From a virus (taxonomy: Duplodnaviria > Heunggongvirae > Uroviricota > Caudoviricetes), in the IMG/VR virus record IMGVR_UViG_2690316224_000012, positions 1 to 42,694 of that record: a DNA stretch of 42,694 nt; one strand, written 5' to 3'. How positions within the stretch are numbered: position 1 is the first letter of the stretch; each line of letters starts with the position of its first letter. Below the pieces are notes generated by a model. The model was not told the DNA's origin. It saw only the letters and a list, made by a program, of their open reading frames with translations, and made no database searches. Of the stretch, positions 1-42,694 are shown one piece after another. A program made the translations under genes and the position numbers.

Positions 1-1248
1 ATGGCACTGAATATTCCATTCAGAAATGCGTACTATCGTTTTGCATCCAGTTACTCATTTCTCTTTTTTATTTCCTGGTCGCTGTGGTGGTCGTTATACG
101 CTATTTGGCTGAAAGGACATCTAGGGTTGACAGGGACGGAATTAGGTACACTTTATTCGGTCAACCAGTTTACCAGCATTCTATTTATGATGTTCTACGG
201 CATCGTTCAGGATAAACTCGGTCTGAAGAAACCGCTCATCTGGTGTATGAGTTTCATCCTGGTCTTGACCGGACCGTTTATGATTTACGTTTATGAACCG
301 TTACTGCAAAGCAATTTTTCTGTAGGTCTAATTCTGGGGGCGCTATTTTTTGGCTTGGGGTATCTGGCGGGATGCGGTTTGCTTGATAGCTTCACCGAAA
401 AAATGGCGCGAAATTTTCATTTCGAATATGGAACAGCGCGCGCCTGGGGATCTTTTGGCTATGCTATTGGCGCGTTCTTTGCCGGCATATTTTTTAGTAT
501 CAGTCCCCATATCAACTTCTGGTTGGTCTCGCTATTTGGCGCTGTATTTATGATGATCAACATGCGTTTTAAAGATAAGGATCACCAGTGCGTAGCGGCA
601 GATGCGGGAGGGGTAAAAAAAGAGGATTTTATCGCAGTTTTCAAGGATCGAAACTTCTGGGTTTTCGTCATATTTATTGTGGGGACGTGGTCTTTCTATA
701 ACATTTTTGATCAACAACTTTTTCCTGTCTTTTATGCAGGTTTATTCGAATCACACGATGTAGGAACGCGCCTGTATGGTTATCTCAACTCATTCCAGGT
801 GGTACTCGAAGCGCTGTGCATGGCGATTATTCCTTTCTTTGTGAATCGGGTAGGGCCAAAAAATGCATTACTTATCGGAGTTGTGATTATGGCGTTGCGT
901 ATCCTTTCCTGCGCGCTGTTCGTTAACCCCTGGATTATTTCATTAGTGAAGTTGTTACATGCCATTGAGGTTCCACTTTGTGTCATATCCGTCTTCAAAT
1001 ACAGCGTGGCAAACTTTGATAAGCGCTTGTCGTCGACGATCTTTCTGATTGGTTTTCAAATTGCCAGTTCGCTTGGGATTGTGCTGCTTTCAACGCCGAC
1101 TGGGATACTCTTTGACCACGCAGGCTACCAGACAGTTTTCTTCGCAATTTCGGGTATTGTCTGCCTGATGTTGCTATTTGGCATTTTCTTCTTGAGTAAA
1201 AAACGCGAGCAAATAGTTATGGAAACGCCTGTACCTTCAGCAATATAG
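1..1248 (+). CDS. cscB: Sucrose:H+ symporter (LacY/oligosaccharide-H+ symporter family MFS permease), CscB-like
   Basis: 415-aa polytopic membrane protein; N-terminus MALNIPFRNAYYRFASSYSFLFF recalled as CscB; position next to argW is consistent with the known csc locus location. Recalled, not searched. Confidence 0.8.
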   Translation: MALNIPFRNAYYRFASSYSFLFFISWSLWWSLYAIWLKGHLGLTGTELGTLYSVNQFTSILFMMFYGIVQDKLGLKKPLIWCMSFILVLTGPFMIYVYEPLLQSNFSVGLILGALFFGLGYLAGCGLLDSFTEKMARNFHFEYGTARAWGSFGYAIGAFFAGIFFSISPHINFWLVSLFGAVFMMINMRFKDKDHQCVAADAGGVKKEDFIAVFKDRNFWVFVIFIVGTWSFYNIFDQQLFPVFYAGLFESHDVGTRLYGYLNSFQVVLEALCMAIIPFFVNRVGPKNALLIGVVIMALRILSCALFVNPWIISLVKLLHAIEVPLCVISVFKYSVANFDKRLSSTIFLIGFQIASSLGIVLLSTPTGILFDHAGYQTVFFAISGIVCLMLLFGIFFLSKKREQIVMETPVPSAI

Positions 1249-1689
1249 ACGTAAACTTTTTCCGGTTGTTGTCGATAGCTCTATATCCCTCAACCGGAAA
1301 ATAATAATAGTAAAATGCTTAGCCCTGCTAATAATCGCCTAATCCAAACGCCTCATTCATGTTCTGGTACAGTCGCTCAAATGTACTTCAGATGCGCGGT
1401 TCGCTGATTTCCAGGACATTGTCGTCATTCAGTGACCTGTCCCGTGTATCACGGTCCTGCGAATTCATCAAGGAATGCATTGCGGAGTGAAGTATCGAGT
1501 CACGCCATATTTCGCTATCAGGATTCTGTGTGATGGTTACATCGCCCGGCTCAGGGCTGTTTAGTCATCAGCGCTTTCTGACAGTGCTGAGATTTCAACC
1601 TGTTGCAGTAAAAATGAGTAGATATAAGGCAAGTGTGCTGCCAAACCCATCTTTTACGGGGTGAAGGTAGATTTCGTTTGAAGGGTATC

Positions 1690-1704
1690 TGGTGTCCCCT
1701 GCAG
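1690..1704. repeat. attL core (direct repeat of argW 3' end), TGGTGTCCCCTGCAG
   Basis: Exact 15-bp copy of the tRNA 3' terminus at 41612..41626; flanking sequence diverges immediately. Confidence 0.7.
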
Positions 1705-1777
1705 ACATCTACTTGACGAGGCAGGGGATTGATTGGAATGGTGTTTTTTAGATATGAGAAATATTTTACCCGCTATT

Positions 1778-1978
1778 TTACCCATTGGCGCGGCTTAAGA
1801 GCTTATTTTTGAATTCACAATGGTCACGATATAACCATCTTGCTCGCCCGTGGATAACTTTGGCTTTAGGCAGGTCCCCGGACTTAATCCGGTCATAGAT
1901 GAAGGTTTTACCGAAGCCAGTATCGGCCATGATGAATTTCAAATCAACCAGTGAATCAGGCTGTAGTTCGTGTTGCAT
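1778..1978 (-). CDS. torI: Excisionase / recombination directionality factor, TorI (AlpA-family) -like
   Basis: 66-aa ORF at the prophage end opposite the IntS-like integrase; size, position and recalled KplE1 synteny match TorI. Two ATTTTACCC repeats overlap its 3' end. Confidence 0.7.
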   Translation of the reverse strand: MQHELQPDSLVDLKFIMADTGFGKTFIYDRIKSGDLPKAKVIHGRARWLYRDHCEFKNKLLSRANG

Positions 1979-2023
1979 GAGTGCTATCTCCGAATAGGGA
2001 ATCGAACCTGCAAATCAGGCAAT

Positions 2024-2044
2024 AAAAAAACCGCATTGATGCGG
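2024..2044 (-). terminator. Putative intrinsic terminator (minus strand) between early-left genes and torI
   Basis: Hairpin CCGCA-TTGA-TGCGG (2031..2044) preceded on the plus strand by A7, giving a U-run on the minus-strand transcript. Confidence 0.45.
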
Positions 2045-2103
2045 CAATGGCAGGTCTGGATATCTTGAGAAATGAACAGGCCTCATCGAGTGTGAGGCTG
2101 TGG

Positions 2104-2448
2104 TTAGTCCTTGCGTAACTCGCTAATTCTTCTGTAAGTCTCTGGTGCTTTGTTTCCGTGTATCTTCATTTCAGACTTCAACAGAGCAACGAGGGAATCC
2201 CATTCGTTGAGGATGCCTTTGAATGCCGGAACGCGCTTTGCAACCTTGTCGAATGAATCTCTGATTTCTGGGATCTGCTCAACAAGTGCAACGCATCGTC
2301 GGAAATCGGCTGCGTCATGTGGAGCGCCGAAGTGATGACCATAGATATTCTTTTTCAGTCCACATGCGATTGAGGCAAGAGTTGCGCTACTGATGCCGAC
2401 ATCGCCAGTCGATTGCCATTTCAAAACCTTCATAGCCAAATCTGACAT
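2104..2448 (-). CDS. Hypothetical early-left protein (114 aa)
   Basis: Track ORF 2104..2475; start moved to the internal ATG at 2448 (MSDLAMKV...), which has a GGAGA Shine-Dalgarno 6 nt upstream. Confidence 0.55.
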   Translation of the reverse strand: MSDLAMKVLKWQSTGDVGISSATLASIACGLKKNIYGHHFGAPHDAADFRRCVALVEQIPEIRDSFDKVAKRVPAFKGILNEWDSLVALLKSEMKIHGNKAPETYRRISELRKD

Positions 2449-2460
2449 TTCTTGTCTCCA

Positions 2461-2483
2461 ATAAAAAACCGCCATCAGGCGGC
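2461..2483 (-). terminator. Putative attenuator/terminator hairpin between two small genes
   Basis: Minus-sense GCCGCC-TGAT-GGCGGT followed by TTTTTTATT; the upstream gene's stop codon lies in the loop. Confidence 0.35.
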
Positions 2484-2642
2484 TTGGTGTTCTTTCAGTT
2501 CTTCAATTCGAATATTGGTTACGTCTGCATGTGCTATCTGCGCCCATATCATCCAGTGGTTATAGCAGTCGTTGATGTCCTCTGCTTCGATAACCCTGTC
2601 GAATGGCTCTCCATTCCATTCACCTGTGACTCGGAAGTGCAT
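2475..2642 (-). CDS. Hypothetical small protein (55 aa)
   Basis: Below the track threshold; ATG at 2642 with GGAGA 6 nt upstream; translates MHFRVTGEWNGEPFDRVIEAEDINDCYNHWMIWAQIAHADVTNIRIEELKEHQAA; stop overlaps the downstream track start (TGATG). Confidence 0.4.
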   Translation of the reverse strand: MHFRVTGEWNGEPFDRVIEAEDINDCYNHWMIWAQIAHADVTNIRIEELKEHQAA

Positions 2643-2800
2643 TTATCATCTCCATAAAACAAAACCCGCCGTAGCGAGTTCAGATAAAAGAAATCCCCGC
2701 GAGTGCGAGGATTGTTATTGTCTTTTCTTCGTGCATTTGTCGCACTTTCGGCACCATCCAGATAGGCACATCCGTCCGCAATTAACACATATAGGCCACA

Positions 2801-3082
2801 TCATTTTTCCTCTTTTGGTTTATGAATCTGAATGGTCATGCCGCTTTGAGTGGTGACTACAATGACAGAACCAGGCTGAAGACTGTTAAGATTGAATGCT
2901 TCGTAAAACGAATCCAAGGCCAGCGTTTTTTTATTCTTTCGGTTCCACCAACGCCATCCCTTGCTACAGGCTACACTGACAATCCACTGCCCACTCCTGT
3001 AAGCCATATAAAACCAGATGAGCAAAACCTGAAGGAATGCTATCCAGTCAATAATCGTATATTTCGCGAAGGAGTCCATCAC
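2801..3082 (-). CDS. Hypothetical protein (93 aa, hydrophobic N-terminal half)
   Basis: ORF whose start overlaps the upstream gene's stop by 4 bp; same orientation as the early-left operon. Confidence 0.5.
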   Translation of the reverse strand: MMDSFAKYTIIDWIAFLQVLLIWFYMAYRSGQWIVSVACSKGWRWWNRKNKKTLALDSFYEAFNLNSLQPGSVIVVTTQSGMTIQIHKPKEEK

Positions 3083-4263
3083 TTCACCTCCTGCTGCGGT
3101 GCTGCTGGCATTTCACGCCAGTGCGTAACTGAGTGCGGATCCGGATATTCAGTGCCATCATCCCAGCGATTGCCATTCCACATTGCAGACCACATCTCAC
3201 CGTCTTCATACATGACCATTACCGGAATTAACTTATCCGGCATTCGCTCACTACAGCTTATCCAACCATCCGGAGTTACCGGAGTTGGTCCATCGAATTC
3301 GGGCATGTCAGGACCTTTTCTGATAGCTTTAGCCAGCTCCAGCGGGTCATCGTAAAGCCAGTCGCCAGTTTGTGGGTGATTTGCTTCTGCAAGCTGCGCA
3401 GCCCATTCAAGACCATCTTTTTGACCTTGGAGATAATCAAGCGGCAACTCTTCATGATTACTTGCAGGTTCGGCACTATGAAGCATGGCAGCGTGGCAGG
3501 CATCCTCAACGTTCTTCACTGCATCTGCGCAGTAGTTATAGCGATTGCATTCCACTAACTTCTGCTTGAGATTTTCAATTGCTTGCGCGACATCAGCCTG
3601 TATTGGCGGAACGGCTGTTTGCTCTCGAACGTCATTAGGCGCTATAGGTTCTGCTGCCAACTGACTGGCATATTTGTTAATGGTAACGATAAGCTCTTGC
3701 TCAGCCTCATCCAGACAATCACCGATACCTCGCCTGTCACCGTCAAAATCATCGAAATCGGCACGAATCTTGGCAACCTTCAGGATTGCGGACAACACTT
3801 CACTAGGAATTACCGGATAGTTGGTTGACGTTTCCGCGATTTCCCGAAAATTATTGGTTGACGAATTCTTATTTTCCCGAAAGTTTCCGGACTGAAGCAT
3901 GGCGGCGCGGCAGGCGTTCCAGCCTCTCACCTCTGCAATAGCGGCAACAGCATCAACCGCGTACATGCTAAGAGGATTAGGCATTGGTTTTTCTTCCGGT
4001 ACTACTGGAACGGGGGGAGCGGCGTAGACCTCAATAATTCCATTATCAATAGGCCATTCTCCATCCTTGAGGTAGTCACTTGTGCCGTCAACTTGCTGTT
4101 CTGCAATGTGGAATGCACCTATTGGTTTTGCTTCCAGCGATGCCAGAGCAATCCGTGCCAGTTCTTCCGCTTCTTCTGCTGGCAGTACAACGTTGCTACC
4201 CGGTCCGTATGTTTCGCGCCACTGCTTGATTGTCAGCAGTCGCTCTTTGGTTATAGTGGTCAT
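3079..4263 (-). CDS. Phage protein with C-terminal DUF551-like domain
   Basis: 394-aa ORF; Trp-rich C-terminal segment (MWSAMWNGNRWDDG...HWREMP) resembles the DUF551 domain common in enterobacterial prophage early regions. Confidence 0.65.
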   Translation of the reverse strand: MTTITKERLLTIKQWRETYGPGSNVVLPAEEAEELARIALASLEAKPIGAFHIAEQQVDGTSDYLKDGEWPIDNGIIEVYAAPPVPVVPEEKPMPNPLSMYAVDAVAAIAEVRGWNACRAAMLQSGNFRENKNSSTNNFREIAETSTNYPVIPSEVLSAILKVAKIRADFDDFDGDRRGIGDCLDEAEQELIVTINKYASQLAAEPIAPNDVREQTAVPPIQADVAQAIENLKQKLVECNRYNYCADAVKNVEDACHAAMLHSAEPASNHEELPLDYLQGQKDGLEWAAQLAEANHPQTGDWLYDDPLELAKAIRKGPDMPEFDGPTPVTPDGWISCSERMPDKLIPVMVMYEDGEMWSAMWNGNRWDDGTEYPDPHSVTHWREMPAAPQQEVK

Positions 4264-4273
4264 TTGTTATGCC

Positions 4274-4471
4274 TCAATACACGAAATCTGTTTTAAATTC
4301 ATGGTTACATTCTGGACAGCATGTTTCGTAACCTTTTATTTCTTCACATGCCTGTTTAGCTCCAGAAAACTCCCAGAAATCTGGATCACAAAGCAGATCG
4401 AAATTGTGACCACATTTGGGACATTCGGTATCAAGTGACAGACTCCAGTAGGCAGTGATGTTTTTATCCAT
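4274..4471 (-). CDS. Small zinc-ribbon-like protein (CxxC...CxxC)
   Basis: Track ORF begins with TTG at 4504; internal ATG at 4471 has AAGGAG upstream and abuts the upstream stop; two CPxC pairs. Confidence 0.5.
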   Translation of the reverse strand: MDKNITAYWSLSLDTECPKCGHNFDLLCDPDFWEFSGAKQACEEIKGYETCCPECNHEFKTDFVY

Positions 4472-4472
4472 A

Positions 4473-5024
4473 TCACTCTCCTTTGATGCGAATGCCTGTT
4501 GCAATGCTGTTTATGATGCTGTCAGTGCATGGGGTAGAAAGCTGGGCATCTCCAGCAATTTTCATGACCTCAACATCTGCATATCGAATACCGAGGTGTA
4601 TCAGACCGGCTATGCCTGACTTAAGCCGAGCATTTTCCATAAATAGAACTTTTGCCCGCTGTTTTTCTGCTTCAAGCTCAACGCGCAGCTTCCCAACCGT
4701 AAGCGCAATTTCCTCGTTCTCCTGGTCGCGGCGTTTGATGTATTGCTGGTTTCTTTCCCGTTCATCCAGTAATGCCAGCACGGTAGCTGGATTGGCTGCG
4801 GAGATGAATTCAGCATTGGCCTGCTGTTCCATTTGGAAATCTTCATCGAAACCGCTTTCAGGATGCGCTCCTTCAATTCTGCAAATGGGAAGATATCCAA
4901 CAACTTCACGATGAATTAGCGCATCACCAGCATCAAATCTCTCCTCTCCATATTCGAGCGACCACACACCACACGTTGCTTTCTCTGCCTTTTCACGCAG
5001 TGCCTGATAGTCAATCTCGCTCAC
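4473..5024 (-). CDS. Ead/Ea22-like family protein
   Basis: N-terminus [17 protein letters not shown] and coiled-coil centre typical of Ea22-like proteins of lambdoid early-left regions. Confidence 0.65.
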   Translation of the reverse strand: MSEIDYQALREKAEKATCGVWSLEYGEERFDAGDALIHREVVGYLPICRIEGAHPESGFDEDFQMEQQANAEFISAANPATVLALLDERERNQQYIKRRDQENEEIALTVGKLRVELEAEKQRAKVLFMENARLKSGIAGLIHLGIRYADVEVMKIAGDAQLSTPCTDSIINSIATGIRIKGE

Positions 5025-5482
5025 TGGCTGCCTCCTTTACGAAGCTGTTCAGCAATACTTACGCATATCTCTGCGCCTCTAATCAGCCCCGGAACGTTCT
5101 TGTTTGGCCCAACTTCACCATCAACAAAATCAATCATCGCGTTACGAGCCATATCCACGCCCTGCGCCCGCACTTCAGCCAGGAAGGCGTCGGTGGCTGG
5201 GGTTCCCTCTACCACTAACCCTACTGGAGCTAGATATTCTTTCATCCCCGCATTCTCCACAGCCAGCGCCGCGCACTTGTCCTCAAGGTTATCAATCGTG
5301 ATTCCAGCAGAACGACACTCCCGCAACGCAGTTTCCAGTTTTGATTCAAGTTCACCGAACTTACGGACAAGATATTCAGCGTTTGTTTCGTTAACCTTTA
5401 AATCTCGTGGGATGCATTTACCTTTCAGAAAACCATCCATCTCAATTAGTGACATTTGTTTCATTTCTTCCCACTCCGCCAC
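5021..5482 (-). CDS. Hypothetical early-left protein (153 aa)
   Basis: ORF translationally coupled (4-bp overlap) to the downstream Ea22-like gene. Confidence 0.55.
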
Positions 5483-5621
5483 ATTGCATTCAGATATTTG
5501 TTTTGATTCACTGATGGAAAAGAATTTCTCTTAAGCAATTCCTCTCTCGATGGCATTGGCTTTACGCGTTGGCGAATAATCATTTCTGCCGGAAGAATGC
5601 CGAGATTGTATGCAAGTCCTC

Positions 5622-5903
5622 TCATGATTTACTCTCCACGAACTGGTCAATAGCCATGCTAAGTGATACACCTAAAGTCTCGATATGCTGCTGAATATCC
5701 TGTAGCGTCTGCGCCTGAGATAACAGGATTTCACGGTTGCATAACTCTTTGACCAGATGCTCAAACTTGCTGTAATAACCGATACGGCTTAGTGTTTCTT
5801 TCCCTGCATTCTCGCCTTCTTTGATAATTCCTCTTTCACTAAGAATCAGGTCGTGTTTTGTTCCGGTAATAACGTATTTTCCGAGGTCGATGTTTAGCTT
5901 CAT
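5622..5903 (-). CDS. Hypothetical protein (93 aa)
   Basis: ORF in the minus-strand early operon; no recognisable motif. Confidence 0.5.
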
Positions 5904-5919
5904 TGTTAATTATTCCATG

Positions 5920-6234
5920 TTAATTTATTCGTATACCTGCTCTTTCTTCATCGAGTTTTTTTAGCTTGTATCGCATAGCTCTTACTGAATAAATTGAGCG
6001 GCAGGTTGCAATTGCTATTTCTTCTGCGGAGAACTTACCGAAAAGTGATACTTCGGCTCTTGTCCAGCGTCTTCCACGAAGTCGGCTAACAATGTCAGCG
6101 CCAATCCTTGTTGCTTTCGCCATTACTGCTTTTTCAGTCCTTTCCAGTTTTTCAGCGATAACTTCAACTGGCATTGTCGCCGCTACTTCGCGCAAGAAAT
6201 CGACTTCCCATTTCTCCCATGGAGTCTTTTTCAT
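5920..6234 (-). CDS. Hypothetical protein with internal two-fold repeat (104 aa)
   Basis: Two similar ~35-aa segments (WEKWEVDFLREVA... and WTRAEVSLFGKFS...); possible DNA-binding repeats. Confidence 0.5.
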   Translation of the reverse strand: MKKTPWEKWEVDFLREVAATMPVEVIAEKLERTEKAVMAKATRIGADIVSRLRGRRWTRAEVSLFGKFSAEEIAIATCRSIYSVRAMRYKLKKLDEERAGIRIN

Positions 6235-6245
6235 AGGCGATACCG

Positions 6246-6734
6246 TTATTTGATAAGAAGTGAAGGTTTCCCAACCTTGAGTTGAGCGCCGGGGATATTT
6301 ATTCCTGCTTTTAGTTGGTGCTTGATTGCCAACTTGTCGGCTTTAATTGTCGTTTCAAACTCAACGTATTCAGGAGGAAGGGCGCTTGAGTCGATGATTT
6401 CTACAGTTTCTGACGGTTTGCGGATTGTTACCTGGTGAATACCTGCTCGAATATTTTTCTTGCCAACCATTTCAAGCGATGACGCTATATATGATTTGAT
6501 GCTGTCAATCTTATTTTGAATTACTGCGGCTCGCTCATTCAGTGACTTTGCCTCTTCCTTGAGGCGTTCAGCATAACCAGATTCATTTTTAATGACGGAA
6601 AGAAGTTGCTCTATTTTATCGGTAAATTCTCCTTCCATGCCTTCTATTGTGTCAGCAATCATCTCTGGTTCTAAATCTGAATCCATCAATTTTGCGTATT
6701 CATTGGCTATTTCATACAGTTTGCTCACTGGCAA
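6246..6734 (-). CDS. Gp157 / Mu Gam-like protein (putative host-nuclease inhibitor)
   Basis: 162 aa with coiled-coil N-terminus and beta-rich C-terminus, immediately downstream of RecT; family assignment from memory. Confidence 0.5.
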   Translation of the reverse strand: MPVSKLYEIANEYAKLMDSDLEPEMIADTIEGMEGEFTDKIEQLLSVIKNESGYAERLKEEAKSLNERAAVIQNKIDSIKSYIASSLEMVGKKNIRAGIHQVTIRKPSETVEIIDSSALPPEYVEFETTIKADKLAIKHQLKAGINIPGAQLKVGKPSLLIK

Positions 6735-7623
6735 CCTCCAGTTTCGCTTTGCATTCTATGTAAATGGCTTGTACGTTCTGCTGCAATTTCATTCCAGATG
6801 TCAGGCGATATGCTTCTGCAAAATATCGCTTCAAATCATCCATGTTTTCTGCCTGAGCCATTTCATCACAAAGAAGTTGTGCTTTATCCATTATTTCCTG
6901 CTGGCGTTTCCGTTCATCTTCGCGGATATCTTCCTCTGATTTGTGCGGCATAACTGGTTCAGTCCACACACCTTCTTCTTCGTTTAGTACGTGAATAGCA
7001 CTATCAAGACGTGATGCCTTAGGCCAATACTTGCTTGCACGCTTTACGACCGTCTTTCGCGCCATCTCATTCCAGTGATTTACCCATGGTCCTTTATCGC
7101 TGAATGCTGCCTTGCTTGTTTTCCTTACAGCCTCAATTTCAGCCAGACTCATCTCTTCCGTTAGATAATCACCTGCTGGCGTCTTAACTGTGCAGTAAAC
7201 GCCAACGATATCACCACGATCACCGAAGGCGTTGTATTTATGGGTTGGTGCTTTATCAAGCCCGTTTGACTCATAGGTATCGTTAGCATGAACAAGTTTT
7301 GCCTGACCCCATGAGATAACACCAGACTCCATTGCAATATGGAGCAATCCCATATAACTGATATCAAGGCACACCATGCCGTCGCGCGGAACCAGATAAG
7401 CCAGTTTGCTTGCAGGGTTTAAGGTGATGCCGATCGCCGCAACGTTGATGATAGCGTTCTGTGCGCTGGTTGGATTTGCCAGTGCCGTTTTAGCCAGGTA
7501 ATCATTTTTCTGGAAATACTGAATTGCAAACTGGCTTTCCTTAGCCCATGTCACCGTCTGTTCAGTCAATGCTCCGCAGAATAACTGCTCTTGCTGTTTA
7601 ACGAATTCAACGATATTGCTCAT
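6712..7623 (-). CDS. recT: RecT-family single-strand annealing recombinase
   Basis: Segment GPWVNHWNEMARKTVVKRASKYWP matches the conserved RecT motif (Rac RecT GPWVTHWEEMAKKTAIRRLFKYLP). Confidence 0.85.
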   Translation of the reverse strand: MSNIVEFVKQQEQLFCGALTEQTVTWAKESQFAIQYFQKNDYLAKTALANPTSAQNAIINVAAIGITLNPASKLAYLVPRDGMVCLDISYMGLLHIAMESGVISWGQAKLVHANDTYESNGLDKAPTHKYNAFGDRGDIVGVYCTVKTPAGDYLTEEMSLAEIEAVRKTSKAAFSDKGPWVNHWNEMARKTVVKRASKYWPKASRLDSAIHVLNEEEGVWTEPVMPHKSEEDIREDERKRQQEIMDKAQLLCDEMAQAENMDDLKRYFAEAYRLTSGMKLQQNVQAIYIECKAKLEVASEQTV

Positions 7624-7931
7624 GCTGCTTCTCCAAAAATGTGTCTGCGTTTGAATATTGCGAAGGCATATTCAGCCTTAACTCTTTCGGTTATTGCATC
7701 CCAGAACCATTCAGCGGCTTTTTCCTGATAGTTACAGTCATCATCTTCCAGCCAGTCGATAGCGTCCTTAGTGTGTTCATCTGGTTTATATGAGCGAAGC
7801 ATTTCGCTTATTGGGTCGCAACGTTTGCAGAGGCGATCAACTTCACTGTTGATTCGTTCGTAATCTTCATCAGTAAAACTTGCGATTATTTGCGATATTT
7901 CACGCTTATCATTCAGAGTCAGAATCATCAT
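7620..7931 (-). CDS. Hypothetical protein (103 aa)
   Basis: ORF with GGAGA SD upstream; its stop overlaps the recT start. Confidence 0.5.
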   Translation of the reverse strand: MMILTLNDKREISQIIASFTDEDYERINSEVDRLCKRCDPISEMLRSYKPDEHTKDAIDWLEDDDCNYQEKAAEWFWDAITERVKAEYAFAIFKRRHIFGEAA

Positions 7932-8012
7932 CTTTCTCCTGTTCTTTGTGCTGATTGAGCATTTTGTTCATCTGACGAATGAATTCTTCGTCTGACCATG
8001 TATCCGCAATGC

Positions 8013-8177
8013 TCATTGCTTAACGACCTTAATCAGTTGAGTTACCTCAATGATGTCCTCGCATAAATCCGAGTACTGAAATGGGCCGCAGTTGTGAGAG
8101 TTAGTGCGTCTGGCGAAAGCCATTCTTCTAAGCTCTTTCAGGGCTTCTTCCAGTTCCTCGTAAGTTGGTTTTTTCAT
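8013..8177 (-). CDS. Hypothetical small protein (54 aa)
   Basis: Sub-threshold ORF MKKPTYEELEEALKELRRMAFARRTNSHNCGPFQYSDLCEDIIEVTQLIKVVKQ; its ATG overlaps the stop of the cIII-like gene (ATGA). Confidence 0.35.
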   Translation of the reverse strand: MKKPTYEELEEALKELRRMAFARRTNSHNCGPFQYSDLCEDIIEVTQLIKVVKQ

Positions 8178-8344
8178 GGCTGTACCTTTTGATTCAGAAA
8201 CTCAACAAGACGGTCCAGCAAGCTCTTAACGCGAGGTTGTTTAAAGTCTGCTCCGGTTAAAATATTTTTTCGTGAATGCTGCACCGATAAAATTGGGTTG
8301 AAAGGGCGAACCGATGCCGCCCCTGCAATAGCGAACTGTTGCAT
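8174..8344 (-). CDS. CIII-like protein (putative FtsH inhibitor)
   Basis: Only the last 56 codons of the track ORF look coding: ATG at 8344 with AAGGAG 6 nt upstream; MQQFAIAG... resembles lambda CIII MQYAIAG...; correct map position. Confidence 0.5.
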   Translation of the reverse strand: MQQFAIAGAASVRPFNPILSVQHSRKNILTGADFKQPRVKSLLDRLVEFLNQKVQP

Positions 8345-8529
8345 AGGATGCTCCTTCTGTTTGATTGCATAACGAAAACGCCTCGAGTGAAGCGTTATTG
8401 GTATGCATATAAAAAGGCCCTCACACTGGAGGGCAAAGAAGATTTCCAATAATCAGAACAAGTCGGCTCCTGTTTAGTTACGAGCGACATTGCTCCGTGT
8501 ATTCACTCGTTGGAATGAATACACAGTGC

Positions 8530-8742
8530 TTATTCGCGAGCTTTGAGCATTTCATCAGCAATAAAGTAGGCATCATCTGCTAATTCTTTGTACTGTGGTG
8601 AATTCTGTCCACCACCAAAGGAATGTCCGTCCCATCTGCGCACTATTGCTGCCATAGCCTTAGCAGCGAAGTAATCACGTAATGTCGCATCACTTGCCAT
8701 TTCTGGGCGTTTGATATCTGCTTCATAAAACTCGCACATCAT
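8530..8742 (-). CDS. Hypothetical protein (70 aa)
   Basis: ORF in the early-left operon, overlapping the upstream stop. Confidence 0.5.
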   Translation of the reverse strand: MMCEFYEADIKRPEMASDATLRDYFAAKAMAAIVRRWDGHSFGGGQNSPQYKELADDAYFIADEMLKARE

Positions 8743-9035
8743 TCACCTCCCAGAGCCTTGCTGATTGCTGCAAGACCTTTATTAACAGATCCATACCATT
8801 CTTGATATGTTGTCGTTGTTCTATTTTTGGATTGCTTAAGTAATAACTGAAGTGCTTCGAGAAGGTCAGGTGCTGCCGCTATTAAATTGGCATCTTCAAT
8901 ACATTGAACTTCCTCACAGATTGCAATATACGAACGCCAGCCTGCGCCATTTTCAAGTGAGTCTGCCTGGATTATTTTAATCTCATCGCCATCCATCATT
9001 ATTTCCCACTTACCTTCAGTACCTTTAAATTCCAT
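8739..9035 (-). CDS. Hypothetical protein (98 aa)
   Basis: Track start is TTG at 9059; ATG at 9035 (MEFKGTEGKW...) has a GAGG SD 5 nt upstream. Confidence 0.5.
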   Translation of the reverse strand: MEFKGTEGKWEIMMDGDEIKIIQADSLENGAGWRSYIAICEEVQCIEDANLIAAAPDLLEALQLLLKQSKNRTTTTYQEWYGSVNKGLAAISKALGGE

Positions 9036-9082
9036 GTTAGCCTCTGTTGTTAGTGCCAAAAATAAAGGCCGACTATGCGGCC

Positions 9083-9265
9083 TCAGAATGGGTTGTATCC
9101 ATGTTTAAAGGCGAAATCGTATGCCTCACCCTTAGTGCTGAAGTATTCATAATCAGCAAATCCATCACGATAAAACTTGCAGCACCAATGAGGCGGAATG
9201 CCATCCTCAGGACCATAGTTTTGATGGAAAACATCCTCGACGATTATATTTTCATCTTTTCCCAT
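9083..9265 (-). CDS. Hypothetical protein (60 aa)
   Basis: ORF with GAGGTG SD. Confidence 0.5.
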   Translation of the reverse strand: MGKDENIIVEDVFHQNYGPEDGIPPHWCCKFYRDGFADYEYFSTKGEAYDFAFKHGYNPF

Positions 9266-9319
9266 ATCTCACCTCAAATAAGTGGTTTGCTGCGAAAGTA
9301 AATACGCTTAAGTTACCTG

Positions 9320-9457
9320 TTATTTATCCCACCAAGTTCCGTATCTATCTATCCAGTTACACCAATCATCGACACTCCATTTTGTTGTGTCGCATTTTGG
9401 CAACTGGCATGAATATCTACCTTCTTTGTAAAGTCGGCGTTTGACTTTCTTGAGCAT
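9320..9457 (-). CDS. Hypothetical Cys/Trp-rich small protein (45 aa)
   Basis: Sub-threshold ORF MLKKVKRRLYKEGRYSCQLPKCDTTKWSVDDWCNWIDRYGTWWDK with GAGGTG SD 4 nt upstream. Confidence 0.3.
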   Translation of the reverse strand: MLKKVKRRLYKEGRYSCQLPKCDTTKWSVDDWCNWIDRYGTWWDK

Positions 9458-9643
9458 GGCTCACCTCAATCGTAATAAGCTGGAATTGATTTTCCGCGTT
9501 GCTTCTGGCGGCCTGAGCAAGTCACACCCATTCCACTGCGTGGTTTGCGGTAGTAAAGATTGTGCCTGTCTTTTAACCACATCAGGCTCGGTGGTTCTCG
9601 TGTACCCCTACAGCGAGGAAAATAGTAAAATCCTCTCACCCCC

Positions 9644-10006
9644 TTATTTTGTCAGGGGGATATCTCCTTCAGTTCTGACCATTCGACTTAATACTTTCCT
9701 TAAGTCGATGTAAAGTTGAAGGTCTCCATTTGCTGCGGCATCAGCCATTTTTTGCCTGACAAGCAGTAATGTTTCATACGGCTCAATAAGAATATCGTCA
9801 TGAGTAATTAGGTGAAGCGTTGCCGCATCAACTATTCCTAGAGCTGCGCCAAGTATCAAAAATTCCCTGCTATTTTTGTCGCATGAGGAGATAAGCGTAT
9901 TTAGCGCATACCTAATATTCTTTATAGCTGTTGTTAATGCTGCAATTTCTTCTATGGCGTCTTCTTCAATGAGCTTTTTAAGCTCATATTTTTCTTCCTG
10001 ACCCAT
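9644..10006 (-). CDS. Hypothetical protein downstream of N (120 aa)
   Basis: Track ORF overlaps the N-like gene; internal ATG at 10006 (MGQEEKYEL...) has a GAGGT SD and abuts the N stop. Confidence 0.5.
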   Translation of the reverse strand: MGQEEKYELKKLIEEDAIEEIAALTTAIKNIRYALNTLISSCDKNSREFLILGAALGIVDAATLHLITHDDILIEPYETLLLVRQKMADAAANGDLQLYIDLRKVLSRMVRTEGDIPLTK

Positions 10007-10008
10007 AA

Positions 10009-10281
10009 TTACCTCGCCGTCAATTGTTTTGATTTCCGGTAGCCTGCCGCGTAAACGGCTACGTTTGGCAGGCAAATACTTCCACTGCATTCATCTGCCT
10101 TCTTGCAGCGAAGGCTTCCGAGTGAAGCTGCTTTGTCTGCTCTGACGCAACCAGAGAGCTTTAGCGCAATTTTTCGCGCCAGTCGCTGCTCTTGCATTGC
10201 CTGTTCACGTTGAGCCTGTCTGCGTGCTCTGCGGCGATTTCTGGCGTTATCGTCAGCCAGATATGTAATGACTACTGTCAT
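10009..10281 (-). CDS. N-like transcription antitermination protein (P22 gp24-like)
   Basis: Arg-rich N-terminal motif (NARNRRRARRQAQRE); C-terminus VAVYAAGYRKSKQLTAR resembles P22 gp24; first gene after pL/nutL; GGAGGT SD. Confidence 0.65.
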   Translation of the reverse strand: MTVVITYLADDNARNRRRARRQAQREQAMQEQRLARKIALKLSGCVRADKAASLGSLRCKKADECSGSICLPNVAVYAAGYRKSKQLTAR

Positions 10282-10307
10282 GTTGACCTCCGATGATTGA
10301 CTTTGGC

Positions 10308-10366
10308 GGTGACGCGCCGGGTGCTTATCTTCCGGTTGCCGTCGTGCAGCTGCACTTCACGTCACC
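10308..10366 (-). other. Structured element in the N-gene leader
   Basis: Inverted repeat GGTGACG (10308..10314) / CGTCACC (10360..10366) enclosing the 12-bp perfect palindrome GTGCAGCTGCAC (10344..10355). Confidence 0.3.
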
Positions 10367-10639
10367 CCAAAGCCAACTACTCTTTGACTCACACTCTCGC
10401 AGTGAGCGCGCTCATGCCCTTGAGTCTCTGTCGCTTATTAGCCGCTGATAACCGGTGCGCGTCTGGCATTCGCGCTGCCTTTCCGGAGCATGTTCCCTTA
10501 TTTACCCTCACATCGGTCTGCTAAACCTGCTCGCCATTACGCGACTCGGGGCAGCATCATTACTGCTGCATTGCCTTTCGGCTGCGGTCTAACCGCGTTA
10601 GTGCACCATTACGGCACCTCCTGTTTGGTTAAACTCAGT

Positions 10640-10680
10640 TCCCGCATTTCGGCGGGACAATCCCATCAATGTTAAAGAGC
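10640..10680 (-). promoter_or_regulatory. nutL (boxA-like GCTCTTTAA plus boxB hairpin)
   Basis: Minus-sense TCCCGCCGAAATGCGGGA (10640..10657) is identical to the hairpin after cro; boxA-like GGCTCTTTAA 14 nt upstream (10672..10680). Confidence 0.6.
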
Positions 10681-10728
10681 CTGCCAATCTGTTCCGTTTG
10701 GCTACCAGCGTCCTGCTGATGGCTAAAG

Positions 10729-10813
10729 AATACTGTAGGTATTTTATTGTGTAAATACCCAAGGTATTTATTTTTGGTGAAATAATGATAAGCAAATGAA
10801 TACAAAGGATATT
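10729..10813. promoter_or_regulatory. OL operators and leftward promoter pL
   Basis: Three sites AATAC-N5-GTATT at 10729..10743, 10754..10768 and 10799..10813 (third AATACAAAGGATATT); same half-sites as at OR; minus-strand -35 TTTACA / -10 TATTCT overlap two of them. Confidence 0.55.
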
Positions 10814-10899
10814 TATTTTTTCGGTGTCTGCTTGTTCAGTGCTTTTTATGCGGGATATGTGAAGTGGATCCCGATAGCTATTGCTGCCGGGATTATGGG

Positions 10900-11289
10900 T
10901 TAGTCAGCGAAGGTTAAGACGAGAATTACCTTAATGATGTCTGCTACAACAGACACGGCCATAGATAAACCAAAGACGATCCAAGCCATAGAGATGTCTT
11001 CACTACCATCGTATAGAGTTCCGTAATCACTGGTGTAAGGCGTAAATGTCGCGCCTTGATACAACAAGTATAAGCTTGATCCATAGAGGATAAATGCAGA
11101 TATCCCTTGTATTGCTATGATCACTAGAATCATGAAACGAGCTGATCTATGCGCCCAAGCCTGGCTTATTTTTTCTGATAGAGATTTCGCAATAAAAGCA
11201 TGCGCTAAGCCGTAAATTGTCGAGATTGCCAACATCCCAAAAAAGCTTGCTATAGCGGTTCCAACCATAATCGCCCCTTGCGTGATCAA
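10900..11289 (-). CDS. Small integral membrane protein in the lysogenic (cI) operon, rexAB-position
   Basis: 129 aa, about three predicted TM segments; start overlaps the cI stop by 4 bp, so it is co-transcribed with the repressor; lies between cI and OL exactly where lambda carries rexA/rexB. Confidence 0.6.
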   Translation of the reverse strand: MITQGAIMVGTAIASFFGMLAISTIYGLAHAFIAKSLSEKISQAWAHRSARFMILVIIAIQGISAFILYGSSLYLLYQGATFTPYTSDYGTLYDGSEDISMAWIVFGLSMAVSVVADIIKVILVLTFAD

Positions 11290-12002
11290 ACCAGCCTTAG
11301 TTTTGTCTCAATTGCAACGCCTATAATCTTGCAGTTTCCATTGATTGGCACGAGAGGCCATGCAGGATTAAGTCCCTTGAGGTATTTATTTCCGCCGTCG
11401 ATTATCAGCTTCTTGAATGTTGCTTCGTTAGAGTCAGAAAGTTTTGCTATGACCAAGCTGCCGTTGATCGCCTCCCTTCCGGTATCGAAAAGAACGAATG
11501 TTCCCTCTGGAATGCTTAACCCAACCGGTGCCGTCATTGAATCACCTTCCACTTTAAGCCAGAACGCATTACCTTGAATATGCGCGTCAGACTCAAGCCA
11601 AACATCTATGTCTTTAATGGTGTATGGTTCGCATGCTTCACACCACGAGCCAGCCTGGATACTGCTTAACACCGGATACCTCTTTCCTGCTCTGTATTCC
11701 CCTGCATACCTTACGTTGGCATCGCTCTTAAGGCTTTCTGCCTGTTCTGCAACCTTGGCAGCAATTGACTGGCTAAAATCAGCAATTGAGACTTGCAACA
11801 GCCGTGCAAAACCAGATGCAACCTCAACGTTTAGCGCGTTTCTGCCATTAAGATAATGCCCTACCGCTCCTTGGGTGATACCCAGTTCATCAGCGATTGA
11901 GTATTGGGTTATTCCCAATTCTTTCTTTTTTGACTCATACAAAGCCTTAAGCCGCTTAGCGTCTTCGAGCTGTTCTGTCGTCAGTGATTTTTTATTTTCC
12001 AT
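11286..12002 (-). CDS. cI: CI-type prophage repressor (HTH plus S24 LexA-like autopeptidase domain)
   Basis: 238 aa; N-terminal HTH (ITQYSIADELGITQGAVGHYLNG); Ala-Gly site (SIQAGSW); Ser/Lys dyad motifs GDSM and FKKL; divergent from cro across the operators. Confidence 0.9.
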   Translation of the reverse strand: MENKKSLTTEQLEDAKRLKALYESKKKELGITQYSIADELGITQGAVGHYLNGRNALNVEVASGFARLLQVSIADFSQSIAAKVAEQAESLKSDANVRYAGEYRAGKRYPVLSSIQAGSWCEACEPYTIKDIDVWLESDAHIQGNAFWLKVEGDSMTAPVGLSIPEGTFVLFDTGREAINGSLVIAKLSDSNEATFKKLIIDGGNKYLKGLNPAWPLVPINGNCKIIGVAIETKLRLV

Positions 12003-12037
12003 AGCTTAATTCTAATAGCTAAGGTACTTAAACTAAA

Positions 12038-12079
12038 AATACCCTGAGTATTGATTGCTTTGAATACCTGTAGTATTCT
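12038..12079. promoter_or_regulatory. OR operators and rightward promoter pR
   Basis: AATACCCTGAGTATT (12038..12052) and AATACCTGTAGTATT (12063..12077), 25 bp apart; -35 TTGATT (12051..12056), 17-bp spacer, -10 TATTCT (12074..12079). Confidence 0.6.
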
Positions 12080-12108
12080 TTGTTCATGGTTAATAACGGA
12101 GAGTGCAT

Positions 12109-12303
12109 ATGATTCGAATGACACTTGCCGATTACGCCAAAATCCATGGACAGGCTAAAGCAGCCAGTGACTTTGGTGTAATCCAGTGCGCTATCAGCAA
12201 GGCCATTCTGGCAGGTCGTAACATTATGGTTACGGTAAAGCCTGATGGCAGTGTGATTGGAGAGGAAGTTCGTCCTTTCCCAAGCAACAAGAAAAACAAA
12301 TAG
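12109..12303 (+). CDS. cro: Cro repressor
   Basis: Track ORF begins with GTG at 12103; ATG at 12109 has GGAGAG SD; protein resembles lambda Cro (...[19 protein letters not shown] vs ...DGSVYAEEVKPFPSNKK). Confidence 0.85.
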
Positions 12304-12309
12304 TAACAC

Positions 12310-12353
12310 CGCTCTTTAACAGTCATGGTCCTCATTCCCGCCGAAATGCGGGA
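12310..12353 (+). promoter_or_regulatory. nutR (boxA CGCTCTTTA plus boxB hairpin)
   Basis: boxA CGCTCTTTA at 12310..12318, then 17 nt downstream the hairpin TCCCGCCGAAATGCGGGA (12336..12353), immediately after the cro stop. Confidence 0.6.
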
Positions 12354-12360
12354 ATACAAC

Positions 12361-12393
12361 GCGCATAAGTTGATGCGCATAACTTCTTATTAG
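12361..12393 (+). terminator. tR1-like hairpin between nutR and cII
   Basis: GCGCAT-AAGTTG-ATGCGC perfect 6-bp stem followed by a U-containing stretch (ATAACTTCTTATT). Confidence 0.3.
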
Positions 12394-12411
12394 TTAAGGA
12401 AATACTTACAT

Positions 12412-12690
12412 ATGCAACTTACAAGTACTCGCAAGAAAGCGAATGCAATTACAAGCAACATCCTGAATCGAATTGCTGTACGTGGTCAGCGAAAGGTTGC
12501 CGACGCGTTAGGGATTAATGAATCGCAAATTTCGCGATGGAAAGACAGCTTCATCCCCAAAATGGGAATGCTTCTTGCTGTTCTTGAATGGGGTGTTGAA
12601 GACGAGGAGTTGGCGGAACTGGCTAAGAAAGTAGCCAGAATGCTGACAAAAGAAAAAGCCCCGAAGAACGGCGAATTCTTCGAGGCCTGA
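12412..12690 (+). CDS. cII: CII transcriptional activator
   Basis: Resembles lambda CII (...SQISRWK...IPKMGMLLAVLEWGVEDEELAELAKKVA... vs ...SQISRWKRDWIPKFSMLLAVLEWGVVDDDMARLARQVA). Confidence 0.8.
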   Translation: MQLTSTRKKANAITSNILNRIAVRGQRKVADALGINESQISRWKDSFIPKMGMLLAVLEWGVEDEELAELAKKVARMLTKEKAPKNGEFFEA

Positions 12691-12724
12691 TGTAGAAAGA
12701 CTGGATCAATCCACAGGAGTAATT

Positions 12725-12886
12725 ATGACAAAACGTCGTAAGAAATACCAGGAAAAAGAAGAGATTCGACACCCTGATTCACCTGAGGGATTAGTGGTAG
12801 CCGCAGCAAATAACAGGGCGTTCGCAGAGCGCCTTGTTGGTGTTTACAGACTAGCCAAAGCAGGAGTGAAACATGGGCGTCGTTAA
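12725..12886 (+). CDS. Hypothetical small basic protein (53 aa)
   Basis: Sub-threshold ORF with GGAG SD; overlaps the start of the replication gene, so it could instead be a leader or translational-coupling element. Confidence 0.3.
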   Translation: MTKRRKKYQEKEEIRHPDSPEGLVVAAANNRAFAERLVGVYRLAKAGVKHGRR

Positions 12887-13763
12887 GTTAGCTGATTACA
12901 GGCATAACCCTGTACAACATCAGGAGGCATCCAGTATGGGGTATGCCTTTATACACCGCCAGTTTATGGACAGCAGGCTCTATAAGGACTCTCAGGCAGT
13001 ACATCTTTGGCTTCACTTAATCCTCAAGGCTAATCACGAATCTACTGTCGTCAATACGGATATCGGTCCGATAACTGTTGATCGCGGTCAGATGATAACT
13101 GGACGCCCGTCGCTGGTCAGAGAAACATTCATCCCCGACAACAAAGTTCGGAGCTTATTACGGACTTTTGAGTCGAAGGGGATGCTTAATATTTGCTCGA
13201 TGGGGAAGAAATTTAGCCTGTTTACAATCGTTAAATATGACGATTTTCAGGCAAAAAATTGTCCAACGGTTGTCCAACGGTTGTCCAACGCAAACACCAG
13301 TAATGGCGCGGCTCTCAGCGGAGATTGTCCAACGGTTGTCCAACGGTTGTCCATAAACAATAATATAAATAATATCTCTAATACTGACGTATTAGAGAGT
13401 GCCACAGCAGACAAAAAGTCTGACAAGAAAAAACCTTCCGTCAGCTGTCAGGATGTTGTCGATGCTTACCACGAAATCCTTCCTGAAGCGCCAAGAATCC
13501 GCGCACTGAATGACAAGCGTAAAAACCAGATCCGAACGTTCTGGCGCAAAGCCGGAGTGATAACCCGCCAGCTTGACGGGCATGGGTTCACGATGCAGGA
13601 CTGGAGAAATTATTTGAGCTACGTAGGCGAAAATTGCCGATGGATGTTCGAAGAACGCCCAAACCATCAACGCGGAACCGTCTGGCACAAAAAGGGATTT
13701 GACTTCCTGCTTAACGACAATACCTACCTGAAAGTTCGTGAGGGTGAACACGATGACCGATAA
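12873..13763 (+). CDS. Replication initiation protein (lambda O-like, iteron-containing)
   Basis: 296 aa immediately upstream of the helicase gene; AGGAG SD; origin iterons lie within its coding sequence, as in lambda O. Confidence 0.7.
   Translation: MGVVKLADYRHNPVQHQEASSMGYAFIHRQFMDSRLYKDSQAVHLWLHLILKANHESTVVNTDIGPITVDRGQMITGRPSLVRETFIPDNKVRSLLRTFESKGMLNICSMGKKFSLFTIVKYDDFQAKNCPTVVQRLSNANTSNGAALSGDCPTVVQRLSINNNINNISNTDVLESATADKKSDKKKPSVSCQDVVDAYHEILPEAPRIRALNDKRKNQIRTFWRKAGVITRQLDGHGFTMQDWRNYLSYVGENCRWMFEERPNHQRGTVWHKKGFDFLLNDNTYLKVREGEHDDR
13259..13383. repeat. Replication origin: two clusters of three 11-bp iterons (TTGTCCAACGG) plus AT-rich tract
   Basis: TTGTCCAACGG x3 at 13259..13291 and x3 (last partial) at 13325..13354, followed by an AT-rich stretch at 13355..13383. 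Confidence 0.7.
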
Positions 13764-15189
13764 TTTTTATGCGCCGCCCCATAGCATCGAGGCAGAGCAG
13801 GCGGTTATTGGTGGATTGCTTCTGGATGATGACAGCAGTGAGCGCGTCCGGAAAGTTCTGGCGATGCTGAAGCCTGATTCATTTTACAGCCGACCACACA
13901 AAATCCTTTTCGAAGAAATAACCAGAATGCACCGGGAGCAAAAGCCAGTAGATGGGCTGACGCTTTTCGATGAACTGGAGCGCAAATCGTTAACGGCGTC
14001 TGTTGGCGGTTTTGCTTATATCGCTGAGATCGCAAAGAACACGCCAAGCGCAGCAAACATCGTTGCCTATGCAATGCAGGTTCGTGAAACCGCAATGGAA
14101 CGCTACGCCATCAACCGCATGACTGAAGCGACGGAATTGCTCTATTCCCGCAACGGAATGACTGCAACGCAGAAGTACGAAGCTATTCAGGCGATTTTCA
14201 CGCAACTGACAGACCATGCAAAAACCGGATCGCGTCGCGGCCTTCGCTCATTTGGTGAGGTCATGGAAGACTGGGTTAGCGACCTTGAGAAGCGATTTGA
14301 CCCGTCAGGTGAACAACGAGGAATGAGCACAGGGCTCCCATCGCTGGACAGGATGTTGTCACCGAAAGGTCTGGTGAAAGGCTCTCTGTTTGTCATTGGC
14401 GCTCGCCCTAAGATGGGGAAAACGACGCTATACAGCCAGATGGCAATCAACTGCGCAGTGCATGAGAAAAAGCCCGCTCTGATGTTCAGCCTTGAAATGC
14501 CCGGTGACCAGATACTGGAAAAACTGGTAGGACAGAAGTCAGGTGTTAACCCGAATATTTTTTACCTTCCGGCGACAAATGACGCTGATGACGGCTATCA
14601 GGGTGATTACGATGGTGACTTCAACAGGGCGATCGAAACAGCAAATCGCTTGAGTGAAATCGACCTGCTTTACATCGACGACACGCCGGGATTATCTCTG
14701 GCTCAAATCGTCAGCGAAAGCCGTCGAATCAAGCGAGAAAAAGGATGTGTTGGCATGATTCTGGTCGATTACCTGACACTAATGACCGCTGAGAAGGCCG
14801 ATCGCAACGACCTTGCTTACGGCATGATCACCAAAGGACTGAAGAACCTTGCCAAAGAGCTTGATTGCGTTGTTGTGCTTCTGACGCAGCTTAACCGCGC
14901 ACTGGAAAGCCGAACCAATAAACGCCCACTACCAAGTGACTCACGAGATACAGGGCAGATTGAACAGGATTGCGATTATTGGGTGGGGATCCATCGTGAA
15001 GGTGCTTTTGATGACAGTGTTCCACCTGGTGAAACCGAACTAATCCTTCGTCTCAATCGTCATGGCAATACCGGCACGGTGTATTGCATTCAGGCAAATG
15101 GCGCTATTTATGACACAGACCAACAGTCTGCTGAAATGCGCCGCCGTGAACGCGAGGAACCGCAGTCCAAGAAGAAAGGAGGATTCTGA
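13753..15189 (+). CDS. Replicative DNA helicase (DnaB family, P22 gp12-type)
   Basis: N-terminal DnaB-like domain (IEAEQAVIGGLL); Walker A GARPKMGKTT; ATG at 13753 with GAGGGTG SD overlaps the initiator stop. Confidence 0.85.
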   Translation: MTDNFYAPPHSIEAEQAVIGGLLLDDDSSERVRKVLAMLKPDSFYSRPHKILFEEITRMHREQKPVDGLTLFDELERKSLTASVGGFAYIAEIAKNTPSAANIVAYAMQVRETAMERYAINRMTEATELLYSRNGMTATQKYEAIQAIFTQLTDHAKTGSRRGLRSFGEVMEDWVSDLEKRFDPSGEQRGMSTGLPSLDRMLSPKGLVKGSLFVIGARPKMGKTTLYSQMAINCAVHEKKPALMFSLEMPGDQILEKLVGQKSGVNPNIFYLPATNDADDGYQGDYDGDFNRAIETANRLSEIDLLYIDDTPGLSLAQIVSESRRIKREKGCVGMILVDYLTLMTAEKADRNDLAYGMITKGLKNLAKELDCVVVLLTQLNRALESRTNKRPLPSDSRDTGQIEQDCDYWVGIHREGAFDDSVPPGETELILRLNRHGNTGTVYCIQANGAIYDTDQQSAEMRRREREEPQSKKKGGF

Positions 15190-15264
15190 TGACCATCTAC
15201 ATCACTGAGCTAATAACAGGCCTGCTGGTAATCGCAGGCCTTTTTATTTGGGGGAGAGTAAATC

Positions 15265-15471
15265 GTGGCTGAGTTTATGCTCGTCGCATTCAAATGCGTT
15301 GGCGTTGGATGGATTCTTCTGACGTTTTTTATTGTTCTGCGTAGCTACATTCGTCTTGTGAATGACGGCAAAGACCCATGGTATACGTTGTTTGGCGCTG
15401 CATTTGTCTGGGTGATTATCGGTGTTATGCCTGTTGTCGTAGCAAAAATGGCGTGGCGTTTTGTGAGTTGA
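15265..15471 (+). CDS. Small hydrophobic membrane protein (68 aa)
   Basis: GTG start with GGAGAG SD; two predicted TM helices. Confidence 0.45.
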   Translation: MAEFMLVAFKCVGVGWILLTFFIVLRSYIRLVNDGKDPWYTLFGAAFVWVIIGVMPVVVAKMAWRFVS

Positions 15472-15488
15472 ACTGAGGGTAAGTATCG

Positions 15489-15752
15489 ATGGACGAATCA
15501 AGAAAGCAGTTTGAAGAATGGTTTGAAAATTACACCGGATGTGATCCTAAAAATAAAATATACGCCAATATGGTTGAGATGTATTGGCAAGCGTGGCAGG
15601 CATCGCGAGCAGCTATCGAGATTGAGCTGCAAAAGCCAAAGAAAGGCCCACTTCCCGGTGATTATCACATTGGCTATGACTCAGGTGCAGAATCGCAATA
15701 CGAAAGCGATGTAGAGGCTATCCGCGCCGCTGGAATCAAAGTGAAGGAGTGA
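15489..15752 (+). CDS. Hypothetical nin-region protein, paralog A
   Basis: First 36 nt identical to the gene at 16210; shared internal motif WQASRAAIE. Confidence 0.6.
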   Translation: MDESRKQFEEWFENYTGCDPKNKIYANMVEMYWQAWQASRAAIEIELQKPKKGPLPGDYHIGYDSGAESQYESDVEAIRAAGIKVKE

Positions 15753-15754
15753 GC

Positions 15755-15940
15755 ATGAGTCGACGAAGTAGCTTTTTGGGGTTTGTAATATTCCTGTTCT
15801 GCACTGGTTACATCGTAATCTGGTCAATTTCGAACATTGACCGTGGCGGGGAATATCTCATTGTAATGTTCTTTCCTTTGTTTCTTGGGTGGTACGCCGC
15901 AAGGTTGCTGGAAGAATGGGGTTACAGGCATAAAAAATAA
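15755..15940 (+). CDS. Small hydrophobic membrane protein (61 aa)
   Basis: ATG at 15755 with AAGGAG SD; two predicted TM helices. Confidence 0.45.
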   Translation: MSRRSSFLGFVIFLFCTGYIVIWSISNIDRGGEYLIVMFFPLFLGWYAARLLEEWGYRHKK

Positions 15941-15999
15941 AGGAGTGTTCAGTGAAGCAAACCCTTTTTTATTGGATTAAGAGCGAGTGGTAAGTACCG

Positions 16000-16182
16000 A
16001 TGGTAAATGCATTTATTTGTAGTTTATTTCTTGTCGCGATTTTTCATGGATTCCTTCTGATGATGAGTTTTGTTCTCTGGAATAATGGATATCGCATATT
16101 GGGAGTAGGTTTTGTTTTACGGTTTTCAGTTGTCTGCGCGTTGCTACCGATAATTATGGCGACTATCAAATATTATTGGTAA
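16000..16182 (+). CDS. Small hydrophobic membrane protein (60 aa)
   Basis: ORF with two predicted TM helices; weak SD. Confidence 0.4.
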   Translation: MVNAFICSLFLVAIFHGFLLMMSFVLWNNGYRILGVGFVLRFSVVCALLPIIMATIKYYW

Positions 16183-16209
16183 CCCAAAAAATCATCGATG
16201 GAGAGTGAT

Positions 16210-16539
16210 ATGGACGAATCAAGAAAGCAGTTTGAAGAATGGTTTAAAAACAAATATCACGTTTCAAGTGACGTGATGAAGATTATGCACATCAAGGTCG
16301 AGATTGCATGGGAGGCATGGCAGGCATCGCGAGCAGCTATTGAACTGGATATCGACTGGCCCGAATCGAATGACGACTTTTGGAAAGATGGTGAAGAAGG
16401 TGCTTATGCGATGGGTTATGAGGATGGGAGAGACAAAACGGTAATTGCAGTAATGAAAGCTATCAGATCCGCTGGAATTAAAGAGAAGAATTTCGATGAA
16501 GCAAATATACATGCTTCGCAACGAAGCAATCAGAAATAA
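16210..16539 (+). CDS. Hypothetical nin-region protein, paralog B
   Basis: ATG at 16210 with GGAGAG SD; N-terminus MDESRKQFEEWF identical to paralog A. Confidence 0.6.
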   Translation: MDESRKQFEEWFKNKYHVSSDVMKIMHIKVEIAWEAWQASRAAIELDIDWPESNDDFWKDGEEGAYAMGYEDGRDKTVIAVMKAIRSAGIKEKNFDEANIHASQRSNQK

Positions 16540-16942
16540 CGCCATAGACGCAATACTCTCACTTCCCATCGACGACAAGTCACCCCACGAAGTCCACCTT
16601 AAAGAACCCAAACGCAGCAAAGCGCAGAATGACCGTATGTGGCCGATGCTGAACGATGTTTCGCGTCAGGTGCTATGGCATGGTCAACGGCTGGCACCGG
16701 AAGACTGGAAAGACCTGTTCACTGCCCTGTGGCTTAAGACCAAAAAACTGGAGCAACGAAGTGTTCCTGGTATCGACGGTGGCGTTGTCATGCTTGGCGT
16801 GCGTACCAGCAAAATGCGAAAGGCCAGCATGACTGAGCTTATCGAAATCATGTTCTGGTTCGGCTCAGAGCGCAACGTGCGGTGGAGTGATGACTCCCGG
16901 CGAGAGTATGAATGGTCACAACGAAAAGGGAAGGCTGCATGA
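16496..16942 (+). CDS. ninB: NinB (Orf) recombination mediator
   Basis: Resembles lambda NinB (...QNDRMWPMLNDVSRQVLWHG... vs ...QNRKLWACLGDVSRQVEWHG...). Confidence 0.8.
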   Translation: MKQIYMLRNEAIRNNAIDAILSLPIDDKSPHEVHLKEPKRSKAQNDRMWPMLNDVSRQVLWHGQRLAPEDWKDLFTALWLKTKKLEQRSVPGIDGGVVMLGVRTSKMRKASMTELIEIMFWFGSERNVRWSDDSRREYEWSQRKGKAA

Positions 16943-17466
16943 CTATCAAATCAAATACGCCGGCACACGACAAGGACTGCTGGCAAACGCCGCTTTGGCT
17001 TTTTGATGCACTGGATATTGAGTTTGGATTCTGGCTGGATTCGGCAGCGAGCGACAAAAATGCTCTGTGTGCTCACTGGCTAACTGAGGCCGACGACGCG
17101 CTCAATTCTGAGTGGGTAAGCCACGGTGCAATCTGGAATAACCCACCGTACAGCAATATCAGACCGTGGGTGGAAAAAGCCGCTGAGCAGTGCATACAAC
17201 AGCGACATACGGTAGTTATGCTTGTGCCAGAGGATATGTCAGTCGGATGGTTCAGCAAGGCTCTGGAGAGTGTCGACGAAGTTCGCATTATCACTGATGG
17301 ACGGATTAATTTTATCGAACCATCGACAGGGTTGGAGAAGAAGGGAAACAGCAAAGGCTCCATGCTGCTGATTTGGCGACCGTTCATCAGTCCTCGACGG
17401 ATGTTTACTACCGTATCCAAAGCGGCATTGATGGCGATCGGGCAGGGCGTCAGGAGGGCGGCATGA
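16939..17466 (+). CDS. Phage DNA N6-adenine methyltransferase (Dam-like)
   Basis: NPPY catalytic motif (IWNNPPYSN); ATG at 16939 overlaps the ninB stop (ATGA). Confidence 0.8.
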
Positions 17467-17639
17467 GGCGACAGCGACGAAGTTTCACCGACATCATCTG
17501 CGAAAACTGCAAATACCTTCCAACGAAACGCTCCAGAAATAAACGCAAGCCAATCCCAAAAGAATCTGACGTAAAAACCTTCAATTACACAGCTCACCTG
17601 TGGGATATCCGGTGGCTAAGATATCGTGCGAGGAAATGA
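17463..17639 (+). CDS. ninE: NinE-like protein
   Basis: 58 aa [23 protein letters not shown]...; ATGA overlap with the methyltransferase stop; AGGAGGG SD. Confidence 0.65.
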
Positions 17640-18043
17640 CAATGCTTTTAATTCAACCTGGATTTGGCCTTAGCATCAAAAAATGGCACATGTTTGGCGA
17701 GAAAGAGTCTCAACGAAAAATGGTGCTTATCAAGTTGCCATTTATCAGTATTTGTTGGCTAAACAGGGAGGCAGCAAATTATTTGTCTACATGCGCCAGA
17801 GCAGCATTTAACGACCCTGAGTGGTTTGTAGAAAACCATCACGCTGTTCGTCAGGCAAAGAGAAAGGCCAAAACGACATACATGAAGGCGTATCGAAAAG
17901 CATGGAAAGAACACCGCGATCGATACCAACAAGACATGGAAAAGCTTGAATCAGAAAACATGGAATTAAGACGAAAGCTCGGTGAAGCAAAACGAGACAT
18001 TGATGCTTACAAGCGACTTTTTAATGGTGAAAGCCATGCTTAG
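17636..18043 (+). CDS. Hypothetical nin-region protein with C-terminal coiled coil
   Basis: Track ORF 17600..18043; start uncertain (ATG at 17636 or 17642). Confidence 0.4.
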
Positions 18044-18212
18044 CCCATCCCAATCCCTTCAATACCAGAAAGAAAGCGTCGAGCGAGCTTTAACGTGCGC
18101 TAACTGCGGTCAGAAGCTGCATGTGCTGGAAGTTCACGTGTGCTCAGATTGCTGCGCAGAACTGATGAGCGATCCGAATAGCTCAATGTACGAGGAAGAA
18201 GACGATGAATGA
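18036..18212 (+). CDS. ninF: NinF-like protein
   Basis: 58 aa from the internal ATG: [36 protein letters not shown]... matches lambda NinF as recalled. Confidence 0.7.
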   Translation: MLSPSQSLQYQKESVERALTCANCGQKLHVLEVHVCSDCCAELMSDPNSSMYEEEDDE

Positions 18213-18927
18213 GTTAATAAATGGCAATGCCATCAAAATGACAAGCATTGAAATCGCTGAGTTGGTGGGTAAGCGTCATGACAATGTGAAACGTACCATC
18301 GAAACGCTGGCTAAAAATGGTGTTATCCGGCTTCCTCAAATTGAGGTTTCCGAAAGAATCAATAACTTAGGGTTCCATGTTCAGTACGAGCATTACGTCT
18401 TCGAGGGCGAACAAGGTAAGCGAGACAGTATTGTCGTTGTTGCCCAGTTGTCGCCAGAGTTCACCGCTCGCCTTGTTGACCGCTGGCGAGAGCTTGAAGA
18501 AGCTGCAGTTAATATCCCCAAAACGCTACCGGAAGCGTTGCGCCTTGCTGCCGATCTTGCTGAGCAGAAAATGCAACTGGAAAACCAGCTCGCAATTGTC
18601 GCACCTAAAGTTGAGTTTGCCGATCGCGTTGGCGAGGCCAGCGGAATTTTGATTGGGAACTTTGCAAAGGTTGTTGGTATTGGTCAAAACAAACTGTTTG
18701 CGTGGATGCGTGATCACAAAATCCTTATTGCTTCAGGTTCCCGGCGCAATGTGCCAATGCAGGAATATATGGATCGCGGCTATTTCACAGTGAAAGAAAC
18801 AGCGGTCAACACAAATCACGGAATACAGATATCGTTCACCACAAAAATCACCGGGCGCGGTCAACAGTGGCTGACCAGAAAGTTGCTCGATAACGGAATG
18901 CTGAAAGTAACAGGGGAGGCTGCTTAA
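18205..18927 (+). CDS. Rha-family regulatory protein with KilA-C domain (antirepressor-like)
   Basis: N-terminal Rha-like segment (MTSIEIAELVGKRHDNVKRTIETL) and C-terminal KilAC-like segment (FADRVGEASGILIGNFAKVVG...). Confidence 0.7.
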   Translation: MNELINGNAIKMTSIEIAELVGKRHDNVKRTIETLAKNGVIRLPQIEVSERINNLGFHVQYEHYVFEGEQGKRDSIVVVAQLSPEFTARLVDRWRELEEAAVNIPKTLPEALRLAADLAEQKMQLENQLAIVAPKVEFADRVGEASGILIGNFAKVVGIGQNKLFAWMRDHKILIASGSRRNVPMQEYMDRGYFTVKETAVNTNHGIQISFTTKITGRGQQWLTRKLLDNGMLKVTGEAA

Positions 18928-19217
18928 TGGCTAACCTACGCAAAGAAGCACGCGGCAGAGAATGCCAGGTACGTATTTACGGCGTATGCAATGGCAATCC
19001 TGAAACTACAGTTCTGGCACATTACCGGATGGCTGGAATTTGCGGAACGGGAATGAAGCCTGACGACCTGATCGGTGCATGGGCTTGTAGTGCGTGTCAC
19101 GATGAAATCGACCGACGCACCCATAATCTCGACAACAAAGACGCCAGACTTTACCACCTCGAAGGCGTGATCAGAACGCAGGCGATACTGCTGAGGGAGG
19201 GGAAGATTAAGTCATGA
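18927..19217 (+). CDS. YbcO-like (DUF1364) putative nuclease
   Basis: 96 aa MANLRKEARGRECQVRIYGVCNGNPETTVLAH...CSACHDEIDRRTH, as in DLP12 YbcO. Confidence 0.7.
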   Translation: MANLRKEARGRECQVRIYGVCNGNPETTVLAHYRMAGICGTGMKPDDLIGAWACSACHDEIDRRTHNLDNKDARLYHLEGVIRTQAILLREGKIKS

Positions 19218-19576
19218 ACGAATATCAGTTTGTGCTTCCATACCCGCCGTCGGTGAATACCTACTGGCGAAGACGGGGAAGCCAATATTACATAAGCGAT
19301 AAAGGCCAGAAATACCGAAAAGACGTTCAGCAAATCATCCGCCAACTCAAGTTAGACATTTTCACCAAATCACGACTCCGTATCAAAGTCATCGCAGACG
19401 TTCCAGACTCCCGCCGCCGCGACCTCGACAACATCCTGAAAGGTTTACTCGACTCCCTTATCCACGCCGGATTTGCGGAAGACGACGAGCAATTCGATGA
19501 CATTCGCGTAATTCGTGGTGTGAAAGTGCCAGGCGGACGGCTTGGAATAAAAATCACCGAACTGGAGAACGTATGA
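19214..19576 (+). CDS. rusA: RusA Holliday-junction resolvase
   Basis: 120 aa with RusA motifs (PDSRRRDLDNILKGLLDSL, GGRLGIKITELE). Confidence 0.85.
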   Translation: MNEYQFVLPYPPSVNTYWRRRGSQYYISDKGQKYRKDVQQIIRQLKLDIFTKSRLRIKVIADVPDSRRRDLDNILKGLLDSLIHAGFAEDDEQFDDIRVIRGVKVPGGRLGIKITELENV

Positions 19577-19761
19577 ACGCCACAATTCAAACGATACCAG
19601 AGCTTCTTATCCAGACACGAGGCAATCAGACCGAAGTGGCGAGGATGCCTTCCTGCGCAAGAGGGACAGTGCTCAAGTACAACCGAGACAGCAAAGGCGA
19701 GCGTCACGTAATAGTTAACGGCGTCCTGATGGTCAAACAGGGCAAGAGGGGAAGACGATGA
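19573..19761 (+). CDS. ninH: NinH-like small DNA-binding protein
   Basis: 62 aa; GNQTEVAR...RGTV...IVNGVLMV matches lambda NinH. Confidence 0.65.
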   Translation: MNATIQTIPELLIQTRGNQTEVARMPSCARGTVLKYNRDSKGERHVIVNGVLMVKQGKRGRR

Positions 19762-20246
19762 GCATAAGAGAACTAAACCTCACCAAAGAACAGCACGATT
19801 GGCTGAATGGCTGGCTTGAACTGTGGGGCGCATGGGTTTATTCAGGTCGTCTGGAAAAGCGCATGAGCAGCGTAATAGCGAAGTTCATGGAGAGCGTAGA
19901 GCCGGGAAGAGTTATGACAAGGCCAATGTGTAATGATGATGATGGAATGTTGATTTCTCAGGTCGTCGATTCCGTCATGTACATTGACAAGAAAGCCTTT
20001 GGAATCCTCCTCAGCTACTACGCTCATGGCTCTTCCAAGCACGCCATTGCATCTTACTATCATCGCGTCGCAAGACCTCGCAAGATGTTATGCCGTGGCG
20101 GCGGGCGCATTCAAAAACCATCGCTCGCAACCTGTCGACGGGAAGTTGACGAAACCCTTAATGCCTCGTTGTTTATGATTTACCCGGTTCTGGATAGTGC
20201 GTTTAAAAATCGGAAACGTGTAGAGAAAATTAAACATGTAGCATAG
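19758..20246 (+). CDS. Late-gene antiterminator Q (P22 gp23-type)
   Basis: LELWGAWVYS...RPMCNDDDGMLI resembles P22 gp23 LERWGAWAAN...RPQCCDDDAMII; last gene before the lysis cassette. Confidence 0.7.
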   Translation: MSIRELNLTKEQHDWLNGWLELWGAWVYSGRLEKRMSSVIAKFMESVEPGRVMTRPMCNDDDGMLISQVVDSVMYIDKKAFGILLSYYAHGSSKHAIASYYHRVARPRKMLCRGGGRIQKPSLATCRREVDETLNASLFMIYPVLDSAFKNRKRVEKIKHVA

Positions 20247-20291
20247 AACGTGTTGACATCATTGAGCAAATGAGCAACACTATTGGCATAA

Positions 20292-20333
20292 GCTGCCGTT
20301 AGTGACTCTTAAGTTGCAACGGTGGCTTTTTTT
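20292..20333 (+). terminator. Putative tR'-like intrinsic terminator
   Basis: Stem GCTGCCGTT/AACGGTGGC (two G-U pairs) with a 17-nt loop, followed by T7. Confidence 0.45.
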
Positions 20334-20337
20334 ATTT

Positions 20338-20412
20338 GGGTCAGTCGTATAAAGGTCATTACGGAAGGCTGTTAACCTTCTTATCGTGGTTCGAGTCCAC
20401 GCTGTCCCGCCA
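20338..20412 (+). tRNA. tRNA-Asn (anticodon GUU), phage-encoded
   Basis: Hand-folded cloverleaf: anticodon stem GAAGG/CCTTC with loop CUGUUAA, T-arm CGTGG-TTCGAGT-CCACG, 3' CCA; one acceptor-stem and one D-stem mismatch. Confidence 0.5.
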
Positions 20413-20417
20413 AATAT

Positions 20418-20493
20418 GCTGGTTTAGCTCCAATGGTAGAGCAGTCGCCTTGTAAGCGAATGGGTAGCGGTTCAAGTCCGTTAACCAGCACCA
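20418..20493 (+). tRNA. tRNA-Thr (anticodon UGU), phage-encoded
   Basis: Hand-folded cloverleaf: perfect 7-bp acceptor stem, D-arm GCTC/GAGC with GG loop, anticodon loop CUUGUAA, T-loop TTCAAGT, 3' ACCA. Confidence 0.6.
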
Positions 20494-20735
20494 TAACTGA
20501 GCCGTAGCCACTGGCTATCCTGAATTCATCAGTGATAGTTACGCTGCGGCATTCTACGCATGACCTTCGTGAAAGCGGGTGGCAAGAGGCTGCGCTAACA
20601 ACCTCCTGCCGTTTTGCCCGTGCATATCGGTCACGAACAAATCTGATTACTAAACACAGTAGCCTGGATTTGTTCTATCAGTAATCGACCTTATTCCTAA
20701 TTAAATAGAGCAAATCCCCTTATTGGGGGTAAGAC

Positions 20736-21059
20736 ATGAAGATGCCAGAAAAACATGACCTGTTAGCCGCCATTCTCGCGGCAAAGGAACAAGGCATCGG
20801 GGCAATCCTTGCGTTTGCAATGGCGTACCTTCGCGGCAGATATAATGGCGGTGCGTTTACAAAAACAGTAATCGACGCAACGATGTGCGCCATTATCGCC
20901 TGGTTCATTCGTGACCTTCTCGACTTCGCCGGACTAAGTAGCAATCTCGCTTATATAACGAGCGTGTTCATCGGCTACATCGGTACTGACTCGATTGGTT
21001 CGCTTATCAAACGCTTCGCTGCTAAAAAAGCCGGAGTAGAAGATGGTGGAAATCAATAA
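20736..21059 (+). CDS. S: Holin S (lambda class I, dual-start MKMPEK)
   Basis: 107 aa, essentially lambda S as recalled. Confidence 0.9.
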
Positions 21060-21519
21060 TCAACGTAAGGCGTTCCTCGATATGCTGGCGTGGTCAGAGG
21101 GAACTGATAATGGACGTCAGAAAACCAGAAATCATGGTTATGACGTCATTGTTGGCGGAGAGCTATTCACTGATTACTCCGATCACCCTCGCAAACTTGT
21201 CACGCTAAACCCCAAACTCAAATCAACAGCCGCCGGACGCTACCAGCTTCTTTCCCGTTGGTGGGATGCCTATCGTAAGCAGCTTGGCCTGAAAGACTTC
21301 TCTCCGAAAAGCCAGGACGCTGTGGCACTGCAACAGATTAAAGAGCGTGGCGCTTTACCGATGATTGATCGCGGTGATATCCGTCAGGCAATCGACCGTT
21401 GCAGCAATATCTGGGCTTCACTGCCGGGGGCTGGTTATGGTCAGTTCGAGCATAAGGCTGACAGCCTGATTGCAAAATTCAAAGAGGCTGGCGGAGCGGT
21501 CAGAGAGATTGAGGTATGA
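21043..21519 (+). CDS. R: Endolysin R (lambda-type lytic transglycosylase)
   Basis: 158 aa, near-identical to lambda R as recalled. Confidence 0.9.
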
Positions 21520-21983
21520 GCAGAGTAACCGCGATTATCTCCGCTCTGGTTATCTGCATCATCGTCTGTCTGTCATGGGCTGTTAATCATTACCGTGATA
21601 ATGCCATCGCCTACAAAGAGCAGCGAGATAAAAAAGTCAGTGAGCTGAAGCAGGCGACCGCCACCATTACTGACATGCAGCAACGCCAGCGTGCTGCTGA
21701 TGTACTCGATGCTAAATACACGAAGGAGTTAGCTGATGCGAAAGCTGAAAATGATGCTCTTCGTCGCAAGCTTGATAATGGTGGCAGGGTGCTCGTCAAA
21801 GGAAAATGCCCTGTGCCATCCTCAGCCGAAACCTCCGGCGCCTCCGGCATGGGCAATGATGCCACCGTCGAACTCTCTCCAGTTGCTGGACGAAACGTTC
21901 TCGGTATCCGGGACGGAATCATCAGCGACCAAACAGCACTGAGAACGCTTCAGGAATACATCAGGACGCAATGCCTTCGATGA
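21516..21983 (+). CDS. Rz: Spanin inner-membrane subunit Rz
   Basis: N-terminal TM segment and coiled-coil periplasmic domain; follows R with an ATGA overlap. Confidence 0.85.
21736..21942 (+). CDS. Rz1: Spanin outer-membrane lipoprotein subunit Rz1 (embedded in Rz, +1 frame)
   Basis: Lipobox MVAGC and Pro-rich mature region ([11 protein letters not shown]). Confidence 0.7.
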
Positions 21984-22364
21984 TAGCGATAATTTTACTC
22001 ATCATCCTTCACATCTGGCTCTGTAGACAGGGTGGTGAACACTTCTGGATTGAATCCAGATTAAACATCTCATTGCTGATGCTTGAAGTTGAGCATCTGG
22101 CGCGCGGTAAGGGGCTGCGTTGAGATAAGAGCCAGTTCATTACAAAGCCTATCTACGGGTGGGCTTGATAATGAAACCGGAATTTATTCTGGGCAACCAG
22201 TTACGGCAGTACAGCGAAACAACCCAAGCCAGTAAGTGGGGAAATAACACTGGCAGCCACTGAAAGATGAACCCCCTGCCTTATGGCAAAAAAGATTCTT
22301 TGTGGTGGCGGACTGATGGAAAGACATCCGCTGAATCGATGATAAACAAGTGGAAGAGGTTGCG

Positions 22365-22535
22365 ATGGTTTCCGTGAACAAAGATCCGAAGGAAGGCGTT
22401 GAATACATCACTGGTGCTGATGGTGTGAAAAGACCAATGGCTTATTACAAAGCGGCTGAAGAGAGGGCAAGAATAGAAAATCCCCCTAAATGCGGATCAT
22501 TTTTCGACATGCTGGACCTTCAATGGAAGTTGTGA
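22365..22535 (+). CDS. Hypothetical small protein (56 aa)
   Basis: Track ORF 22350..22535; ATG at 22365 has a GGAAGAGG SD; terminator immediately downstream. Confidence 0.35.
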   Translation: MVSVNKDPKEGVEYITGADGVKRPMAYYKAAEERARIENPPKCGSFFDMLDLQWKL

Positions 22536-22545
22536 ACAACTAACA

Positions 22546-22567
22546 GGTCGCTCAGGCGGCCTTTTTT
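22546..22567 (+). terminator. Intrinsic terminator
   Basis: GGTCGC-TCAG-GCGGCC hairpin followed by T6. Confidence 0.6.
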
Positions 22568-22674
22568 ATTGCCATCACAAAAGCCATTCCCTACAGAGTG
22601 GCTTTGGTAATGGCTTATACCCTACACGGGATAACTTAACTGATATCCCTTTTAACGGATAAACGGAGCCAACA

Positions 22675-22917
22675 ATGGCAGAGATTATTCCCATGACTGA
22701 AGAACAGAAATTCCAGTTAGAGATTTACAAACTGGTCATGAACCAGAACGCAGCCGCAGAAGAAGCATTTCAGTTCATTGGCACTGACGAGTTGAAGCTT
22801 GAGCTATTCAAAATTCACTTCCAGTCAGGCGGCGCTAATTCAGATATCACGACCCGCACTATCGAAGCGGTGCGTAAATCGAAGGAAGCGTTAGACCTGT
22901 TCACTACCGGAGCATAA
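22675..22917 (+). CDS. Hypothetical protein upstream of terminase (80 aa)
   Basis: ORF with AGG-containing SD, preceding the packaging module. Confidence 0.5.
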   Translation: MAEIIPMTEEQKFQLEIYKLVMNQNAAAEEAFQFIGTDELKLELFKIHFQSGGANSDITTRTIEAVRKSKEALDLFTTGA

Positions 22918-22996
22918 ACATGGCAACTCAAGGTTTCGACAACCCATCCAAATTCCGCGATGAATGGGATAAGCAAGCAGAAGGGAAATAATCAAT

Positions 22997-23422
22997 ATGG
23001 CGACTGAGAAAAAGAAAGGTGGTCGCCCCTCTGATTATATGCCGGAGGTGGCTAATGACATTTGCGCATTGCTTTCCTCCGGTGAGAGTCTGCGCAAAGT
23101 TTGCGAACGCCCAGGAATGCCGAGCAAAACATCAGTTTTTCGCTGGCTGGCTGAACATCAGGAGTTTCGTGACCAGTACGCGAAGGCAACAGAGACTCGG
23201 GCCGACTCTATTTTCGAAGAGATATTCGAAATTGCTGACGACGTAATCCCTGATGCCGCCGAGGTGGCAAAGGCAAGACTTCGCGTTGATACCCGCAAAT
23301 GGGCGCTGGCCAGAATGAATCCCCGTAAGTATGGCGACAAGGTAACTAATGAGCTTGTCGGCAAAGACGGCGGCGCAATCCAGATTGAAACATCACCGAT
23401 GAGCACTCTATTCGGAAAATGA
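22997..23422 (+). CDS. Terminase small subunit (Sf6 gp1-like)
   Basis: 141 aa; MATEKKKGGRPSDYMPEVANDICALLSSGESLRKVCERPGMP... resembles Sf6 gp1 as recalled. Confidence 0.8.
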   Translation: MATEKKKGGRPSDYMPEVANDICALLSSGESLRKVCERPGMPSKTSVFRWLAEHQEFRDQYAKATETRADSIFEEIFEIADDVIPDAAEVAKARLRVDTRKWALARMNPRKYGDKVTNELVGKDGGAIQIETSPMSTLFGK

Positions 23423-24834
23423 CCTCGATTAATCCTATCTTTGAACCGTTCATTGAGGCGCATCGCTACAAAGTCGCCAAAGGCGGTCGAGGTAGCGGTA
23501 AGTCATGGGCAATTGCGAGGCTGCTTGTTGAAGCGGCGCGTCGGCAGCCTGTGCGTATTCTCTGCGCTCGTGAACTGCAAAACAGTATCAGCGATTCGGT
23601 AATCCGGTTGCTTGAAGACACCATAGAGCGGGAAGGGTATTCGGCTGAGTTTGAAATTCAGCGTTCAATGATTCGTCATCTCGGAACGAATGCTGAATTC
23701 ATGTTCTACGGCATCAAAAACAACCCGACGAAGATTAAATCGCTAGAAGGCATTGATATCTGCTGGGTGGAGGAAGCGGAAGCGGTAACGAAGGAATCAT
23801 GGGATATCCTGATACCAACCATCCGCAAGCCATTTTCCGAAATATGGGTGAGCTTTAACCCGAAAAACATCCTCGACGATACCTATCAGCGATTCGTCGT
23901 AAATCCTCCAGATGATATTTGCCTGCTGACGGTGAACTACACCGACAACCCGCACTTTCCTGAAGTTCTCCGTCTGGAGATGGAAGAGTGTAAACGCAGA
24001 AATCCGACCCTGTATCGTCACATCTGGCTTGGTGAGCCAGTAAGCGCAAGTGATATGGCAATCATCAAACGTGAATGGCTTGAAGCCGCAACCGATGCGC
24101 ACAAGAAACTAGGATGGAAAGCGAAAGGCGCTGTTGTTTCTGCACATGACCCGTCAGATACAGGGCCGGATGCTAAAGGTTATGCATCGCGTCACGGTTC
24201 GGTTGTTAAGCGCATTGCCGAAGGCCTGCTGATGGACATCAACGAGGGTGCTGACTGGGCTACTTCGCTGGCGATTGAAGACGGCGCTGACCATTACCTG
24301 TGGGATGGTGATGGTGTTGGTGCCGGGCTACGCAGACAGACAACGGAAGCGTTCTCCGGCAAGAAAATCACCGCCACGATGTTCAAGGGCAGCGAATCGC
24401 CATTCGATGAAGATGCACCGTATCAGGCCGGAGCATGGGCTGATGAAGTCGTACAGGGCGACAACGTTCGCACTATTGGTGATGTGTTCCGCAATAAGCG
24501 AGCGCAATTCTATTACGCGCTGGCTGACAGGCTTTATCTGACATATCGGGCGGTTGTCCACGGTGAGTATGCAGACCCCGACGACATGCTGAGTTTCGAC
24601 AAAGAAGCAATAGGCGAGAAGATGCTGGAGAAGCTGTTTGCAGAACTGACGCAGATTCAGCGCAAATTCAATAACAACGGGAAGCTGGAGCTTATGACTA
24701 AGGTCGAAATGAAGCAGAAGCTCGGTATTCCATCTCCTAACCTGGCTGATGCATTGATGATGTGTATGCATTGCCCGGAGTCGGCTGCGCAACCCGACTA
24801 TTCCAGTTACTCAATTCCTTGTGGTGTAGGTTGA
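23419..24834 (+). CDS. Terminase large subunit
   Basis: 471 aa; Walker A KGGRGSGKS; ATGA overlap with the small subunit. Confidence 0.9.
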   Translation: MTSINPIFEPFIEAHRYKVAKGGRGSGKSWAIARLLVEAARRQPVRILCARELQNSISDSVIRLLEDTIEREGYSAEFEIQRSMIRHLGTNAEFMFYGIKNNPTKIKSLEGIDICWVEEAEAVTKESWDILIPTIRKPFSEIWVSFNPKNILDDTYQRFVVNPPDDICLLTVNYTDNPHFPEVLRLEMEECKRRNPTLYRHIWLGEPVSASDMAIIKREWLEAATDAHKKLGWKAKGAVVSAHDPSDTGPDAKGYASRHGSVVKRIAEGLLMDINEGADWATSLAIEDGADHYLWDGDGVGAGLRRQTTEAFSGKKITATMFKGSESPFDEDAPYQAGAWADEVVQGDNVRTIGDVFRNKRAQFYYALADRLYLTYRAVVHGEYADPDDMLSFDKEAIGEKMLEKLFAELTQIQRKFNNNGKLELMTKVEMKQKLGIPSPNLADALMMCMHCPESAAQPDYSSYSIPCGVG

Positions 24835-24835
24835 T

Positions 24836-27034
24836 ATGGCAGAAAAAAAGATGACTGACTGGCATCGCAAGGTGCTGTGCAACTTTGATAATGCCTGGTC
24901 AGCAACGCAGGATATGCGTGAGCAGATTATTGAGGCTCAACGTTTCGTCCGGGTGTCCGGCGCACAGTGGGAAGGCAGTACAAACGCTGGTTACTCATTT
25001 GATGAGGGCAGGTTTGAGCATTACCCGCGCTTTGAACTGAATAAGATTTCCCGTGAATGTGATCGCATCATTGGCGAGTATCGACAGAATCGCATCAGCG
25101 TTAAATTCAGGCCGAAGGACGATAAGGCATCGGAAGCGTTAGCCGAAAAGATGAACGGCAAATTCCGCGCTGACTATCAGGAAACATCCGGTGGCGAAGC
25201 GTGTGATAACGCATTTGATGATGCTGTAACAGGCGGATTTGGTTGTTTCCGCATGTGTGCCGATTACGAAGATGAAATGGACCCAAGTAACGAGCAGCGA
25301 CGCATCAGCCTTCTTCCTGTTTACGACCCGGCGACATGCGTCTTCTTCGATCAGGACAGCAAGCAATATGACCGCTCTGATGCTATGTGGGCTATGGAAA
25401 TGTTCTCCATGACGCCTAAAGCGTTCGAGGCTGAATACCCTGATTCCATCGCAGCAAGTCTTTCTCGTGATGACACTGGTACTCAGTATGACTGGTCAAC
25501 GCCCGATGCCATCTATGTTGGACGTTACTACGAAGTCCGCATAGAGAAGGTGAAGCTCACGGCGTGGCGCAACCCTGTTAGCGGAGAAACGGCAATCTAT
25601 GATGAAGAGCAAATCAAAGATATTGTCGACGAGCTGACCGATGGTGCATTCGAACTGATTGGCGAGCGAACGGTGAAGAAGCGCCGCGTTTATTGCGGAC
25701 TTCTGTCTGGCGCTGAATGGCTGGAAGAACCGAAGCGTATTCCAGGCGAACATATTCCACTCATCCCGGTATATGGGCGTCGCTCATTTGTTGATAATCA
25801 GGAGCGAATCGAAGGTCACGCAGCAAAAGCGATGGATGCACAGCGTCTTGAGAACCTGATGGTTTCTATGATTGCAGATAACGCTACTCAGGCTGGCGGT
25901 GATGGCATTCCTGTAGTTGATGTTGACATGATTCCTGGTCCTCTCGCCACTCATTGGGCGGAGCGCAACAAAAAGCGCCCGGCGTTCCTGCCGATGGTCA
26001 GTCTGAAAAACAAAAACGGCGATATTACTGCGCAGGCTCAGGTAAGTAGTTATACACCTCCGACACAAATGCCTCCTGCTCTTGCTGGGCTATTGCAGTA
26101 CACCGGAACGGCTATTCAGCAAATTACAGGTGCGTCGCAGATTGAGAACATGCCGAGCAACGTCGCCACCGATACCGTTGATAGCATCTTTAACCGGATG
26201 GATACGCAGTCCTATATCTACATGGACAACATGGCTAAATCCATGCGTCGCGCTGGCGTCGTGTGGCTTTCTATGGCACGTGAGGTCTATGGCAGTGATA
26301 CGCCGATGCGTATCGTTAATGAGGACGGCAGCGATGACGTGGCGCTGATGACTGGTGAAGTGGTTGACCGTCAGACAGGCCAGGTTATCGCTCTTAATGA
26401 CCTTTCGCAGGGCAACTATGAAGTGACTGTCGATGTCGGTCAGTCGTTCGCTACTCGCCGTGATGCAACGGTTAAGTCGTTACTTTCCATGCTGGCACTT
26501 ATCCCACCAGGAACGCCGAAGCACGACCTTGTATCGTCGATGATTCTCGACAATATGGACGGCGAAGGGATGGACGACCTTAAAGAATACAACCGCAATC
26601 AGTTGCTTCTGTCTGGAGTTATCAAGCCGAGAACACCAGAAGAACAGAAGATGGTTGAGCAGGCGAAACAACAACAGGCCAGTCAGCCAGATCCGGCTAT
26701 GGTTGCAGCGCAAGGTCAGCTTCTTGCTGGTCAGGCTGAATTGCAGAAAGCGCAGAACGAACAGGCAGCCATTCAGGTTAAAGCATTCCAGGCACAGACT
26801 GATGCTCAGGTTGCAGCGGCAAATGTTGTGAAAATACTCGCATCTGCCGATAGTCAGCAGAAATCTGATATCCGCGAGGCTCTGAAACTGCTCGGACAGT
26901 TCCAGCAACAGCAAGGAGATAATGCCCGTGCTGATGCAGAGCTTGTCCTGAAAAGTCAGGCACAGGGCCATGCGCAGCGCATGGACATCAGCAGCATCCT
27001 GCAAAAATCAACTCAGCAACAACCACAGCAGTAA
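24836..27034 (+). CDS. Portal protein (P22 gp1-like)
   Basis: 732 aa with Gln-rich coiled-coil C-terminal barrel; follows the large terminase. Confidence 0.85.
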   Translation: MAEKKMTDWHRKVLCNFDNAWSATQDMREQIIEAQRFVRVSGAQWEGSTNAGYSFDEGRFEHYPRFELNKISRECDRIIGEYRQNRISVKFRPKDDKASEALAEKMNGKFRADYQETSGGEACDNAFDDAVTGGFGCFRMCADYEDEMDPSNEQRRISLLPVYDPATCVFFDQDSKQYDRSDAMWAMEMFSMTPKAFEAEYPDSIAASLSRDDTGTQYDWSTPDAIYVGRYYEVRIEKVKLTAWRNPVSGETAIYDEEQIKDIVDELTDGAFELIGERTVKKRRVYCGLLSGAEWLEEPKRIPGEHIPLIPVYGRRSFVDNQERIEGHAAKAMDAQRLENLMVSMIADNATQAGGDGIPVVDVDMIPGPLATHWAERNKKRPAFLPMVSLKNKNGDITAQAQVSSYTPPTQMPPALAGLLQYTGTAIQQITGASQIENMPSNVATDTVDSIFNRMDTQSYIYMDNMAKSMRRAGVVWLSMAREVYGSDTPMRIVNEDGSDDVALMTGEVVDRQTGQVIALNDLSQGNYEVTVDVGQSFATRRDATVKSLLSMLALIPPGTPKHDLVSSMILDNMDGEGMDDLKEYNRNQLLLSGVIKPRTPEEQKMVEQAKQQQASQPDPAMVAAQGQLLAGQAELQKAQNEQAAIQVKAFQAQTDAQVAAANVVKILASADSQQKSDIREALKLLGQFQQQQGDNARADAELVLKSQAQGHAQRMDISSILQKSTQQQPQQ

Positions 27035-27124
27035 TTAACCCATAACGTGCAATGGCTGTCTTTATGAGGCCTGGCACCCTATTGCCTTCCGATGGGCTGA
27101 ACATCGAGTAAACAGGGGTAACAA

Positions 27125-28018
27125 ATGGACCAGATGGCAGAAAACACACCAGAAGTTGAAATCGAAACCGACGCGTCAGAGCAGATTCCTGATGATGTCG
27201 AACTGGCTGAAGAAGTCGAAACAGAAGATGGCAGTGAGTCCTCCGGCAATGATGCAGAGGAAGCTACTGAAACTGATGACGACGAATCAGAACAGGAATT
27301 CTACTTTGGTGACGAAAAGCTGGATTCGCCAACCAGCGAAGATGGCGCAGAGCATGGACTGGTAAAACACCTGCGCAAGACGATTAAAGAGAAAGACCGT
27401 GAGCTGAAAGAGCTGATGCGTCAGTCTCAGAAACCCGTCGAGCAGCAGCCGGTAATCACTCAACCACCGCGAATGCCAAAACTGGATGATGAGGACATCG
27501 GTTTCGATGAAGAAATCTACCAGCAACGCATGGCTAAGTGGGCAGAGGATAACGGCAAGTACCAGCAACAGGAGATGGCTCGCAAGCAGAAGGAGCAGGA
27601 GCTTCAGGCTGCCTATCAAGAGCGATTATCCAAATATCAGCAACGTGTTAAGGCTCTCAAAGTTCCTGGCTATCAGGAAGCTGAGCAGGCCGTACTCGAG
27701 GAAATTCCCATCGAGACACAAAACGCGATCCTGTTTGAGTCAGAGAAGCCGGAAATCGTTGTTCTGGCGCTCGGTCGCAACGCTGAACTGCGCAAGCAAC
27801 TGGCAGAAGCTACCAACCCCGTAGCAATTGGTCGTCTGCTGGAACGTATCGAATCGAAGGCCAGAATCATGCCAAAAGCAAAAACCACGGCAGCCACAAC
27901 CCCGACAGTTAAGGGGAGCAACGGCGCAGTAATCAATAACCTCGACAAACTGAAAGCCAAGGCGCTGGAAACTGGTGACTGGACGCCGTATTTCGCCGCT
28001 AAAAAGGCAAAAAAATAA
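27125..28018 (+). CDS. Scaffolding protein (P22 gp8-like)
   Basis: 297 aa, acidic N-terminus, coiled-coil, between portal and coat. Confidence 0.7.
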   Translation: MDQMAENTPEVEIETDASEQIPDDVELAEEVETEDGSESSGNDAEEATETDDDESEQEFYFGDEKLDSPTSEDGAEHGLVKHLRKTIKEKDRELKELMRQSQKPVEQQPVITQPPRMPKLDDEDIGFDEEIYQQRMAKWAEDNGKYQQQEMARKQKEQELQAAYQERLSKYQQRVKALKVPGYQEAEQAVLEEIPIETQNAILFESEKPEIVVLALGRNAELRKQLAEATNPVAIGRLLERIESKARIMPKAKTTAATTPTVKGSNGAVINNLDKLKAKALETGDWTPYFAAKKAKK

Positions 28019-28036
28019 CCTATCGGAGCATTAAGC

Positions 28037-29290
28037 ATGGCTAACCAATTAGCAAAAGACCTTGAAATCATGTTCGAAAACTACGTTGAAGGCTTTGAGG
28101 CCGCCTGCGTAGTTTCCCGTAACGCTAAAAAATTCCGTCCCGGTGATACAGCAATGCAGCGAGCAGGTGATGTTCTGTATCGTCCGCAGCATTACCACAT
28201 GAACATTGAGGAAGGCCTCGACCTCAGCAGCAAAACGCCAACAGCACTGGTTCAGCGCCTTGTTCCTTCTGTGTTCAAGGAGCCGAAAAACATTCTGTAC
28301 ACTCTGGATGCGCGTGAAATGCGTGACCCGGAACATAAAAATGAAGCTGGTCGCGCCGCAGGTATGCGCCTTGCTGCACAGATTGACTCTGACCTGATTT
28401 CCATGGTCACGCAGCGTGCTACTAACGTGATCACGATGGCTGACTCAACCACAGGTACACAGGGCCGTGATTTGTGGAACTGTGCGGCAGGCATTGATGC
28501 CACCATGACGGCGATTGGTGTACCTCAGGGCATCAACCGTCGCTCTTTCTGGAACCCCTTCAACTACAAAGATCTTGCAGGCGAGCTTGGTCACCGTGCC
28601 TATGCTCAGGGCGCAACCCTGACAGCATACGAAAAAGCGCAGATCCCTCCGGTTGCTTCCTTTGATAGCTACAAGACCGATATTTTTGGTCGATTACCGA
28701 AAGGAAGCACTGAATCCTTGACAGTATCAGACCAACCTGAACACAAGGTTGAAGCGAAAGATTTAAATGGTATGCCAGTTGATAACCGACAGGGGACTAT
28801 TACGGTATCTGCATCTGGCTTGCAGGTTGGTGATGCGTTCACCATTGCCGGTGTGAATTCCGTACACCAGATCACAAAAGATACCACCGGGCAACCGCAG
28901 GTATTCCGTGTTCTGGCTGTTAGCGGAACTACCGTAACAATCTCTCCAAAGATTCTCCCTGTTGAAAATGCCGATGTTGCGAGTCGTCCATATGCAAACG
29001 TCGATGCCAAGCCGGCAGCATCAGCAGCAATCACCATTCTCAACAAGAACGCAGCACCTGCTAACCTGTTCTGGGCTGATGGTTCTGTTGAGCTGATGTA
29101 CGGCAAACTGGCGTTCCCGACTGGTCAGGGTCCACAGGTAATGACAGCAACCACCGAGCAGGGCGCTACGCTGATCATGTCTTACGCCTTCGACCACATC
29201 AAAGGTGTAACCACTGCGCGTTTCACCACTCTGTACGGTTGCTCTGTACTGGTTCCTGAATATACGGGCATCGTTATTGCCGGGCAGTAA
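28037..29290 (+). CDS. Major capsid (coat) protein (P22 gp5-like)
   Basis: 417 aa; position and size fit P22/Sf6 coat; strong terminator downstream. Confidence 0.85.
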   Translation: MANQLAKDLEIMFENYVEGFEAACVVSRNAKKFRPGDTAMQRAGDVLYRPQHYHMNIEEGLDLSSKTPTALVQRLVPSVFKEPKNILYTLDAREMRDPEHKNEAGRAAGMRLAAQIDSDLISMVTQRATNVITMADSTTGTQGRDLWNCAAGIDATMTAIGVPQGINRRSFWNPFNYKDLAGELGHRAYAQGATLTAYEKAQIPPVASFDSYKTDIFGRLPKGSTESLTVSDQPEHKVEAKDLNGMPVDNRQGTITVSASGLQVGDAFTIAGVNSVHQITKDTTGQPQVFRVLAVSGTTVTISPKILPVENADVASRPYANVDAKPAASAAITILNKNAAPANLFWADGSVELMYGKLAFPTGQGPQVMTATTEQGATLIMSYAFDHIKGVTTARFTTLYGCSVLVPEYTGIVIAGQ

Positions 29291-29296
29291 TTTTGG

Positions 29297-29320
29297 TGGG
29301 GCTTCGGCCCCATTTTTATT
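29297..29320 (+). terminator. Intrinsic terminator after the coat gene
   Basis: GGGGC-TTCG-GCCCC hairpin followed by TTTTTATT. Confidence 0.7.
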
Positions 29321-29331
29321 GGGAGAAGACA

Positions 29332-29520
29332 ATGGCACGAACAATGCTCTATAAGCCTGGCAACATGATCACCTGCGGTCAGTTTGCTGTCGATTACATC
29401 ATTGTTGATGACGAAGAAGTTAAATCTCACCTGAAAAAAGGCTGGGTAAAAACTCCTGAAGAAACCGCAACGAAGCATAAAGTGGCTAAGGCGGAAGAAG
29501 ATGGCGAAAACGAAGGGTGA
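29332..29520 (+). CDS. Hypothetical small head-module protein (62 aa)
   Basis: ATG at 29332 with GGGAGAAG SD. Confidence 0.4.
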   Translation: MARTMLYKPGNMITCGQFAVDYIIVDDEEVKSHLKKGWVKTPEETATKHKVAKAEEDGENEG

Positions 29521-29962
29521 TCTCGTTCTTAAGGCTTTACGAAAAGCCGGGCTGTATTCCAATGCCACGTTGACAGATGCTGACCCTCAGGCAATTGAAG
29601 ATGCCATTAATGACCTCGAAGACATGATGGCAGCATGGCAGGCTAAAGGTATCGAGCTTGGATATCAGTTTGCTGATACAGAAAACGGCATCATGCCGTT
29701 ACCTGACGATGATTCAGGTATCCCTGCATGGGCAAATGATGGCGTCGCCTTGAAACTCGCTGTGCAAGTGTGCATGGATAACGTCATTCAGCCGTCAGAC
29801 GCTCTCCTTACCGCTGCTGACAGTGCATACCAGACAATTTGCATCGCTTTAACCAAAATACCACCACTTGAGCGGCGAAATGACATGCCTCGCGGTAGTG
29901 GTAACAAAAGCGCGTTTACGTGGAATCGGTTTTACATCGAGAAAGATGATCCGAGTACGTGA
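29501..29962 (+). CDS. Head-tail adaptor (P22 gp4-like)
   Basis: 153 aa; KTKGDLV...ALRK...ATLTD...DLE.MMA.W and PRGSGN motifs resemble P22 gp4. Confidence 0.75.
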   Translation: MAKTKGDLVLKALRKAGLYSNATLTDADPQAIEDAINDLEDMMAAWQAKGIELGYQFADTENGIMPLPDDDSGIPAWANDGVALKLAVQVCMDNVIQPSDALLTAADSAYQTICIALTKIPPLERRNDMPRGSGNKSAFTWNRFYIEKDDPST

Positions 29963-29971
29963 GGTGAATAA

Positions 29972-31390
29972 ATGCCGATTCAGCAACTTCCGCTTATGAA
30001 AGGTGTCGGCAAAGACTTTCGAAACGCCGACTATATCGACTATCTGCCAGTGAATATGCTGGCTACACCCAAAGAAATCCTCAACAGCAGCGGATATCTT
30101 CGCTCATTCCCTGGCATTGCCAAACGTTCTGATGTGAACGGTGTATCTCGCGGCGTCGAGTACAACATGGCGCAGAGTGCTGTTTATCGCGTGTGTGGTG
30201 GGAAGCTTTACAAAGGCGAAAGCGAAGTCGGTGACGTCTCCGGAAGTGGTCGCGTATCAATGGCGCATGGTCGAACATCACAGGCGGTAGGCGTTAATGG
30301 TCAACTGGTCGAGTATCGCTATGATGGCACGGTTAAAACAGTCTCAAACTGGCCTACAGACAGCGGATTCACTCAGTATGAGTTAGGTTCAGTCCGCGAC
30401 ATTACACGCTTACGTGGGCGTTATGCGTGGTCAAAAGACGGAACTGATTCATGGTTTATCACTGACCTTGAAGACGAATCGCACCCTGACCGATACAGTG
30501 CACAATATCGTGCCGAGTCTCAGCCTGACGGTATTATCGGCATCGGAACATGGCGAGACTTCATCGTCTGTTTTGGTTCATCGACGATTGAATATTTTTC
30601 CCTGACAGGTGCAACCACTGTTGGTGCCGCTTTGTATGTCGCACAGCCATCGCTGATGGTGCAAAAAGGCATCGCCGGGACTTACTGCAAAACGCCATTC
30701 GCTGATTCGTATGCGTTCATCAGCAATCCGGCAACAGGTGCGCCGTCTGTGTATATCATCGGTTCCGGTCAGGTATCACCAATCGCCAGCGCGAGCATTG
30801 AGAAAATACTACGCTCCTACACTGCTGATGAACTGGCTGATGGTGTGATGGAATCGCTGCGATTTGATGCGCATGAACTGCTGATTATCCATCTTACGCG
30901 TCACGTCCTCGTGTACGACGCATCTTCAAGCGCCAATGGTCCGCAATGGTGTGTACTGAAAACAGGCCTGTATGACGATGTGTACCGCGCTATCGACTTC
31001 ATTTACGAAGGCAATCAGATAACGTGCGGCGATAAGCTGGAATCTGTTACCGGCAAATTGCAGTTCGATATCAGCAGCCAGTATGGGCTACAGCAAGAAC
31101 ACCTGTTGTTTACACCACTCTTCAAAGCTGAGAACGCCAGATGTTTTGATCTGGAAGTTGAATCATCGACTGGTGTCGCTCAGTACGCTGACCGCCTGTT
31201 CCTCTCTGCAACCACTGACGGCATCAACTGGGGACGTGAGCAGATGATTGAGCAGAATGAACCGTTCGTTTACGACAAGCGCGTTTTGTGGAAGCGTGTC
31301 GGGCGAATCAGGAAAAATGTCGGCTTCAAATTGCGCGTTATCACGAAGTCACCTGTCACTCTGTCTGGCTGCCAGATAAGGATTGAGTAA
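29972..31390 (+). CDS. Tail hub protein (P22 gp10-like)
   Basis: 472 aa, same length and map position as P22 gp10. Confidence 0.75.
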
Positions 31391-32238
31391 TGGCGGATTC
31401 ATCACTGAATGATCCTGTCGCGGTTCAGGCTGCGCGCCTTGATGCTTCAATTTTGCCACGCAATATATTCAGCCAGTCTTACCTGCTGTATGTCATAAAT
31501 CAGGGTGCTGATGTTGGCGCAATTGCCGGGAAGGCAAATCAGGCTGGTCAGGGCGCTTATGACGCGCAGGTAAGGAACGATGAGCAGGATGTGATTCTCG
31601 CTGACCATGAGCAGCGAATTTCTGCTGCGGAAGCAACGCTTGTTAATCATGAGGAGCGAATCAGCCAGGCAGAATCAACTCTTCAGGAACATGAAACACG
31701 AATCACTAAGAATGAAAGCGATATTGCGTCGCTTGATACCAGAGTTCAGTCGCTGGAATCGCAGGTTTCAGACCATGAAACGCGCATTGATGCTCTGGAG
31801 TATGCAACCACACGCAAGAAGTCAGAGGTTGTTTACTCTGGCGTATCTGTAACCATCCCGACAGCGCCGACCAACCTTGTTAGCCTGCTGAAAACGCTCA
31901 CGCCGTCATCCGGCACGTTGGCACCATTCTTCGACACCGTTAACAACAAGATGGTTGTGTTCAACGAGAACAAAACCTTGTTCTTCAAGCTGTCGATCGT
32001 CGGGACGTGGCCCAGCGGAACCGCCAACAGGTCAATGCAACTAACATTTTCCGGCTCTGTTCCTGACACACTGGTAAGCAGTCGCAACTCGGCGACAACG
32101 ACCGATAACATCCTGTTAGCTACGTTCTTCAGCGTGGATAAAGACGGATTTCTTGCCACAAATGGCAGTACGTTAACCATTCAGTCGAATGGTGCGGCGT
32201 TTACTGCCACAACCATCAAGATAATCGCGGAGCAGTGA
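31390..32238 (+). CDS. Tail needle protein (P22 gp26 / Sf6-type with C-terminal knob)
   Basis: Heptad-repeat trimeric coiled coil ([34 protein letters not shown]) plus a C-terminal globular region. Confidence 0.75.
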
Positions 32239-32693
32239 TGATTCAGTTCAAACCAACGCGAAACATCGACCTGATAGAAGCCGTGGGAAATCACCCCGAC
32301 ATTATCGCCGGGAGCAACAACGGTGATGGATACGACTACAAGCCTGAATGCCGTTACTTCGAGGTGAACGTGCACGGGCAGTTCGGCGGCATTGTTTACT
32401 ATCAGGAGATTCAGCCTTTGACCTTTGATTGCCACGCCATGTACCTGCCAGAGGTTCGTGGATTCAGCAAGGAAATCGGGCTGGCGTTCTGGCGATACAT
32501 TCTGACTAACACCACCGTTCAGTGCGTCACATCGTTCGCTGCGCGCAAATTCCGCCACGGTCAGATGTACTGCGCAATGATTGGCCTTAAGCGTGTAGGA
32601 ACCATCAAGAAATACTTCAAAGGCGTGGATGACGTGACGTTTTACAGCGCAACACGCGAAGAACTAATCGACTTCCTGAATCACGGGAGATAG
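32235..32693 (+). CDS. P22 gp14-like head/ejection accessory protein
   Basis: 152 aa, assigned by position between the needle and ejection-protein genes. Confidence 0.55.
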
Positions 32694-32695
32694 CC

Positions 32696-33388
32696 ATGTT
32701 ATATGCATTTAAGCTGGGCAGAAAACTGCGCGGCGAGGAACCTTGGTGCCCTGAAAAAGGCGGGAAAGGTGGCTCCGATAAAAGCGCAAAGTATGCAGCA
32801 GAAGCTCAGAAGTATGCCGCAGACCTGCAAAATCAGCAGTTCAACACCATCATGAACAACCTGAAGCTGTTTACTCCTCTGGCTGATAAGTATGTCGGCA
32901 GCCTCGAGAACTTATCGTCTCTGGAAGGGCAAGGTCAGGCACTTAACCAGTATTACAACTCTCAGCAGTACAAAGATCTTGCTGGTCAGGCTCGCTATCA
33001 GAGTCTGGCGGCAGCGGAAGCAACAGGTGGATTGGGTTCCACTGCAACCGGTAATCAGTTAGCAACAATCGCACCAACGCTTGGTCAGCAATGGCTATCT
33101 GGTCAGATGAACAACTACCAGAATCTGGCAAATATTGGTCTTGGCGCACTGCAAGGTCAGGCAAACGCCGGGCAGACATATGCCAACAACATGAGTCAGA
33201 TTTCGCAGCAAAGTGCGGCTCTTGCAGCGGCAAATGCCAACAGACCATCAGCAATGCAATCTGCTATTGGCGGAGGTGCGTCTGGTGCTATTGCTGGGGC
33301 TGGACTTGCGAAATTAATTGGTTCATCAACTCCGTGGGGTGCTGGTATCGGTGCTGGTATCGGTCTGCTTGATTCACTGCTTTATTAA
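32696..33388 (+). CDS. Ejection (internal virion) protein, P22 gp7-like
   Basis: 230 aa (P22 gp7 about 229 aa), Gln/Ala-rich with Gly-rich hydrophobic C-terminus. Confidence 0.65.
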   Translation: MLYAFKLGRKLRGEEPWCPEKGGKGGSDKSAKYAAEAQKYAADLQNQQFNTIMNNLKLFTPLADKYVGSLENLSSLEGQGQALNQYYNSQQYKDLAGQARYQSLAAAEATGGLGSTATGNQLATIAPTLGQQWLSGQMNNYQNLANIGLGALQGQANAGQTYANNMSQISQQSAALAAANANRPSAMQSAIGGGASGAIAGAGLAKLIGSSTPWGAGIGAGIGLLDSLLY

Positions 33389-33398
33389 GGGGTAATCA

Positions 33399-34814
33399 AT
33401 GGCTACGTGGCAACAGGGTATTAATTCTGGTGGTTTTCTGGCTGGCATCGGTACGCAAAATGAGAATGCGCCAAAGGCAAGCGACATTAACGCAACGCTT
33501 GGTCTGATCCGCGAAAACAATGAACTGGCTCGCTCAGGTGCAAATAACGTTGGTCTGACCGCGTTACGTGGTCTGGCTGGAGTTGCTGATATTTACAATC
33601 AGGAACAGCAACAGAAAGCGATTAGTGCGTTCAATAAGGTTCACGCTGATGCATGGGCTTCTGGTGATCCATCGGGACTATTTAAGTTTGCCAAGGAAAA
33701 TCCAGCGTTTGTTGCGCAGGCACAACAGGCGTTTTCCGGTCTTAATGAGCAGCAACGCAACGATATGGGCGATTTAGCCATGAGGGCTAACGTCGCTCTT
33801 TCTCAGGGACCGGAAGCCTACAGTAAATTCATTACTGACAACAAGGACAGGTTAAATCGCGTTGGTGCTAATGCTGACTGGATGATTCAGACAGGTATCC
33901 AGAATCCAGAGCAGCTATCACACATGCTGACTACTATGTCTCTCGGTGCTCTTGGACCAGAAAAGGCGTTTGCTGTTCAGGATAAGATGGCTGGTCGTGA
34001 AATTGACCGAGGCAGGCTGGCAGAGACAATCCGCAGCAATCAGGCTGGCGAGGCACTTCAGGCGAGAGGGCAAAACCTTTCCTATCAGTCAGCAATGACT
34101 GGGCACAATATCGCAGCACAACGCTTGGCTCTGGATCAGCAAGAGTTCGGGTTTAAGATGCAGCAAGCGCAGGAAAAGGCTCAGCAGTTGATTAGCGAAG
34201 CACCTAAGCTGTCAGTAAATATGGAAAAAGGCATCGAGACGGCTGTAAACAATGCCACAGCATCATCAAACTCAGCCAATTCCATGAGTGCGCTTGCTCA
34301 ACAGTTCAGAGCAGAAAAACCAACGACAGGTTTGTTCGGTAACGCACAGAACATGTTCGCAAAACTTACCGGAAGCGATACGACATTGCGTGATTTGCGC
34401 ATTCGCCAAAATGCCCTTGTTAACAGTCAGGTTCTTAAATTCCTACCTCCCGGCCCAGCAACGGATAAAGACGTTGAGATCGTTCGGCAGGGTGCGCCAA
34501 CTGACATGGATAACCCTGAGACGGTCGCAAGATGGCTTGATGCAATGGCAAACCTTGAGCGACGAAACGCGCAGTTTAATGAGTTTAAAGCTGAGTGGAT
34601 GAGCGCGAATGGCAATCCTGGACAATCGCGTAATGGCGGTCAGATATTGGGGTTGGATGTTAAAAAAGGTGAATCATTGGGGAGTGCCGTTAAGCGGTAT
34701 ATGTCATTGAATACTGACGCAGCGCCAGCACAAGATTCGACACCTTCAGGAGAACCACGGAATCAGGTTGGATCATATACCTCAAAATCAGGCATTCAAT
34801 TTACGGTGGAATGA
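33399..34814 (+). CDS. Ejection protein, P22 gp20-like
   Basis: 471 aa, matching P22 gp20 length and position. Confidence 0.65.
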
Positions 34815-36652
34815 TGAAAGTAACTGCAAACGGTAAGACATTTATCTTTCCTGATGGTACGAGCACCGAAGATATTGGCATCGCCATTGATGAGTATTTT
34901 GCTGGTCAGGCTGTTCAGCAACAAACAGTTAATCAGGCCAATAATGCACCAACACGGGAAGAACCATCATTGATGCAACAAGCTGGCGATTGGCTCACTG
35001 GTGGTCAAAGTGCAGGGCAAATTGCAGAACAGGCTGGTCGTGGTCTGGTAAACATACCATTTGACGTATTGCAGGGTGGCGCAAGTCTGATTAATGCAAT
35101 CAGTCAGGGGATTGGTGGGCCAAAAGTTTTGGATGATGTTTATCGTCCAGTAGACAAACCGACAGACCCATACGCACAAGCCGGTGAAACAATTGGTGGG
35201 TATTTAGTTCCAGGAGTTGGAACGGCAGGAAGCATGGCTATTGGATCGCTGGCAGAGGCCGCAAATCAGAAAGGCGATTTCGCACAAAATGCAGCTAAAA
35301 ATGCCGGAGTTAACCTTGCCGCTCAGGGTGTTCTTTCCGCAGCAGCAAAGGGAATAGGGCGTGGAATAACGGCTATAAAAGGTGATATTGCGCCAGAAGT
35401 GGCGAAGAAAATTGCCACATCAGAATCGATGGGCGTGACACCAATGACATCTGATGTTATCCCGCCGAAAAATGCTTTCACTCGCGGCCTTACTCAGGAT
35501 GCCGAGGGGGCTTTGCTCGGGACGGGCTCAAAGCGAGCAGAGCAATATGCAACGCGGAGTAAGCTGGTAAGCAATTATTTTGACCGTTTTGGTGAGTACA
35601 ACCCTGATGATGTGGTGAAATCTCTGACCACCACGTTAAGGGGGCGGAAGGATGCCGCTGGCGCTGTTATCAATGACGTCACCAATAAAATGGGTAATGC
35701 CGCAGTTGATACCACAAATACCATGAATGCTCTGAATACAGCGATCGCAAGACAGGAACGGCTTGGGACGTCTGCCAATCAAAGCCTGCTTACATCCTTG
35801 CGTAACCTACGTGAAGAATTAGCAAACCCTGCAACTGATTTGGATGTTACGTTTGATCTCTTGCGTCAGCACAGAACAGCATTTAGATCTAATGTTCAGG
35901 GAGATGCTATGGTCTTCCCCAACCAGGCAAAAGCAGCTACCAATATGGTAGAGAATGCAATGTCAAAAGACCTTCGTAACGCAGTTGCTAAAAACCTCGG
36001 TGCATCAGACGCAGCAAAATACCTTAAAGCAAATTCCGATTATGCAAACGTTTATAATAAGGTGCTTAATAAAAACATTGCCAACAAGCTCAACAAGGCA
36101 AGCAGTGAAGCCAGTCCTGAACTTATAAATACCGTTGTATTAAGCAGAAAACCATCTGACGTGAAACGAATCTGGAGCGCACTGGATGATAAGGGGAAAG
36201 ATGCTATGCGTGCAGCTTACGTCAGCAAAATAGCGGAAAAGGCCGGGGACTCTCCAGCCAAGTTCATCACTGAAGTTAATAAGCTGAAATCTCAGTCAGG
36301 CGGTGAAATTTACAACACTATTTTTTCTGGAAAGCACATGAAAGAGCTTGATGCTCTTCATGAAGTTCTACAGCAAACAGCAAGGTCAGACACCGCAAAT
36401 GTAGTAACTCAGACGGGGCAATCGCAAGCCAACAGGATAAGGACGATTGGCGCAACTGCGACCCTTGGCGTATCAATGGGGCTTGAGGCTGGTTTTGGTG
36501 CAATGATGCGCTTGTATGAGTCCAAAGCAGCAAGGAATATGCTTCTTCGTTTGGCAAACACCAAAGCAGGAACACCAGCCTATGAAAGAGCGATAAATAA
36601 CGCTGCGAATGCCATCAGACCGCTGTTTGCTACTGAGGCAACACAGCAGTAA
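34811..36652 (+). CDS. Ejection protein, P22 gp16-like
   Basis: 613 aa (P22 gp16 about 609 aa), last of the three ejection genes. Confidence 0.65.
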
Positions 36653-36676
36653 CGTATGGGAAATTGGATTCAATCG

Positions 36677-37066
36677 CTAACATTTTCTTTTTACTTTTCC
36701 AACAAAAGCTTTGGTTGAATCCATATTTCCATAACCGGAAATGGTTTTTGACATTAAAACTGTTCCAGTAGGATGTATTACCCATGAGTCGATAACGCGT
36801 TGAGTTTCGCCATTCGCGCCGATTCCTATGATGGAGTTTTTAGACAATGCTTTGTAAGCCATGCCGCCCGCATCTGTCCCAGAATATGTGATGCTGGCAT
36901 CTTCACCGTTTGTCTTAATGATGAATGTTCCACTAAAACCATCTTCTTCCGGATGGAAATTATTTCGTTCTGAATAGCTTATTCCGCGCATATCTCCAAC
37001 GACCCAGCACTCTGCTGTAGCCCCAAAAGATATGAATAAGAACATAGCAGTAAGAAATTGCTTCAC
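36677..37066 (-). CDS. Secreted protein with signal peptide (moron)
   Basis: GTG start with AAGGAGG SD; N-terminal signal peptide (MKQFLTAMFLFISFGATA|E); convergent with the flanking structural genes. Confidence 0.6.
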   Translation of the reverse strand: MKQFLTAMFLFISFGATAECWVVGDMRGISYSERNNFHPEEDGFSGTFIIKTNGEDASITYSGTDAGGMAYKALSKNSIIGIGANGETQRVIDSWVIHPTGTVLMSKTISGYGNMDSTKAFVGKVKRKC

Positions 37067-37184
37067 GCCAACCTCCTTAGTTTTGAGCAGGATACCATGA
37101 AAAAAGTAAACATCTTTTGCCTACTTCACATTTGAATGGTTTGTCATTAGGATGTTTCCGGTTTTTTCAAATATGGAAATTGAT

Positions 37185-37604
37185 ATGAAGAGGATTATCG
37201 GCGTTGTTGCTGGCGCTATATTGTTATCTGGGTGCGCAACTATTGTTGGTGACGAAACACAGCTCGTGCAAGTGAACAGCAATCCTTCCGGTGCGAGCTT
37301 TAAAGTAAAAGACGAATCAGGCGTGATTGTTGCGCAAGGCAAGACCCCGCAAGGAGTAACTCTTGCCAAGTCAGATGGTAGTTATTTTGGCAAAAAGAGC
37401 TACCAGATCACTATGGAAAAGGATGGGTACGAACCAGTTACCCTGCCAATCAAAGCCAATGCTAATGGTTGGTATATTGGTGGAAACCTTGTGTTTGGTG
37501 GGTTAATTGGTTGGCTTGCTGTAGATCCTTTTAATGGTGGGATGTATACCTTGAAGCCAAAAGAGGCAAACGCATCTCTTATACCATCAACAAAGCAAGA
37601 CTAA
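37185..37604 (+). CDS. Lipoprotein (moron)
   Basis: Signal peptide with lipobox AILLSGC; mature part has PEGA-like beta-rich sequence and a Gly-rich hydrophobic C-terminal segment. Confidence 0.6.
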   Translation: MKRIIGVVAGAILLSGCATIVGDETQLVQVNSNPSGASFKVKDESGVIVAQGKTPQGVTLAKSDGSYFGKKSYQITMEKDGYEPVTLPIKANANGWYIGGNLVFGGLIGWLAVDPFNGGMYTLKPKEANASLIPSTKQD

Positions 37605-37615
37605 TAAATAGGACC

Positions 37616-37635
37616 AACCGTCAGGTGGTTTTTTT
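37616..37635 (+). terminator. Weak intrinsic terminator after the lipoprotein gene
   Basis: AACCGT-CAG-GTGGTT hairpin (with G-U pairs) followed by T5. Confidence 0.4.
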
Positions 37636-37687
37636 GTACAAATCCTTCAGCCAGTACATAACTACTGACACTTAACCAACGCAACGA

Positions 37688-37710
37688 CCCAGCTTCGGCT
37701 GGGTTTTTTT
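37688..37710 (+). terminator. Strong intrinsic terminator
   Basis: CCCAGC-TTCG-GCTGGG followed by T7. Confidence 0.75.
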
Positions 37711-37759
37711 ATGCCCAAAATTCACCGTAGCTACTCAGCGGCTATGGCCTTGAGAGATA

Positions 37760-37782
37760 GCACTACACAAAAAGTGTAGTGC
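37760..37782. promoter_or_regulatory. Perfect inverted repeat GCACTACAC-AAAAA-GTGTAGTGC upstream of the tailspike gene
   Basis: 9-bp arms with a 5-bp spacer, flanked by 10-bp direct repeats TCACCGTAGC (37722..37731 and 37800..37809). Confidence 0.35.
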
Positions 37783-37846
37783 AAAAAGCGAACAAATACT
37801 CACCGTAGCCATGCTGCGGCGATTCCTTGTATCTGGAGCAAATTAA

Positions 37847-40084
37847 ATGACAGACATTACAGCCAATGTGATCGTATCGATGCCTTCGCAACTCTTCACT
37901 ATGGCTCGTTCTTTTAAAGCCGTAGCCAATGGCAAAATTTATATCGGTAAAATTGACACTGACCCGGTAAATACTGAAAACCAGATTCAGGTTTATGTAG
38001 AGAACGAAGATGGTTCTCACGTTCCTGTTTCGCAACCAATCATCATTAACGCTGCTGGATATCCGGTATATAACGGACAGATTGCCAAATTCGTAACCGT
38101 GCAAGGCCATTCTATGGCTGTTTATGATGCGTATGGTGCGCAGCAGTTCTATTTTTCGAATGTGCTGAAGTATGACCCTGACCAACTCAGGCAAGATCTT
38201 GCATCTCAAGGAGGTGTTAATCTGGTAAACGGAGCTATCTCACAGGAAGATCTTGTTTTGCAGTCGATCACAAAAATTCCAAGTTATGATAATTCTAACG
38301 TAGTCCAGGCGTGGCGCGATAGTGTTGCGACCTACGGGTATGTTTACTTCTCTAATCATTCAAAAAATCAGATGGTGTACACCGTACCGTCTACAGCTGC
38401 TAACGCTTCTTTCCTTGCGAACAGTAAAGTAATCATTGATAAAAATGTCACCCTGAGATTCGACAGTGATCTGTACTCACTGTTTAAATCGTTGCAGTAC
38501 GAGGGGGAGGGTACGTTTGAATTTACGCACCTGAACTTTAAAGCAACCGGTGGAGAAGTGGATTATCTGGCTAAGCAGGCCATCCTCAACCGAAACCCTA
38601 TTCGCATGAAGCGAGTGGAATGGTCAGATTGTAAAGTTTATTCCATAAATGGTGACACGTTCTTCTATGAAGGTGAAGTCACCATATCCTCAGATAGCGC
38701 AGCTATCTTCCCCTTAACTACTGACCGTACAACAGGCCTGTTCGCACCAATAGATATTGGAGAGCATATTTCTGCACATATTCGTATGGAGTCTCAGGCC
38801 GCCTCAGAAGTTGGGATTGTTCTGCGATGCTCTGGTGGTTGGATGATGTTCTATGGGGCACCAGGTGCTACACAGTGGTCTTATAGACAGAAACCAATTG
38901 GTGGTCCAGTAGCAGAAGGAACTCCATTCCCGCTGCCAGGAGGTTTACTGTCGTACGCCCCGGGCAAAGCAACCGTTGGCGTATCACTGCAAGGTAAAAA
39001 CTGGGCGCAGATAACGATGAATGGCGTTGGGATACGTTTGCCCTTTGATACTGCTGATGTAGGGGATGTATACGAAGTTGGGTTTGTTGCACTGACCACG
39101 GCATCTGGAGGTTCTGCGCGTGTAACTGGATTATGCAGCTACACCTCTGATAATGGCGTGCACGGTAAGCCTCCACTTAATATCCTTATCCACGGTGATA
39201 GTACAGCTGAGGATTTCATTTCCGCGTTCAGCTCGTACATTCCGCAATTAATGGATGGAGCGAACGGCCACCGTTCATATAGCATTGTAAACAAGGCGGT
39301 TGCCGGACAGACAATGAGGCAACAGTTAGATCTCCTGAAGGCTCAGGGGCCGGGTGATGCTTACATCGTTATTATGGTTGCCGGAACTAACGAAGGGCAG
39401 GCAAACCAAAACGGCGATTATATGGCGTCATTGATAGATGAGTTTGTCTTATATTGCAATGGCCTTGGTCGTATCCCTGTTTGGGTTGAGCCGTGGATGT
39501 GGTATAGCCAGTCATTTATTGGAGGGGCTGGCCAGCCATCTTCTAACTACGACGGTGTCGCAGAGTTGCGAGAAGCTGGTAAACGCCAGATGATGAAATA
39601 TGGCAATAACGTCATTTGTGTAACAACAACTCACCAGCTCCCGGCCCCATATCCAGAGTATTTCAACACGCAATACGACCCACTTCTGCGTGATGACATT
39701 CACCAAAGCCAGTTAGGGTATCGTCTGTATGCGGAAATTATCTGCTCTGCCATTATCGACTGGTGGTCGCGTGTTGATTACACGCCAAGAGCAGCTGTTC
39801 AATGGTGGGCTGGAACAAACGTAACAGTACAGGCACCGTCAAGTTTAACTGCCAATTCAATTAATATTGAACTGGCAGCCACTTCATTTGCGAATGGCAA
39901 TACTGTTCTAACGCTTCCGAGGTGGTGCAGACCAAAAGTAACCAAAAATGTCCCTGTACCGTTCACTGCTGATGGCGTTTCATTTGGCATGGCAATGGCC
40001 ACCATTAATGCTTCAACAGGACAAATATCGATTGAAGGGTCCACCACTACATCTCCAACGTTCTACATAGATGCGACATGGTAG
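37847..40084 (+). CDS. Tailspike: P22-type head-binding N-terminal domain fused to a receptor domain with SGNH-hydrolase (esterase) motifs
   Basis: N-terminus [11 protein letters not shown]...[12 protein letters not shown]...DTDPVN...VTVQGHSMA matches P22 gp9 residues 1-110; C-terminal part has GDS ([14 protein letters not shown]), GxNE (VAGTNEG) and DxxH ([11 protein letters not shown]) blocks. Confidence 0.8.
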
Positions 40085-40085
40085 T

Positions 40086-40113
40086 AAAAACATGGAGGCA
40101 ATACGCCTCCATG
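40086..40113 (-). terminator. Hairpin terminator between convergent tailspike and integrase genes
   Basis: CATGGAGGC-AATAC-GCCTCCATG perfect 9-bp stem; T5 follows on the minus-strand transcript. Confidence 0.5.
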
Positions 40114-40292
40114 CTAATAACTCAAATGCTCTTAAAATACTCTTAAGGAGATGATCAGCGCTTTTATTAACATCAACCATCTATGTGCGTTATAGGTTAA
40201 TTATCTCCATGTGATGGCAGACAAAACTGAGACACACAAAGCTTTGCACTGGATTGCAAGGCTTTGTGCTCTTAGATAGTAGTTAAGGTGGA

Positions 40293-41450
40293 TCACTCCA
40301 CCTTCCCATCAAGCCATTCCGCCCACCACTGCATCATTTCTCTGCGCTTATCTAGATACTGAGCATGGTTGTAAATCCCGCGCACAGATCCGCCGTTGGC
40401 ATGTGCAAGTTGCACTTCAATAGCGTCAGCAGGCCATTCGTGCTCGTTCATAATCGTGCTGAATTCATGCCTGAATCCGTGACCGCTTTCCAGACCCTCA
40501 TAGCCGATTTGTTTAATCACAAGTAGCACCGCGTTCTCGCAGATTGGCTTCTTCTTATCGTTGCGTCCGGCAAAAACAAACTCTGATACTGGTTTGGTGA
40601 TTGAGCTTAGCGTAGTGAGAAGTTCAACCACCTGGTCTGACATAGGAACCACATGAATTTTGCGTCCCTTCATCACACTGGCGTCGATAGTGATAATCCT
40701 GTTTTCAAAATCGACGTTCTTCCATTGCATGGAACGAAGCTCTTTCGTTCTTAGGGCTGTGTAGCGTAAAACTTTGGTCGCAATGAGCGATACGATGCTT
40801 CCTGAAAATGTTGCCAGTGCTTTGTTGAATGCCGGGATCTGGTCTGCAGGAAGAAACGGGAAGTTCTTCTTGCGGTATCCTTTCATGGCGTCTGCAAGGT
40901 CAGGTGCCGGGTTATATTTAGCCCTACCAGTGACAATAGCGTAACGGAAAACCTCGCCGCATCTTCTGCGTGCTTTGTTGGCTCGCTCCATTGCGCCGCG
41001 ATCTTCAAATCTGCGGATTACTTCCAGCAGTTGCATCGGCTCAATATCCTGAATTTCAAGGCCGCCGATGATAGGTAAAATGTCGTCATCAAACATTTTT
41101 GCAAGTTCAGTTGCATAGCCTACTGACCAGACTTGCTTCTTGTGCTCGTACCATTCCTTGTAAATCGCACTAAAGGAATTGTTGTTAGACGAAGCCTTTT
41201 TCGCTTTTACCGGATCGATGCCAACCGAGATGTCTTTCCTCGCAGTCCATGCTTTATCCCTTGCCTCCTGCAAAGTCATTAGCGGATATTTTCCTACGGT
41301 CAGGATTTTCTCCTTACCGTCAATCTTGTAGCGAAGCTGCCATACCTTTTTCCCTGACACAGGGACATAAAGGTACAGGCCATTACCATCGAGTAGGCGG
41401 TATGGTTTTTCTTTCGGCTTTGCTGCTTCAATCTGCTTAACGGTGAGCAT
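40293..41450 (-). CDS. intS: Tyrosine integrase, IntS (KplE1/CPS-53) type
   Basis: Track ORF begins with GTG at 41486; ATG at 41450 gives 385 aa starting MLTVKQIEAAKPKEKPYRL..., as recalled for E. coli IntS; adjacent to argW. Confidence 0.85.
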   Translation of the reverse strand: MLTVKQIEAAKPKEKPYRLLDGNGLYLYVPVSGKKVWQLRYKIDGKEKILTVGKYPLMTLQEARDKAWTARKDISVGIDPVKAKKASSNNNSFSAIYKEWYEHKKQVWSVGYATELAKMFDDDILPIIGGLEIQDIEPMQLLEVIRRFEDRGAMERANKARRRCGEVFRYAIVTGRAKYNPAPDLADAMKGYRKKNFPFLPADQIPAFNKALATFSGSIVSLIATKVLRYTALRTKELRSMQWKNVDFENRIITIDASVMKGRKIHVVPMSDQVVELLTTLSSITKPVSEFVFAGRNDKKKPICENAVLLVIKQIGYEGLESGHGFRHEFSTIMNEHEWPADAIEVQLAHANGGSVRGIYNHAQYLDKRREMMQWWAEWLDGKVE

Positions 41451-41611
41451 GGGTAAAAATCCGGTGGGTAAAATTATTTTATCCACTTTTTACCCGTCAT
41501 GGAGTGCGGCTGTCAACGATCTGACGCGAACCATTACGAACTGTGAATCTACGGAAGGCTTGATATTCAGGGGATTTTGCGGACTGGTACGGATGGGAGC
41601 GAACTGATAAA

Positions 41612-41626
41612 TGGTGTCCCCTGCAG
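41612..41626. repeat. attR core (argW 3' end), TGGTGTCCCCTGCAG
   Basis: Identical 15-mer to 1690..1704. Confidence 0.7.
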
Positions 41627-41686
41627 GAATCGAACCTGCAATTAGCCCTTAGGAGGGGCTCGTTATATCCATTTAACTAAGAGGAC
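41612..41686 (-). tRNA. argW: tRNA-Arg (anticodon CCU), argW
   Basis: Reverse complement GTCCTCTTAGTTAAATGGATATAACGAGCCCCTCCTAAGGGCTAATTGCAGGTTCGATTCCTGCAGGGGACACCA folds as a cloverleaf with a CCU anticodon. Confidence 0.9.
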
Positions 41687-41761
41687 AATGCGGCATGAGT
41701 ATACCCGCTAATGGACTGCGGGGTAAGTACGCTGCCGCTCGATTGCTTAAACCCTCGCCAT

Positions 41762-42694
41762 TTATGCTGGGTTTTTATCATTTTTCTTAATGTTTTCCGC
41801 ACGTTCTGCTTTTTGGCGTGCTTCTGCTTTACGCTTGTTGCTCATGTCGTTACGAATCTGTGCATGACTCATTAACGCGAAGATAAAGGTGCCGCCGCAG
41901 ATGTTCCCCGCTAAAGTAGGTAGTGCGAAGGGCCAGATGAAATCGCTCCAGTGCAGCGTGCCGTTAAACACCAGATAGAGGATTTCAACAGAACCGACAA
42001 CGATGTGGGTGGTGTCACCCAGTGCAATAAGCCAGGTCATCAATATAATCACCACAATCTTTGCCGCACCCGCAGCAGGAAACATCCAAACCATAGTGGC
42101 GATCAGCCAGCCGGAAATGATCGCGTTGGCAAACATCTCGCTGGGGGTGTTCTTCATCACATCCATGCCGATTTTGACAAATGCATCGCGAGTTTCTTCA
42201 TTGAAGATAGGCATATATTCAAATGCCCATGCAGCAATACCTGTCCCGAGAATATTACCCAGCAGCACGACGCCCCATAATCGCATAAGTAAGCCGACGT
42301 TGCTCATTGTCGGTTTTTGCATGACGGGTAGTACCGCAGTCACGGTGTTTTCGGTAAATAATTGCTGGCGGGCCATAATGACGATAATAAAACCAAAGGT
42401 ATAACCGAGATTCTCCAGTAAGAAGCTGCCTGGCACTCCTTCCAGTTCGACATGAAATATCCCTTTTGCCAGTAGCGAAGCGCCCATCGACAGACCCGCC
42501 GCAATGGCTGACCACAGTAGCGCCATTGCGTCGCGTTCCAGCTCTTTTTCACCATCCTGGCGGATATGCTCATGAATTGCCATCGCCCGGGAGGGGAGTC
42601 GGTCTTCATCTATTTCTATTTTTTTGCCGCGCTCTTTTTCTTCGCTCTCAACTTCAATTTCGTCGCTGTGTTGATCAATTTTGTCGTTGTCCAT
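41762..42694 (-). CDS. yfdC: Formate/nitrite transporter-family inner membrane protein YfdC-like
   Basis: 310 aa, acidic N-terminus then about six TM segments; position next to argW matches E. coli yfdC. Confidence 0.75.
   Translation of the reverse strand: MDNDKIDQHSDEIEVESEEKERGKKIEIDEDRLPSRAMAIHEHIRQDGEKELERDAMALLWSAIAAGLSMGASLLAKGIFHVELEGVPGSFLLENLGYTFGFIIVIMARQQLFTENTVTAVLPVMQKPTMSNVGLLMRLWGVVLLGNILGTGIAAWAFEYMPIFNEETRDAFVKIGMDVMKNTPSEMFANAIISGWLIATMVWMFPAAGAAKIVVIILMTWLIALGDTTHIVVGSVEILYLVFNGTLHWSDFIWPFALPTLAGNICGGTFIFALMSHAQIRNDMSNKRKAEARQKAERAENIKKNDKNPA

Follow-up and report, generated by a model that had tools for sequence, protein, structure and literature searches.

What occupies the few hundred base pairs that separate the sucrose permease gene cscB from a prophage inserted at the tRNA gene argW, and how did this DNA come to lie there? 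The question is raised by a stretch of 42,694 nucleotides (hereafter the window; positions 1 to 42,694 of IMG/VR virus record IMGVR_UViG_2690316224_000012), in which a segment of 441 bp at positions 1249–1689 lies between the two. In PMC11251922 and PMC3032704, the argW–dsdCXA/csc region is described as variable and argW as a hotspot for phages and islands (Jahreis et al. 2002, Moritz and Welch 2006), and the csc genes are reported to replace dsdC and part of dsdX beside argW in E. coli. The features on which our account of the segment is built are collected in Table 1.

Table 1. Features of the window, with positions counted from its first nucleotide
Feature	Positions	Strand	Basis or remarks
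cscB (sucrose permease), left neighbour of the segment	1–1248	+	415-aa ORF; oligosaccharide MFS transporter/cscB annotation in matching genomes
3' trailer of the csc gene block	1249–1315	+	Similarity to Citrobacter amalonaticus csc loci
Stem-loop UUUUUCCGGUUG...CAACCGGAAAA, 11-bp outer stem	1258–1301		Fold and alignment with Citrobacter
21-bp junction between csc trailer and DUF4942 relic	1316–1336		No similarity to Citrobacter csc flanks
DUF4942 pseudogene, main block	1337–1564	-	Residues 76–151 of the 281-aa intact homologue; in-frame TGA at 1388–1390
DUF4942 pseudogene, upstream block	1574–1623	-	Codons 38–54; frame differs from main block
argW-proximal block, 66 bp	1624–1689		In csc-positive genomes only (2631)
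att core TGGTGTCCCCTGCAG, 15 bp	1690–1704		Partial copy of the argW 3' end at the left prophage junction; identical to 41612–41626
TorI, recombination directionality factor, 66-aa ORF	1778–1978	-	100% identity
tRNA-Asn(GTT) and tRNA-Thr(TGT), adjacent, mid-prophage	20338–20493	+	tRNA scan of the window
Prophage integrase	40293–41486 (40296–41450 for the IntS match)	-	99% identical to IntS
argW, tRNA-Arg(CCT)	41612–41686	-	ARAGORN; right prophage junction

The limits of the segment can be drawn exactly. The stop codon of cscB occupies positions 1246–1248, and the segment starts right after it; at the other end lies the att core, the equivalent of the pawZ feature of K-12, and where the site is empty, as at the FORC_069 locus, argW itself adjoins position 1689. 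The true chromosomal boundary of the prophage is thereby set at 1689/1690. The earlier note, made from the sequence alone, had reported that the interval between cscB and the att junction contains no ORF of 60 aa or more, and both this statement and its coordinates proved exact, with the longest ORF wholly inside the segment measuring 44 aa. Such an absence is not beyond chance in 441 bp. No internal ORF of at least 60 aa occurs in 1281 of 2000 mononucleotide shuffles of the segment (64%), and its longest stop-free run, at 58 codons, falls below the shuffle mean of 71.

The segment was found in 2645 of 5426 complete E. coli genomes, on the chromosome in every case. It is single-copy in each genome except two, which carry two copies, and it is full length in 2624 of the 2645 genomes, with identities of 90–100%. 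Because the 3' part of cscB is present in almost the same number of these genomes (2646), segment and csc genes are inherited together. An identical copy of the 441 bp is found in FORC_069, directly between cscB and an intact argW, which is followed by yfdC and mlaA. To count such empty sites, we used a synthetic junction in which the right 200 bp of the segment are joined to 200 bp that comprise argW and the beginning of yfdC, with coverage of at least 80% required. This reconstructed junction is covered in 1415 of the 5426 genomes, and therefore about half of the csc-positive genomes are without an insertion at argW, while the remainder carry assorted elements between the segment and the tRNA gene. 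The segment is a spacer that has become fixed where the E. coli argW–dsd region has its csc (sucrose-positive) form, and the view of the earlier note that it is pre-existing chromosomal sequence is upheld. That note had also proposed that its idea of an island remnant should be abandoned if the region were conserved in strains lacking any insertion at argW. The segment is indeed kept at empty sites; however, this is no argument against an island origin, because the relic described below predates today's insertions and is a fixed feature of the whole csc haplotype, and the proposed condition is thus ill-posed.

The argW site is used by several different element families. In strains D97-1 and O157:H7 strain 3384 (positions 6442–6470 of each locus), the spacer is followed by a longer partial copy of argW that is missing one C (TGGTGT-CCCTGCAGGAATCGAA), after which unrelated islands begin. 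The D97-1 island carries DUF6387, an H-NS-like gene and the RiPP genes yhhA and yhhB, and that of O157 strain 3384 carries a recombinase gene and P22-like tail remnants. In L7_E1373_ETEC (positions 6080–7840), the spacer is replaced after its first 79 bp by ISEc46 (IS200/IS605 family, with tnpA and tnpB), which adjoins a truncated integrase beside argW.

The earlier note had identified no element within the segment. This part of its description has to be revised, since 287 of the 441 bp (about 65%; 1337–1623, minus strand) are a recognisable fragment of a DUF4942 gene that covers codons ~38–151 of 281 and is without codons 1–37 and 152–281. When the 281-aa protein from Nissle was used as a tblastn query, its residues 76–151 matched positions 1564–1337 of the minus strand at 51% identity (E = 3e-19). 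By profile score the conceptual translation of the relic belongs to Pfam family PF13708 (37.1 bits, where the curated cut-off is 25; E = 3.5e-9; positions 5–62 of the 190 in the profile), but it lacks the intact reading frame of ~280 aa. A more sensitive nucleotide search showed that positions 1345–1546 share 72–76% identity with intact DUF4942 genes located elsewhere in E. coli. The upstream block was recovered as a 50-nt local nucleotide alignment with two intact loci (z = 12.8–13.8, 0 of 300 shuffles), and tblastn gives a weak protein-level match at the same place; about 54 nt (codons 55–75) are absent between the two blocks. Overall, the relic is 73–77% identical at the nucleotide level to intact DUF4942 copies, which are 92% identical to each other. 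Because only codons ~38–151 persist, and because these are interrupted by a TGA codon, a loss of ~54 nt and a shift of frame, the relic is classed as a pseudogene fragment, a non-functional member of its family.

Intact genes of this type come with a characteristic neighbourhood. In the loci of Nissle and M24, the module reads DUF932, antirestriction, JAB, DUF987, cbeA, cbtA, DUF5983, DUF957 and DUF4942, such that DUF4942 is the last member of the cbeA–cbtA–DUF5983–DUF957–DUF4942 series in both intact loci examined. The relic in the window points away from argW, as expected of a gene belonging to an argW-integrated island. When 5.8 billion proteins were searched for an intact gene that could be its close parent, the only matches were ORF calls on the relic itself, some of which read through stop codons, and every call that reaches the downstream end of the relic stops at the same ...GLGDY breakpoint. 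This common breakpoint, together with the near-equal counts of segment and cscB, argues for a single origin of the relic, and a shared breakpoint without a close parent points to one ancient event.

The fragment itself is already known, in that RefSeq marks it in many genomes; PGAP labels part of the segment as a DUF4942 domain-containing protein, either as a pseudogene or as a short CDS. Because the pattern of stop codons varies by strain, the relic is annotated in four ways in RefSeq, namely as a 60-aa DUF4942 CDS, as a pseudogene, as a 'hypothetical protein' or not at all (WP_371289776.1 in NZ_CP017440.1 is one example of its annotation). The decayed DUF4942 fragment thus explains the disagreement among gene callers over this spacer. 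Searches of phage and plasmid collections yielded nothing beyond ordinary DUF4942 paralogues, records of chromosome size and carry-over of host flank. Of the GenBank entries, four Escherichia phage records of 43–47 kb (ON470608.1, ON470622.1, ON470589.1 and ON470594.1) contain the host spacer at 95.5–99.8% identity, with 'A-kinase anchor protein 5' or 'hypothetical protein' as the annotation of the ORFs that cover it. The four records probably correspond to the coliphages that are said to carry csc in PMC11251922, and the presence of the spacer in them likely reflects prophage borders drawn too widely or host flank taken up on excision.

To the left of the relic, the segment begins with DNA that belongs to the csc genes. 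The first 53–72 aligned bases after the cscB stop codon are 86–90% identical to those of three Citrobacter amalonaticus loci, and because this similarity ends there, positions 1249 to about 1315 are assigned to the csc block. The whole left block (1249–1336, 88 bp) was also tried as a 3' continuation of the DUF4942 gene and was rejected, its similarity not being significant (z 0.8–1.7).

To the right of the relic, the argW-proximal block matches the integrase-proximal arm of the argW island of CE-O153H30 over 24 nt, of which 20 are identical (z = 5.3, 0 of 500 shuffles). The match lies at an equal distance from the tRNA end in that island, which has a P4-type integrase. On the strength of this alignment, we hold with moderate confidence that 1624–1689 may be what is left of the tRNA-side (integrase-side) arm of a lost island. 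No integrase sequence lies within 1624–1689, and the block is thus without the P4-type integrase that would be expected beside the tRNA; no DUF4942 module was found in the 23 kb of the CE-O153H30 island that were examined. Other argW arms, namely those of K-12 CPS-53, the prophage of the window, L7_E1373_ETEC and the distal ends of the D97-1 and O157 islands, were compared with the 66 bp and none matched. We also considered whether the segment is the native argW flank of dsd-type strains. The flank between attR and dsdC at CPS-53 in K-12 has no similarity to it, which indicates that the segment is not a native flank shared with such strains.

The divergence of the segment is close to that of silent sites in its neighbour. 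JC-corrected divergences from the window in five genomes are 0.044, 0.093, 0.044, 0.064 and 0.32, and the synonymous divergences of cscB in the same genomes, in the same order, are 0.036, 0.161, 0.036, 0.095 and 0.37; the ratio of the two ranges from 0.6 to 1.2, and cscB has dN/dS values of 0.03–0.07. Judged from these five pairwise comparisons, the segment evolves at about the neutral rate. The ratio of ~0.6 in two of the five pairs could reflect mild constraint or recombination. Within E. coli the segment carries indels of 2, 6 and 18 bp, and a divergent Escherichia genome (cscB dS 0.37) has lost 193 of the 441 bp. The relic is regarded as old because the copy in this divergent genome is shorter and more decayed.

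These rates bear on the other suggestion of the earlier note, that the segment could hold a small RNA, for which the searches made here give no support. An Rfam scan at E values up to 10 gave three sub-threshold chance matches, the best scoring 15 bits against a gathering score of 49. Within the segment, one promoter-like and two terminator-like sites were predicted (for the latter, 0.7 ± 1.0 expected), which is within chance, and no promoter–terminator pair was found. The folds of the whole segment are ordinary (z-scores of -1.1 and -0.9 for the two strands), and a literature search recovered no paper that ties an sRNA to the csc–argW spacer. Esr41 was considered as a candidate EHEC sRNA in the vicinity of csc and rejected, since its position is in OI-43, between z1181 and z1182. 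Regulatory RNAs can in principle arise from decayed island genes, and an ORF of 54–85 aa, called as a CDS by PGAP, does run over the relic in some strains, so that either a regulatory RNA or a small protein might be imagined. Yet this ORF is stopped in the window and varies in start and length among strains, and neither an Rfam family, a promoter–terminator pair nor an unusual fold was found in the segment; with near-neutral divergence, the loss of 193 bp in one lineage and no report found in the literature, we regard either product as extremely improbable. Inside the prophage, next to the TorI gene, positions 2024–2098 (minus strand) resemble the Hfq-binding sRNA isrK at 14.3 bits (gathering score 50, E = 3.1), a similarity that is probably due to chance.

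Minor functions in cis are more probable than a small RNA, though we still consider them unlikely. The stem-loop at 1258–1301 might stabilise or end the cscB transcript. It has an MFE of -19 kcal/mol and is far more stable than shuffled sequences (z = -3.79, with 0 of 200 shuffles as stable), and in comparisons of E. coli with Citrobacter its stem is invariant while its loop varies; the stem, however, shows no compensatory changes. The bases that follow are AAAAUAAUAAU on the plus strand and AAAAAGUUU on the minus strand, and because neither strand has a U-tract the structure is not a canonical intrinsic terminator; it lacks the direct U-tract that joins the hairpin in Rho-independent terminators, and the terminator scan did not flag it. 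A second, weak terminator-like hairpin at 1642..1628 (minus strand) lies 47 nt downstream of the tRNA end, where it might help to end the transcripts of argW at empty sites or those of xis/torI where the prophage is present. It too is without a proper U-tract, it belongs to a set of sites whose number is at chance level (2 against 0.7 ± 1.0), and in three of the five comparisons the divergence of the argW-proximal block around it equals or exceeds the synonymous rate. It is more speculative still, and in our estimation very improbable, that, in the ~1400 genomes whose site is empty, the argW-proximal part of the relic (~1574–1689, minus strand) has been co-opted to provide the argW transcript with its 3' trailer and terminator. 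Were this so, a core tRNA gene would owe one of its functional cis elements to a decayed island gene, and each integration at argW would swap the downstream processing and termination context of that tRNA, possibly affecting the level of the rare tRNA-Arg(CCU).

The segment is, in our view with good confidence, an inert, neutrally drifted patchwork of csc trailer, junction, DUF4942 relic and tRNA-side block left by old rearrangements. Of the two readings entertained in the earlier note, it is the decayed remnant of a former island that is supported, given that about 65% of the segment is a broken DUF4942 fragment whose orientation fits an island at argW. A likely course of events, inferred here, can be set out in three steps. 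At first, argW would have been occupied by an island that had a P4-type integrase and a cbeA/cbtA...DUF4942 module and whose genes were transcribed in the direction leading away from the tRNA. A deletion starting a little past the tRNA-side arm and reaching codon ~37 of DUF4942 would then have occurred, and a second event, which placed cscRAKB in the position of dsdC and part of dsdX, would have cut DUF4942 after codon ~151. The remnant has drifted neutrally since, and now probably has no role except as the chromosomal flank opposite whatever integrates at argW. The only repeat pair of the tRNA 3' end in the window (1690–1704 and 41612–41626) brackets the present prophage; any second, distal copy belonging to the old island would have disappeared when csc was put in place. 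Among the genomes examined, there was no intact argW island with a closely related DUF4942 gene, and the nearest intact genes (73–77%) reside at other sites. These observations, together with a protein search that gave relic copies only, count against decay in situ at argW, which is put forward as an inference. The CP4-type backbone (antirestriction–JAB–DUF987–cbeA–cbtA–DUF5983–DUF957) is absent from the segment, which also shows no similarity to DUF957 or the upstream spacer of the two intact loci.

A competing history would have the DUF4942 fragment imported together with csc, either with csc as cargo of a CP4-type island or as part of a recombined donor segment, so that the whole block from the dsdX breakpoint to argW would be foreign. 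The almost one-to-one inheritance of segment and cscB speaks for such an import, as does the finding that the difference between the csc and dsd haplotypes extends all the way to the end of the tRNA. Nissle, moreover, has DUF6088, an AbiEii toxin gene, an IS110 fragment and then kps genes beyond DUF4942, on the side towards which it is transcribed, and because further genes occur there, csc could have lain in this position. The Citrobacter amalonaticus loci, whose CscB (91–92% identity) is the closest found outside Escherichia/Shigella, nevertheless appear to argue against co-import: similarity ends ~55–70 bp past cscB and no DUF4942 follows. The orientation of the fragment and the arm-like block are also the expected leftovers of an island integrated at argW, and we consider import with csc somewhat unlikely.

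If the remnant was left in place by an island, then the csc haplotype carries the scar of an older argW island, and for this reason argW would have served as an insertion site earlier than the spread of the csc arrangement through phylogroups B1, D and E. As a convenient neutral marker, the relic can also be used to trace the csc haplotype. Its biological weight is small, and its value lies in annotation and in the reading of the argW hotspot.

The element now inserted at 1690–41611 has a history of its own. It is a full-length (~40 kb) relative of the cryptic prophage CPS-53/KpLE1 of K-12, which keeps only ~10 kb of this phage type. In SCPM-O-B-8794, a divergent E. coli (cscB dS 0.37), the same prophage end lies at the same junction (7497–7786), and at least 275 bp past the att core are close to the window, though the spacer is heavily decayed. 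The CPS-53-like phage is evidently a recent arrival in both, as judged from these alignments.

Among known systems, the nearest counterparts of the relic are the DUF4942 genes of CP4-type islands, which it resembles in codons ~38–151, in its Pfam score and in transcription away from the tRNA; it differs from them in being truncated at both ends and in having no DUF957, DUF5983, cbtA or cbeA neighbours. A second parallel is yeeW of the K-12 prophage CP4-44, a short pseudogene that survives where this CP4-type element has its distal end. Both are decayed terminal island genes that persist in the chromosome, but yeeW lies beside cbeA–cbtA in a recognisable cryptic element, whereas the relic is a lone fragment between csc and argW. 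The prophage of the window shares its att core with CPS-53/KpLE1 of K-12, along with IntS (99%) and TorI (100%); this CPS-53-like prophage was inserted later and independently, so that the relic does not stem from it, and the K-12 flank past attR is unrelated to the segment. The papers on the argW–dsdCXA/csc region treat the same locus and cover its gene content, and the spacer and its DUF4942 relic are not mentioned in them (PMC11251922, PMC3032704). Good descriptions of this locus and how it varies already exist, and the relic belongs to a familiar class, that of decayed island genes at tRNA hotspots.

Follow-up and report, generated by a model that had tools for sequence, protein, structure and literature searches.

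What occupies the argW site in this 42,694-nucleotide stretch of viral DNA (the window), a whole phage or a remnant of the kind found in E. coli K-12? An earlier note had read positions 1690-41626 as an intact P22/Sf6-like prophage at argW, bounded by an exact 15-bp duplication of the tRNA 3' end. We conclude that the segment is very probably one complete temperate P22-like (Lederbergvirus-type) prophage, integrated in the argW 3' end by an IntS/TorI module of the KplE1/HK620/Sf6 type.

Insertion boundaries at argW

The insertion is 39,922 bp long and bounded on each side by an exact copy of TGGTGTCCCCTGCAG (1690-1704 and 41612-41626, repeat family D7), as the earlier note had claimed; the match ends beyond these 15 bp. 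ARAGORN and Rfam map tRNA-Arg(CCT) to the minus strand at 41612-41686, which makes the right copy the argW 3' end. The 15-bp exact repeat is by itself not significant, with ~0.85 pairs of this length expected by chance in 42.7 kb and several unrelated 15-17-mer repeats in the window found by the exact-repeat search; its position at the argW 3' end carries the weight.

We fused 1190-1704 in silico to 41627-42130 and compared the resulting 1019 bp with complete E. coli genomes. This empty-site junction forms a single unbroken 100% match in many of them and is at least 80% covered in 1412 genomes, and the matches are annotated as cscB-type transporter, tRNA-Arg, and yfdC. The boundaries are thus exact, and argW is left intact thanks to the phage-supplied core.

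1-1248: cscB, left chromosomal flank
1690..1704 (.): attL core, displaced copy of the final 15 nt of argW, equivalent of K-12 pawZ (repeat D7)
41612..41626 (.): attR core, same as the argW 3' end (ARAGORN, exact repeat, empty-site test)
41612..41686, minus: argW, tRNA-Arg(CCT) (ARAGORN and Rfam)
41762-42694: yfdC, right chromosomal flank

HK620, KplE1, Kapi1, 611R6, and phiv205-1 carry the attL 15-mer at their att sites as well.

Gene content and relatives

The gene set combines a full lambdoid early region with a full P22 virion set. The early and regulatory genes and the two phage-borne tRNAs are as follows:

2104..8449, minus: early-left accessory and recombination genes (tblastn to HK620, Kapi1, 611R6; Pfam, PHROGs)
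3079-4263, minus: DUF551/Eaa protein, 394 aa, in this block
6712-7623, minus: RecT, in this block
~8013-8449, minus: kil/cIII region, in this block
10009..10281, minus: N antiterminator, 90 aa, 97% identical to HK620 N
11286..12002, minus: cI repressor, 238 aa, HK620 immunity type, 99.6% identical to HK620 cI
12103-12303, plus: cro (cro and cII are 98-99% identical to HK620)
12412-12690, plus: cII
12873..13763, plus: replication initiator O, 99% identical over its full length to O of the isolated phages HK75, IME10, Huey, and HK629
13738..15189, plus: P, DnaB-like replicative helicase, 99% identical to HK620 P across 483 aa
15265..19761, plus: nin region, small ORFs (tblastn, Pfam, PHROGs)
16912-17466, plus: Dam-type N6-adenine methyltransferase, in the nin region
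19758..20246, plus: Q late antiterminator, 162 aa (Phage_antitermQ)
20338..20493, plus: phage-borne tRNA-Asn(GTT) and tRNA-Thr(TGT) (ARAGORN, Rfam), a pair also annotated in Kapi1

The early-left block additionally encodes an Ead/Ea22-like protein, DUF2737, and a Sipho_Gp157-like protein. Origin iterons lie inside O as ATTGTCCAACGGTTGTCCA repeats (13247-13353, repeat family D1), and the nin region contains NinB, NinE/X/F, Roi, an HkbD-like protein, RusA, and NinH as well as a paralogous ORF pair (repeats D2, D3). The genes farther to the right follow:

20736..22123, plus: lysis cassette of holin S, endolysin R, Rz with embedded Rz1, and a 50-aa ORF, 97-100% to Kapi1, CUS-3, and HK620
21736-21942, plus: Rz1, embedded in Rz, lipobox MVAGC
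22675..29290, plus: hkbM-like ORF through coat (full-length matches)
22997-23422, plus: small terminase, 88% to HK620 and Kapi1
23419-24834, plus: large terminase, 100% to Kapi1
24836-27034, plus: portal, 99%
27125-28018, plus: scaffold, 99.7%
28037-29290, plus: coat, 98% to CUS-3
29293..36652, plus: head completion and ejection genes (75-aa ORF, gp4, gp10, gp26, gp14, gp7, gp20 of 471 aa, gp16 of 613 aa)
36677-37066, minus: gene of unknown function, 129 aa, at the P22 immI position
37152-37604, plus: gene of unknown function, 150 aa, at the P22 immI position
37847..40084, plus: tailspike, 745 aa (Pfam Head_binding; Sf6 and P22 N-terminal structures)

The two genes at the immI position are 97% identical to Emek orf129 and epsilon34 gp15 (PHROGs 2651 and 6823), and gene comparison with the reference phages revealed no ant/mnt/arc (immI) region. 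Two accessory slots (22124-22674 and 22918-22996) are empty or different relative to HK620 and Kapi1.

The tailspike consists of a P22 head-binding domain (residues 1-113), a beta-sandwich, an SGNH esterase domain (~445-630), and a C-terminal beta domain. The Ser, Gly, Asn, and His blocks of the SGNH/GDSL domain are all invariant in 32 homologues, and an AlphaFold2 model of the protein gave Foldseek matches to two-domain carbohydrate esterases. The receptor module is thus a predicted SGNH esterase. The literature describes other tailspikes with an SGNH/GDSL hydrolase domain (phage G7C gp63.1, Acinetobacter and Klebsiella phage esterases, the epsilon15 esterase domain), but here the module is fused to a P22 head-binding domain. 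It has at most 29% identity to any phage record, and G7C gp63.1 is absent from the top structural matches of the model.

The prophage shares with KplE1 (CPS-53) of E. coli K-12 the argW site, the att core, near-identical arms, and an arrangement with int at one end of the prophage and torI at the other. KplE1, however, is a 10.2-kb remnant without repressor, replication, lysis, and virion genes, whereas the prophage here measures 39.9 kb, within the size range of the HK620, Kapi1, and CUS-3 records (38.3-40.2 kb); the earlier distinction between a full lambdoid/P22 mosaic and a K-12-type remnant is therefore borne out. KplE1 also carries the O-antigen glucosylation genes yfdGHI, which are missing here, and its left chromosomal neighbour is dsdC instead of cscB.

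The closest relative differs from one part of the prophage to the next. HK620 has in common the recombination module, the P22-like gene order, and the immunity region (cI, cro, cII, N, hkaQ, hkaS) together with the P helicase, but differs in the tailspike receptor domain, the O N-terminus, and the recombination genes, and has an O-antigen polymerase-like gene adjoining int. Its head genes are of the Sf6/APSE type: the portals are 56% identical, and the coat has no tblastn match to HK620 coat. The large terminase, portal, scaffold, coat, and gp4 are instead of the CUS-3 type, with 95-100% identity to CUS-3, Kapi1, and prophage phiv205-1, which are likewise integrated at argW; the tRNA-Asn/tRNA-Thr pair, RecT, and the knobbed tail needle also occur in Kapi1. 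This group nevertheless has a different immunity (cI only 42% identical), O, P, and tailspikes, carries ant/mnt/arc regions unlike the prophage here, and covers only 64-67% of its right half. CUS-3 has an endosialidase tailspike and carries neuO. Sf6 encodes the O-acetyltransferase Oac and an endorhamnosidase tailspike. It shares the P22-like architecture and the knobbed needle, but only 35-37% of the prophage aligns with it (at ~93-97% identity), its head type differs, and it carries IS911. Of the earlier label "P22/Sf6-like", the first half stands and the second applies only loosely, the procapsid genes being of the CUS-3/Kapi1 type.

Among the phage records and complete E. coli genomes searched, none contains the whole mosaic. 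Phages cover at best 50-67% of either half, and complete E. coli genomes 71-83%. The left half is matched most closely by 611R6, which was identified in silico as a prophage in a genome survey rather than isolated as a virus.

Integrity of the prophage

The sequence suggests that the prophage is intact and would be inducible. Comparison with reference lengths and clusters detected no frameshift, truncation, or insertion sequence in any prophage gene, although such comparison cannot reveal missense or regulatory mutations. Lysis and virion genes are full length against HK620, CUS-3, Kapi1, Emek, and N7, and all P22 virion genes are present, in line with the completeness of the lysis and morphogenesis modules claimed earlier. 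Exact proteins for N and Q occur in clusters of 491 and 527 members; among the 15 members listed for each, 13 have the same length (90 and 162 aa), and the other two for Q are labelled partial. Q is a mosaic allele without frameshift. The gp26 tail needle, which has an Sf6-type knob, gp20, and gp16 also have exact proteins in clusters, whose complete members are of matching length.

It is unlikely, on this evidence, that the prophage only looks complete and is cryptic, with point mutations, an incompatible mosaic, or silencing blocking infectious particles. Mismatches could arise where gp16/gp20 meet the other ejection machinery or where a small terminase of HK620 type serves a head of CUS-3 type, and excision could persist as in KplE1, whose recombination module outlasted the rest of its phage. 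The uniqueness of the mosaic among the records and genomes searched is consistent with this possibility, as is the exact 394-aa DUF551 protein, the sole member of its 90%-identity cluster. However, every gene is free of detected damage, the same combination of small and large terminase types occurs in Kapi1, an isolated phage, and each essential protein looked up is matched exactly by a public sequence, with cluster sizes from 133 to 5311 members. The gp16 protein is only 54-59% identical to its nearest counterparts in phage records; same-length relatives are abundant in prophages.

Recombination module, induction, and proposed life cycle

The arrangement of this prophage is already documented for KplE1, HK620, Sf6, CUS-3, and Kapi1 and is familiar from the literature (PMC2951348, PMC3509656); the same papers describe conservation of the IntS/TorI module among HK620, Sf6, and CUS-3, and transcription of int that is uncoupled from that of the recombination directionality factor.

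1705..1777, minus: phage att arm adjoining torI, near-identical to the arms in K-12 and HK620
1778..1978, minus: torI, recombination directionality factor (excisionase), 66 aa, 66/66 to K-12 TorI
1998..2013, minus: 16-bp copy of an argW T-arm segment, TTGCAGGTTCGATTCC in tRNA sense (repeat D11 with 41626-41641)
2030..2045, minus: terminator-like hairpin with a T-run after it, bordering the conserved recombination module on the upstream side of torI
40293..41450, minus: intS-type tyrosine integrase, 385 aa, N-terminus MLTVKQ (translation and domains)
41451..41611, minus: phage att arm from int to core, with 4 mismatches to K-12 and 3 to HK620

TorI is also identical to HK620 HkaC and the Kapi1 excisionase. 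The integrase ORF (40293-41486) opens at an upstream GTG, but from the IntS-equivalent ATG at 41450 the protein begins MLTVKQIEAAKP, contains Arm-DNA-bind_3, Phage_int_M, and Phage_integrase domains, and is ~99% identical to K-12 IntS. Both proteins are thus as the earlier note had recognized them, and its expectation that they flank the att core in the circular phage holds as well: the deposited HK620 genome runs int - attP core - torI, as does Kapi1 (PMC8787464). The int-side arm holds the intS promoter and arm-type sites as mapped in KplE1 (PMC2951348). The other arm has two repeats of the GGGTAAAAT type at the stop codon of torI; they are kept in TorI loci of other genera and are putative IntS arm-type sites. 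The T-arm copy lies 19 nt ahead of the torI ATG and is found in all reference phages; GGTTCGATT is invariant across genera, and a tRNA T-loop-like motif is kept upstream of torI.

The cI repressor has HTH_3 and Peptidase_S24 (autocleavage) domains, and in an alignment with lambda cI its A117-G118 falls on the cleavage site and its S155 and K198 on the catalytic dyad, so that the earlier description of cI as SOS-cleavable agrees with its sequence. We consider it quite improbable that release depends on other signals or is only spontaneous, with TorI expression perhaps limited by upstream termination. The hairpin directly upstream of torI and the lack of an Ant antirepressor circuit would fit such a scenario, and KplE1 is reported not to be SOS-inducible because it has no repressor (PMC2951348); the S24 domain of cI, with its lambda-type cleavage site and catalytic dyad, and the full-length N and Q antiterminators argue against it. 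That the true core is the inner 16-bp repeat GGAATCGAACCTGCAA (1998-2013 and 41626-41641), leaving a mobile unit without torI and the 15-bp repeat, is almost certainly wrong: this exact repeat abuts the 15-mer inside argW, and the CUS-3 GenBank record labels it as attL/attR core and ends there, but the empty site in many genomes corresponds to removal of the whole torI-containing segment between the 15-bp copies, both torI and the 15-mer are part of the HK620 and Kapi1 genomes as deposited, the KplE1 core is reported as CTGCAGGGGACACCAT (PMC2951348), and deleting a 17-bp attB containing the 15-mer abolished Kapi1 integration at the argW site (PMC8787464).

As a complete temperate prophage, the element would be kept silent in the lysogen by cI repressing pL and pR, with intS transcribed from its own promoter overlapping the att arm. 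DNA damage would activate RecA and lead to cI self-cleavage at A117-G118, and N would then carry pL transcription past terminators to torI at the far left end. TorI, IntS, and host factors may recombine the two 15-bp cores into a circle with attP between torI and int, to be replicated by O and P from the iterons within O. Q would turn on the late operon of the two tRNAs, S/R/Rz/Rz1, terminase, portal, scaffold, and CUS-3-type coat. Headful packaging would be followed by closure of the heads by gp4, gp10, and gp26 and attachment of six tailspike trimers, whose receptor module would be an SGNH carbohydrate esterase, not a glycosidase. The gene mosaic and the esterase-type tailspike are the only new features of what is otherwise an ordinary temperate phage.

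Insertion at argW and the recombination module

The element is very likely a complete P22-like prophage that uses an IntS/TorI recombination module and is probably excisable. Its boundaries, gene content, and identity to characterized parts can be read from the sequence itself, beginning with the features at its two ends:

1-1248: cscB, left flank at the start of the window, 99-100% identical to the flank in the vB_EcoP-611R6 record
1778-1978, minus strand: torI (66 aa), identical at 66/66 residues to K-12 TorI, HK620 HkaC, and the Kapi1 excisionase
41612-41686, minus strand: argW, tRNA-Arg(CCT), detected with ARAGORN and Rfam
41762-42694, minus strand: yfdC, right flank at the end of the window, 99-100% identical to the flank in the vB_EcoP-611R6 record

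A repeat search of the window identified exact copies of TGGTGTCCCCTGCAG at 1690-1704 and 41612-41626, with the match stopping after 15 bp. This core, CTGCAGGGGACACCA, is the 3' end of argW and is present at both prophage ends, as in KplE1/HK620/Sf6-type modules. The borders of KplE1, the cryptic prophage of E. coli K-12, are formed by a 16-nt core, CTGCAGGGGACACCAT (PMC2951348); the repeat is 15 bp here because the 16th core base, which is T in K-12, is G at attL. By itself the 15-mer repeat proves nothing, since about 0.85 exact 15-mer pairs are expected by chance in 42.7 kb and several unrelated pairs were seen in the same search. An empty-site construct of 1019 bp, in which 1190-1704 was fused to 41627-42130, was queried against complete E. 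coli genomes. It gave a single uninterrupted 100% match in many genomes, annotated as transporter, tRNA-Arg, and yfdC, and at least 80% of the construct was covered in 1412 complete E. coli genomes. The insertion is therefore exactly 39,922 bp, with the 15-bp core at each edge, and the exact 15-bp duplication of the tRNA 3' end claimed in the earlier note is borne out by both the repeat search and the empty-site test.

The integrase ORF opens at an upstream GTG (41486), and the 385-aa protein read from the ATG at 41450 begins MLTVKQIEAAKP. This protein is ~99% identical to K-12 IntS and has the Arm-DNA-bind_3, Phage_int_M, and Phage_integrase domains of an IntS-type heterobivalent tyrosine integrase. 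A Pfam search with TorI, the recombination directionality factor (RDF), matched no family at E <= 0.001. Alignment with K-12 and HK620 revealed few mismatches in either att arm, and GGGTAAAA(T/A)-type repeats are kept on both sides of the core. Relative to K-12, four positions differ in the arm where the intS promoter and arm-type sites have been mapped in KplE1; in this element, int would be read from a putative promoter inside the att arm.

The RDF gene and int have attP between them and are therefore found at opposite prophage ends, an order on which the window and HK620 agree. In KplE1, this position of attP uncouples the transcription of the two genes (PMC2951348; PMC3509656). The proposal that xis and int flank attP is correct both by gene order and by published descriptions of the module (PMC2951348, PMC3509656), and the arrangement is thus already known from the literature. 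The KplE1 module was described as 'highly conserved' in CUS-3, HK620, and Sf6 (PMC2951348, PMC3509656), and the same att sequence was proven necessary for the integration of Kapi1 (PMC8787464). We predict TorI-dependent excision and IntS-dependent integration for this element.

Gene content, apparent intactness, and predicted control of lysogeny

The P22 virion genes 3-2-1-8-5-4-10-26-14-7-20-16-9 are all present, colinear, and full length, and the lambdoid early set (N, cI, cro, cII, O, P, nin, and Q) is likewise present in its entirety, as in P22-like phages (genus Lederbergvirus):

Minus strand: early-left operon, accessory part, with small proteins, a 394-aa DUF551/Eaa protein, an Ead/Ea22-like protein, and a Sipho_Gp157-like protein
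Minus strand: early-left operon, further genes, with RecT, the kil/cIII region, N, hkaQ-like, hkaS-like, and cI
Rightward: cro and cII
Rightward: O, matching O of HK75, IME10, and Huey at 99% identity along its full length, with an iteron array inside (13247-13353)
Rightward: P, 99% identical to HK620 P
Rightward: nin region, including a Dam-type methyltransferase, followed by Roi, RusA, NinH, and Q
Downstream of two tRNAs: S, R, Rz, and Rz1, the latter with the lipobox MVAGC
Virion set: small and large terminase, portal, scaffold, coat, gp4, gp10, knobbed gp26 needle, gp14, gp7, gp20, gp16, and tailspike

Inj_translocase and Phage_tail_NK domains were found in gp20 and gp26, respectively. The coat protein is 98% identical to that of CUS-3 and had no tblastn match in HK620, and the portal is 56% identical to that of HK620; the head genes are best classed as CUS-3-type. 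The immI region (ant/mnt/arc) is absent and two genes occupy its place (36677-37604), one on the minus strand that is 97% identical to Emek orf129 and one on the plus strand that is 97% identical to epsilon34 gp15. The gp15-like gene carries a weak hint of a PEGA domain.

A search for gene damage across the element found none. A frameshift was suspected in Q, whose DNA looked highly identical to CUS-3 Q although the protein is 84% identical and 10 aa shorter; on alignment, the C-terminal half proved to be mosaic and in frame. A protein of exactly this sequence (162 aa) has already been recorded, and its cluster has 527 members, of which 15 were listed and 13 share the length of 162 aa. Weak similarity to the six reference phages compared first had also suggested truncation of gp20 and gp16; this was rejected, as N7 spans the whole of gp20 at 98.7% and the alignment with Emek gp13 reaches the last residue of gp16. 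Exact sequences are on record for gp20 (471 aa), gp16 (613 aa), the small terminase (141 aa), N (90 aa), and the needle (282 aa), and the complete members of each of these clusters agree in length. The stretch at 22124-22674 lacks a sizeable ORF and was considered as a site of gene decay; it is a variable cargo slot with conserved flanks between the lysis and packaging genes, empty in this element, and gives no sign of decay. This slot and another between hkbM and the small terminase gene (22918-22996) are empty or hold unique sequence here, whereas in HK620, Kapi1, CUS-3, and phiv205-1 the accessory slots are filled, each with different genes. At 39.9 kb, the element compares with 38.3-40.2 kb in the records of its relatives. 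We consider it unlikely that the prophage looks complete but is cryptic, and infectious particles would likely be made after induction.

The early proteins closely resemble those of HK620, with 97% identity for N and 99.6% for cI. The repressor comprises an N-terminal HTH_3 and a C-terminal Peptidase_S24 domain, as in RecA-cleavable lambdoid repressors of the LexA/S24 family, and its cleavage site IQA^GSW (QA^GSW at 116-120; A117-G118) and catalytic residues Ser155 (GDSM) and Lys198 (FKKL) align to lambda cI. The cI protein had been called SOS-cleavable; the S24 domain, Ala-Gly site, and Ser/Lys dyad were all found, and RecA-stimulated autocleavage is predicted from the sequence. Set beside these repressor features, induction that is not SOS-driven appears quite improbable. 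The best-supported account would combine a standard lambdoid/P22 cycle with KplE1 recombination logic, in which cI would be cleaved in the SOS response, read-through to torI would depend on N, and excision, replication, packaging, and infectivity are also expected.

The nin region contains an ORF (16912-17466) for a Dam-family N6-adenine DNA methyltransferase (Pfam PF05869, E = 2e-64), the counterpart of which is absent from the six reference phages first compared. The exact translation of this ORF is not in the protein collection, and the gene start is possibly called elsewhere. Two small paralogous nin-region ORFs (15489-15752 and 16198-16539) lie ~720 bp apart and share near-identical stretches of 41-48 bp; the second had no match in a Pfam search. 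Between Q and the holin gene, ARAGORN and Rfam identified phage-borne tRNA-Asn(GTT) and tRNA-Thr(TGT) genes (20338-20493), a pair that is also annotated in Kapi1. The Rfam scan of the entire window returned three tRNAs and nothing else.

A split argW segment around torI

An exact second copy of the 16 argW nucleotides before the core (41626-41641; TTGCAGGTTCGATTCC in tRNA sense) is found at 1998-2013. Between this T-arm copy and the torI start codon downstream of it lie 19 nt, and the att core follows 73 bp past the torI stop. The final 30 nt of argW are therefore present in the phage in their tRNA order, but as two pieces separated by a 293-bp stretch with torI inside. HK620, KplE1, Kapi1, 611R6, and phiv205-1 share this split arrangement, and copies of the 16-mer are located at 1677-1692, 12276-12291, and 311-326 of the reference sequences L001, L003, and L004, respectively.

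The CUS-3 record (CP000711.1) labels the inner 16-mer as the attL/attR core, at 1-16 and 40192-40207, and ends there. As deposited, CUS-3 thus omits torI, and it also differs in lacking the 15-bp core that is the att site in KplE1 and Kapi1. This annotation implies recombination at the inner 16-bp repeat, which is barely credible: it conflicts with the empty site as well as with the genomes of phages HK620 and Kapi1.

The motif is kept in about 11 of 24 loci of TorI relatives from other genera. Its T-loop part, GGTTCGATT, is invariant in eight distinct torI upstream sequences, though their flanks diverge, and occurs upstream of torI homologues in prophages of Enterobacter, Citrobacter, Serratia, Pantoea, and Edwardsiella. 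The motif has been lost at one locus whose TorI is 85% identical, and is absent from loci that are more distant. Across the eight torI upstream regions, RNAalifold predicted nothing beyond a hairpin of 4 bp (UUCC:GGAG, -0.68 kcal/mol) that lacks compensatory changes, and a structured RNA upstream of torI is not supported by this outcome. The HK620 record annotates a putative cII-dependent integration promoter at the site of the T-arm copy. A text search of the literature for the 16-mer retrieved tRNA probe papers only, and a search on Rho-dependent control of torI retrieved nothing useful.

We tentatively consider, as the less probable of two readings, that the T-arm copy is a functional element controlling RDF expression rather than a decaying relic of a longer ancestral attP. 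Such an element may act through anti-Shine-Dalgarno UUCC:GGAG pairing or as a signal for tRNA-like processing of the transcript that reads through from pL; alternatively, it may be part of the cII-dependent integration promoter annotated in the HK620 record.

Mosaic relationships and the tailspike

The two halves of the element were compared separately with 50,697 phage records, by megablast, and with 5,426 complete E. coli genomes. Among phage records, the left half is best covered by 611R6, HK140, and HK620 (47-50% coverage, 97% identity) and the right half by phiv205-1, Kapi1, and CUS-3 (64-67% coverage, 94-96% identity), whereas Sf6 covers 35-37% of the element. The closest match to the left half, 611R6, is a prophage that comes from a survey of genomes and not from virus isolation. 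The element in its entirety is present in none of the complete E. coli genomes; its halves are covered there to at most 71% and 83%. By these comparisons the element is a mosaic, and with coverage by any one phage of at most 50% (left) and 67% (right), it would share a species with none of the phages listed. One E. coli genome (GCA_977064935.1) has the same left end, with cscB, torI, and the 394-aa DUF551 protein, joined to another recombination-gene block that encodes SSB and anti-RecBCD in place of RecT. Comparison of this genome with the element shows that mosaic exchange at this site is ongoing.

The tailspike combines a P22-type adaptor with a distinct receptor module:

37847-40084: tailspike, residues 1-113 forming the P22 head-binding domain (PF09008, E = 6e-66)

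The N-terminus resembles the head-binding N-terminal domains of the Sf6 and P22 tailspikes in the PDB, and beyond residue 113 no phage record exceeds 29% identity. Several E. coli prophage clusters contain the receptor module with 94-99% identity, and in Enterobacter and elsewhere it is joined to different N-terminal adaptors. It contains SGNH blocks I (GDS, 450-452), II (G487), III (GxN, 513-515), and V (DxxH, 616-619), and G450, D451, S452, G487, G513, N515, D616, and H619 are invariant in 32 homologues (28-84% identity). The AlphaFold2 model has a mean pLDDT of 80.8, with values >90 over most of the esterase region. The modelled SGNH alpha/beta/alpha fold gave Foldseek hits in the PDB to two-domain carbohydrate esterases, e.g., 2waa (family CE2), 7toh, and 6hfz, and to GDSL hydrolases with target TM-scores of 0.6-0.74. 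The receptor module is predicted to deacylate, rather than cut, surface polysaccharide. Esterase tailspikes are known in other phage groups.

The observation of a prophage at argW is confirmed, and its interpretation in the earlier note holds up, subject to minor corrections. The IntS/TorI module of P22-like phages at argW is textbook material, to which this element adds one more mosaic, with a tailspike receptor module that lacks any close counterpart among the searched phage records. The element represents an exactly delimited, apparently complete, and potentially inducible prophage in a csc+ E. coli background, and offers a natural full-phage setting for studying the KplE1 module, with a predicted SOS-responsive repressor, absent from K-12.

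Follow-up and report, generated by a model that had tools for sequence, protein, structure and literature searches.

What are the small genes, separated by hairpins, that lie at the left end of this Caudoviricetes prophage beside torI, and what holds them together? The window (the whole stretch of 42,694 nucleotides analysed here) carries three of them on its minus strand: an ORF of 55 amino acids (2475-2642), one of 114 (2104-2448) and a hydrophobic one of 93 or 92 (2801-3082 or 2801-3079). The same three ORFs had been listed in a preliminary description of this DNA, which took them for an unrecognised cluster. We think it likely that this interval forms the xis-proximal tail of an N-antiterminated PL operon, put together like a mosaic from three accessory cassettes that are independent of one another (a DUF4752 bitopic membrane protein, the small acidic alpha/beta protein Orf55 and the seven-helix protein ORF114) and that would be parted by conserved terminator 'linkers' and transcribed together with torI under the control of N.

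The setting is that of a complete prophage. All three ORFs are oriented toward torI, at the end of an element inserted at argW: the att core TGGTGTCCCCTGCAG (1690-1704) marks this prophage end and recurs as a 15-nucleotide exact repeat (41612-41626) within argW, a tRNA-Arg(CCT) gene (41612-41686). The integrase gene (40293-41486) is found at the other prophage end from torI. The torI ORF itself (1778-1978, minus strand), the final gene of the early-left operon, matches the excisionase family phrog_66 and bears its name, that of an excisionase/RDF, at the homologous RefSeq locus, whose DNA matches positions 1250-3300 with 98% identity. Upstream of the cassette, on the same strand, lie genes for an N-peptide-family antiterminator (10009-10281) and a CI-type repressor (11286-12002). 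These positions bear out the preliminary placement of small accessory genes in the distal early-left operon, beside att and torI and punctuated by terminators, and the element as a whole is probably a P22-like prophage of the HK620/Sf6 type, with our interval as the xis-proximal tail of its PL operon. No Rfam family was matched in 1250-3300. We also considered a moron, with a promoter and a terminator of its own, and rejected it: terminators are present, but a consensus scan of the sense strand over 1979-3700, admittedly crude, found no sigma-70-like promoter.

None of the three ORFs had been assigned to a family, yet all three belong to populated ones. The 55-amino-acid ORF is orf55, the lambdap35 gene of lambda (52 of 55 residues identical, or 95%, E 3e-40) and ORF55 of phage 434 (94.5% protein identity); it matches the phrog_676 profile along its whole length (residues 1-55 of 55, E 5e-39) and occurs in 87 phage records. 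When the DNA is aligned with that of lambda, HK022 and Gally, it falls between tL4 and the xis-proximal terminator, in agreement with the annotation of 434. The 114-amino-acid ORF is the ORF114 of 434 (97.4% identical), gp32 of HK022 and a member of phrog_1229 (E 9e-52). The hydrophobic ORF (92 amino acids from an ATG, 93 from a GTG) matches PF15944, or DUF4752, over profile positions 2-84 of 84 (E 4e-36; 123.4 bits against a gathering cut-off of 27), as well as phrog_667, and DUF4752 is the name that NCBI gives to its homologues. In the remote-homology and structure searches proposed earlier, families were found for all three proteins; ORF114 has no fold match in the PDB and Orf55 no sequence match among PDB chains at E <= 10. 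Scans of Orf55 and ORF114 against Pfam, NCBIfam and PADLOC returned no significant family.

Comparison with known phages makes the mosaic plain. In 434 (M60848), the order and orientation are the same, with t-L4, ORF55, ORF114, t'-I and the excisionase in succession, and the twin hairpins of tL4 and the t'I hairpin both have their counterparts in the window. However, 434 carries a lambda-type xis-int pair where the window has TorI, of the KplE1/HK620 type, and an integrase at the opposite prophage end; upstream of tL4, DUF4752 is replaced by a different ORF. [quoted passage not shown] In HK022, where tL4 is annotated, HK022_32 corresponds to ORF114 and HK022_33 to orf55, while a gene with an ASCH domain stands where the window carries DUF4752. 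All three genes are contiguous in Gally, mEp043 and mEp213, at about 97% DNA identity, but these phages, like HK022, have a lambda/HK022-type xis-int rather than torI. By these sequence correspondences, the three are long-catalogued accessory genes of lambda-like phages, and their order is an ordinary one.

The joints between modules can be located. Directly downstream of ORF114 lies what is left of the 5' part of a P22-type xis (2031-2102, minus strand), translating as HSLTLDEACSFLKISRP...; by tblastn against annotated xis genes, it is 70.8% identical to P22 xis over 24 amino acids (E 9e-4) and also matches the xis genes of UAB_Phi20, L, ST104, SfI and SfII (E up to 1e-2). In lambda, without ORF114, the orf55-end terminator leads through the tail CTTGCGTGTAATTGCGGAGACTTTGCG into xis; in HK022 and Gally, ORF114 is followed by another hairpin of similar form and then by the same tail. 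A module of 70 nucleotides, made of the twin hairpins and a Shine-Dalgarno sequence, precedes orf55 in E. coli phages, but in a Salmonella prophage it stands before the homologue of ORF114.

Are the hairpins between the cassettes terminators? The sense strand has five terminator-like hairpins within 2030-2713, and a scan of 4.75 kb on both strands counted 13 terminator-like sites against 4.7 +/- 2.2 in shuffled sequences. The strongest structure is the twin hairpin upstream of orf55 (2662-2713), with a folding energy of -24.1 kcal/mol (z = -5.8) that none of 200 shuffles equalled. Scan and fold place tL4 (AATCCTCGCACTCGCGGGGATT plus TCTTTTAT) at 2682-2713 on the minus strand; it is identical to the tL4 of HK022 (X51962) barring one loop base, and corresponds to t-L4 of 434 (M60848), whose stem has a T-A pair where the window has a T-G wobble. 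Of the twin hairpins, the first (2692-2713) is the counterpart of the HK022 tL4. We had also considered the hairpin at the orf55/ORF114 junction for this role, which is excluded as the HK022 record places tL4 at that first twin hairpin upstream of orf55. Lambda, HK022 and 434 conserve the second hairpin of the linker (2652-2681, minus strand), with its T-run and the GGAG Shine-Dalgarno sequence of orf55, and so does a Salmonella prophage.

Further downstream, the GC hairpin with a T-run that had been reported at the orf55 stop is present (AAGCCGCCTGATGGCGGTTT and T-run, 2456-2485, hairpin 2466-2485, minus strand; -13.4 kcal/mol, z -2.65), and both the stop codon of orf55 and a spurious ATG fall in its loop. 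Lambda has an identical hairpin directly before xis; in 434, unlike the window, the stem contains one mismatch and is accompanied by an 8-T run. The second terminator reported before torI is likewise there: GCCGCATCAATGCGG followed by seven T (2020-2045, hairpin 2030-2045, minus strand) is the equivalent of the terminator t'-I of M60848 and is found in HK022 and Gally too. One more hairpin (2080-2098), inside the xis remnant, has no T-run. The names tL4 and t'I, which replace the earlier description of anonymous hairpins, express correspondence to the annotations in X51962 and M60848, and we consider it fairly probable, as part of the same reading, that the linkers (the twin hairpins that include tL4, the hairpin closing orf55, and t'I) act as intrinsic, Rho-independent terminators. 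Such a barrier would not be universal, since the Salmonella and Pantoea loci have no terminator between ORF114 and xis and the orf55-end stem is mismatched in 434.

By analogy with lambda, RNA polymerase lacking the N modification would halt at these linkers, so that DUF4752, orf55, ORF114 and torI would stay silent in the lysogen. The three genes would be reached only by N-antiterminated transcription from PL, and would thus be transcribed jointly with torI only after PL derepression and N action. Silence of torI would matter because, in a prophage of this type, IntS is made constitutively and TorI alone triggers excision (PMC2951348). As for the proteins, they could perhaps be non-essential early modulators that bind host targets.

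For Orf55, a candidate target has been put forward. A published AlphaFold/RoseTTAFold model of the lambda protein superimposes at 2.07 A on Gp2 of T7, an inhibitor of the host RNA polymerase, in a comparison that its authors call speculative (PMC8614690). Both proteins are small, acidic, of alpha/beta type and made early; Orf55 has a pI of 4.7 and a charge of -7. However, Orf55 has no detectable sequence similarity to any PDB chain, and the structural likeness is reported solely in that study. The residues used by the Gp2-like model (W9, N43, R45 and E47) are all kept in our Orf55, which may, on this model, bind RNA polymerase, with beta' and sigma-70 region 1.1 as predicted partners. In lambda, orf55 also lies within the 'bin' region, to which inhibition of the initiation of host replication has been tied (PMC9239242).

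The DUF4752 protein looks like a small single-pass (bitopic) inner-membrane protein: hydropathy reaches 1.78 over residues 8-26, and the residues that follow include 7 K/R and no D/E, with a predicted N-out, C-in orientation. Its structural model has a long N-terminal helix and a C-terminal beta-hairpin, at low global confidence (pLDDT 73, pTM 0.29); a search of BFVD with this model yielded nothing beyond a fragment of that family. A literature search on DUF4752, the RefSeq accessions and the PHROG identifiers found nothing, and neither for this protein nor for ORF114 is a specific target supported. Immediately upstream lies a gene of 394 amino acids with a C-terminal DUF551 (3079-4263, minus strand; E 1e-17), which occupies the eaA position of P22 and Gally (EaA is the name used in Gally). 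It is here that a true TGATG occurs: the TGA of the DUF551 gene (3079-3081) overlaps the ATG of DUF4752 (3077-3079), with AGGAGG 7 nucleotides upstream, and the two genes are annotated as abutting at the homologous RefSeq locus. This arrangement is consistent with translational coupling. Few synonymous relative to nonsynonymous differences were seen in orf55 and the DUF4752 gene, in very close comparisons with small numbers.

ORF114 belongs to a family of 2814 cluster representatives (50% identity, E <= 1e-3). Eight residues (W11, S20, P43, D45, D48, R51, C52 and W83) are invariant in an alignment of 62 diverse members, the window protein included, and the differences from HK022 and Gally amount to 8 synonymous and 1-2 nonsynonymous codons. 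AlphaFold2 predicts an all-alpha protein with a compact seven-helix fold (pLDDT 93.5). Sequence and profile searches of the PDB with ORF114 and its family profile found nothing, Foldseek found no match in the PDB (best E 4.3) and only uncharacterised phage proteins in BFVD, and a Pfam scan of 62 diverse relatives gave scattered chance matches only. In the sole informative fusion (P0217), the ORF114 domain is attached to a phage tRNA nucleotidyltransferase that also carries an HD domain. We set it aside: an internal start-like sequence, 'MKDKMQ', just before the domain suggests that gene calling merged two adjacent genes. Other apparent fusions, with MazG-like, ERF, Ea22 and Kil sequences, look like recombinant or frameshift chimeras.

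Could at least one of the three proteins be an anti-defence factor made early from PL, such as an inhibitor of restriction, of abortive infection or of a RecBCD-type enzyme? This is possible, though rather unlikely in our estimation. The genes belong to the accessory part of the early-left region and, in related prophages, follow downstream of an anti-RecBCD (Abc2) gene; many protein-mimic inhibitors are small and very acidic, like Orf55; and the ORF114 family is found among small early genes on Pseudomonas megaplasmids and in phages without an annotated integrase within 2.5-4 kb, one of which, Vibrio phage D56, has a Lar-like restriction-alleviation gene at a distance of about 2 kb. However, homology to any characterised anti-defence protein is lacking, PADLOC gave no matches at E <= 1 for the three proteins or the DUF551 gene, and two screens of phage accessory genes list none of these sequences in their supplements. 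No function is attached to any annotated relative, no fold match was obtained in the PDB or among functionally annotated BFVD entries, and the genomic context of distant homologues shows no conserved functional neighbour.

A somewhat less probable reading makes ORF114 the founding, unnamed member of a very large phage and megaplasmid family with one specific conserved activity, for example inhibiting or binding a host factor that is conserved, whether a nucleic-acid or a defence factor. Its repeated position just before excisionases, in phages of Escherichia, Salmonella, Pantoea and Mannheimia, would then reflect a need to act while the prophage excises. A direct tie to site-specific recombination, with ORF114 modulating excision or integration or their timing, would also explain its place just upstream of the excisionase, and we regard it as doubtful. 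In E. coli phages, a homologue does stand directly before xis in combination with a lambda-type Xis (434, HK022 and Gally) as with TorI (the window), and likewise in a Salmonella prophage (62% identity), in a Pantoea prophage with Exc and an integrase (54%) and in the Mannheimia phage 1152AP2 (33%), where annotated terminators flank it and the integrase gene lies two genes downstream. However, lambda excises normally without ORF114, and family members occur on Pseudomonas megaplasmids and in phages (Klebsiella BU9, Vibrio D56 and Aeromonas ST4) for which no integrase is annotated within 2.5-4 kb. Moreover, mosaic accessory genes have a known hotspot next to xis, and the P22-type xis remnant shows that ORF114 moved along with module exchanges.

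It is very improbable that the three ORFs are mere leftovers without function, with hairpins that serve as recombination linkers and regulate nothing. The region is heavily mosaic and does contain a xis pseudogene remnant, the substitution counts for orf55 and DUF4752 given above (few, from very close comparisons) would fit, and a CRISPRi essentiality screen in lambda found neighbouring PL-operon genes dispensable for plaque formation in a tested set outside which lambdap35 falls (PMC10695390). But full-length, intact ORFs are kept across genera, with 64-72% identity for DUF4752 and 54-79% for ORF114 (in Cronobacter, Citrobacter, Salmonella and Pantoea); among 5426 complete E. coli genomes, 4462 match some part of the 2-kb region to which they belong; ORF114 combines invariant residues with a confident fold; and the hairpins are conserved, with canonical T-runs.

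Equally improbable, and already contradicted, is translational coupling of orf55 to a downstream form of 123 amino acids through a TGATG, the link between the two ORFs that had been proposed at first. The TGATG exists, in the hairpin loop at the end of orf55, and its ATG (at 2475) opens a frame of 123 amino acids that is in phase with ORF114 in the window and is retained by some automatic gene calls (P0001); but the TGATGG loop is also present in lambda, which has no 114-amino-acid gene, and in Gally and 434 the T-run counts 7 and 8 T, against 6 in the window, which puts the loop ATG there in another frame. The start that is conserved lies at 2448, 27 nucleotides beyond the junction and 7 nucleotides after a GGAG of its own, and is the one annotated in RefSeq, 434, HK022 and Gally; homologues in other genera begin with MSDLAMK, and the phrog_1229 alignment starts at residue 10 of the longer frame.

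The reading that we retain, an N-dependent PL-operon tail of three accessory cassettes, adds nothing new as a sequence feature, the gene order, ORF names and terminators being already in the GenBank records of 434 and HK022. The three genes are extremely common lambdoid early genes, one of them in lambda itself, and ORF114 represents a large family that lies outside the domain databases. A phenotype for any of the three would at once annotate thousands of prophages, Shiga-toxin phages included.

The three small ORFs lie in an E. coli chromosomal segment, within a complete prophage of about 40 kb bounded by two copies of a 15-nt att core, TGGTGTCCCCTGCAG (1690-1704 and 41612-41626). To the left stands a 415-aa ORF (1-1248, plus strand), annotated in RefSeq at the homologous locus as an oligosaccharide MFS transporter adjoining cscA; the right end of the window carries a tyrosine integrase gene (40293-41486), the tRNA-Arg(CCT) gene argW (41612-41686) and a gene of the formate/nitrite transporter family (41762-42694). 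In the stretch separating the MFS transporter gene from the att core (around 1328-1510, minus strand), RefSeq annotates a short DUF4942 fragment at the homologous locus, possibly left behind by a different mobile element formerly in argW. The prophage itself carries tRNA-Asn(GTT) and tRNA-Thr(TGT) genes (20338-20493). The torI gene (1778-1978, minus strand), named from the homologous RefSeq locus, lies about 75 nt inside the left prophage end. Upstream of the three ORFs, the same strand encodes a repressor of the CI type (11286-12002) and an antiterminator of the N-peptide family (10009-10281). Together with the att core, these genes place the interval at the promoter-distal end of the leftward early (PL) operon, in agreement with the preliminary description.

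All three predicted ORFs are present on the minus strand: a DUF4752 ORF (2801-3082; 93 aa from a GTG, 92 aa from the ATG at 3079), orf55 (2475-2642, 55 aa) and ORF114 (2104-2448, 114 aa). The feature is real but ordinary, and its parts are already catalogued as ORF55 and ORF114 of phage 434, DUF4752, and the terminators tL4 and t'I. The earlier statement that none of the products matched a family does not hold. The 55-aa protein is identical to lambda lambdap35 (orf55) at 52 of 55 positions and matches PHROG family phrog_676 end to end; by tblastn it is encoded in 87 phage records, among them that of 434 (M60848), which labels it ORF55. ORF114 matches phrog_1229 (E 9e-52) and shares 97.4% identity with the 434 protein of that name; its HK022 counterpart, HK022_32, is annotated 'N15 early protein homolog'. 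The third product scores 123 bits against DUF4752 (Pfam cut-off 27), with its gene in 70 phage records by tblastn. Some portion of the 1.6-kb block is matched in 497 phage records, and some portion of the 2-kb region in 4462 of 5426 complete E. coli genomes. All three genes occur side by side in phages Gally, mEp043 and mEp213. In the HK022 record AF069308 (3130-3143), the fourth base of orf55 is deleted relative to lambda, Gally and the window, and HK022_33 is accordingly assigned another start, giving 59 aa; the deletion reflects either an error in sequencing or a true frameshift.

A consensus scan of region 1250-6000 returned 13 terminator-like sites, versus 4.7 +/- 2.2 in shuffled sequences. 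Five of the 13 are on the sense (minus) strand between 2030 and 2713, which bears out the hairpins previously noticed: twin hairpins at 2713-2692 and 2681-2662, one at the end of orf55 (2485-2466) spanning the TGATG motif, one inside an xis remnant (2098-2080) and one preceding torI (2045-2030, GCCGCATCAATGCGG), all with a T-run except that at 2098-2080. The twin hairpin (2662-2713) folds at -24.1 kcal/mol (z = -5.8), and two other folded segments are weaker (z = -2.65 and -2.0). The phage 434 record M60848 is annotated in the order t-L4, ORF55, ORF114, t'-I, xis, int; by sequence, its t-L4 corresponds to window 2692-2713 and its t'-I to the 2030-2045 hairpin, and the same tL4 is annotated in the HK022 record X51962. 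These window hairpins are thus the annotated tL4 and t'I. The 434 tL4 stem (ATCCTCG/CGAGGAT) has a T-A pair where the window has a T-G wobble, which keeps the helix. The orf55-end hairpin has one stem mismatch in 434 and no terminator annotation there.

Is ORF114 coupled to orf55 through the TGATG junction? The motif is present, but it is not the start of ORF114. Its ATG, at 2475, lies in the loop of the hairpin AAGCCGCC-TGAT-GGCGGTTT, an identical copy of which occurs in lambda, a phage without the 114-aa gene. The T-run following the stem has six T in the window, seven in Gally and eight in 434, so in these two phages the loop ATG and the downstream gene are in different reading frames. A GGAG stands 7 nt before the ATG at 2448. 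The alternative 123-aa form, an in-frame extension to the ATG at 2475, is further rejected by the phrog_1229 alignment, which begins at its residue 10, by homologues from other genera, whose N-terminus is MSDLAMK, and by RefSeq, 434, HK022 and Gally, which all annotate the 114-aa form. A junction consistent with the translational coupling sought here is found one gene further upstream, where the stop of a 394-aa DUF551 gene (3079-3081) and the DUF4752 ATG (3077-3079) form a true TGATG overlap (3077-3081, minus strand), with AGGAGG 7 nt upstream.

The mosaic joints become visible when the window is aligned with lambda, HK022 and Gally. In lambda, the orf55-end terminator lies directly 5' of xis, followed by CTTGCGTGTAATTGCGGAGACTTTGCG and then xis with no cassette between. 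In HK022 and Gally a cassette is inserted in which a Shine-Dalgarno sequence is followed by ORF114 and then by another hairpin resembling the first (t'I), with the same CTTGCGTGTAATTGCGGAGACTTTGCG tail after it; in the window, by contrast, torI comes after the cassette. HK022 also differs in having an ASCH-domain gene at the position of DUF4752. The 72 nt 3' of the ORF114 stop (2031-2102, minus strand) translate to HSLTLDEACSFLKISRP, the N-terminus of P22-type excisionases, with tblastn matches in the annotated xis genes of P22 (70.8% over 24 aa, E 9e-4), ST104, SfI and SfII. This match identifies, at the sequence level, a remnant comprising the first 24 or so codons of a P22-type xis, marking a past int/xis module swap for torI. 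HK022, 434, Gally and a Salmonella prophage share the remnant. A module of about 70 nt (twin hairpins plus GGAG; window 2652-2720, Salmonella prophage locus 3925-4000) is near-identical in lambda, 434, HK022, the window and the Salmonella prophage; located 5' of orf55 in the E. coli phages and directly 5' of the ORF114 homologue in Salmonella, it behaves as a portable mosaic linker. Rather than forming a dedicated three-gene system, the three genes are independent cassettes that meet at conserved hairpin linkers. Nor are they classical morons, since a crude consensus scan found no sigma-70-like promoter on the sense strand in 1979-3700.

While identities, coordinates, hairpins and mosaic joints are read directly from the sequences, regulation can be proposed from lambda biology. 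The terminators would stop RNA polymerase unmodified by N, and the three genes and torI would be silent in the lysogen, then switched on together after PL derepression. In KplE1/HK620-type modules, intS is constitutive at a low level and excision occurs as soon as TorI is made (PMC2951348), so that silencing torI by terminators would be a sensible safeguard. As a caveat, the Salmonella and Pantoea loci have no terminator separating ORF114 from xis. The proteins themselves might tentatively be viewed as early factors, dispensable to the phage, that modulate host targets; for Orf55 the candidate target is RNA polymerase. An anti-defence role seems less likely: none of the three proteins matches a PADLOC model, and none is listed in two phage accessory-gene screens.

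Orf55 is acidic (pI 4.7), and we found no sequence match to any PDB chain. A high-confidence alpha/beta model of the lambda protein superimposes on T7 Gp2, and Orf55 was proposed, as explicit speculation, to sit between RNA polymerase beta' and sigma-70 region 1.1 (PMC8614690). The residues used by that model (W9, N43, R45 and E47) are all present in the window protein. Earlier work cited in PMC9239242 places orf55, with ea22, ea8.5 and orf73, in a stretch of lambda implicated in inhibiting the initiation of host replication. The DUF4752 protein, rightly described as hydrophobic, has a single hydrophobic segment (residues 8-26, mean hydropathy 1.78) followed by seven K/R and no D/E, which under the positive-inside rule suggests an N-out, C-in bitopic membrane protein. 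Its C-terminal end forms a small conserved beta-hairpin in an overall weak model (pTM 0.29).

The AlphaFold2 model of ORF114 is of high confidence (pLDDT 93.5, pTM 0.87) and comprises seven helices. Foldseek found no PDB fold match (best E 4.3), and BFVD returned only uncharacterised proteins, from Clavibacter phage CN1A, uncultured phages and a Sylvanvirus. No Pfam family covers ORF114 in scans of the protein and its relatives. A profile search of 1.84 billion cluster representatives yielded 2814 relatives at E <= 1e-3, of which 623 reach E <= 1e-10, and W11, S20, P43, D45, D48, R51, C52 and W83 are invariant across 62 diverse members. Codon differences from HK022 and Gally are mostly synonymous (8, versus 1-2 nonsynonymous). 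Homologues immediately precede an excisionase gene in Salmonella (62% identity), Pantoea (54%) and Mannheimia phage 1152AP2 (33%), the last with annotated terminators on both sides. Other relatives belong to phages of Klebsiella, Vibrio and Aeromonas that have no annotated integrase in the surrounding 2.5-4 kb, and distant ones (26-31% identity) are found in 109 Pseudomonas plasmid records of PLSDB, mostly megaplasmids of 250-520 kb; the function is thus not specific to excision. On plasmid NZ_OX638702.1 (112229-112678), a relative lies within about 5 kb of genes for an RNA ligase family protein, an AAA ATPase, a SOS-response-associated peptidase (SRAP) and a 3'-5' exonuclease. One protein (P0116, 333 aa) has two tandem ORF114-family domains. 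The sole informative fusion (P0217, 558 aa, from the representative search), in which the partner is an HD-domain tRNA nucleotidyltransferase of phage type, is probably two adjacent genes merged in gene calling. This large unnamed family is the only element here with discovery potential.

Follow-up and report, generated by a model that had tools for sequence, protein, structure and literature searches.

The two identical hairpins in the early region of the window, by which we mean the whole 42,694-nt stretch of DNA analysed (IMG/VR record IMGVR_UViG_2690316224_000012), are very probably nutL and nutR of a lambdoid prophage of the HK620 type, to judge from the sequence comparisons below, and would belong to an ordinary antitermination system. 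This interpretation is not new: the HK620 record has carried annotated nutL and nutR sites since 2001. The sole unexpected feature of the nut region is a 251-nt structured RNA, hereafter element A, that is inserted 2 nt after the boxB hairpin of nutL.

Results

Two probable nut sites in the early transcripts

The features of the immunity region and of the two sites are as follows.

10640..10657, minus strand: nutL boxB hairpin, UCCCGC-CGAAAU-GCGGGA (exact 18-mer, fold, inside the HK620-annotated nutL)
10658..10669, minus strand: nutL spacer, homologous to the phage 21 nutL spacer
10670..10681, minus strand: nutL boxA, GGCTCTTTAACA (direct sequence reading; annotated in mEpX2 and HK620)
10720..10755, minus strand: pL, early leftward promoter, overlapping the OL operators (HK620 annotation, consensus scan)
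11286..12002, minus strand: cI repressor, HTH_3 plus Peptidase_S24 (Pfam, HK620 annotation)
12051..12086, plus strand: pR, early rightward promoter, overlapping OR1/OR2 (HK620 annotation)
12109..12303, plus strand: cro (Pfam Cro, 91 bits; HK620 annotation)
12310..12321, plus strand: nutR boxA, CGCTCTTTAACA (direct sequence reading; annotated in HK620 and mEpX2)
12336..12353, plus strand: nutR boxB hairpin, same as the nutL boxB (exact 18-mer, fold, inside the HK620-annotated nutR)

An earlier note, made from the sequence alone, had proposed that an identical 18-nt boxB occurs in the pL transcript and after cro, that each copy is preceded by a boxA-like element at the same spacing, and that the two form matched nut sites for an arginine-rich N protein. 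The 18-mer TCCCGCCGAAATGCGGGA indeed occurs twice in the window, at 10640-10657 (minus strand) and 12336-12353 (plus strand), with no further occurrence at up to three mismatches. Its chance expectation is 0.01, and two matches were reached in 0 of 100 shuffles. Both copies read in transcript sense, the left one in the pL transcript and the right one in the pR transcript. Folding of both sites, which the note had suggested as a check, gave the same 6-bp stem and 6-nt loop for each, in context as well as alone (-9.7 kcal/mol and z -2.9 when folded alone).

The boxA claim was also borne out, as an 11-nt boxA, GCTCTTTAACA, is common to both sites (10670-10680, minus strand; 12311-12321, plus strand). 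The equal spacing was not: measured from the end of GCTCTTTA, boxB is 15 nt away at nutL (the spacer plus the boxA tail ACA) and 17 nt away at nutR. The 15-nt spacing is constant in 74 related loci and the 17-nt spacing in 71.

On the left, a pL-like promoter at 10727-10755 (minus strand; -35 TTTACA at 10750-10755, -10 TATTCT at 10727-10732) lies about 40 nt upstream of nutL, giving the order pL, boxA, 15 nt, boxB, leader and N. On the right, nutR starts 7 nt beyond the cro stop codon (12301-12303), and the order is pR, cro, boxA, 17 nt, boxB, tR1 (a candidate) and cII. The presence of boxA and boxB in transcript sense shortly after pL and after cro is the arrangement of an N/nut system.

This region of the window is 98.4% identical to phage HK620 (GenBank AF335538, annotated in 2001), whose promoter and nut-site annotations we transferred to the window with an offset of +8381. 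The "putative" nutL of HK620 (7753-7794) corresponds to window positions 10640-10681 and its nutR (9423-9468) to 12310-12355. The two share the same 18-mer boxB, boxA, spacers, pL, pR, cro and cI; their N proteins differ at a few residues, and to the left of about 9632 the window shows no relationship to HK620. HK620 also lacks the 251-nt insertion, so that boxB and N are 107 nt apart in HK620 and 358 nt apart in the window.

The N protein and its match to boxB

Two features bear on the protein partner.

10009..10281, minus strand: gene for the N antitermination protein, 90 aa (Pfam, PHROG, alignment with phage 21 N)
10201..10254, minus strand: codons for ADDNARNRRRARRQAQRE, the arginine-rich motif at about residues 10-27, predicted to be the helix that binds boxB (co-segregation in chimeras)

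The arginine-rich, N-like protein described in the note is a real open reading frame that scores above the threshold of the Pfam N_peptide family (PF25694, 57 bits against a cut-off of 27.9) and matches PHROG 271 (E 2.4e-33). As in an N/nut system, it is the first open reading frame downstream of pL and nutL, and it carries the motif DNARNRRRARRQAQRE. A search of solved structures for sequence relatives of N returned only spurious RNF168 matches (E at least 0.35); PDB entries for N peptides are too short and too divergent for detection by sequence search.

A link between this protein and the hairpins comes from chimeric relatives. The N protein of HK629 consists of a phage 21 motif followed by residues 33-90 as in the window N, and HK629 has the phage 21 boxB at both nut sites. 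Conversely, mEpX2 N joins a window-type motif to a P22-like C-terminal part, and its boxB is of the window type. In these chimeric proteins the boxB type thus co-segregates with the N-terminal 30-32 residues, and boxB type and N motif are also matched in four diverged loci (L192, L248, L232 and L250). Of 80 IMG/VR loci carrying this N, 76 have enough upstream sequence to include nutL, which is exact in 75 of these; an exact nutR is present in 71 loci. N proteins of other genera that have a DNA[RK]NRRRA[RK]R motif pair with a CUCCGC-(C/A)G(A/U/G)AAU-GCGGGG boxB, in which changes in the lower stem are compensated and the loop stays GNAA with C.U or A-U closure; A-GUAA-U and A-GGAA-U are the loops found in relatives. 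Because the 18-mer does not vary among HK620-type loci, this stem covariation comes only from the more distant relatives.

The immunity modules enclosed by this boxB pair in 71 related loci are of four different, unrelated kinds. This could mean that the 18-mer and boxA are recombination joints at the boundaries of an exchangeable immunity region, kept by ancestry and not for an RNA function linked to N. Joints in lambdoid mosaics do fall at such places, and that of mEp213 falls inside boxB. We regard this explanation as quite unlikely, because it does not account for a boxB type that tracks the N-terminal 30 residues instead of the immunity module or the rest of N, for the transcript-sense orientation and hairpin kept in both copies, or for the GNRA loop and compensated stems of diverged relatives. 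Joints and nut sites are in any case compatible, since functional nut status makes the sites good joints. Phage mEp213 itself carries an HK620-type N gene together with lambda-type nut sites and a truncated boxB, indicating that an N gene can persist as a passenger without cognate nut sites.

We also considered whether the hairpin is bound by another factor, either a host factor or a Nun-like exclusion protein of another phage, with N acting elsewhere. HK022 Nun, a foreign arginine-rich-motif protein that uses the boxB of another phage, provides a precedent. Such an assignment is highly improbable here: the early region showed no other protein with an arginine-rich motif, boxB co-segregates with the motif of N itself, and foreign exploitation would add to the use of the hairpin by N and not replace it.

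Terminators and the N leader

The case that the note itself had named as fatal to its proposal, that the boxB hairpins are intrinsic terminators and not nut sites, is extremely improbable: they are stable, G+C-rich hairpins within early transcripts, and HK620 annotates tR1 directly after nutR, but neither is followed by a U-run (boxB-L continues with ACUGAGUUUAACC and boxB-R with AUACAACGCGC), a terminator scan of 8500-13500 lists neither, and a terminator 60 nt into the pL transcript, upstream of N, would block N and the entire left operon. The in silico evidence supports the assignment as nutL and nutR for the arginine-rich N, with the layout, the HK620 annotation, the Pfam match, the co-segregation of motif and boxB, and the missing U-run all in agreement.

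Three further structures were predicted in the early transcripts.

9065..9084, minus strand: candidate tL1, intrinsic-terminator-like, downstream of N in the pL operon (terminator scan)
10296..10377, minus strand: long hairpin in the basal part of the N leader, immediately 5′ to the Shine-Dalgarno sequence of N (fold)
12361..12392, plus strand: candidate tR1, GCGCAU-AAGUUG-AUGCGC plus a U-rich stretch, in the nutR-cII interval (fold; HK620 tR1 position)

The terminators downstream of the nut sites are predicted weakly. Candidate tR1 would be a weak intrinsic terminator with a poor U-run and is unlisted by the terminator scan. Candidate tL1, which the scan does list, has a 7-bp stem with five GC pairs, followed by TATTTTT. 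The N-leader hairpin is more stable than expected from its composition (-41.3 kcal/mol, z -3.55, with 0 of 200 shuffles as stable) and is kept in HK620 and mEpX2; its position suggests that it may be analogous to the RNase III hairpin of the lambda N leader. We found no tRNA or tmRNA in the N leader, and the nut region had no Rfam match at gathering scores or at E <= 10.

Comparison with phage 21, lambda and P22

The HK620-type system is closest to that of phage 21, whose nut sites we recovered for comparison from the lambda imm21 hybrid and from HK629. Phage 21 N and the window N align over residues 1-64 without gaps at 56% identity. Matches are concentrated in residues 33-64 (30/32 positions), whereas residues 1-32, which hold the motif, are only about 25% identical; the motif nevertheless lies in the same register, with A13, R16, A19, R20 and R21 conserved. 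Phage 21 boxA and its spacer are homologous to those of the window (CAGGCTCTTTAACATYGAYGG), including the long spacer of 15-17 nt.

An NMR structure of the phage 21 N-boxB complex (PDB 1NYB) was reportedly determined by Cilley and Williamson in 2003. Phage 21 and the window share a boxB stem of 6-7 bp with a loop of 6 nt. The central four nucleotides of the loop mimic a GNRA fold in phage 21 and would form one in the window, with closure by a pyrimidine-pyrimidine pair in phage 21 and presumably also in the window. The phage 21 CUAACC loop has been described as adopting a GNRA-like fold with a C-C closing pair (PDB 1NYB; PMC12550061). By analogy, the most plausible reading of the window boxB is a GAAA (GNRA) tetraloop with C.U mismatch closure on a 6-bp G+C-rich stem, that is, the C-UAAC-C architecture of phage 21 with the GNRA mimic swapped for a true GNRA.

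The stem sequences of the two are unrelated, and the loops differ: CGAAAU in the window (GAAA, C.U closure) versus CUAACC in phage 21 (UAAC mimic, C-C closure). The phage 21 specificity class combines the CUAACC hexaloop with a UCUCAAC/GUUGAGA-type stem and the motif TAKSRYKARRAELIAERR; in their place, the window has the loop CGAAAU, the stem UCCCGC/GCGGGA and the motif NARNRRRARRQAQREQAM. These comparisons indicate that the window shares architecture and ancestry with phage 21 but not its specificity class. From the differences in loop, stem and motif, we predict a distinct specificity, as the HK629 and HK620 chimeras also imply.

The lambda N-nut system (boxB GCCCUGAAAAAGGGC) and the P22 gp24-nut system (boxB GCGCUGACAAAGCGC) follow the same logic, with boxA and boxB in both early transcripts. 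The N proteins of lambda, P22 and the window all have an N-terminal arginine-rich motif of the form A-x-x-R-R-x-x-R-R. Lambda and P22 boxB loops adopt GNRA-like folds, and the P22 nutR loop is also mismatch-closed (C.C). The note, although it overlooked the phage 21-like architecture and the 2001 annotation, was correct that the CGAAAT loop is unlike those of lambda and P22, which have a 5-bp stem, a pentaloop with one extruded base and an 8-11-nt spacer, in contrast to the 6-bp stem, tetraloop plus mismatch and 15-17-nt spacer of the window. The window N, at 90 aa, is also shorter than lambda or P22 N and has a C-terminus of the H-19B/933W type.

We found no experiments on the HK620-type N-boxB pair, nut site or boxB in the searchable literature; with no sequence-related structure either, the functional assignment rests on homology and comparative genomics, and it is by analogy that we infer N-boxB binding, Nus-factor dependence, antitermination and the tetraloop geometry. 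If the system works as in lambda and phage 21, polymerase starting from pL and pR after derepression would first transcribe boxA, followed by the boxB hairpin. The boxB RNA would be bound by the arginine-rich helix at the N-terminus of the 90-aa N, and the near-consensus boxA by host NusB/NusE. The rest of N, via NusA and NusG, would lock the elongation complex in a terminator-resistant state, and the modified complex would pass the tR1 and tL terminators into the delayed-early genes.

A structured RNA element after nutL

The 251-nt insertion occupies most of the interval between nutL and N.

10387..10637, minus strand: element A, 251-nt structured RNA, 2 nt after boxB-L (insertion relative to HK620/mEpX2, covariation)

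Element A is a clean insertion relative to HK620 and mEpX2, and further copies lie beside N or Q antiterminator genes across the Enterobacterales; the cultured phage mEp213 carries a copy with 99.2% identity. The element shows strong covariation and is almost certainly a genuine RNA structure under selection. It also has a conserved Shine-Dalgarno sequence and a mini-ORF of 1-4 codons (in the window, 10617-10622 and AUG GUG CAC UAA at 10598-10609). Pairing of the Shine-Dalgarno sequence with an anti-Shine-Dalgarno segment (GGAG with the invariant CUC of CUCAAGGG) was predicted by RNAalifold, with 82% paired and no covariation.

We rejected element A as a protein gene because the sole conserved sense open reading frame has 1-4 codons (with exceptions of 6 and 23) and substitutions in the helices are compensatory. 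Antisense open reading frames within it look like by-products of the G+C-rich structure. The junction with HK620 showed neither a target-site duplication nor terminal inverted repeats, and we therefore have no evidence that element A is a MITE or IS; an IS200/605-type origin is still conceivable. Three other N-leader cassettes, B, C and E, gave no nhmmer signal as distant relatives of element A and were discarded as such.

Neither the window copy nor 11 homologous loci had a match in Rfam 15 at the gathering score or at E <= 10, and the element is unannotated in all 113 complete E. coli genomes in which it occurs, except where a "hypothetical protein" has occasionally been called. We found nothing specific in the literature on a phage leader RNA bearing a mini-ORF. 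On balance, we lean toward the view that element A belongs to an undescribed family of structured RNAs of about 220 nt that is restricted to temperate Enterobacterales phages and tied to antitermination modules. Its members may occupy the first transcribed stretch of antiterminated operons, in the nutL-N interval or directly after the post-Q terminator.

All members begin with the Shine-Dalgarno sequence and the mini-ORF, the stop codon of which abuts the first helix. This arrangement suggests a ribosome-dependent RNA device. Possible roles include ribosome loading to shield or remodel the compact fold, stabilising or insulating the long transcript, guarding the untranslated leader from Rho before N exists, and serving as the source of a stable non-coding RNA.

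Discussion

The nut sites themselves change little; they confirm that the window is a lambdoid prophage with HK620 immunity and a standard N system. The HK620-type boxB is of interest as a natural, true-GNRA counterpart of the GNRA-mimic loop of phage 21 on a homologous N scaffold. With its A-GUAA-U and A-GGAA-U variants and the HK629 and mEpX2 chimeras, it forms a series for dissecting how arginine-rich motifs switch RNA specificity, and the HK620-type pair would give another orthogonal N-peptide/boxB tethering tool.

The 251-nt RNA next to nutL is potentially of greater value. If our reading of element A is true, phage early and late leaders in many genera would have a new part, namely a conserved and covarying RNA that engages ribosomes and directly follows nut sites or terminators under Q control.

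Nut sites of the pL and pR transcripts

With up to three mismatches allowed, the 42.7-kb window contains exactly two copies of the 18-mer TCCCGCCGAAATGCGGGA, against 0.01 expected by chance, and both lie where the earlier note had claimed identical boxB hairpins. Within an 81-nt context, each copy folds into a 6-bp stem with a 6-nt loop; folded alone, the hairpin reaches -9.7 kcal/mol (z -2.9). The accompanying claim of a boxA-like element at the same spacing stood in part. An identical 11-mer, GCTCTTTAACA, is present upstream of both boxB copies, but the gap that separates the hairpin from the last base of GCTCTTTA is 15 nt long at nutL and 17 nt long at nutR. These gaps are invariant in 74 and 71 related loci, respectively. 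The Arg-rich N-like protein that had been proposed was confirmed as a minus-strand ORF.

Features of the N-nut system and the N leader
9065-9084, minus strand: terminator-like site, a candidate for override
10009-10281, minus strand: N gene, 90 aa, arginine-rich stretch DNARNRRRARRQAQRE
10296-10377, minus strand: long, unusually stable hairpin immediately 5′ of the N ribosome-binding site
10387-10637, minus strand: 251-nt insertion
10598-10609, minus strand: mini-ORF, AUG GUG CAC UAA
10640-10657, minus strand: nutL boxB, exact 18-mer
10670-10681, minus strand: nutL boxA, reading GGCTCTTTAACA
12310-12321, plus strand: nutR boxA, reading CGCTCTTTAACA
12336-12353, plus strand: nutR boxB, exact 18-mer
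12361-12392: weak tR1-like hairpin, a candidate for override

That the two hairpins are instead intrinsic terminators was ruled out, because no U-run follows either of them and both are missing from the output of the terminator scan.

The region from 9600 to 12800 shares 98.4% identity with coliphage HK620 and with HK630, and parts of it are 97-99% identical to many other lambdoid phages. Its genes and sites are arranged as in a lambdoid immunity region, in the order N, nutL, pL/OL, a 129-aa membrane protein (hkaS homologue), cI, OR/pR, cro, nutR, cII, O and P. The HK620 GenBank record (AF335538) carries the features "nutL; putative N-utilization leftward" and "nutR; putative N-utilization rightward", which, at the constant offset of +8381 given by alignments, map to 10640-10681 and 12310-12355 of the window, exactly the boxB and boxA at each site. 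Both boxA elements are also annotated in the mEpX2 record. The nut sites were therefore already known, and our finding is a rediscovery of an annotated feature.

The hkaS homologue (10900-11289, minus strand; PHROG 6534, function unknown), a predicted membrane protein, is encoded between cI and pL, a place taken in other lambdoid phages by exclusion genes of the rexAB or sieB type. Mid-window, adjacent tRNA-Asn(GTT) and tRNA-Thr(TGT) genes (20338-20493, plus strand) are probably phage-borne, in the late-operon leader. On the opposite strand, a tRNA-Arg(CCT) near the right end (41612-41686, minus strand) possibly represents the host integration site.

The N protein and its match to boxB type

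The 90-aa protein matches Pfam N_peptide at 57 bits (cut-off 27.9) and PHROG 271, "anti-termination protein N-like", at E 2.4e-33; judged by sequence, it is a bona fide N. N proteins are mosaics, and natural chimeras swap the N-terminal motif against the remainder of the protein.

Types of N motif (about residues 1-32), rest of N, and boxB
Window and HK620: motif, HK620 type; rest, HK620 type; both boxBs, HK620 type
HK629: motif, phage 21 type; rest, nearly identical to window N residues 33-90; both boxBs, phage 21 type (UCUCAAC-CUAACC-GUUGAGA and UUCACCU-CUAACA-GGGUGAG)
mEpX2: motif, HK620 type (first 30 residues); rest, P22-like; both boxBs, HK620 type

The HK629 and mEpX2 chimeras indicate that boxB type tracks the arginine-rich motif, and neither the rest of N nor the immunity module. 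We regard these comparative data as the strongest argument for the predicted nut sites, and the nutL/nutR reading of the earlier note is further supported by the N profile matches, the HK620 annotation and the missing U-runs.

We also compared 80 IMG/VR loci, all encoding the window-type N at 95-99% identity. Of the 76 loci whose upstream sequence is long enough, 75 have the exact 18-mer at nutL, and 71 loci have it at nutR. The nutL-nutR interval falls into four unrelated classes (about 1136, 1213, 1678 and 1722 bp), which are four different cI/cro modules between the same nut pair.

In mEp213, nutL and nutR are of the lambda type (GCCCTGAAGAAGGGC and GCCCTGAAAAAGGGC; locus positions 525-555 and 1717-1747), and farther downstream, at locus positions 3124-3770, there is an orphan HK620-type N gene together with what precedes it, a truncated hybrid boxB, GCCCTCCGAAATGCGGGA, without boxA, and the 251-nt element. 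This arrangement indicates that an HK620-type N can persist without cognate nut sites. In the window, a 57-aa ORF (YYRKPRSGMGVTCSGRQKQRGKSIP; 9466-9639, minus strand) ends in 32 residues that match the C-terminus of lambda/phage-21-type N proteins (PHROG 271 positions 141-172, E 6e-10; 44% identical to phage 21 N). The ORF is what remains of another, different N gene, located downstream of the functional N, and it marks a mosaic joint.

No experimental work on the HK620-type N-boxB pair was found in the searchable literature, and no solved structure is related by sequence to the window N. The predicted RNA-protein pair looks like a routine member of a well-understood kind. Most likely it follows the standard N account, in which we infer binding and antitermination from what is seen at the sequence level only: the N motif helix would bind boxB RNA, NusB/NusE would bind the near-consensus boxA, and the remainder of N with NusA and NusG would render the polymerase terminator-resistant.

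The N leader and the 251-nt element

The interval from the nutL boxB to the N start codon is modular among the IMG/VR loci with the same N. The basal leader is 107 nt (54 loci), and variants of 194, 311-314, 331, 358, 400, 427, 444 and 561 nt are assembled from cassettes of at least five kinds. A 204-nt insert among them brings a Shine-Dalgarno (SD) sequence of its own and an AUG-UGA start-stop, another cassette codes for a 39-aa hydrophobic peptide, MLDIITNPILGGLVTTFAIGFGFTIWSEVDDWMWERKNK, and further ones swap the leader hairpin for other closed structures. The hairpin at 10296-10377 (-41.3 kcal/mol, z -3.55) is conserved in HK620 and mEpX2; some relatives have other closed structures instead. 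The lambda N leader carries an RNase III hairpin, and by analogy only, the window hairpin would hold its position.

The 251-nt insertion is cleanly delimited in alignments to HK620 and mEpX2, both of which lack it. It starts 2 nt past the nutL boxB and extends the distance from boxB to N from 107 to 358 nt. Rfam gave no hit to it, whether at gathering scores or with E <= 10, in the window or in 11 homologous loci. The element is present, unannotated, in 113 of 5426 complete E. coli genomes. Phages with homologues (77-99% identity) include mEp213, Stx2c phages, Hafnia phage yong1, Klebsiella phages RothC/D and Providencia phage PSTCR7lys, and 34 IMG/VR loci also have homologues. A 24-nt motif of the element was found in 41 species-representative genomes, 40 from Enterobacterales (genera including Kluyvera, Citrobacter, Enterobacter, Klebsiella, Pectobacterium, Erwinia, Rahnella, Edwardsiella and Tatumella) and one MAG labelled Bacillales.

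Covariation in two alignments is strong, and the element is a real structured RNA. With 29 sequences, 39 pairs in 11 helices are predicted, 23 with compensatory double changes; 96.4% of cells are paired, compared to 84.2% after shuffling (none of 500 shuffles is as high as the real alignment) and 29-38% with slid partners. With 58 sequences, 30 of 48 predicted pairs show compensatory double changes, and 93.3% of cells are paired (shuffled, 83.8%; slid, 30-36%). By sequence comparison, the element belongs to a structured-RNA family of roughly 220 nt in Enterobacterales prophages.

Family members start with an SD sequence and AUG (AGGAGG-N7-AUG GUG CAC UAA in the window copy). The mini-ORF consists of AUG, zero to three more sense codons (one to four codons in total) and a stop abutting the first helix. 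Of 29 aligned copies, 28 have this arrangement, as do 33 of the 34 genome copies scorable by script, and codon identities differ among copies. Among 78 distinct copies, 22 lie directly 3′ of a Q-like antiterminator gene (PHROG 304 or 127), where a terminator-like hairpin and U-run end a few nucleotides 5′ of the SD; 18 lie directly 5′ of an N-like gene, and in 16 of these cases a boxA is found no more than 90 nt upstream; and 38 have other or unassigned contexts, some between lysis and terminase genes. Our best guess is a ribosome-engaging leader module that may, for example, stabilize or insulate the transcript, shield the untranslated leader from Rho until N has been made, or serve as a source of stable non-coding RNA.

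Relationship to phage 21 and the GNRA loop series

The N of phage 21 aligns to the window N without gaps over residues 1-64, with 30 of 32 positions matching at residues 33-64, whereas residues 1-32 have diverged with A13, R16, A19, R20 and R21 still in register. The phage 21 boxA and spacer are homologous to those of the window, the window spacer (15-17 nt) is long, as is that of phage 21, and both nutL sites read CAGGCUCUUUAACAU(U/C)GA(U/C)GG. The phage 21 boxB hexaloop, CUAACC, is described (PDB 1NYB; PMC12550061) as a UAAC fold resembling GNRA, with a non-canonical C-C pair flanking it. The window loop, C-GAAA-U, has the same layout but would form a genuine GNRA tetraloop with a C.U closure.

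Distant relatives upstream of 251-nt element copies in other genera extend this series.

N motifs and boxBs of distant relatives
L192 and L248: DNARNRRRAKR; CUCCGC-CGAAAU-GCGGGG
Chimaeribacter prophage (L232): DNAKNRRRARR; CUCCGC-AGUAAU-GCGGGG
Erwinia prophage (L250): DNARNRRRARR; CUCCGC-AGGAAU-GCGGGG

Across the series the lower stem varies with compensation, and the loop is always G-N-A-A with a C.U or A-U closure, which supports the GNRA reading as well as the hairpin itself. Other nutL types with different boxBs, each accompanied by a different N arginine-rich motif, were seen in Hafnia phage yong1 (2560-2600) and, upstream of the locus's own element copy, in L238, L244 and L251; examples are GUAUGCC-GAGA-GGUGUAC, GGCCUGAUUCGGGCC and CCUGUG-AAUA-CACAGG.

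The one attractive feature of the system is its relationship to phage 21: on a homologous scaffold, a true GNRA loop would replace the mimic, and both intermediate loops and chimeric N proteins are available from nature. The variant nutL types may provide material for a wider table of motif-boxB specificity.

Follow-up and report, generated by a model that had tools for sequence, protein, structure and literature searches.

The cI gene of the viral DNA studied here is flanked on both sides by copies of one short dyad, AATAC-N5-GTATT, and this raises the question of whether these copies are the operators of a repressor switch and, if so, to which immunity group the switch belongs. An earlier note on this DNA had read them as repressor operators, with three sites at OL and two clear sites at OR, and had asked for a comparison with known immunity groups. 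Here, we have analyzed the dyads in the window, by which we mean the whole stretch of 42,694 bp, and compared them with those of related prophages. We conclude, with a probability of roughly 0.9, that the region is the immunity control of a lambdoid prophage with HK620 immunity, organized as a bistable switch of the lambda type.

Dyads on both sides of the cI gene

The dyad (AATACNNNNNGTATT) has four exact matches in the window, at 10729-10743, 10754-10768, 12038-12052 and 12063-12077. The mean in 100 dinucleotide-preserving shuffles was 0.03, and none of the shuffled sequences reached four. The exact copies form two pairs flanking the cI gene, with a start-to-start distance of 25 bp in each pair. 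That OL and OR share one operator family, as the earlier note had stated, is borne out by these counts, and its 25-bp spacing applies to both exact pairs. It does not extend to the third OL site, which is the single site in the window with exactly one mismatch (AATACAAAGGATATT, 10799-10813) and lies 45 bp from OL2. On the OR side, the two sites described earlier are both exact, but a degenerate third one that overlaps pRM had been missed: it is the two-mismatch site AATAGCTAAGGTACT at 12014-12028, within the cI-cro intergenic region, which corresponds to OR3.

When two mismatches were allowed, 21 dyads were found across the window against 16.8 expected, so that the relaxed motif is not enriched. 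Since this is close to chance level, the case for the weaker sites is made from their position and from relatives rather than from counts, and weak sites outside OL and OR were disregarded. We scored all sites with a PWM that was trained on relatives only, leaving out the window, and expressed the scores in bits and as ranks within the window. The four exact dyads take ranks 1-4 with 17.5-21.1 bits. OR3 is the weakest of the OR sites, and 0.20 sites of its score are expected per window by the PWM. While the 15-bp dyad described in the earlier note stands as the core, with its four exact matches, the functional unit is 17 bp, R-AATAC-Y-N3-R-GTATT-Y. The features are collected in Table 1.

Table 1. 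Sites, promoters and genes of the immunity region in window coordinates, with the matching features of the HK620 record
Feature	Position	Strand	Sequence or elements	Match, score or family	HK620 record
OL1	10728..10744		GAATACTGTAGGTATTT (17 bp)	exact dyad; 19.0 bits	OL1, 10728-10744
OL2	10753..10769		AAATACCCAAGGTATTT	exact dyad; 21.1 bits, top site of the window	OL2, 10753-10769
OL3 of the record	10775-10791		TGGTGAAATAATGATAA	-30.4 bits, rank 14483	OL3, 10775-10791
tIMM of the record	10788-10818				tIMM, 10788-10818
Candidate distal OL3	10798..10814		GAATACAAAGGATATTT	one mismatch; 10.2 bits, rank 7	inside tIMM
pL	10727..10755	-	-35 TTTACA 10755..10750; 17-nt spacer; -10 TATTCT 10732..10727		pL, 10720-10755
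hkaS-like ORF	10900..11289	-		from the ORF list	hkaS
cI repressor, 238 aa	11286..12002	-		Pfam HTH_3 and Peptidase_S24
Putative pRM	12009..12037	-	weak -35 TTTAGT 12037..12032; -10 TAGAAT 12014..12009		absent
OR3	12013..12029		TAATAGCTAAGGTACTT	two mismatches; 12.8 bits, rank 5	OR3, 12013-12029
OR2	12037..12053		AAATACCCTGAGTATTG	exact dyad; 20.5 bits	OR2, 12037-12053
OR1	12062..12078		GAATACCTGTAGTATTC	exact dyad; 17.5 bits	OR1, 12062-12078
pR	12051..12079	+	-35 TTGATT 12051-12056; 17-nt spacer; -10 TATTCT 12074-12079		pR, 12051-12086
cro, 64 aa	12109..12303	+		lambda-Cro family; Pfam Cro PF09048, E 3.6e-26; lambda Cro 1cop, E 4.7e-19

Genes and promoters around the operators

The cI and cro genes diverge, with OR3, OR2 and OR1 between them. 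The cI protein aligns with the full-length lambda repressor (3bdn) at an E-value of 2.9e-52, with 53% identity in the N-terminal domain, and as the alignment is gap-free through that domain, the lambda numbering carries over. In its S24 domain, Ala117-Gly118, Ser155 and Lys197 align with A111-G112, S149 and K192 of the lambda repressor. Between cI and OL lies the hkaS-like ORF, for which a Pfam search gave no match and which is presumably co-transcribed with cI. Further out, a CII homologue accompanies cro on the plus strand to the right, and an N antiterminator is found to the left.

The hexamers assigned to pL, pR and pRM at the sequence level all overlap operators, and are kept in relatives. 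pL was picked up by a promoter scan and lies inside the pL annotation of HK620; OL1 overlaps its -10 and spacer, OL2 its -35, and relatives have an equivalent TATTNT -10 at the end of OL1. Transcription would start near 10720 and run towards nutL and N. pR, which also falls inside the corresponding HK620 annotation, scores 8/12 and was therefore missed by the scan, whose threshold was 9; its start is probably near 12086. OR1 overlaps its spacer and -10 and OR2 its -35, so that the end of OR2 gives the TT of the -35 and the end of OR1 the TATT of the -10, an arrangement repeated by OL2, OL1 and pL. The -10 hexamers of pL and pR are both TATTCT, where TATT represents the final four bases of an operator, and each agrees with the consensus at 4 of 6 positions. 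The earlier proposal that the -10 of both promoters is formed by an operator end holds across nearly all loci of the family, where it reads TATT(C/G/A)T. An alternative -10 for pR, TAGTAT, was rejected, as it would leave a spacer of 14 nt behind TTGATT.

The putative pRM faces the cI gene. Its -10 starts in the outer end of OR3 and stops 6 nt before the cI ATG, its weak -35 adjoins OR2, and nearly all relatives have a TANNAT hexamer in the place of the -10. The short distance from TAGAAT to the ATG and the retention of this hexamer suggest a lambda-like pRM that would produce a leaderless cI mRNA starting near 12002 on the minus strand.

Identity with the HK620 immunity region

Positions 10638-12420 of the window are 99.0% identical to coliphage HK620 (GenBank AF335538 / NC_002730; Clark, Inwood, Cloutier and Dhillon, J Mol Biol 2001), whose locus (L001) is mapped onto the window by adding 9137 to the locus coordinate. 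No base of the OR region (11990-12115) differs among the window, HK620 and mEpX2, and in the OL region 4 of 131 positions differ from HK620, none of them in OL1, OL2 or the distal site. The Cro proteins agree in all 64 residues and the cI proteins in 237 of 238, the sole change, A66T, being outside helices 2 and 3. The comparison with known immunity groups that the earlier note had called for thus finds the operators matching OL1, OL2 and OR1-3 of HK620. Sharing repressor, Cro and operators, the prophage would, judged by its sequence, belong to the HK620 immunity group (imm HK620). The two phages are not the same throughout: the window has ∼250 bp more than HK620 between N and nutL, and as a whole it is an HK620-like mosaic of the P22-like type.

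The operators and promoters are already known, as they were annotated for HK620 in 2001, and since their working is lambda-like as well, the switch itself brings no new biology. In the searchable literature we found no footprint, EMSA or mapped transcription start for HK620 or its relatives, and the operator annotation of HK620 therefore appears to be a prediction from sequence. What the present analysis adds is modest: a probable revision of OL3 and tIMM in the HK620 record, the likely leaderless-type pRM, the family-wide 17-bp consensus with a flank position that covaries with the proteins, and a set of operators paired with recognition helices from across the family. Assignment to the HK620 group predicts which superinfecting phages the prophage excludes, and also SOS inducibility. 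The module also occurs in mEpX2, HK630, HK140, HF4s and some Stx2c-converting phages, to which the region is as close as to HK620, and of 5426 complete E. coli genomes 146 (∼2.7%) carry it, which makes the assignment useful for annotation.

The third site on the OL side

Sites as good as the candidate distal OL3 are expected 0.71 times per window by the PWM; one within 100 bp of OL is thus unlikely, although this argument is modest alone. The arrangement recurs in relatives. In all six genomes of the subgroup to which the window belongs (the window, Serratia phage OS31, and loci L011, L012, L013 and L063), a site of 8.5-15.6 bits stands exactly 45 bp from OL2, and none of the six has a proximal third site. 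In the other subgroup, a strong proximal OL3 is found at 21 or 30 bp and there is no distal operator, except in L030 and L020, which have both sites. These observations tip the balance slightly towards taking 10798-10814 as OL3, a weaker and distal member of the cluster; failing that, a third OL site may be absent. Of the three OL sites that the earlier note had listed, OL1 and OL2 are therefore exact, whereas the third has one mismatch, is weaker and more remote, and is assigned its role with some reserve.

The HK620 record, if correct, would lead to a different picture, in which OL3 would correspond to 10775-10791, and the dyad at 10798-10814 would be no operator but the stem of tIMM, the terminator of the cI operon. 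The 22-bp spacing from OL2 that the record implies does resemble lambda, and the dyad sits in an A/T-rich inverted repeat adjoining a T6 run. We nevertheless consider the record unlikely to be right on this point. The stretch annotated as OL3 has the strongly negative score given in Table 1, differs in sequence from the window to HK620 and lacks conservation in the closest relatives, and on these grounds we rejected it as an operator. The folding energy of the tIMM hairpin is -0.6 kcal/mol for the cI-sense strand and -3.9 kcal/mol for the plus strand, values no better than those of shuffled sequence, which speaks against an intrinsic terminator, and the T-run is not on the strand that a terminator of cI transcripts would need. 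A stronger hairpin follows directly after hkaS (-15.3 kcal/mol, z -2.8), but has no U-tract. That the whole subgroup keeps the site at 45 bp in place of a proximal one also argues for the distal operator, and the OL3 and tIMM entries of the HK620 reference record probably need correction.

A conserved A-tract element is also present upstream of OL; judged by eye, it is a poor match to the IHF site WATCAANNNNTTR.

Operators and the cI recognition helix

A scan of one genome per species gave 80 loci with a cI relative. For 26 of these, the N-terminal domain lies within the match and helix 3 has the sequence (T/S)QGAVGHY(L/I/M)NGR; they are spread over at least 14 genera, including Lelliottia, Siccibacter, Enterobacter, Tatumella, Lonsdalea, Serratia, Pantoea, Providencia, Proteus, Yersinia, Pectobacterium, Scandinavium, Kluyvera and Microbulbifer. 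AATAC-N5-GTATT sites are present in all 26. Upstream of cI, nearly every locus has three of them at spacings of 24/23 or 25/24 bp, with 10-11 bp between the cI start codon and the nearest site, and two or three sites are found downstream of cI wherever the examined DNA reaches OL. The central operator bases and the spacers vary freely among these diverged prophages. Within the 80 loci, those with other N-terminal domains have no AATAC-N5-GTATT, and where helix 3 is ITKGAVSHWLNAR, the variant TATAC-N5-GTAT(A/T) takes the place of the dyad.

The association was also seen in the reverse direction. More than 119 viral contigs have two dyads 24-25 bp apart; the 80 that were examined had been selected solely by this DNA pattern, and in 55 of them the QGAVGHY helix is encoded close by. 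That the sites track one cI recognition helix in 26 diverged prophages supports the earlier reading of them as repressor operators.

The outermost operator base

The half-site consensus of the family is rAATACY, and 198 of 206 half-sites have a pyrimidine at position 7. The family falls into two groups according to position 1 of the 17-mer. It is a purine in 45 of 52 half-sites where cI has Tyr34 and the recognition helix of Cro begins with IQC, and a pyrimidine in 132 of 154 where cI has Gln34 and this helix begins with HQT; the sample of viral contigs repeats this pattern (46/48 and 124/150, respectively). In two independent samples, then, the outermost operator base covaries with residue 34 of cI and residues 26 and 28 of Cro. 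The covariation could reflect two clades rather than a contact. We would only tentatively suggest that the operator family extends well beyond HK620, through many genera of Enterobacterales and to Microbulbifer, with two sub-specificities, and that in the purine/Tyr group the third OL site has moved from 21-30 bp to exactly 45 bp from OL2. If the subgroups proved to be heteroimmune, an immunity boundary would come down to one flanking base pair plus one or two residues, and the family would offer a compact natural system for the co-evolution of repressor and operator specificity.

The dyads might instead be the sites of a third protein, for example a host factor or a further regulator of the phage, and lie near the promoters by coincidence. 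Such a reading would draw on the remaining 25 of the 80 viral contigs with the paired pattern, which have no QGAVGHY-type helix in the DNA examined; however, about 10 of these are truncated OL-side fragments of the QGAVGHY family and about 10 more belong to a distinct AATACA-N3-TGTATT class. As the sites follow the recognition helix of cI across genera, and not the host, the outermost base covaries with cI and Cro, and the elements are laid out in line with those of lambda OR, we regard a different binding protein as very improbable. There is a negligible probability that the repeats arose by chance as A/T-rich palindromes, or are RNA hairpins, without a regulatory role, for although the region is A/T-rich and the two-mismatch motif is unenriched across the window, no shuffle matched the exact count, the stems are just 5 bp long, and the position and sequence of the sites are conserved in more than 26 diverged prophages whose operator centres and spacers vary.

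Comparison with lambda

Operators of cI and Cro thus remain the preferred reading of the dyads, and their arrangement can be compared directly with that of lambda. Read from the cI start, the OR region of the window consists of 10 bp, OR3, 7 bp, OR2, 8 bp and OR1, and is colinear with that of lambda, where the spacers are 10, 6 and 7 bp, so that the centre-to-centre distances are 25 and 24 bp in the window and 24 and 23 bp in lambda, a difference of 1 bp. Lambda likewise has 17-bp operators, pR hexamers on the ends of OR2 and OR1, pRM on OR3, an S24 autocleavage domain and a leaderless cI mRNA, as is predicted here. The differences lie in the details of recognition and in the OL arm. The lambda half-site is TATCACC, compared with rAATACY here, with A2, A5, C6 and C7 in common and positions 1, 3 and 4 different; the recognition helix is QSGVGALFN in lambda and QGAVGHYLN in the cI of the window. 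The third OL site of lambda is 20 bp from OL2, against 45 bp for our candidate, and the position of rexAB in lambda is occupied by hkaS. With operator, helix and layout differing in this way, the module is expected to be heteroimmune to lambda.

The residues that differ can be placed on the lambda complexes. In 1LMB and 6CRO, the contacts are made by what we take to be Q33, Q44, N52, N55 and K4 of cI and Q27, K32 and R38 of Cro, all of which are kept in the alignment, with S45 of cI and S28 of Cro presumably contacting operator position 4. S45 is changed to G here, as are G46 to A and A49 to H in cI and S28 to C in Cro. The pattern of kept and changed residues is consistent with lambda-like docking with an altered specificity.

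A model of the switch

By analogy with lambda, we infer how the cI/Cro switch would work, including binding itself, the order of affinities, cooperativity, looping and the transcription starts. Dimers of cI, or Cro in lytic growth, would bind the 17-bp pseudo-palindromes. With OR1 over the -10 and OR2 over the -35 of pR, bound cI would shut off cro and the early rightward genes. At the same time, OR2, adjoining the weak -35 of pRM and centred at about -43 from its predicted start, would have the geometry of class II activation in lambda. OR3, centred at about -19, covers pRM and could serve negative autoregulation or allow Cro to turn off cI. On the other arm, OL1 and OL2 cover pL and would thereby control N, which pL drives, with the site 45 bp away as the likely OL3. 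The Ala-Gly site and the Ser/Lys dyad in the S24 domain of cI suggest that the switch would be SOS-inducible.

Other operator classes

Similar dyads have been proposed before. For phage epsilon34, the proposed operator is WTACRAWWTGTAT (PMC2629481), which, as in other P22-like and lambdoid phages, has an ATAC-N5-GTAT core dyad and the same spacing as here. AATACA-N3-TGTATT or TATAC-N5-GTATA occupies the same places in loci L023-L027 and L034 and in about 10 viral contigs. The ATAC-N5-GTAT class differs from the family described here in having A at position 7 instead of C or T, and its partner repressor, with the variant helix 3 noted above, has a different N-terminal domain.

Operator classes and their repressors

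Operators of a sister class, reading AATACA-N3-TGTATT or TATAC-N5-GTATA, take the place of the AATAC-N5-GTATT dyad at OL and OR. This sister class is present in six of the genome loci encoding cI relatives (L023-L027 and L034) and in ten viral contigs picked by their paired dyads (L086, L091, L097, L110, L111, L120, L121, L129, L131 and L152). The genome loci of this class encode repressors with ITKGAVSHWLNAR as helix 3. For epsilon34, an operator similar to the sister class, WTACRAWWTGTAT, has been proposed (PMC2629481).

Three Microbulbifer prophages (L064, L066 and L067) share both the cI recognition helix and the AATAC-N5-GTATT operators with the family of the window. In L066, the product of the gene at the cro position is an HTH protein that is not of the lambda type; this locus would be a case in which Cro was replaced while the operator specificity was kept.

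The region between cI and OL

About 45 bp from OL2, towards cI, the relatives L007-L022 keep an A-tract followed by AAAT(T/A)CCCTT, equivalent to ∼10798-10822 of the window. Even those relatives in which OL3 is proximal and a distal operator is missing keep it. The element might serve as a half-operator or a host-factor site, or be DNA that is curved or UP-like.

The hkaS-like ORF, which gave no match in a Pfam search, may be a moron expressed in the lysogen; in lambda, its position is held by rexAB. Just 3' of the hkaS stop codon, on the minus strand, the RNA within 10820-10905 is predicted to fold into a stable hairpin of -15.3 kcal/mol (z = -2.8 against shuffles, none of which folded equally well), and no U-tract follows this hairpin.

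Antitermination and replication functions

The same boxA (GCTCTTTAAC) and boxB (TCCCGCCGAAATGCGGGAA) are common to nutL and nutR. The distance from N to nutL is ∼250 bp shorter in HK620 than in the window, where the stretch after N up to and including nutL is 10282-10681. Since 10600-10637 was matched by Stx2c-phage records only, the sequence comparison points to an insert or a mosaic joint in the interval that separates N from nutL.

Features of the immunity and early regions in the window
Feature	Position	Strand	Remarks
N gene	10009-10281	minus	97% identity to HK620 N
nutL	about 10640-10681	minus	boxA GCTCTTTAAC, boxB TCCCGCCGAAATGCGGGAA
hkaS-like ORF	10900-11289	minus	122-129 aa; between cI and OL
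nutR	about 12311-12357		boxA and boxB as in nutL
O-like replication gene	12873-13763		motif CPTVVQRLS repeated in the protein (13150-13440)

Matches of the operator weight matrix, which was trained on relatives only, to the A/T-rich stretch at 13358-13386 are weak and spurious. Because CPTVVQRLS is repeated in the O-like protein and the overlapping reading frames at 13150-13440 are also repetitive, the repeat pattern indicates putative ori iterons within the gene, and the replication origin of HK620 is likewise annotated inside O.

Follow-up and report, generated by a model that had tools for sequence, protein, structure and literature searches.

The interval between the repressor gene cI and the left operator OL of lambdoid phages is an optional cargo space, which is left empty in P22, mEp213, SEN22 and the Serratia phage OS31 (with a cI 71% identical overall to that of the locus described here) and is occupied by rexA-rexB in lambda and by hex in 434 and Sf101. 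One of these products, lambda RexB, is a small polytopic protein of the inner membrane, which it spans with four transmembrane (TM) helices. In the lysogen, rexB is co-transcribed with cI (PMC3564112, PMC8585504) and, more generally, RexAB, the tyrosine kinase Stk from 933W and Hex from 434 are all co-transcribed with the repressor and exclude other phages (PMC3564112). Encoded on the pRM transcript, Hex is required for the exclusion of P22 by imm434 lysogens and has also a reported non-exclusion role in the stability of the lysogen (PMC3564112). The abortive-infection gene bstA from BTP1 is similarly located downstream of cI, and the cI-N region represents a hotspot of mosaic diversity (PMC8585504). 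The characterised occupants of this slot covered by these papers all act on other phages (PMC3564112, PMC8585504). A preliminary description of the locus presented here had referred to the slot as one that carries diverse exclusion genes expressed in the lysogen, which is in agreement with what is published for rexAB, stk and hex (PMC3564112) and for BstA (PMC8585504). As an argument for exclusion, the position of a gene in this slot should be taken as a prior and no more.

With respect to the entry of phage DNA, the injection blockers that are understood form a small set, consisting of SieA, Imm, HK97 gp15 and Sim. For P22-like phages, the best-studied of these is P22 SieA, which resides in the inner membrane, is small and is predicted to have three TM domains; it blocks DNA delivery (PMC10883804). 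It comprises 162-164 amino acids and exhibits a cytoplasmic FxRYPxEAxxFNK motif (PMC10883804).

The stretch of DNA analysed here, 42,694 nucleotides in length and referred to as the window, is a P22-like (Lederbergvirus, HK620-like) prophage which contains ORFs of portal, coat, ejection-protein and tailspike size, together with an integrase at positions 40293-41486. On the minus strand, the six-frame list of ORFs gives an ORF of 129 amino acids at 10900..11289, opening with TTG. According to sequence comparison, this ORF is hkaS from coliphage HK620, a member of PHROG 6534, with which it shares 97% amino acid identity over an equal length of 122 amino acids. The match to PHROG 6534 (E 3.6e-79) aligns profile positions 1-122 of 122 with residues 8-129 of the long ORF. 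Since its deposition in 2001 the gene has been present in the databases (AF335538, AAK28867.1) and is thus already catalogued, its product being annotated as 'unknown' and PHROG 6534 as of unknown function. The earlier statement that the protein falls in no recognised family consequently stands in one part only, in that the family is devoid of an assigned function; a named family does exist. In the openly searchable literature, no paper mentions hkaS together with HK620, and the papers found there on HK620 exclusion, mEpX2 and prophage hotspots hold no functional data for the gene.

Several lines of evidence bear on the start codon of hkaS. The PHROG profile spans the 122-residue form, the HK620 record annotates the gene at 369 nt, and all homologues consist of 122 amino acids starting with M-V/I-G. 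In the Salmonella, Hafnia-type and metagenome lineages, the stop codon of cI is TAA or TGA and is followed by a spacer of 17-20 nt, always with AAGG or AAGGA ahead of the ATG, and the in-frame TTG (11289-11287 in the window) is not conserved. Owing to the span of the profile, the length annotated in HK620, the conserved spacer with its Shine-Dalgarno sequence and the lack of conservation of the TTG, the true start is the ATG at 11268, and the TTG is probably unused. The preliminary description had reported a 129-residue ORF overlapping the cI stop codon by 4 bp. The ORF is indeed present, but its length has to be corrected to 122 residues from ATG 11268, and the 4-bp overlap, which depends on the TTG, arises artefactually from the choice of the longest ORF, the two genes being separated instead by a 17-nt gap containing a Shine-Dalgarno sequence. 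The features of the locus are collected in Table 1.

Table 1. Features of the hkaS locus and of the surrounding operators, with their positions and strand in the window.
Feature	Position	Strand	Description
pL-like promoter	10755..10727	-	-35/-10 found by promoter scan
Left operator/promoter region	10727..10813	-	OL1 10729-10743, OL2 10754-10768, from pattern search
Hairpin	10868-10893	-	stable fold starting 7 nt after the hkaS stop codon; no U-tract in the window
hkaS CDS	10900..11268	-	122 aa, ~13.2 kDa, predicted three-pass inner-membrane protein; stop codon TAA 10902-10900
cI-hkaS spacer	11269..11285	-	17 nt; Shine-Dalgarno AAGGGG 11274-11279, 5 nt before ATG
cI	11286..12002	-	238 aa; HTH_3 and Peptidase_S24 (Pfam); first gene of the putative cI-hkaS operon
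Right operators	12014..12077	.	OR1 12063-12077, OR2 12038-12052, OR3-like 12014-12028 (2 mismatches)

The immunity region to which hkaS belongs (10638-12400) shares 99% DNA identity with that of HK620, mEpX2, HK630, HK140, HF4s, phi296 and phi367, and in two Stx2c-converting phages the match extends to the whole region, left flank included. The cI protein of the window is identical to that of mEpX2 and 99.6% identical to that of HK620, in which hkaS occupies the same position after cI and ahead of the same OL/pL, the two loci displaying no substantive difference. Rightward of cI occur a Cro of the PF09048 type and cII, and an N-type antiterminator is encoded leftward at 10009..10281. The flanks located to the left of nutL resemble those of Stx2c-converting phages and not those of HK620. 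An unusually long leader of ~360 nt (10282-10640) extends from nutL to the start of N, and is similarly common to Stx2c-converting phages and not to HK620.

By pattern search, the operator consensus AATACN5GTATT is found as exact matches at 10729 and 10754 in OL and at 12038 and 12063 in OR, which bracket the cI and hkaS genes. The HK620 annotation, transferred onto the window by an offset of +2887, agrees with the location of hkaS between cI and the left operators. These operator matches, the pL-like promoter and the HK620 annotation all concur with the location between cI and OL/pL that had been proposed earlier, and hkaS immediately follows cI, ahead of OL/pL, as rexAB do in lambda. Both pRM, reading leftward through cI and hkaS, and pR, reading rightward, would reside within 12014..12077, the position of pRM being deduced from this arrangement. 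A third operator-like site at 10799-10813 (AATACAAAGGATATT), 45 bp from OL2, deviates from the consensus by one mismatch and is closer to it than the OL3 of the HK620 record (10775-10791 here).

In every locus with available upstream sequence, hkaS begins 17-20 nt after cI, and N is found 350-500 bp further. The scan detected no promoter-like or terminator-like site between cI and hkaS on the strand of the gene. Taking into account the 17-nt gap and the lack of any such site between the two genes, hkaS would be co-transcribed with cI from pRM and pRE. The hairpin located after hkaS represents a candidate for the 3' end or the terminator of this transcript. Hairpins of unrelated sequence occur at the same position in the Salmonella, metagenome and Hafnia-type loci, and the hairpin of the Buttiauxella locus is a canonical terminator, with a hairpin and a U-run. 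Owing to this conservation in position, the hairpin lends support to a two-gene cI-hkaS unit which would end before OL. The tIMM terminator annotated in HK620 (10788-10818 here) folds into an unconvincing hairpin, compared to which 10868-10893 is the better candidate. An Rfam scan of positions 9500-12800 yielded one sub-threshold chance match only.

The hkaS gene is under purifying selection. Compared to the Hafnia-type homologue, its dN/dS ratio is 0.125 versus 0.029 for cI, at an equal dS of 0.756, and the homologues that share 52-83% identity with it consist of exactly 122 amino acids, devoid of indels. The gene is intact in all 80 of the 80 copies retrieved from IMG/VR, which correspond to 19 alleles differing from each other by conservative changes only. 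It occurs in 146 of 5426 complete E. coli genomes (~2.7%), always on the chromosome and always as a 'hypothetical protein', and the exact protein is found on at least 1000 contigs, where no source names it. Besides E. coli, the hosts of the family comprise Salmonella, Hafnia and Buttiauxella, together with gut metagenomes. The idea of a leftover ORF devoid of function, or of an annotation artefact, might be entertained for a very narrow family with no known domain, but it can be considered as effectively refuted by the purifying selection, the constant length, the intact copies and the conserved Shine-Dalgarno sequence and start codon, and hardly deserves any credence.

Although constrained, HkaS evolves faster than its neighbour: the protein shares 52-83% identity with homologues for which cI is 86-97% identical, and its amino acids change about four times faster than those of the adjacent cI at equal dS, the periplasmic loop being the most variable part. 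Such a pace fits a protein which meets changing phage partners and fits weaker constraint equally well; it is still purifying selection, and could reflect a weaker constraint exerted on a membrane protein. At codons 92-93 (~10990-10995), where the periplasmic loop gives way to TM3, two common alleles occur among the 80 loci, I-S-M in 13 (the type of the window) and I-T-V in 32, the others being rare single substitutions. The G+C content amounts to 41.7% in hkaS, 45.7% in cI and 47.5% in the whole window.

The hydropathy profile of the 122-residue polypeptide shows three hydrophobic stretches, each as long as a TM helix (residues 1-27, 45-72 and 93-121), which are connected by two loops of opposite charge. 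The loop 28-44 is basic, with K28, K33, H40, R41 and R44, and the loop 73-92 is acidic and rich in aromatic residues, with D81, D87, E90 and D91. On account of these loop charges and of the positive-inside rule, HkaS is predicted to be a three-pass inner-membrane protein with an N-out/C-in topology. An AlphaFold2 model built from an eight-sequence alignment consists of three long helices (mean pLDDT 89.6), with a short amphipathic helix at residues 31-38 and a small β-hairpin in the periplasmic loop. The hydropathy segments and the modelled helices both bear out the approximately three TM helices of the preliminary description. The comparison of six divergent sequences left 38 invariant positions. 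They include a stripe of small residues in TM1 (G3, A5, S8 and G11), residues Q54, W96, S106, D110 and K113, and a YLLY motif where TM2 reaches the periplasm, and the C-terminal tail I115-D122 (ILVLTFAD) is wholly invariant. A helical periodicity of conservation is suggestive in TM1 and TM3 (p ~0.05-0.065) and absent in TM2, and is too weak to be used.

The family of HkaS is, as judged from its sequences, a narrow orphan. A word-indexed search among 5.8 billion proteins resulted in 12 clusters at 90% identity, and an exhaustive profile search among 1.84 billion representatives at 50% identity resulted in a single full-length cluster plus a fragment of 44 amino acids. No family match was obtained in Pfam and NCBIfam, the line for TssN (E 0.044) being far below the cut-off, and none of the families of PADLOC-DB v2 matched at E <= 10. 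HkaS matched no annotated PHROG family, among which holins would be included; as a control, lambda RexB and SieA each match their own annotated PHROG, and no match links HkaS to phrog_14878, the family of RexB. Sequence, profile and fold searches, the comparison with HMMs and structures of the RexB, SieB, Imm and Abi families being the check proposed at the outset, revealed no link of HkaS to any Rex, Sie, Imm or Abi family, the fold searches returning generic helical bundles only and all hhalign probabilities falling below 1%. A homology to the exclusion proteins of other phages was accordingly discarded for lambda RexB (hhalign probability 0.6%), P22 SieA (phrog_7745, 0.3%), the SieB of P22 and lambda (0.1%) and 434 Hex (phrog_2651, 0.06%). 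Within this prophage, no homologue of SieA, SieB or RexAB was detected.

By its position and its type of protein only, a role of HkaS in exclusion or abortive infection would be plausible. The three-TM, N-out/C-in organization predicted for HkaS is also that of class I holins. In this respect, HkaS may be thought of as an abortive-infection effector, a latent pore-forming or depolarizing protein similar to RexB or to holins, which would be triggered by infection and, by collapse of the membrane potential or premature lysis, would kill the infected cell before any progeny is formed. The invariant charged or polar residues Q54, S106, D110 and K113 located inside the TM helices, together with the holin-like topology, are consistent with such an effector, as is a slot shared with lambda rexAB and BstA (PMC8585504). 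However, class I holins exhibit a charged cytoplasmic C-terminal tail and belong to the lysis cassette, whereas HkaS ends with the hydrophobic ILVLTFAD, matches no annotated PHROG and is encoded in the immunity region. The likeness to RexB similarly goes no further than the small size, the several (for HkaS predicted) passes through the inner membrane and the location of the gene in the cI-OL interval, since the hhalign score given above and the fourth TM helix of RexB speak against a relationship. In lambda, the sensor RexA adjoins RexB, but hkaS has no such partner: a tblastn of RexA against the window gave E 4.5 and hence no homologue, and no ORF occurs between cI and hkaS. A lone pore former expressed constitutively would also need some trigger. 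An effector of this type is therefore regarded as quite unlikely.

Other proteins share their placement with HkaS without sharing its nature. In lambdoid prophages, the genes of both BstA and Stk come after cI and are expressed in the lysogen (PMC8585504, PMC3564112), but the two products are large, soluble abortive-infection proteins which are unrelated to HkaS. The hex gene of 434, like hkaS, directly follows a related cI (52-55% identity), but the annotated Hex ORF displays a signal-peptide-like N-terminus, possesses no TM bundle and is unrelated to HkaS. The best functional analogue for the mechanism that we favour is P22 SieA which, like HkaS, is small, has three predicted TM domains and belongs to a P22-like prophage. 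The two proteins differ by the length of the polypeptide chain (122 amino acids for HkaS) and by the motif of SieA, which is lacking in HkaS, and the genes differ by their location, sieA occurring after gene 16 under the control of its own promoter and hkaS after the repressor gene.

Small three-TM proteins are also found among the immunity proteins directed against pore-forming colicins, and HkaS might accordingly be a host-fitness moron that alters the physiology of the envelope, with a role unrelated to phage defence, such as stress or acid tolerance, immunity to bacteriocins or toxins, or the modulation of a transporter. Expression in the lysogen, as expected from the position of the gene, and its occurrence in Salmonella, Hafnia and Buttiauxella, in addition to ~2.7% of the complete E. 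coli genomes, would suit such a function. Against it, neither a colicin-immunity family nor any other family of Pfam or NCBIfam matches HkaS, and the gene was never seen, among the loci examined, away from its position downstream of cI in lambdoid prophages. The characterised occupants described for the slot, in addition, act on other phages (PMC3564112, PMC8585504). We consider a host-fitness role as unlikely.

A closer relationship to the repressor has also to be weighed, as suggested by the Buttiauxella locus (L016). Compared to the window, the cI of this locus is 27% identical in its N-terminal domain and 88.5% identical in its C-terminal domain, and HkaS is 55% identical. The repressor gene (2333-2980 in L016) thus encodes a domain mosaic with a joint located in the linker, in which the S24 domain is kept and which is accompanied by a different cro. 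It follows from this mosaic that hkaS travels with the C-terminal half of cI and not with the immunity specificity. HkaS could, in this respect, be an accessory of lysogeny maintenance which modulates the RecA-dependent cleavage or the stability of its cognate cI and hence tunes spontaneous induction. In 434, Hex, whose gene likewise directly follows a cI (52-55% identical), reportedly shields the repressor and so makes spontaneous induction less frequent (PMC3564112), and the linkage of hkaS to the C-terminal, cleavage domain even when the DNA-binding domain is replaced points in the same direction. However, genes separated by 17 nt are trivially linked, and HkaS would be nearly entirely buried in the membrane, leaving in the cytoplasm, by prediction, no more than the loop of 17 residues and the short tail, which is hydrophobic. 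No similarity to Hex was found, and the Serratia phage OS31 has no hkaS despite a cI 71% identical. A modulator of this kind is very unlikely. An even bolder variant, to which we attach still less probability, is that HkaS would not block phages at all but would be a membrane partner of the cleavage/oligomerisation C-terminal domain of cI, coupling the state of the envelope to induction; its basis is that hkaS is kept with this C-terminal domain in spite of an exchanged DNA-binding domain, cro and operators. Since only 17 nt separate the two genes, the pairing of hkaS with the C-terminal domain of cI is accounted for by simple linkage, and would also be compatible with a Hex-like role on the repressor.

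The explanation that we favour, although tentatively and with less than even confidence, is that HkaS, expressed in the lysogen, acts in the inner membrane as a superinfection-exclusion factor directed against heteroimmune phages. According to this explanation, hkaS would belong to the HK620-type immunity region as an accessory gene ('moron') that can be dispensed with, and its transcription together with cI from pRM, and from pRE, would allow HkaS to be made in the lysogen. Once inserted in the inner membrane, the protein would block the membrane step of infection, probably the entry of the genome, by heteroimmune phages. Its action would resemble functionally that of P22 SieA, T4 Imm or HK97 gp15, to none of which it displays homology. 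We infer the location in the inner membrane, the co-transcription with cI, and the exclusion activity as well as its target. The HK620-type immunity module is found in P22-like, lambda-like and Stx-phage backbones, and the role of HkaS should for this reason be independent of the type of virion of the carrier.

If HkaS does exclude phages, the injection blockers that are understood would be joined by a new family of inner-membrane proteins, encoded by a single gene and orphan in sequence. That it founds a structurally unrelated family of this kind, present in ~3% of the E. coli genomes, is possible, and we would put it at somewhat below an even chance. Such a function would then be attributed to a gene coming from the well-studied HK620 and from Stx-converting prophages, carried by about 1 in 40 complete E. 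coli genomes, and HkaS would provide a tool for finding the inner-membrane step that heteroimmune phages need, which matters for the prediction of host range in phage therapy. Should HkaS act otherwise, it would represent another case, like 434 Hex, of a position after cI which does not reveal the function.

Some other elements of the window deserve a mention. A hydrophobic ORF of 35 amino acids (MNTKDIYFFGVCLFSAFYAGYVKWIPIAIAAGIMG) occurs on the plus strand at 10797-10903, convergent with hkaS, the stop codons of both overlapping, and it resembles a small toxin-type peptide. Since it is frameshifted or absent in ~22 of the 80 loci of the E. coli type, and in most of the divergent ones, it is unlikely to be a gene. 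Another ORF of 129 amino acids, on the minus strand at 36677-37066, belongs to the Hex family and occupies the slot of P22 sieA, just after a homologue of gene 16 (34811-36652). The N-termini of both Hex-family proteins, from lambda imm434 (2109-2510 in L012) and from the window (36677-37066), are signal-peptide-like, reading MIRIAALLSILLTTSANS/ECW and MKQFLTAMFLFISFGATA/ECW, respectively, and both proteins end with a conserved Cys, which suggests from sequence that the Hex-family proteins could be exported. The published role of Hex is that of a cytoplasmic protein which blocks the RecA-stimulated cleavage of the repressor (PMC3564112), and an export based on the signal-peptide-like N-terminus fits this cytoplasmic role poorly. 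The annotator of the 434 Hex ORF in GenBank flags a wrongly inferred start codon. Both 434 Hex and the ORF 36677-37066 match phrog_2651 (E 1.4e-58 and 2.9e-61, respectively) and share 27% identity in BLASTP (E 3e-12). Owing to this shared match, a single cargo family appears to occupy the cI-downstream slot in 434 and Sf101 and the sieA slot in the window.

What the first reader, a model, noticed from the sequence alone, without database searches (positions are those of the whole stretch)
15265..16539. Duplicated nin-region module: two paralogous proteins sharing an identical 36-nt 5' end, interleaved with three small two-TM membrane peptides
The genes at 15489 and 16210 begin with the identical sequence ATGGACGAATCAAGAAAGCAGTTTGAAGAATGGTTT and share later conserved patches but diverge elsewhere. 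Between and around them lie three 60-68-aa hydrophobic ORFs (15265, 15755, 16000). This is not the canonical lambda nin content. Small membrane peptides paired with soluble partners are reminiscent of toxin/antitoxin or exclusion modules, though that is speculative.
Basis: partly seen in the sequence, partly recalled or inferred. Interest (0 to 1): 0.5.

Follow-up and report, generated by a model that had tools for sequence, protein, structure and literature searches.

The report
Recombinant small-gene stack before phage ninB
Two alternative versions of the small-gene filling that lambdoid phages carry between the tR2 terminator and ninB were joined end to end by one illegitimate crossover; this is ordinary phage mosaicism, and nothing supports a toxin/antitoxin module.

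Summary
Two genes (15489-15752 and 16210-16539) share an identical 36-nt start and are 47% identical as proteins. Three 60-68-aa two-transmembrane (TM) ORFs lie around them.

The window is a P22-like prophage. The stretch sits between ninA, which carries the lambda tR2 terminator (15189-15269), and ninB (16496).

Both paralogs belong to Pfam PF26207 (Phage_phiTE_015, phrog_343), a family of small acidic helical proteins with no known function and no known fold. The identical start is the commonest allele of a family-wide motif.

The "duplication" is a recombinant joint. After the second TM gene come the ninB ribosome-binding site and its first 11 nt. The sequence then switches into the 3' half of a variant tR2, followed by the third TM gene and paralog B.

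The left half is 98.8% identical, without gaps, to a single-copy phage. The joint occurs in 58 of 5,426 complete E. coli genomes.

Across 78 loci the slot shows 35 gene arrangements. TM genes and paralogs occur without each other, so obligate pairing is not supported.

TM68 and TM61 are under purifying selection. TM60 is only probably a gene.

Protein functions remain unknown. This is a new member of a known kind, of low to moderate interest.

The parts
13738..15189 (+). DnaB-type replicative helicase (P22 gene 12 equivalent). Upstream boundary of the slot.
   Evidence: Pfam DnaB_C E=2e-60 and DnaB E=5e-31.
15189..15269 (+). ninA mini-ORF (26 aa, MTIYITELITGLLVIAGLFIWGRVNRG). Its ATG overlaps the helicase stop codon. 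Its hydrophobic reading is largely a by-product of the tR2 terminator it contains.
   Evidence: Near-identical to P22 ninA, Nil3/PA52 'NinA' and the lambda ren-ninB gap. phrog_5907 E=1.8e-18. A second allele (L003) has a different stem that still forms a hairpin plus U-run.
15218..15251 (+). tR2 intrinsic terminator: stem AGGCCTGC / GCAGGCCT with an 8-nt loop, then TTTTTATTT.
   Evidence: Terminator scan. RNA fold -16.7 kcal/mol, z=-2.7. The same sequence is annotated as tR2 in Nil3 and as a terminator in P22.
15265..15471 (+). TM68: 68-aa two-TM protein with a GTG start 4 nt inside the ninA end and a GGGGGAGAG Shine-Dalgarno (SD) sequence. Real gene, function unknown.
   Evidence: phrog_1165 E=1.7e-38 over the full length. 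ORF intact in 23 of 23 distinct alleles, including clades about 50% diverged; pN/pS 0.54.
15489..15752 (+). Paralog A: 87-aa acidic protein of family PF26207 / phrog_343. Cassette combination V1 + C0.
   Evidence: phrog_343 E=3.2e-30. Family HMM E=3.5e-33. Exact protein seen on at least 1000 contigs. Cassette typing.
15755..15940 (+). TM61: 61-aa two-TM protein. AGGAG lies 6 nt upstream and the ATG lies 2 nt after the paralog A stop codon. Real gene, function unknown. In single-copy phages it lies directly upstream of ninB.
   Evidence: dN/dS 0.19 against a 72%-identical homolog (46 nt differences), with the other frames full of stops. Exact protein on 199 contigs. No Pfam, PHROG or NCBIfam family. 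Not annotated by PGAP.
15940..15962 (+). Orphaned ninB translation start: SD AAGGAG plus GTGAAGCAAAC, the first 11 nt of the ninB allele that follows TM61 in single-copy phages. Left side of the recombination joint.
   Evidence: Alignment of the junction with L003, L004, L005, L022, L035 and L070, where the same bases continue into ninB. In-window repeat D4 against the true ninB start at 16492-16505.
15963..15993 (+). 3' half of a variant ninA/tR2 allele (CCTTTTTTATTGGATTAAGAGCGAGTGGTAA). Right side of the joint. The 5' stem arm is missing, so no terminator hairpin remains. Together with the ninB remnant it forms a chimeric 13-codon ORF (15952-15993, MKQTLFYWIKSEW) ending 6 nt before TM60.
   Evidence: The same bases end the variant ninA ORF just before TM60 in L003, L070 and L083. 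Fold of 15940-16000 is no better than shuffles, z=+0.6.
16000..16182 (+). TM60: 60-aa two-TM ORF, very hydrophobic (GRAVY 1.52). Probably a gene. Lies immediately upstream of a family member wherever it was seen.
   Evidence: ORF intact in variants 98-80% identical, but dN/dS is 0.64-0.85 on only 11-16 substitutions, so inconclusive. A divergent 62-aa two-TM relative occupies the same position in L067. No family in any library.
16210..16539 (+). Paralog B: 109-aa acidic protein of family PF26207 / phrog_343. Cassette combination V0 + C4. GGAG lies 6 nt upstream of ATG 16210. The last 44 nt overlap ninB, so its C-terminal tail depends on which ninB allele follows.
   Evidence: phrog_343 E=4.2e-32. 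Homologs 97-100% identical carry precomputed PF26207, which is named Phage_phiTE_015. AF2 model with pLDDT 80, all helical. Tail variation.
16496..16942 (+). ninB (Orf recombination mediator). Downstream boundary of the slot.
   Evidence: Pfam NinB E=4e-48; phrog_72 E=1.3e-59.

Best explanation
What it is. The stretch is the accessory-gene slot that lambdoid phages carry between ninA/tR2 and ninB. Here it is filled twice.

How it arose. One phage carried tR2 - TM68 - paralog A - TM61 - ninB. Another carried variant tR2 - TM60 - paralog B - ninB. A single illegitimate crossover joined codon 4 of ninB in the first to the 3' half of the variant tR2 in the second. The product is TM68 - A - TM61 - [ninB start fused to tR2 tail] - TM60 - B - ninB. 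Homologous exchange has since spread this joint among E. coli prophages.

The paralogs. They are two alleles of the Phage_phiTE_015 family. These are small acidic helical proteins with three conserved scaffold motifs:
- an N-terminal motif, M..SRxQFExW;
- a central motif, WxAWQASRAAIE;
- a C-terminal motif, AIRAAGxKVK.
The motifs bracket two variable cassettes that assort independently. Exchange points fall within or next to the conserved stretches, which stay nearly identical at the DNA level. That is why both genes start with the same 36 nt.

Expression (inferred from position). All five genes lie downstream of tR2 in the rightward early operon, with no promoter of their own. They should therefore be made only during lytic growth, after N-type antitermination. 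They have close-packed starts with SD sequences. The orphaned ninB ribosome-binding site plus the 13-codon chimeric ORF probably feeds ribosomes to TM60.

Function (inferred, low confidence of about 0.25). The phiTE_015 proteins may be soluble binders whose two exposed cassettes set target specificity for a host or rival-phage factor. On that reading, two copies with different cassettes would widen the range. The two-TM miniproteins are independent accessory membrane proteins, not their partners.
For: Slot identity:
- 15189-15269 matches ninA/tR2 of lambda, P22, Nil3 and PA52.
- ninB begins at 16496.

The joint:
- 15940-15962 equals the SD sequence plus the first 11 nt of ninB as found after TM61 in six single-copy loci.
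- 15963-15993 equals the end of the variant ninA that precedes TM60 in L003, L070 and L083.
- The remnant is also detected inside the window as repeat D4.

The parents:
- 15101-15962 is 98.8% identical, without gaps, to L035, which then runs on into ninB.
- 15963-16240 is 98.9% identical to L070 and L003.

Spread of the joint:
- It is contiguous in 58 of 5,426 complete E. coli genomes and in no sequenced phage record.
- It is present in L001, L002 and L006-L010. L002 has the joint without paralog A upstream.

Family membership and shape:
- phrog_343, precomputed PF26207, and 564 clusters at 50% identity.
- The motif layout is visible in alignments A2 and A4.
- AF2 model at pLDDT 80: the conserved N-terminal and central motifs map to two helices at pLDDT above 90, with the variable cassette between them.

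Cassette shuffling:
- 15 V types and 12 C types give 18 sets in which all four combinations occur.
- P0043 carries B's V cassette with A's C half.
- SJC33 has the same layout, nearly identical in DNA, with only the V cassettes swapped.
- 40 of 77 alleles share the same first 27 nt.
- Homologous cassettes show saturated pS with pN/pS 0.28, so they are old alleles kept by selection.

Slot mosaicism:
- 35 arrangements among 78 loci, drawn from at least 25 small gene families.

Expression context:
- The terminator lies at 15218. There is no + strand promoter-like site in 14900-17000.
- SD sequence contexts are listed.

Literature:
- nin genes are non-essential, tightly packed with ATGA overlaps, drawn from a pool of 30-50 genes, and ascribed to illegitimate recombination (PMC5630979, PMC8022706).
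Against: - No experiment or homology gives any function for the family or for the TM proteins. The binder idea rests only on the scaffold-plus-cassette pattern, the acidic charge, and the presence of a Lar-like restriction-alleviation gene in the same slot of 933W.
- The joint could also have arisen by unequal crossing-over between two copies of one Gally-like genome (TM60 - family gene - TM61 - ninB), with later replacement of the flanks. The data do not distinguish this from a cross between two different phages.
- The right-hand parent is matched only up to the start of B. No sampled single-copy locus carries exactly TM60 plus the V0+C4 allele plus this ninB allele.
- Expression and antitermination are inferred from position alone.
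- The locus sample was chosen by similarity to paralog B, so the frequencies are biased.
Confidence: 0.72

Rival explanations
1. Toxin/antitoxin or exclusion modules. Each small membrane peptide would be a toxin or exclusion effector, neutralised or controlled by the adjacent soluble paralog, and the pair would have been duplicated.
For: - Small hydrophobic peptides sit next to small acidic soluble proteins.
- TM60 lies directly upstream of a family member in every locus where it was seen: L002, L003, L067, L070, L083 and L090-L096.
- About 66 of 78 family-containing slots hold at least one membrane ORF.
Against: - The three TM peptides share no similarity.
- TM61 occurs after TM-less neighbours and, in L088, directly after the helicase with no family gene next to it, though that contig ends about 135 nt downstream.
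- The family gene has no membrane ORF in its slot in about 12 of 78 loci, nor as a neighbour in 933W or in loci such as L103 and L108 from other genera.
- The TM60 linkage rests on few, closely related sequences, so it may simply reflect common descent.
- There are no hits in Pfam, NCBIfam, PADLOC or Rfam to toxin, antitoxin or defence families.
- No promoter-like site on the + strand. The single minus-strand site is below chance expectation (1 found, 3.5 expected).
- The genes lie behind tR2, so they are unlikely to be expressed in a lysogen, where exclusion or addiction functions would act.
Confidence: 0.06
2. The phiTE_015 proteins are accessory factors of NinB/Orf recombination. They would act together with the recombination mediator encoded just downstream, and the two copies would be redundant.
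For: - The family gene lies immediately upstream of ninB, or one small gene away, in nearly all sampled loci. These include prophages of Pseudocitrobacter, Atlantibacter and Erwinia.
- Paralog B overlaps the ninB start by 44 nt.
Against: - Lambda and P22 have ninB without any family member.
- Fixed gene order is a general property of lambdoid genomes and does not by itself imply joint function.
- The family's namesake is phiTE_015, and the ST64T record notes similarity to Pseudomonas phage D3 orf41. The gene contexts in phiTE and D3 were not examined here.
- The two halves of the protein shuffle independently of the ninB allele.
Confidence: 0.12
3. Some of the small ORFs are not genes. TM60 in particular, and the 13-codon chimeric ORF, would be untranslated spacer that reads as hydrophobic because it is T-rich.
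For: - TM60 has dN/dS of 0.64-0.85 on few substitutions.
- Only three homolog clusters turned up among 5.8 billion.
- There is no PHROG, Pfam or NCBIfam family, PGAP does not call it, and its SD sequence is weak.
- ninA shows how a terminator can mimic a hydrophobic ORF.
Against: - The TM60 ORF is intact in all variants down to 80% identity, while the other frames carry stops.
- A 62-aa two-TM relative with the shared LMSFVLW motif occupies the same position in L067.
- The argument does not apply to TM68 (23 of 23 alleles intact, PHROG family) or TM61 (dN/dS 0.19).
Confidence: 0.15

Closest known systems
The nin region of lambdoid phages (lambda ren-ninA/tR2-ninB; P22 gene 12-ninA-ninB), as described by Juhala et al. 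2000, Casjens et al. 2004 and Cheng et al. 1995, cited in PMC5630979 and PMC8022706
   Same: - Same position, after the replication genes and tR2 and before ninB.
- Same tight packing with overlapping start and stop codons.
- Same mosaic shuffling of small non-essential genes by illegitimate and homologous recombination.
- ninA/tR2 is essentially identical to that of lambda and P22.
   Different: - Lambda and P22 have nothing between ninA and ninB, whereas this phage has 1.23 kb holding five genes.
- The double filling, with a visible ninB::tR2 joint, is a specific recombinant form found in about 1% of complete E. coli genomes.
Pfam PF26207 Phage_phiTE_015 / PHROG 343 (family of unknown function; members include 933W ST933Wp31, ST64T orf-86, Nil3 ORF29; the phiv205-1 member is annotated as similar to Sf6 gene 48)
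   Same: - Both paralogs match along their full length and carry all three conserved motifs.
- They have the same size range (80-120 aa) and the same position upstream of ninB.
   Different: - Two copies in one phage is unusual: 8 of 86 sampled sources, mostly the same recombinant.
- No member has a known function.
Class II holins and pinholins (for example phage 21 S68, two TM segments, about 70 aa); comparison from general knowledge
   Same: Similar size and a two-TM hairpin topology in TM68, TM61 and TM60.
   Different: - They lie in the early operon, not in the lysis cassette next to an endolysin.
- They have no holin family match.
- There are three unrelated sequences rather than one holin/antiholin pair.
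Type I and type II toxin-antitoxin systems with small membrane toxins (Hok/Sok, TisB, and similar); comparison from general knowledge
   Same: Small hydrophobic peptides that could in principle damage the membrane.
   Different: - No antisense RNA family or convincing antisense promoter.
- No obligate gene pairing.
- No promoter of their own.
- Two TM segments rather than the single one usual for type I toxins.

Membership tests
Pfam PF26207 Phage_phiTE_015 / PHROG 343 | Significant full-length match to the family profile | tested here: met
   phrog_343 E=3.2e-30 for A and 4.2e-32 for B. Proteins 97-100% identical to B, and P0043 with A's C half, carry precomputed PF26207, which is named Phage_phiTE_015. 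The model is missing from the local Pfam copy, so the Pfam match is by proxy.
Pfam PF26207 Phage_phiTE_015 / PHROG 343 | The three conserved motifs (M..SRxQFExW; WxAWQASRAAIE; AIRAAGxKVK) | tested here: met
   All are present in both A and B. F8, W37 and G89 are invariant across 100 diverse members.
lambda/P22 ninA with the tR2 terminator | Sequence identity to annotated ninA/tR2; hairpin plus U-run; position right after the replication gene | tested here: met
   The stem-loop and T-run are identical to those of lambda, P22, Nil3 and PA52. Terminator scan and fold. The ATG overlaps the helicase stop codon.
Type II toxin-antitoxin module | Obligate co-occurrence of the two genes as an adjacent pair | tested here: not met
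   There are 35 slot arrangements. The family gene occurs without TM neighbours, and TM61 occurs without an adjacent family gene.
Type II toxin-antitoxin module | Homology of either partner to known toxin or antitoxin families | tested here: not met
   No hits in Pfam, NCBIfam or PADLOC for any of the five proteins. The only near-hit is a sub-threshold Glyoxalase_4 match for paralog A.
Type II toxin-antitoxin module | Own autoregulated promoter | tested here: inconclusive
   The consensus scan finds no + strand sigma-70-like site in 14900-17000. Such a scan cannot exclude weak promoters.
Type II toxin-antitoxin module | Toxicity of one partner, rescued by the other | not testable with these tools
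   Needs expression experiments.
Type I toxin-antitoxin (small membrane toxin plus antisense RNA) | Antisense or overlapping small RNA gene with its own promoter and terminator | tested here: not met
   Rfam gives only two chance-level matches far below gathering scores. One minus-strand promoter-like site was found against 3.5 expected by chance.
Class II holin | Location in the lysis cassette next to an endolysin, and a holin family match | tested here: not met
   The genes lie between the helicase and ninB in the early operon. There is no holin family in Pfam or PHROGs.
Prophage superinfection-exclusion membrane proteins (for example SieB, HK97 gp15, Cor) | Homology to a known exclusion protein | tested here: not met
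   No match in Pfam, PHROGs (beyond families of unknown function), NCBIfam or PADLOC.
Prophage superinfection-exclusion membrane proteins (for example SieB, HK97 gp15, Cor) | Expression from the repressed prophage | not testable with these tools
   Position behind tR2 with no detected promoter argues against it, but transcript data are needed.

The most novel reading that the evidence does not exclude
The Phage_phiTE_015 proteins are a two-cassette specificity family. A conserved helical scaffold displays two independently shuffled variable surfaces that bind and neutralise a polymorphic host or rival-phage target, for example a defence or exclusion component. Phages then widen their range by stacking alleles, as here. 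In that case the accompanying two-TM miniproteins might be part of the same lytic-phase takeover toolkit.
Probability: 0.12. Interest if true: 0.6.

Novelty: new member of a known kind. Interest (0 to 1): 0.25.

Why it matters
As it stands, this is a clean worked example of how lambdoid phage mosaics are built. The crossover point can be read to within a base or two, because it left an orphaned ninB start fused to half a terminator.

It also flags three further points:
- Two small membrane-protein genes (TM61, TM60) are missing from RefSeq annotation wherever that annotation was inspected: two prophages in full, and the junction region in 12 listed genomes.
- ninA's "membrane peptide" look is a side effect of the tR2 terminator.
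- A widespread phage protein family (564 clusters at 50% identity) has a scaffold-plus-two-cassette design that recombination reshuffles.

If that family proves to be a specificity factor in phage-host conflict, the catalogue of cassette types would become useful. Without functional data, the finding does not change what is known about nin regions.

Tried and rejected
- Function by homology for the five proteins. Pfam, NCBIfam, PHROGs and PADLOC gave only families of unknown function.
- Sub-threshold Glyoxalase_4 match for paralog A (22.2 bits against a cutoff of 27). It probably explains the "VOC family protein" name in UniRef, and I rejected it as a function.
- Solved-structure sequence search: nothing.
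- Similarity among TM68, TM61, TM60 and DUF7301: none, and DUF7301 is not hydrophobic.
- RNA families in 14500-17500: only chance-level matches.
- Literature on phiTE_015, PF26207 or phrog_343: nothing on function. Papers on nin regions gave general context only.
- Programmed hypervariation of the cassettes (diversity-generating retroelement-like). I rejected this because the cassettes fall into discrete old allele types with saturated synonymous divergence and pN/pS 0.28. I did not scan the window for a reverse transcriptase.
- Simple in-place tandem duplication followed by divergence. This is disfavoured. A and B differ in both cassettes at saturating divergence, yet each matches alleles circulating in other phages at 98-100%. 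Unequal crossing-over between two similar genomes, followed by flank replacement, is not excluded.
- The 90% cluster that groups TM60 with phiTE_015 proteins. The sequences show no relationship, so I treat it as a clustering artefact.
- The genome-contig scan gave only 8 loci. They are useful for gene order in other genera but too few for statistics.
Full report
**Setting**

The window is a P22-like lambdoid prophage. A DnaB-type helicase gene ends at 15189 and ninB starts at 16496, followed by a Dam-type methyltransferase gene. The finding lies entirely between the helicase and ninB.

**Check of the observation**

The 36-nt string occurs exactly twice in the window, at 15489 and 16210, and never in shuffled sequence. 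Two further shared patches follow it.

The encoded proteins, A (87 aa) and B (109 aa), are 47% identical with E=3e-23. ORFs of 68, 61 and 60 aa at 15265, 15755 and 16000 each have two strongly hydrophobic segments.

The 26-codon ORF at 15189-15269 also reads as hydrophobic. It is ninA, the tiny ORF that carries the tR2 terminator.
- Its stem-loop and T-run are identical to the lambda ren-ninB gap, to P22 ninA (terminator annotated) and to Nil3 (tR2 annotated).
- It is picked up by the terminator scan and folds well.
- A second allele seen in phage Gally (L003) has a different stem that still makes a hairpin plus U-run. What is conserved is the terminator, not the peptide.
- In lambda and P22, ninA abuts ninB directly. 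Here 1.23 kb is interposed.

**The paralogs**

Both match phrog_343 along their full length. Close homologs carry precomputed Pfam PF26207, whose name is Phage_phiTE_015. The local Pfam copy lacks this model.

An exhaustive profile search finds 564 clusters at 50% identity. Most are 80-100 aa, and some carry a short CxxC...CxC N-terminal extension.

Alignments show three conserved motifs separated by two variable stretches.
- N-terminal motif: M..SRxQFExW.
- Central motif: WxAWQASRAAIE, followed by a short strand.
- C-terminal motif: AIRAAGxKVK.

With a 100-sequence alignment, AlphaFold gives pLDDT 80 and an all-helical model. The N-terminal and central motifs map to two helices at pLDDT above 90, with the first variable cassette between them.

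No solved or predicted viral structure resembles the model. No paper in the library discusses the family. Known members include 933W ST933Wp31, ST64T orf-86 and Nil3 ORF29; the phiv205-1 member is annotated as similar to Sf6 gene 48.

**Why the 5' ends are identical**

Among 77 distinct alleles collected from related loci, 40 begin with the same 27 nt. Third codon positions in the N-terminal motif are 86% conserved.

Homologous variable cassettes, by contrast, are saturated at synonymous sites, with pN/pS of 0.28.

The variable N-half falls into 15 types and the C-half into 12 types, and the two assort freely. Eighteen sets show all four combinations. Two examples:
- Protein P0043 has B's N cassette with A's C half.
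- The E. coli SJC33 prophage has the same five-gene layout in nearly identical DNA, except that the N cassette of each paralog is swapped for another type.

So the conserved stretches mark where exchange takes place. The 36-nt identity is a family property, not a mark of recent duplication.

**How the double arrangement arose**

In single-copy phages, TM61 is followed by AAAGGAGTRTTCA GTG AAG CAA ACA ATA..., which is the ribosome-binding site and start of ninB (L003, L004, L005, L022, L035, L070).

In the window the same bases run to GTGAAGCAAAC (15962). They then switch to CCTTTTTTATTGGATTAAGAGCGAGTGGTAA. In L003, L070 and L083 this sequence is the end of the variant ninA/tR2 that precedes TM60.

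The joint therefore fuses codon 4 of ninB to the 3' half of a terminator. This leaves a 13-codon chimeric ORF and no hairpin. The remnant is also visible inside the window as a repeat of the true ninB start (D4).

The two halves match known phages:
- The left half (15101-15962) is 98.8% identical, without gaps, to the single-copy IMG/VR phage L035, which then continues into ninB.
- The right half (15963-16240) is 98.9% identical to L070 and L003.

One illegitimate crossover between a phage of the first type and one of the second gives exactly the window's order.

The joint is contiguous in 58 of 5,426 complete E. coli genomes and in no sequenced phage record. It also occurs with other upstream content (L002), so it has since been passed around by homologous exchange.

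**Are the small ORFs genes?**

- TM68 matches phrog_1165. It is intact in 23 of 23 alleles, including clades about 50% diverged. It is a real gene.
- TM61 has a 72%-identical relative with 46 nucleotide differences and dN/dS of 0.19, while the other frames are full of stops. It is a real gene, although PGAP does not call it.
- TM60 has only close relatives, with dN/dS of 0.64-0.85 on 11-16 changes, plus one divergent 62-aa two-TM ORF in the same position. It is probably a gene, but this is not proven.
- All have a Shine-Dalgarno sequence or a coupled start.

**Are the TM peptides paired with the paralogs?**

The three peptides are unrelated to each other.

In 78 loci that have both ninA and ninB, the slot shows 35 arrangements drawn from at least 25 small gene families.
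- Upstream of the family gene one finds TM68, TM60, a 107-aa single-TM protein, DUF7301 or other soluble proteins.
- Downstream one finds TM61, a 100-aa TM protein, soluble proteins or nothing.

About 12 of the 78 loci have no membrane ORF in the slot at all.

A TM61 relative sits right after the helicase, before ninA, with no family gene next to it (L088); that contig ends about 135 nt downstream. In 933W the slot holds the family gene plus a Lar-like restriction-alleviation gene. In other genera the family gene keeps its place before ninB but its TM neighbours are not conserved.

Nothing matches toxin, antitoxin, defence or small-RNA families. No + strand promoter-like site lies in the stretch. 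The toxin/antitoxin or exclusion reading is therefore not supported. Only the TM60-family linkage is consistent, and it rests on few, closely related sequences.

**Mechanism: shown and inferred**

Shown:
- the identity of the slot;
- family membership of A and B;
- the recombination joint and the existence of both parental arrangements;
- combinatorial shuffling of cassettes and of neighbouring genes;
- purifying selection on TM68, TM61 and the cassettes.

Inferred from position and from established lambda biology:
- transcription from the rightward early promoter only after antitermination at tR2;
- translational coupling, including possible feeding of TM60 by the orphaned ninB ribosome-binding site.

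Inferred with low confidence:
- the phiTE_015 proteins are soluble binders whose two exposed cassettes set specificity for a polymorphic host or phage target;
- stacking two alleles broadens that specificity.

The functions of the TM miniproteins are unknown.

**Verdict**

This is a real, well-explained feature and an ordinary product of nin-region mosaicism, with an unusually legible crossover scar. It contains members of a catalogued but uncharacterised protein family and under-annotated small membrane genes. I score it as a new member of a known kind, interest 0.25.

Noticed in passing
window 15189-15269; L003 893-973: The ninA "hydrophobic peptide" is the tR2 terminator read as codons: the GC-rich stem gives Gly/Leu/Ala and the U-run gives Leu-Phe-Ile/Tyr-Trp. 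Two alleles have different stems, and both fold as a hairpin plus U-run. This amounts to compensatory replacement of the whole stem.
   Followed up: yes
window 15755-15940 and 16000-16182; NZ_CP080255 (L001), NZ_CP193495 (L002), and the junction hits: RefSeq/PGAP annotation leaves TM61 and TM60 uncalled. The junction region shows no features in the listed complete E. coli genomes, while GenBank submitters call TM61 on 199 contigs. TM61 is clearly under purifying selection.
   Followed up: partly
window 15489-15752: UniRef names the exact paralog A sequence "VOC family protein". The only basis seen here is a sub-threshold Glyoxalase_4 match (22.2 bits against a cutoff of 27), so this is probably a misannotation.
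   Followed up: partly
window 16496-16539: Paralog B overlaps ninB by 44 nt in another frame. Its C-terminal tail (…NFDEANIHASQRSNQK) therefore changes with the ninB allele downstream (…EANNLPPK/N in SJC33 and ML775). Frame-fused readings into ninB also appear in databases (P0001, P0013).
   Followed up: partly
L076 2775-3294; protein P0309: Independent duplications occur within the family. L076 has two directly adjacent family genes in a different arrangement. P0309 contains an internal repeat of the N-terminal half (FE.W...W..W.AA appears twice).
   Followed up: no
proteins P0172, P0179, P0205, P0224 (and P0030): Some family members carry a roughly 32-aa N-terminal CxxC…CxC zinc-ribbon-like extension. 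P0205 has a further MMWAIKHKSGRVLF… module in front of it. These look like mini-modules fused in frame. None has a Pfam match.
   Followed up: partly
L087 (phage 933W) 2248-2607; window 16939-17466: In 933W the same slot holds a Lar-like restriction-alleviation gene next to the family member. In the window and in 933W, ninB is followed by a Dam-type methyltransferase. This is a weak hint that the neighbourhood collects anti-restriction functions.
   Followed up: no
L090 2174-2494 (107-aa membrane-anchored protein, family g3): A frequent alternative slot gene encodes an N-terminally anchored 107-aa protein. Its C-terminus (…REEFNEAWRRLSERG) resembles the N-terminal motif of the phiTE_015 family.
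   Followed up: no
cluster 4: The 90%-identity cluster that contains TM60 also lists phiTE_015 proteins of 73-113 aa with no sequence relationship to it. This looks like an artefact of the collection's clustering.
   Followed up: partly
window 16182..16153, minus strand: The single sigma-70-like site in the region points antisense into the 3' end of TM60. It is below chance expectation (1 found, 3.5 expected), so it was not pursued.
   Followed up: no
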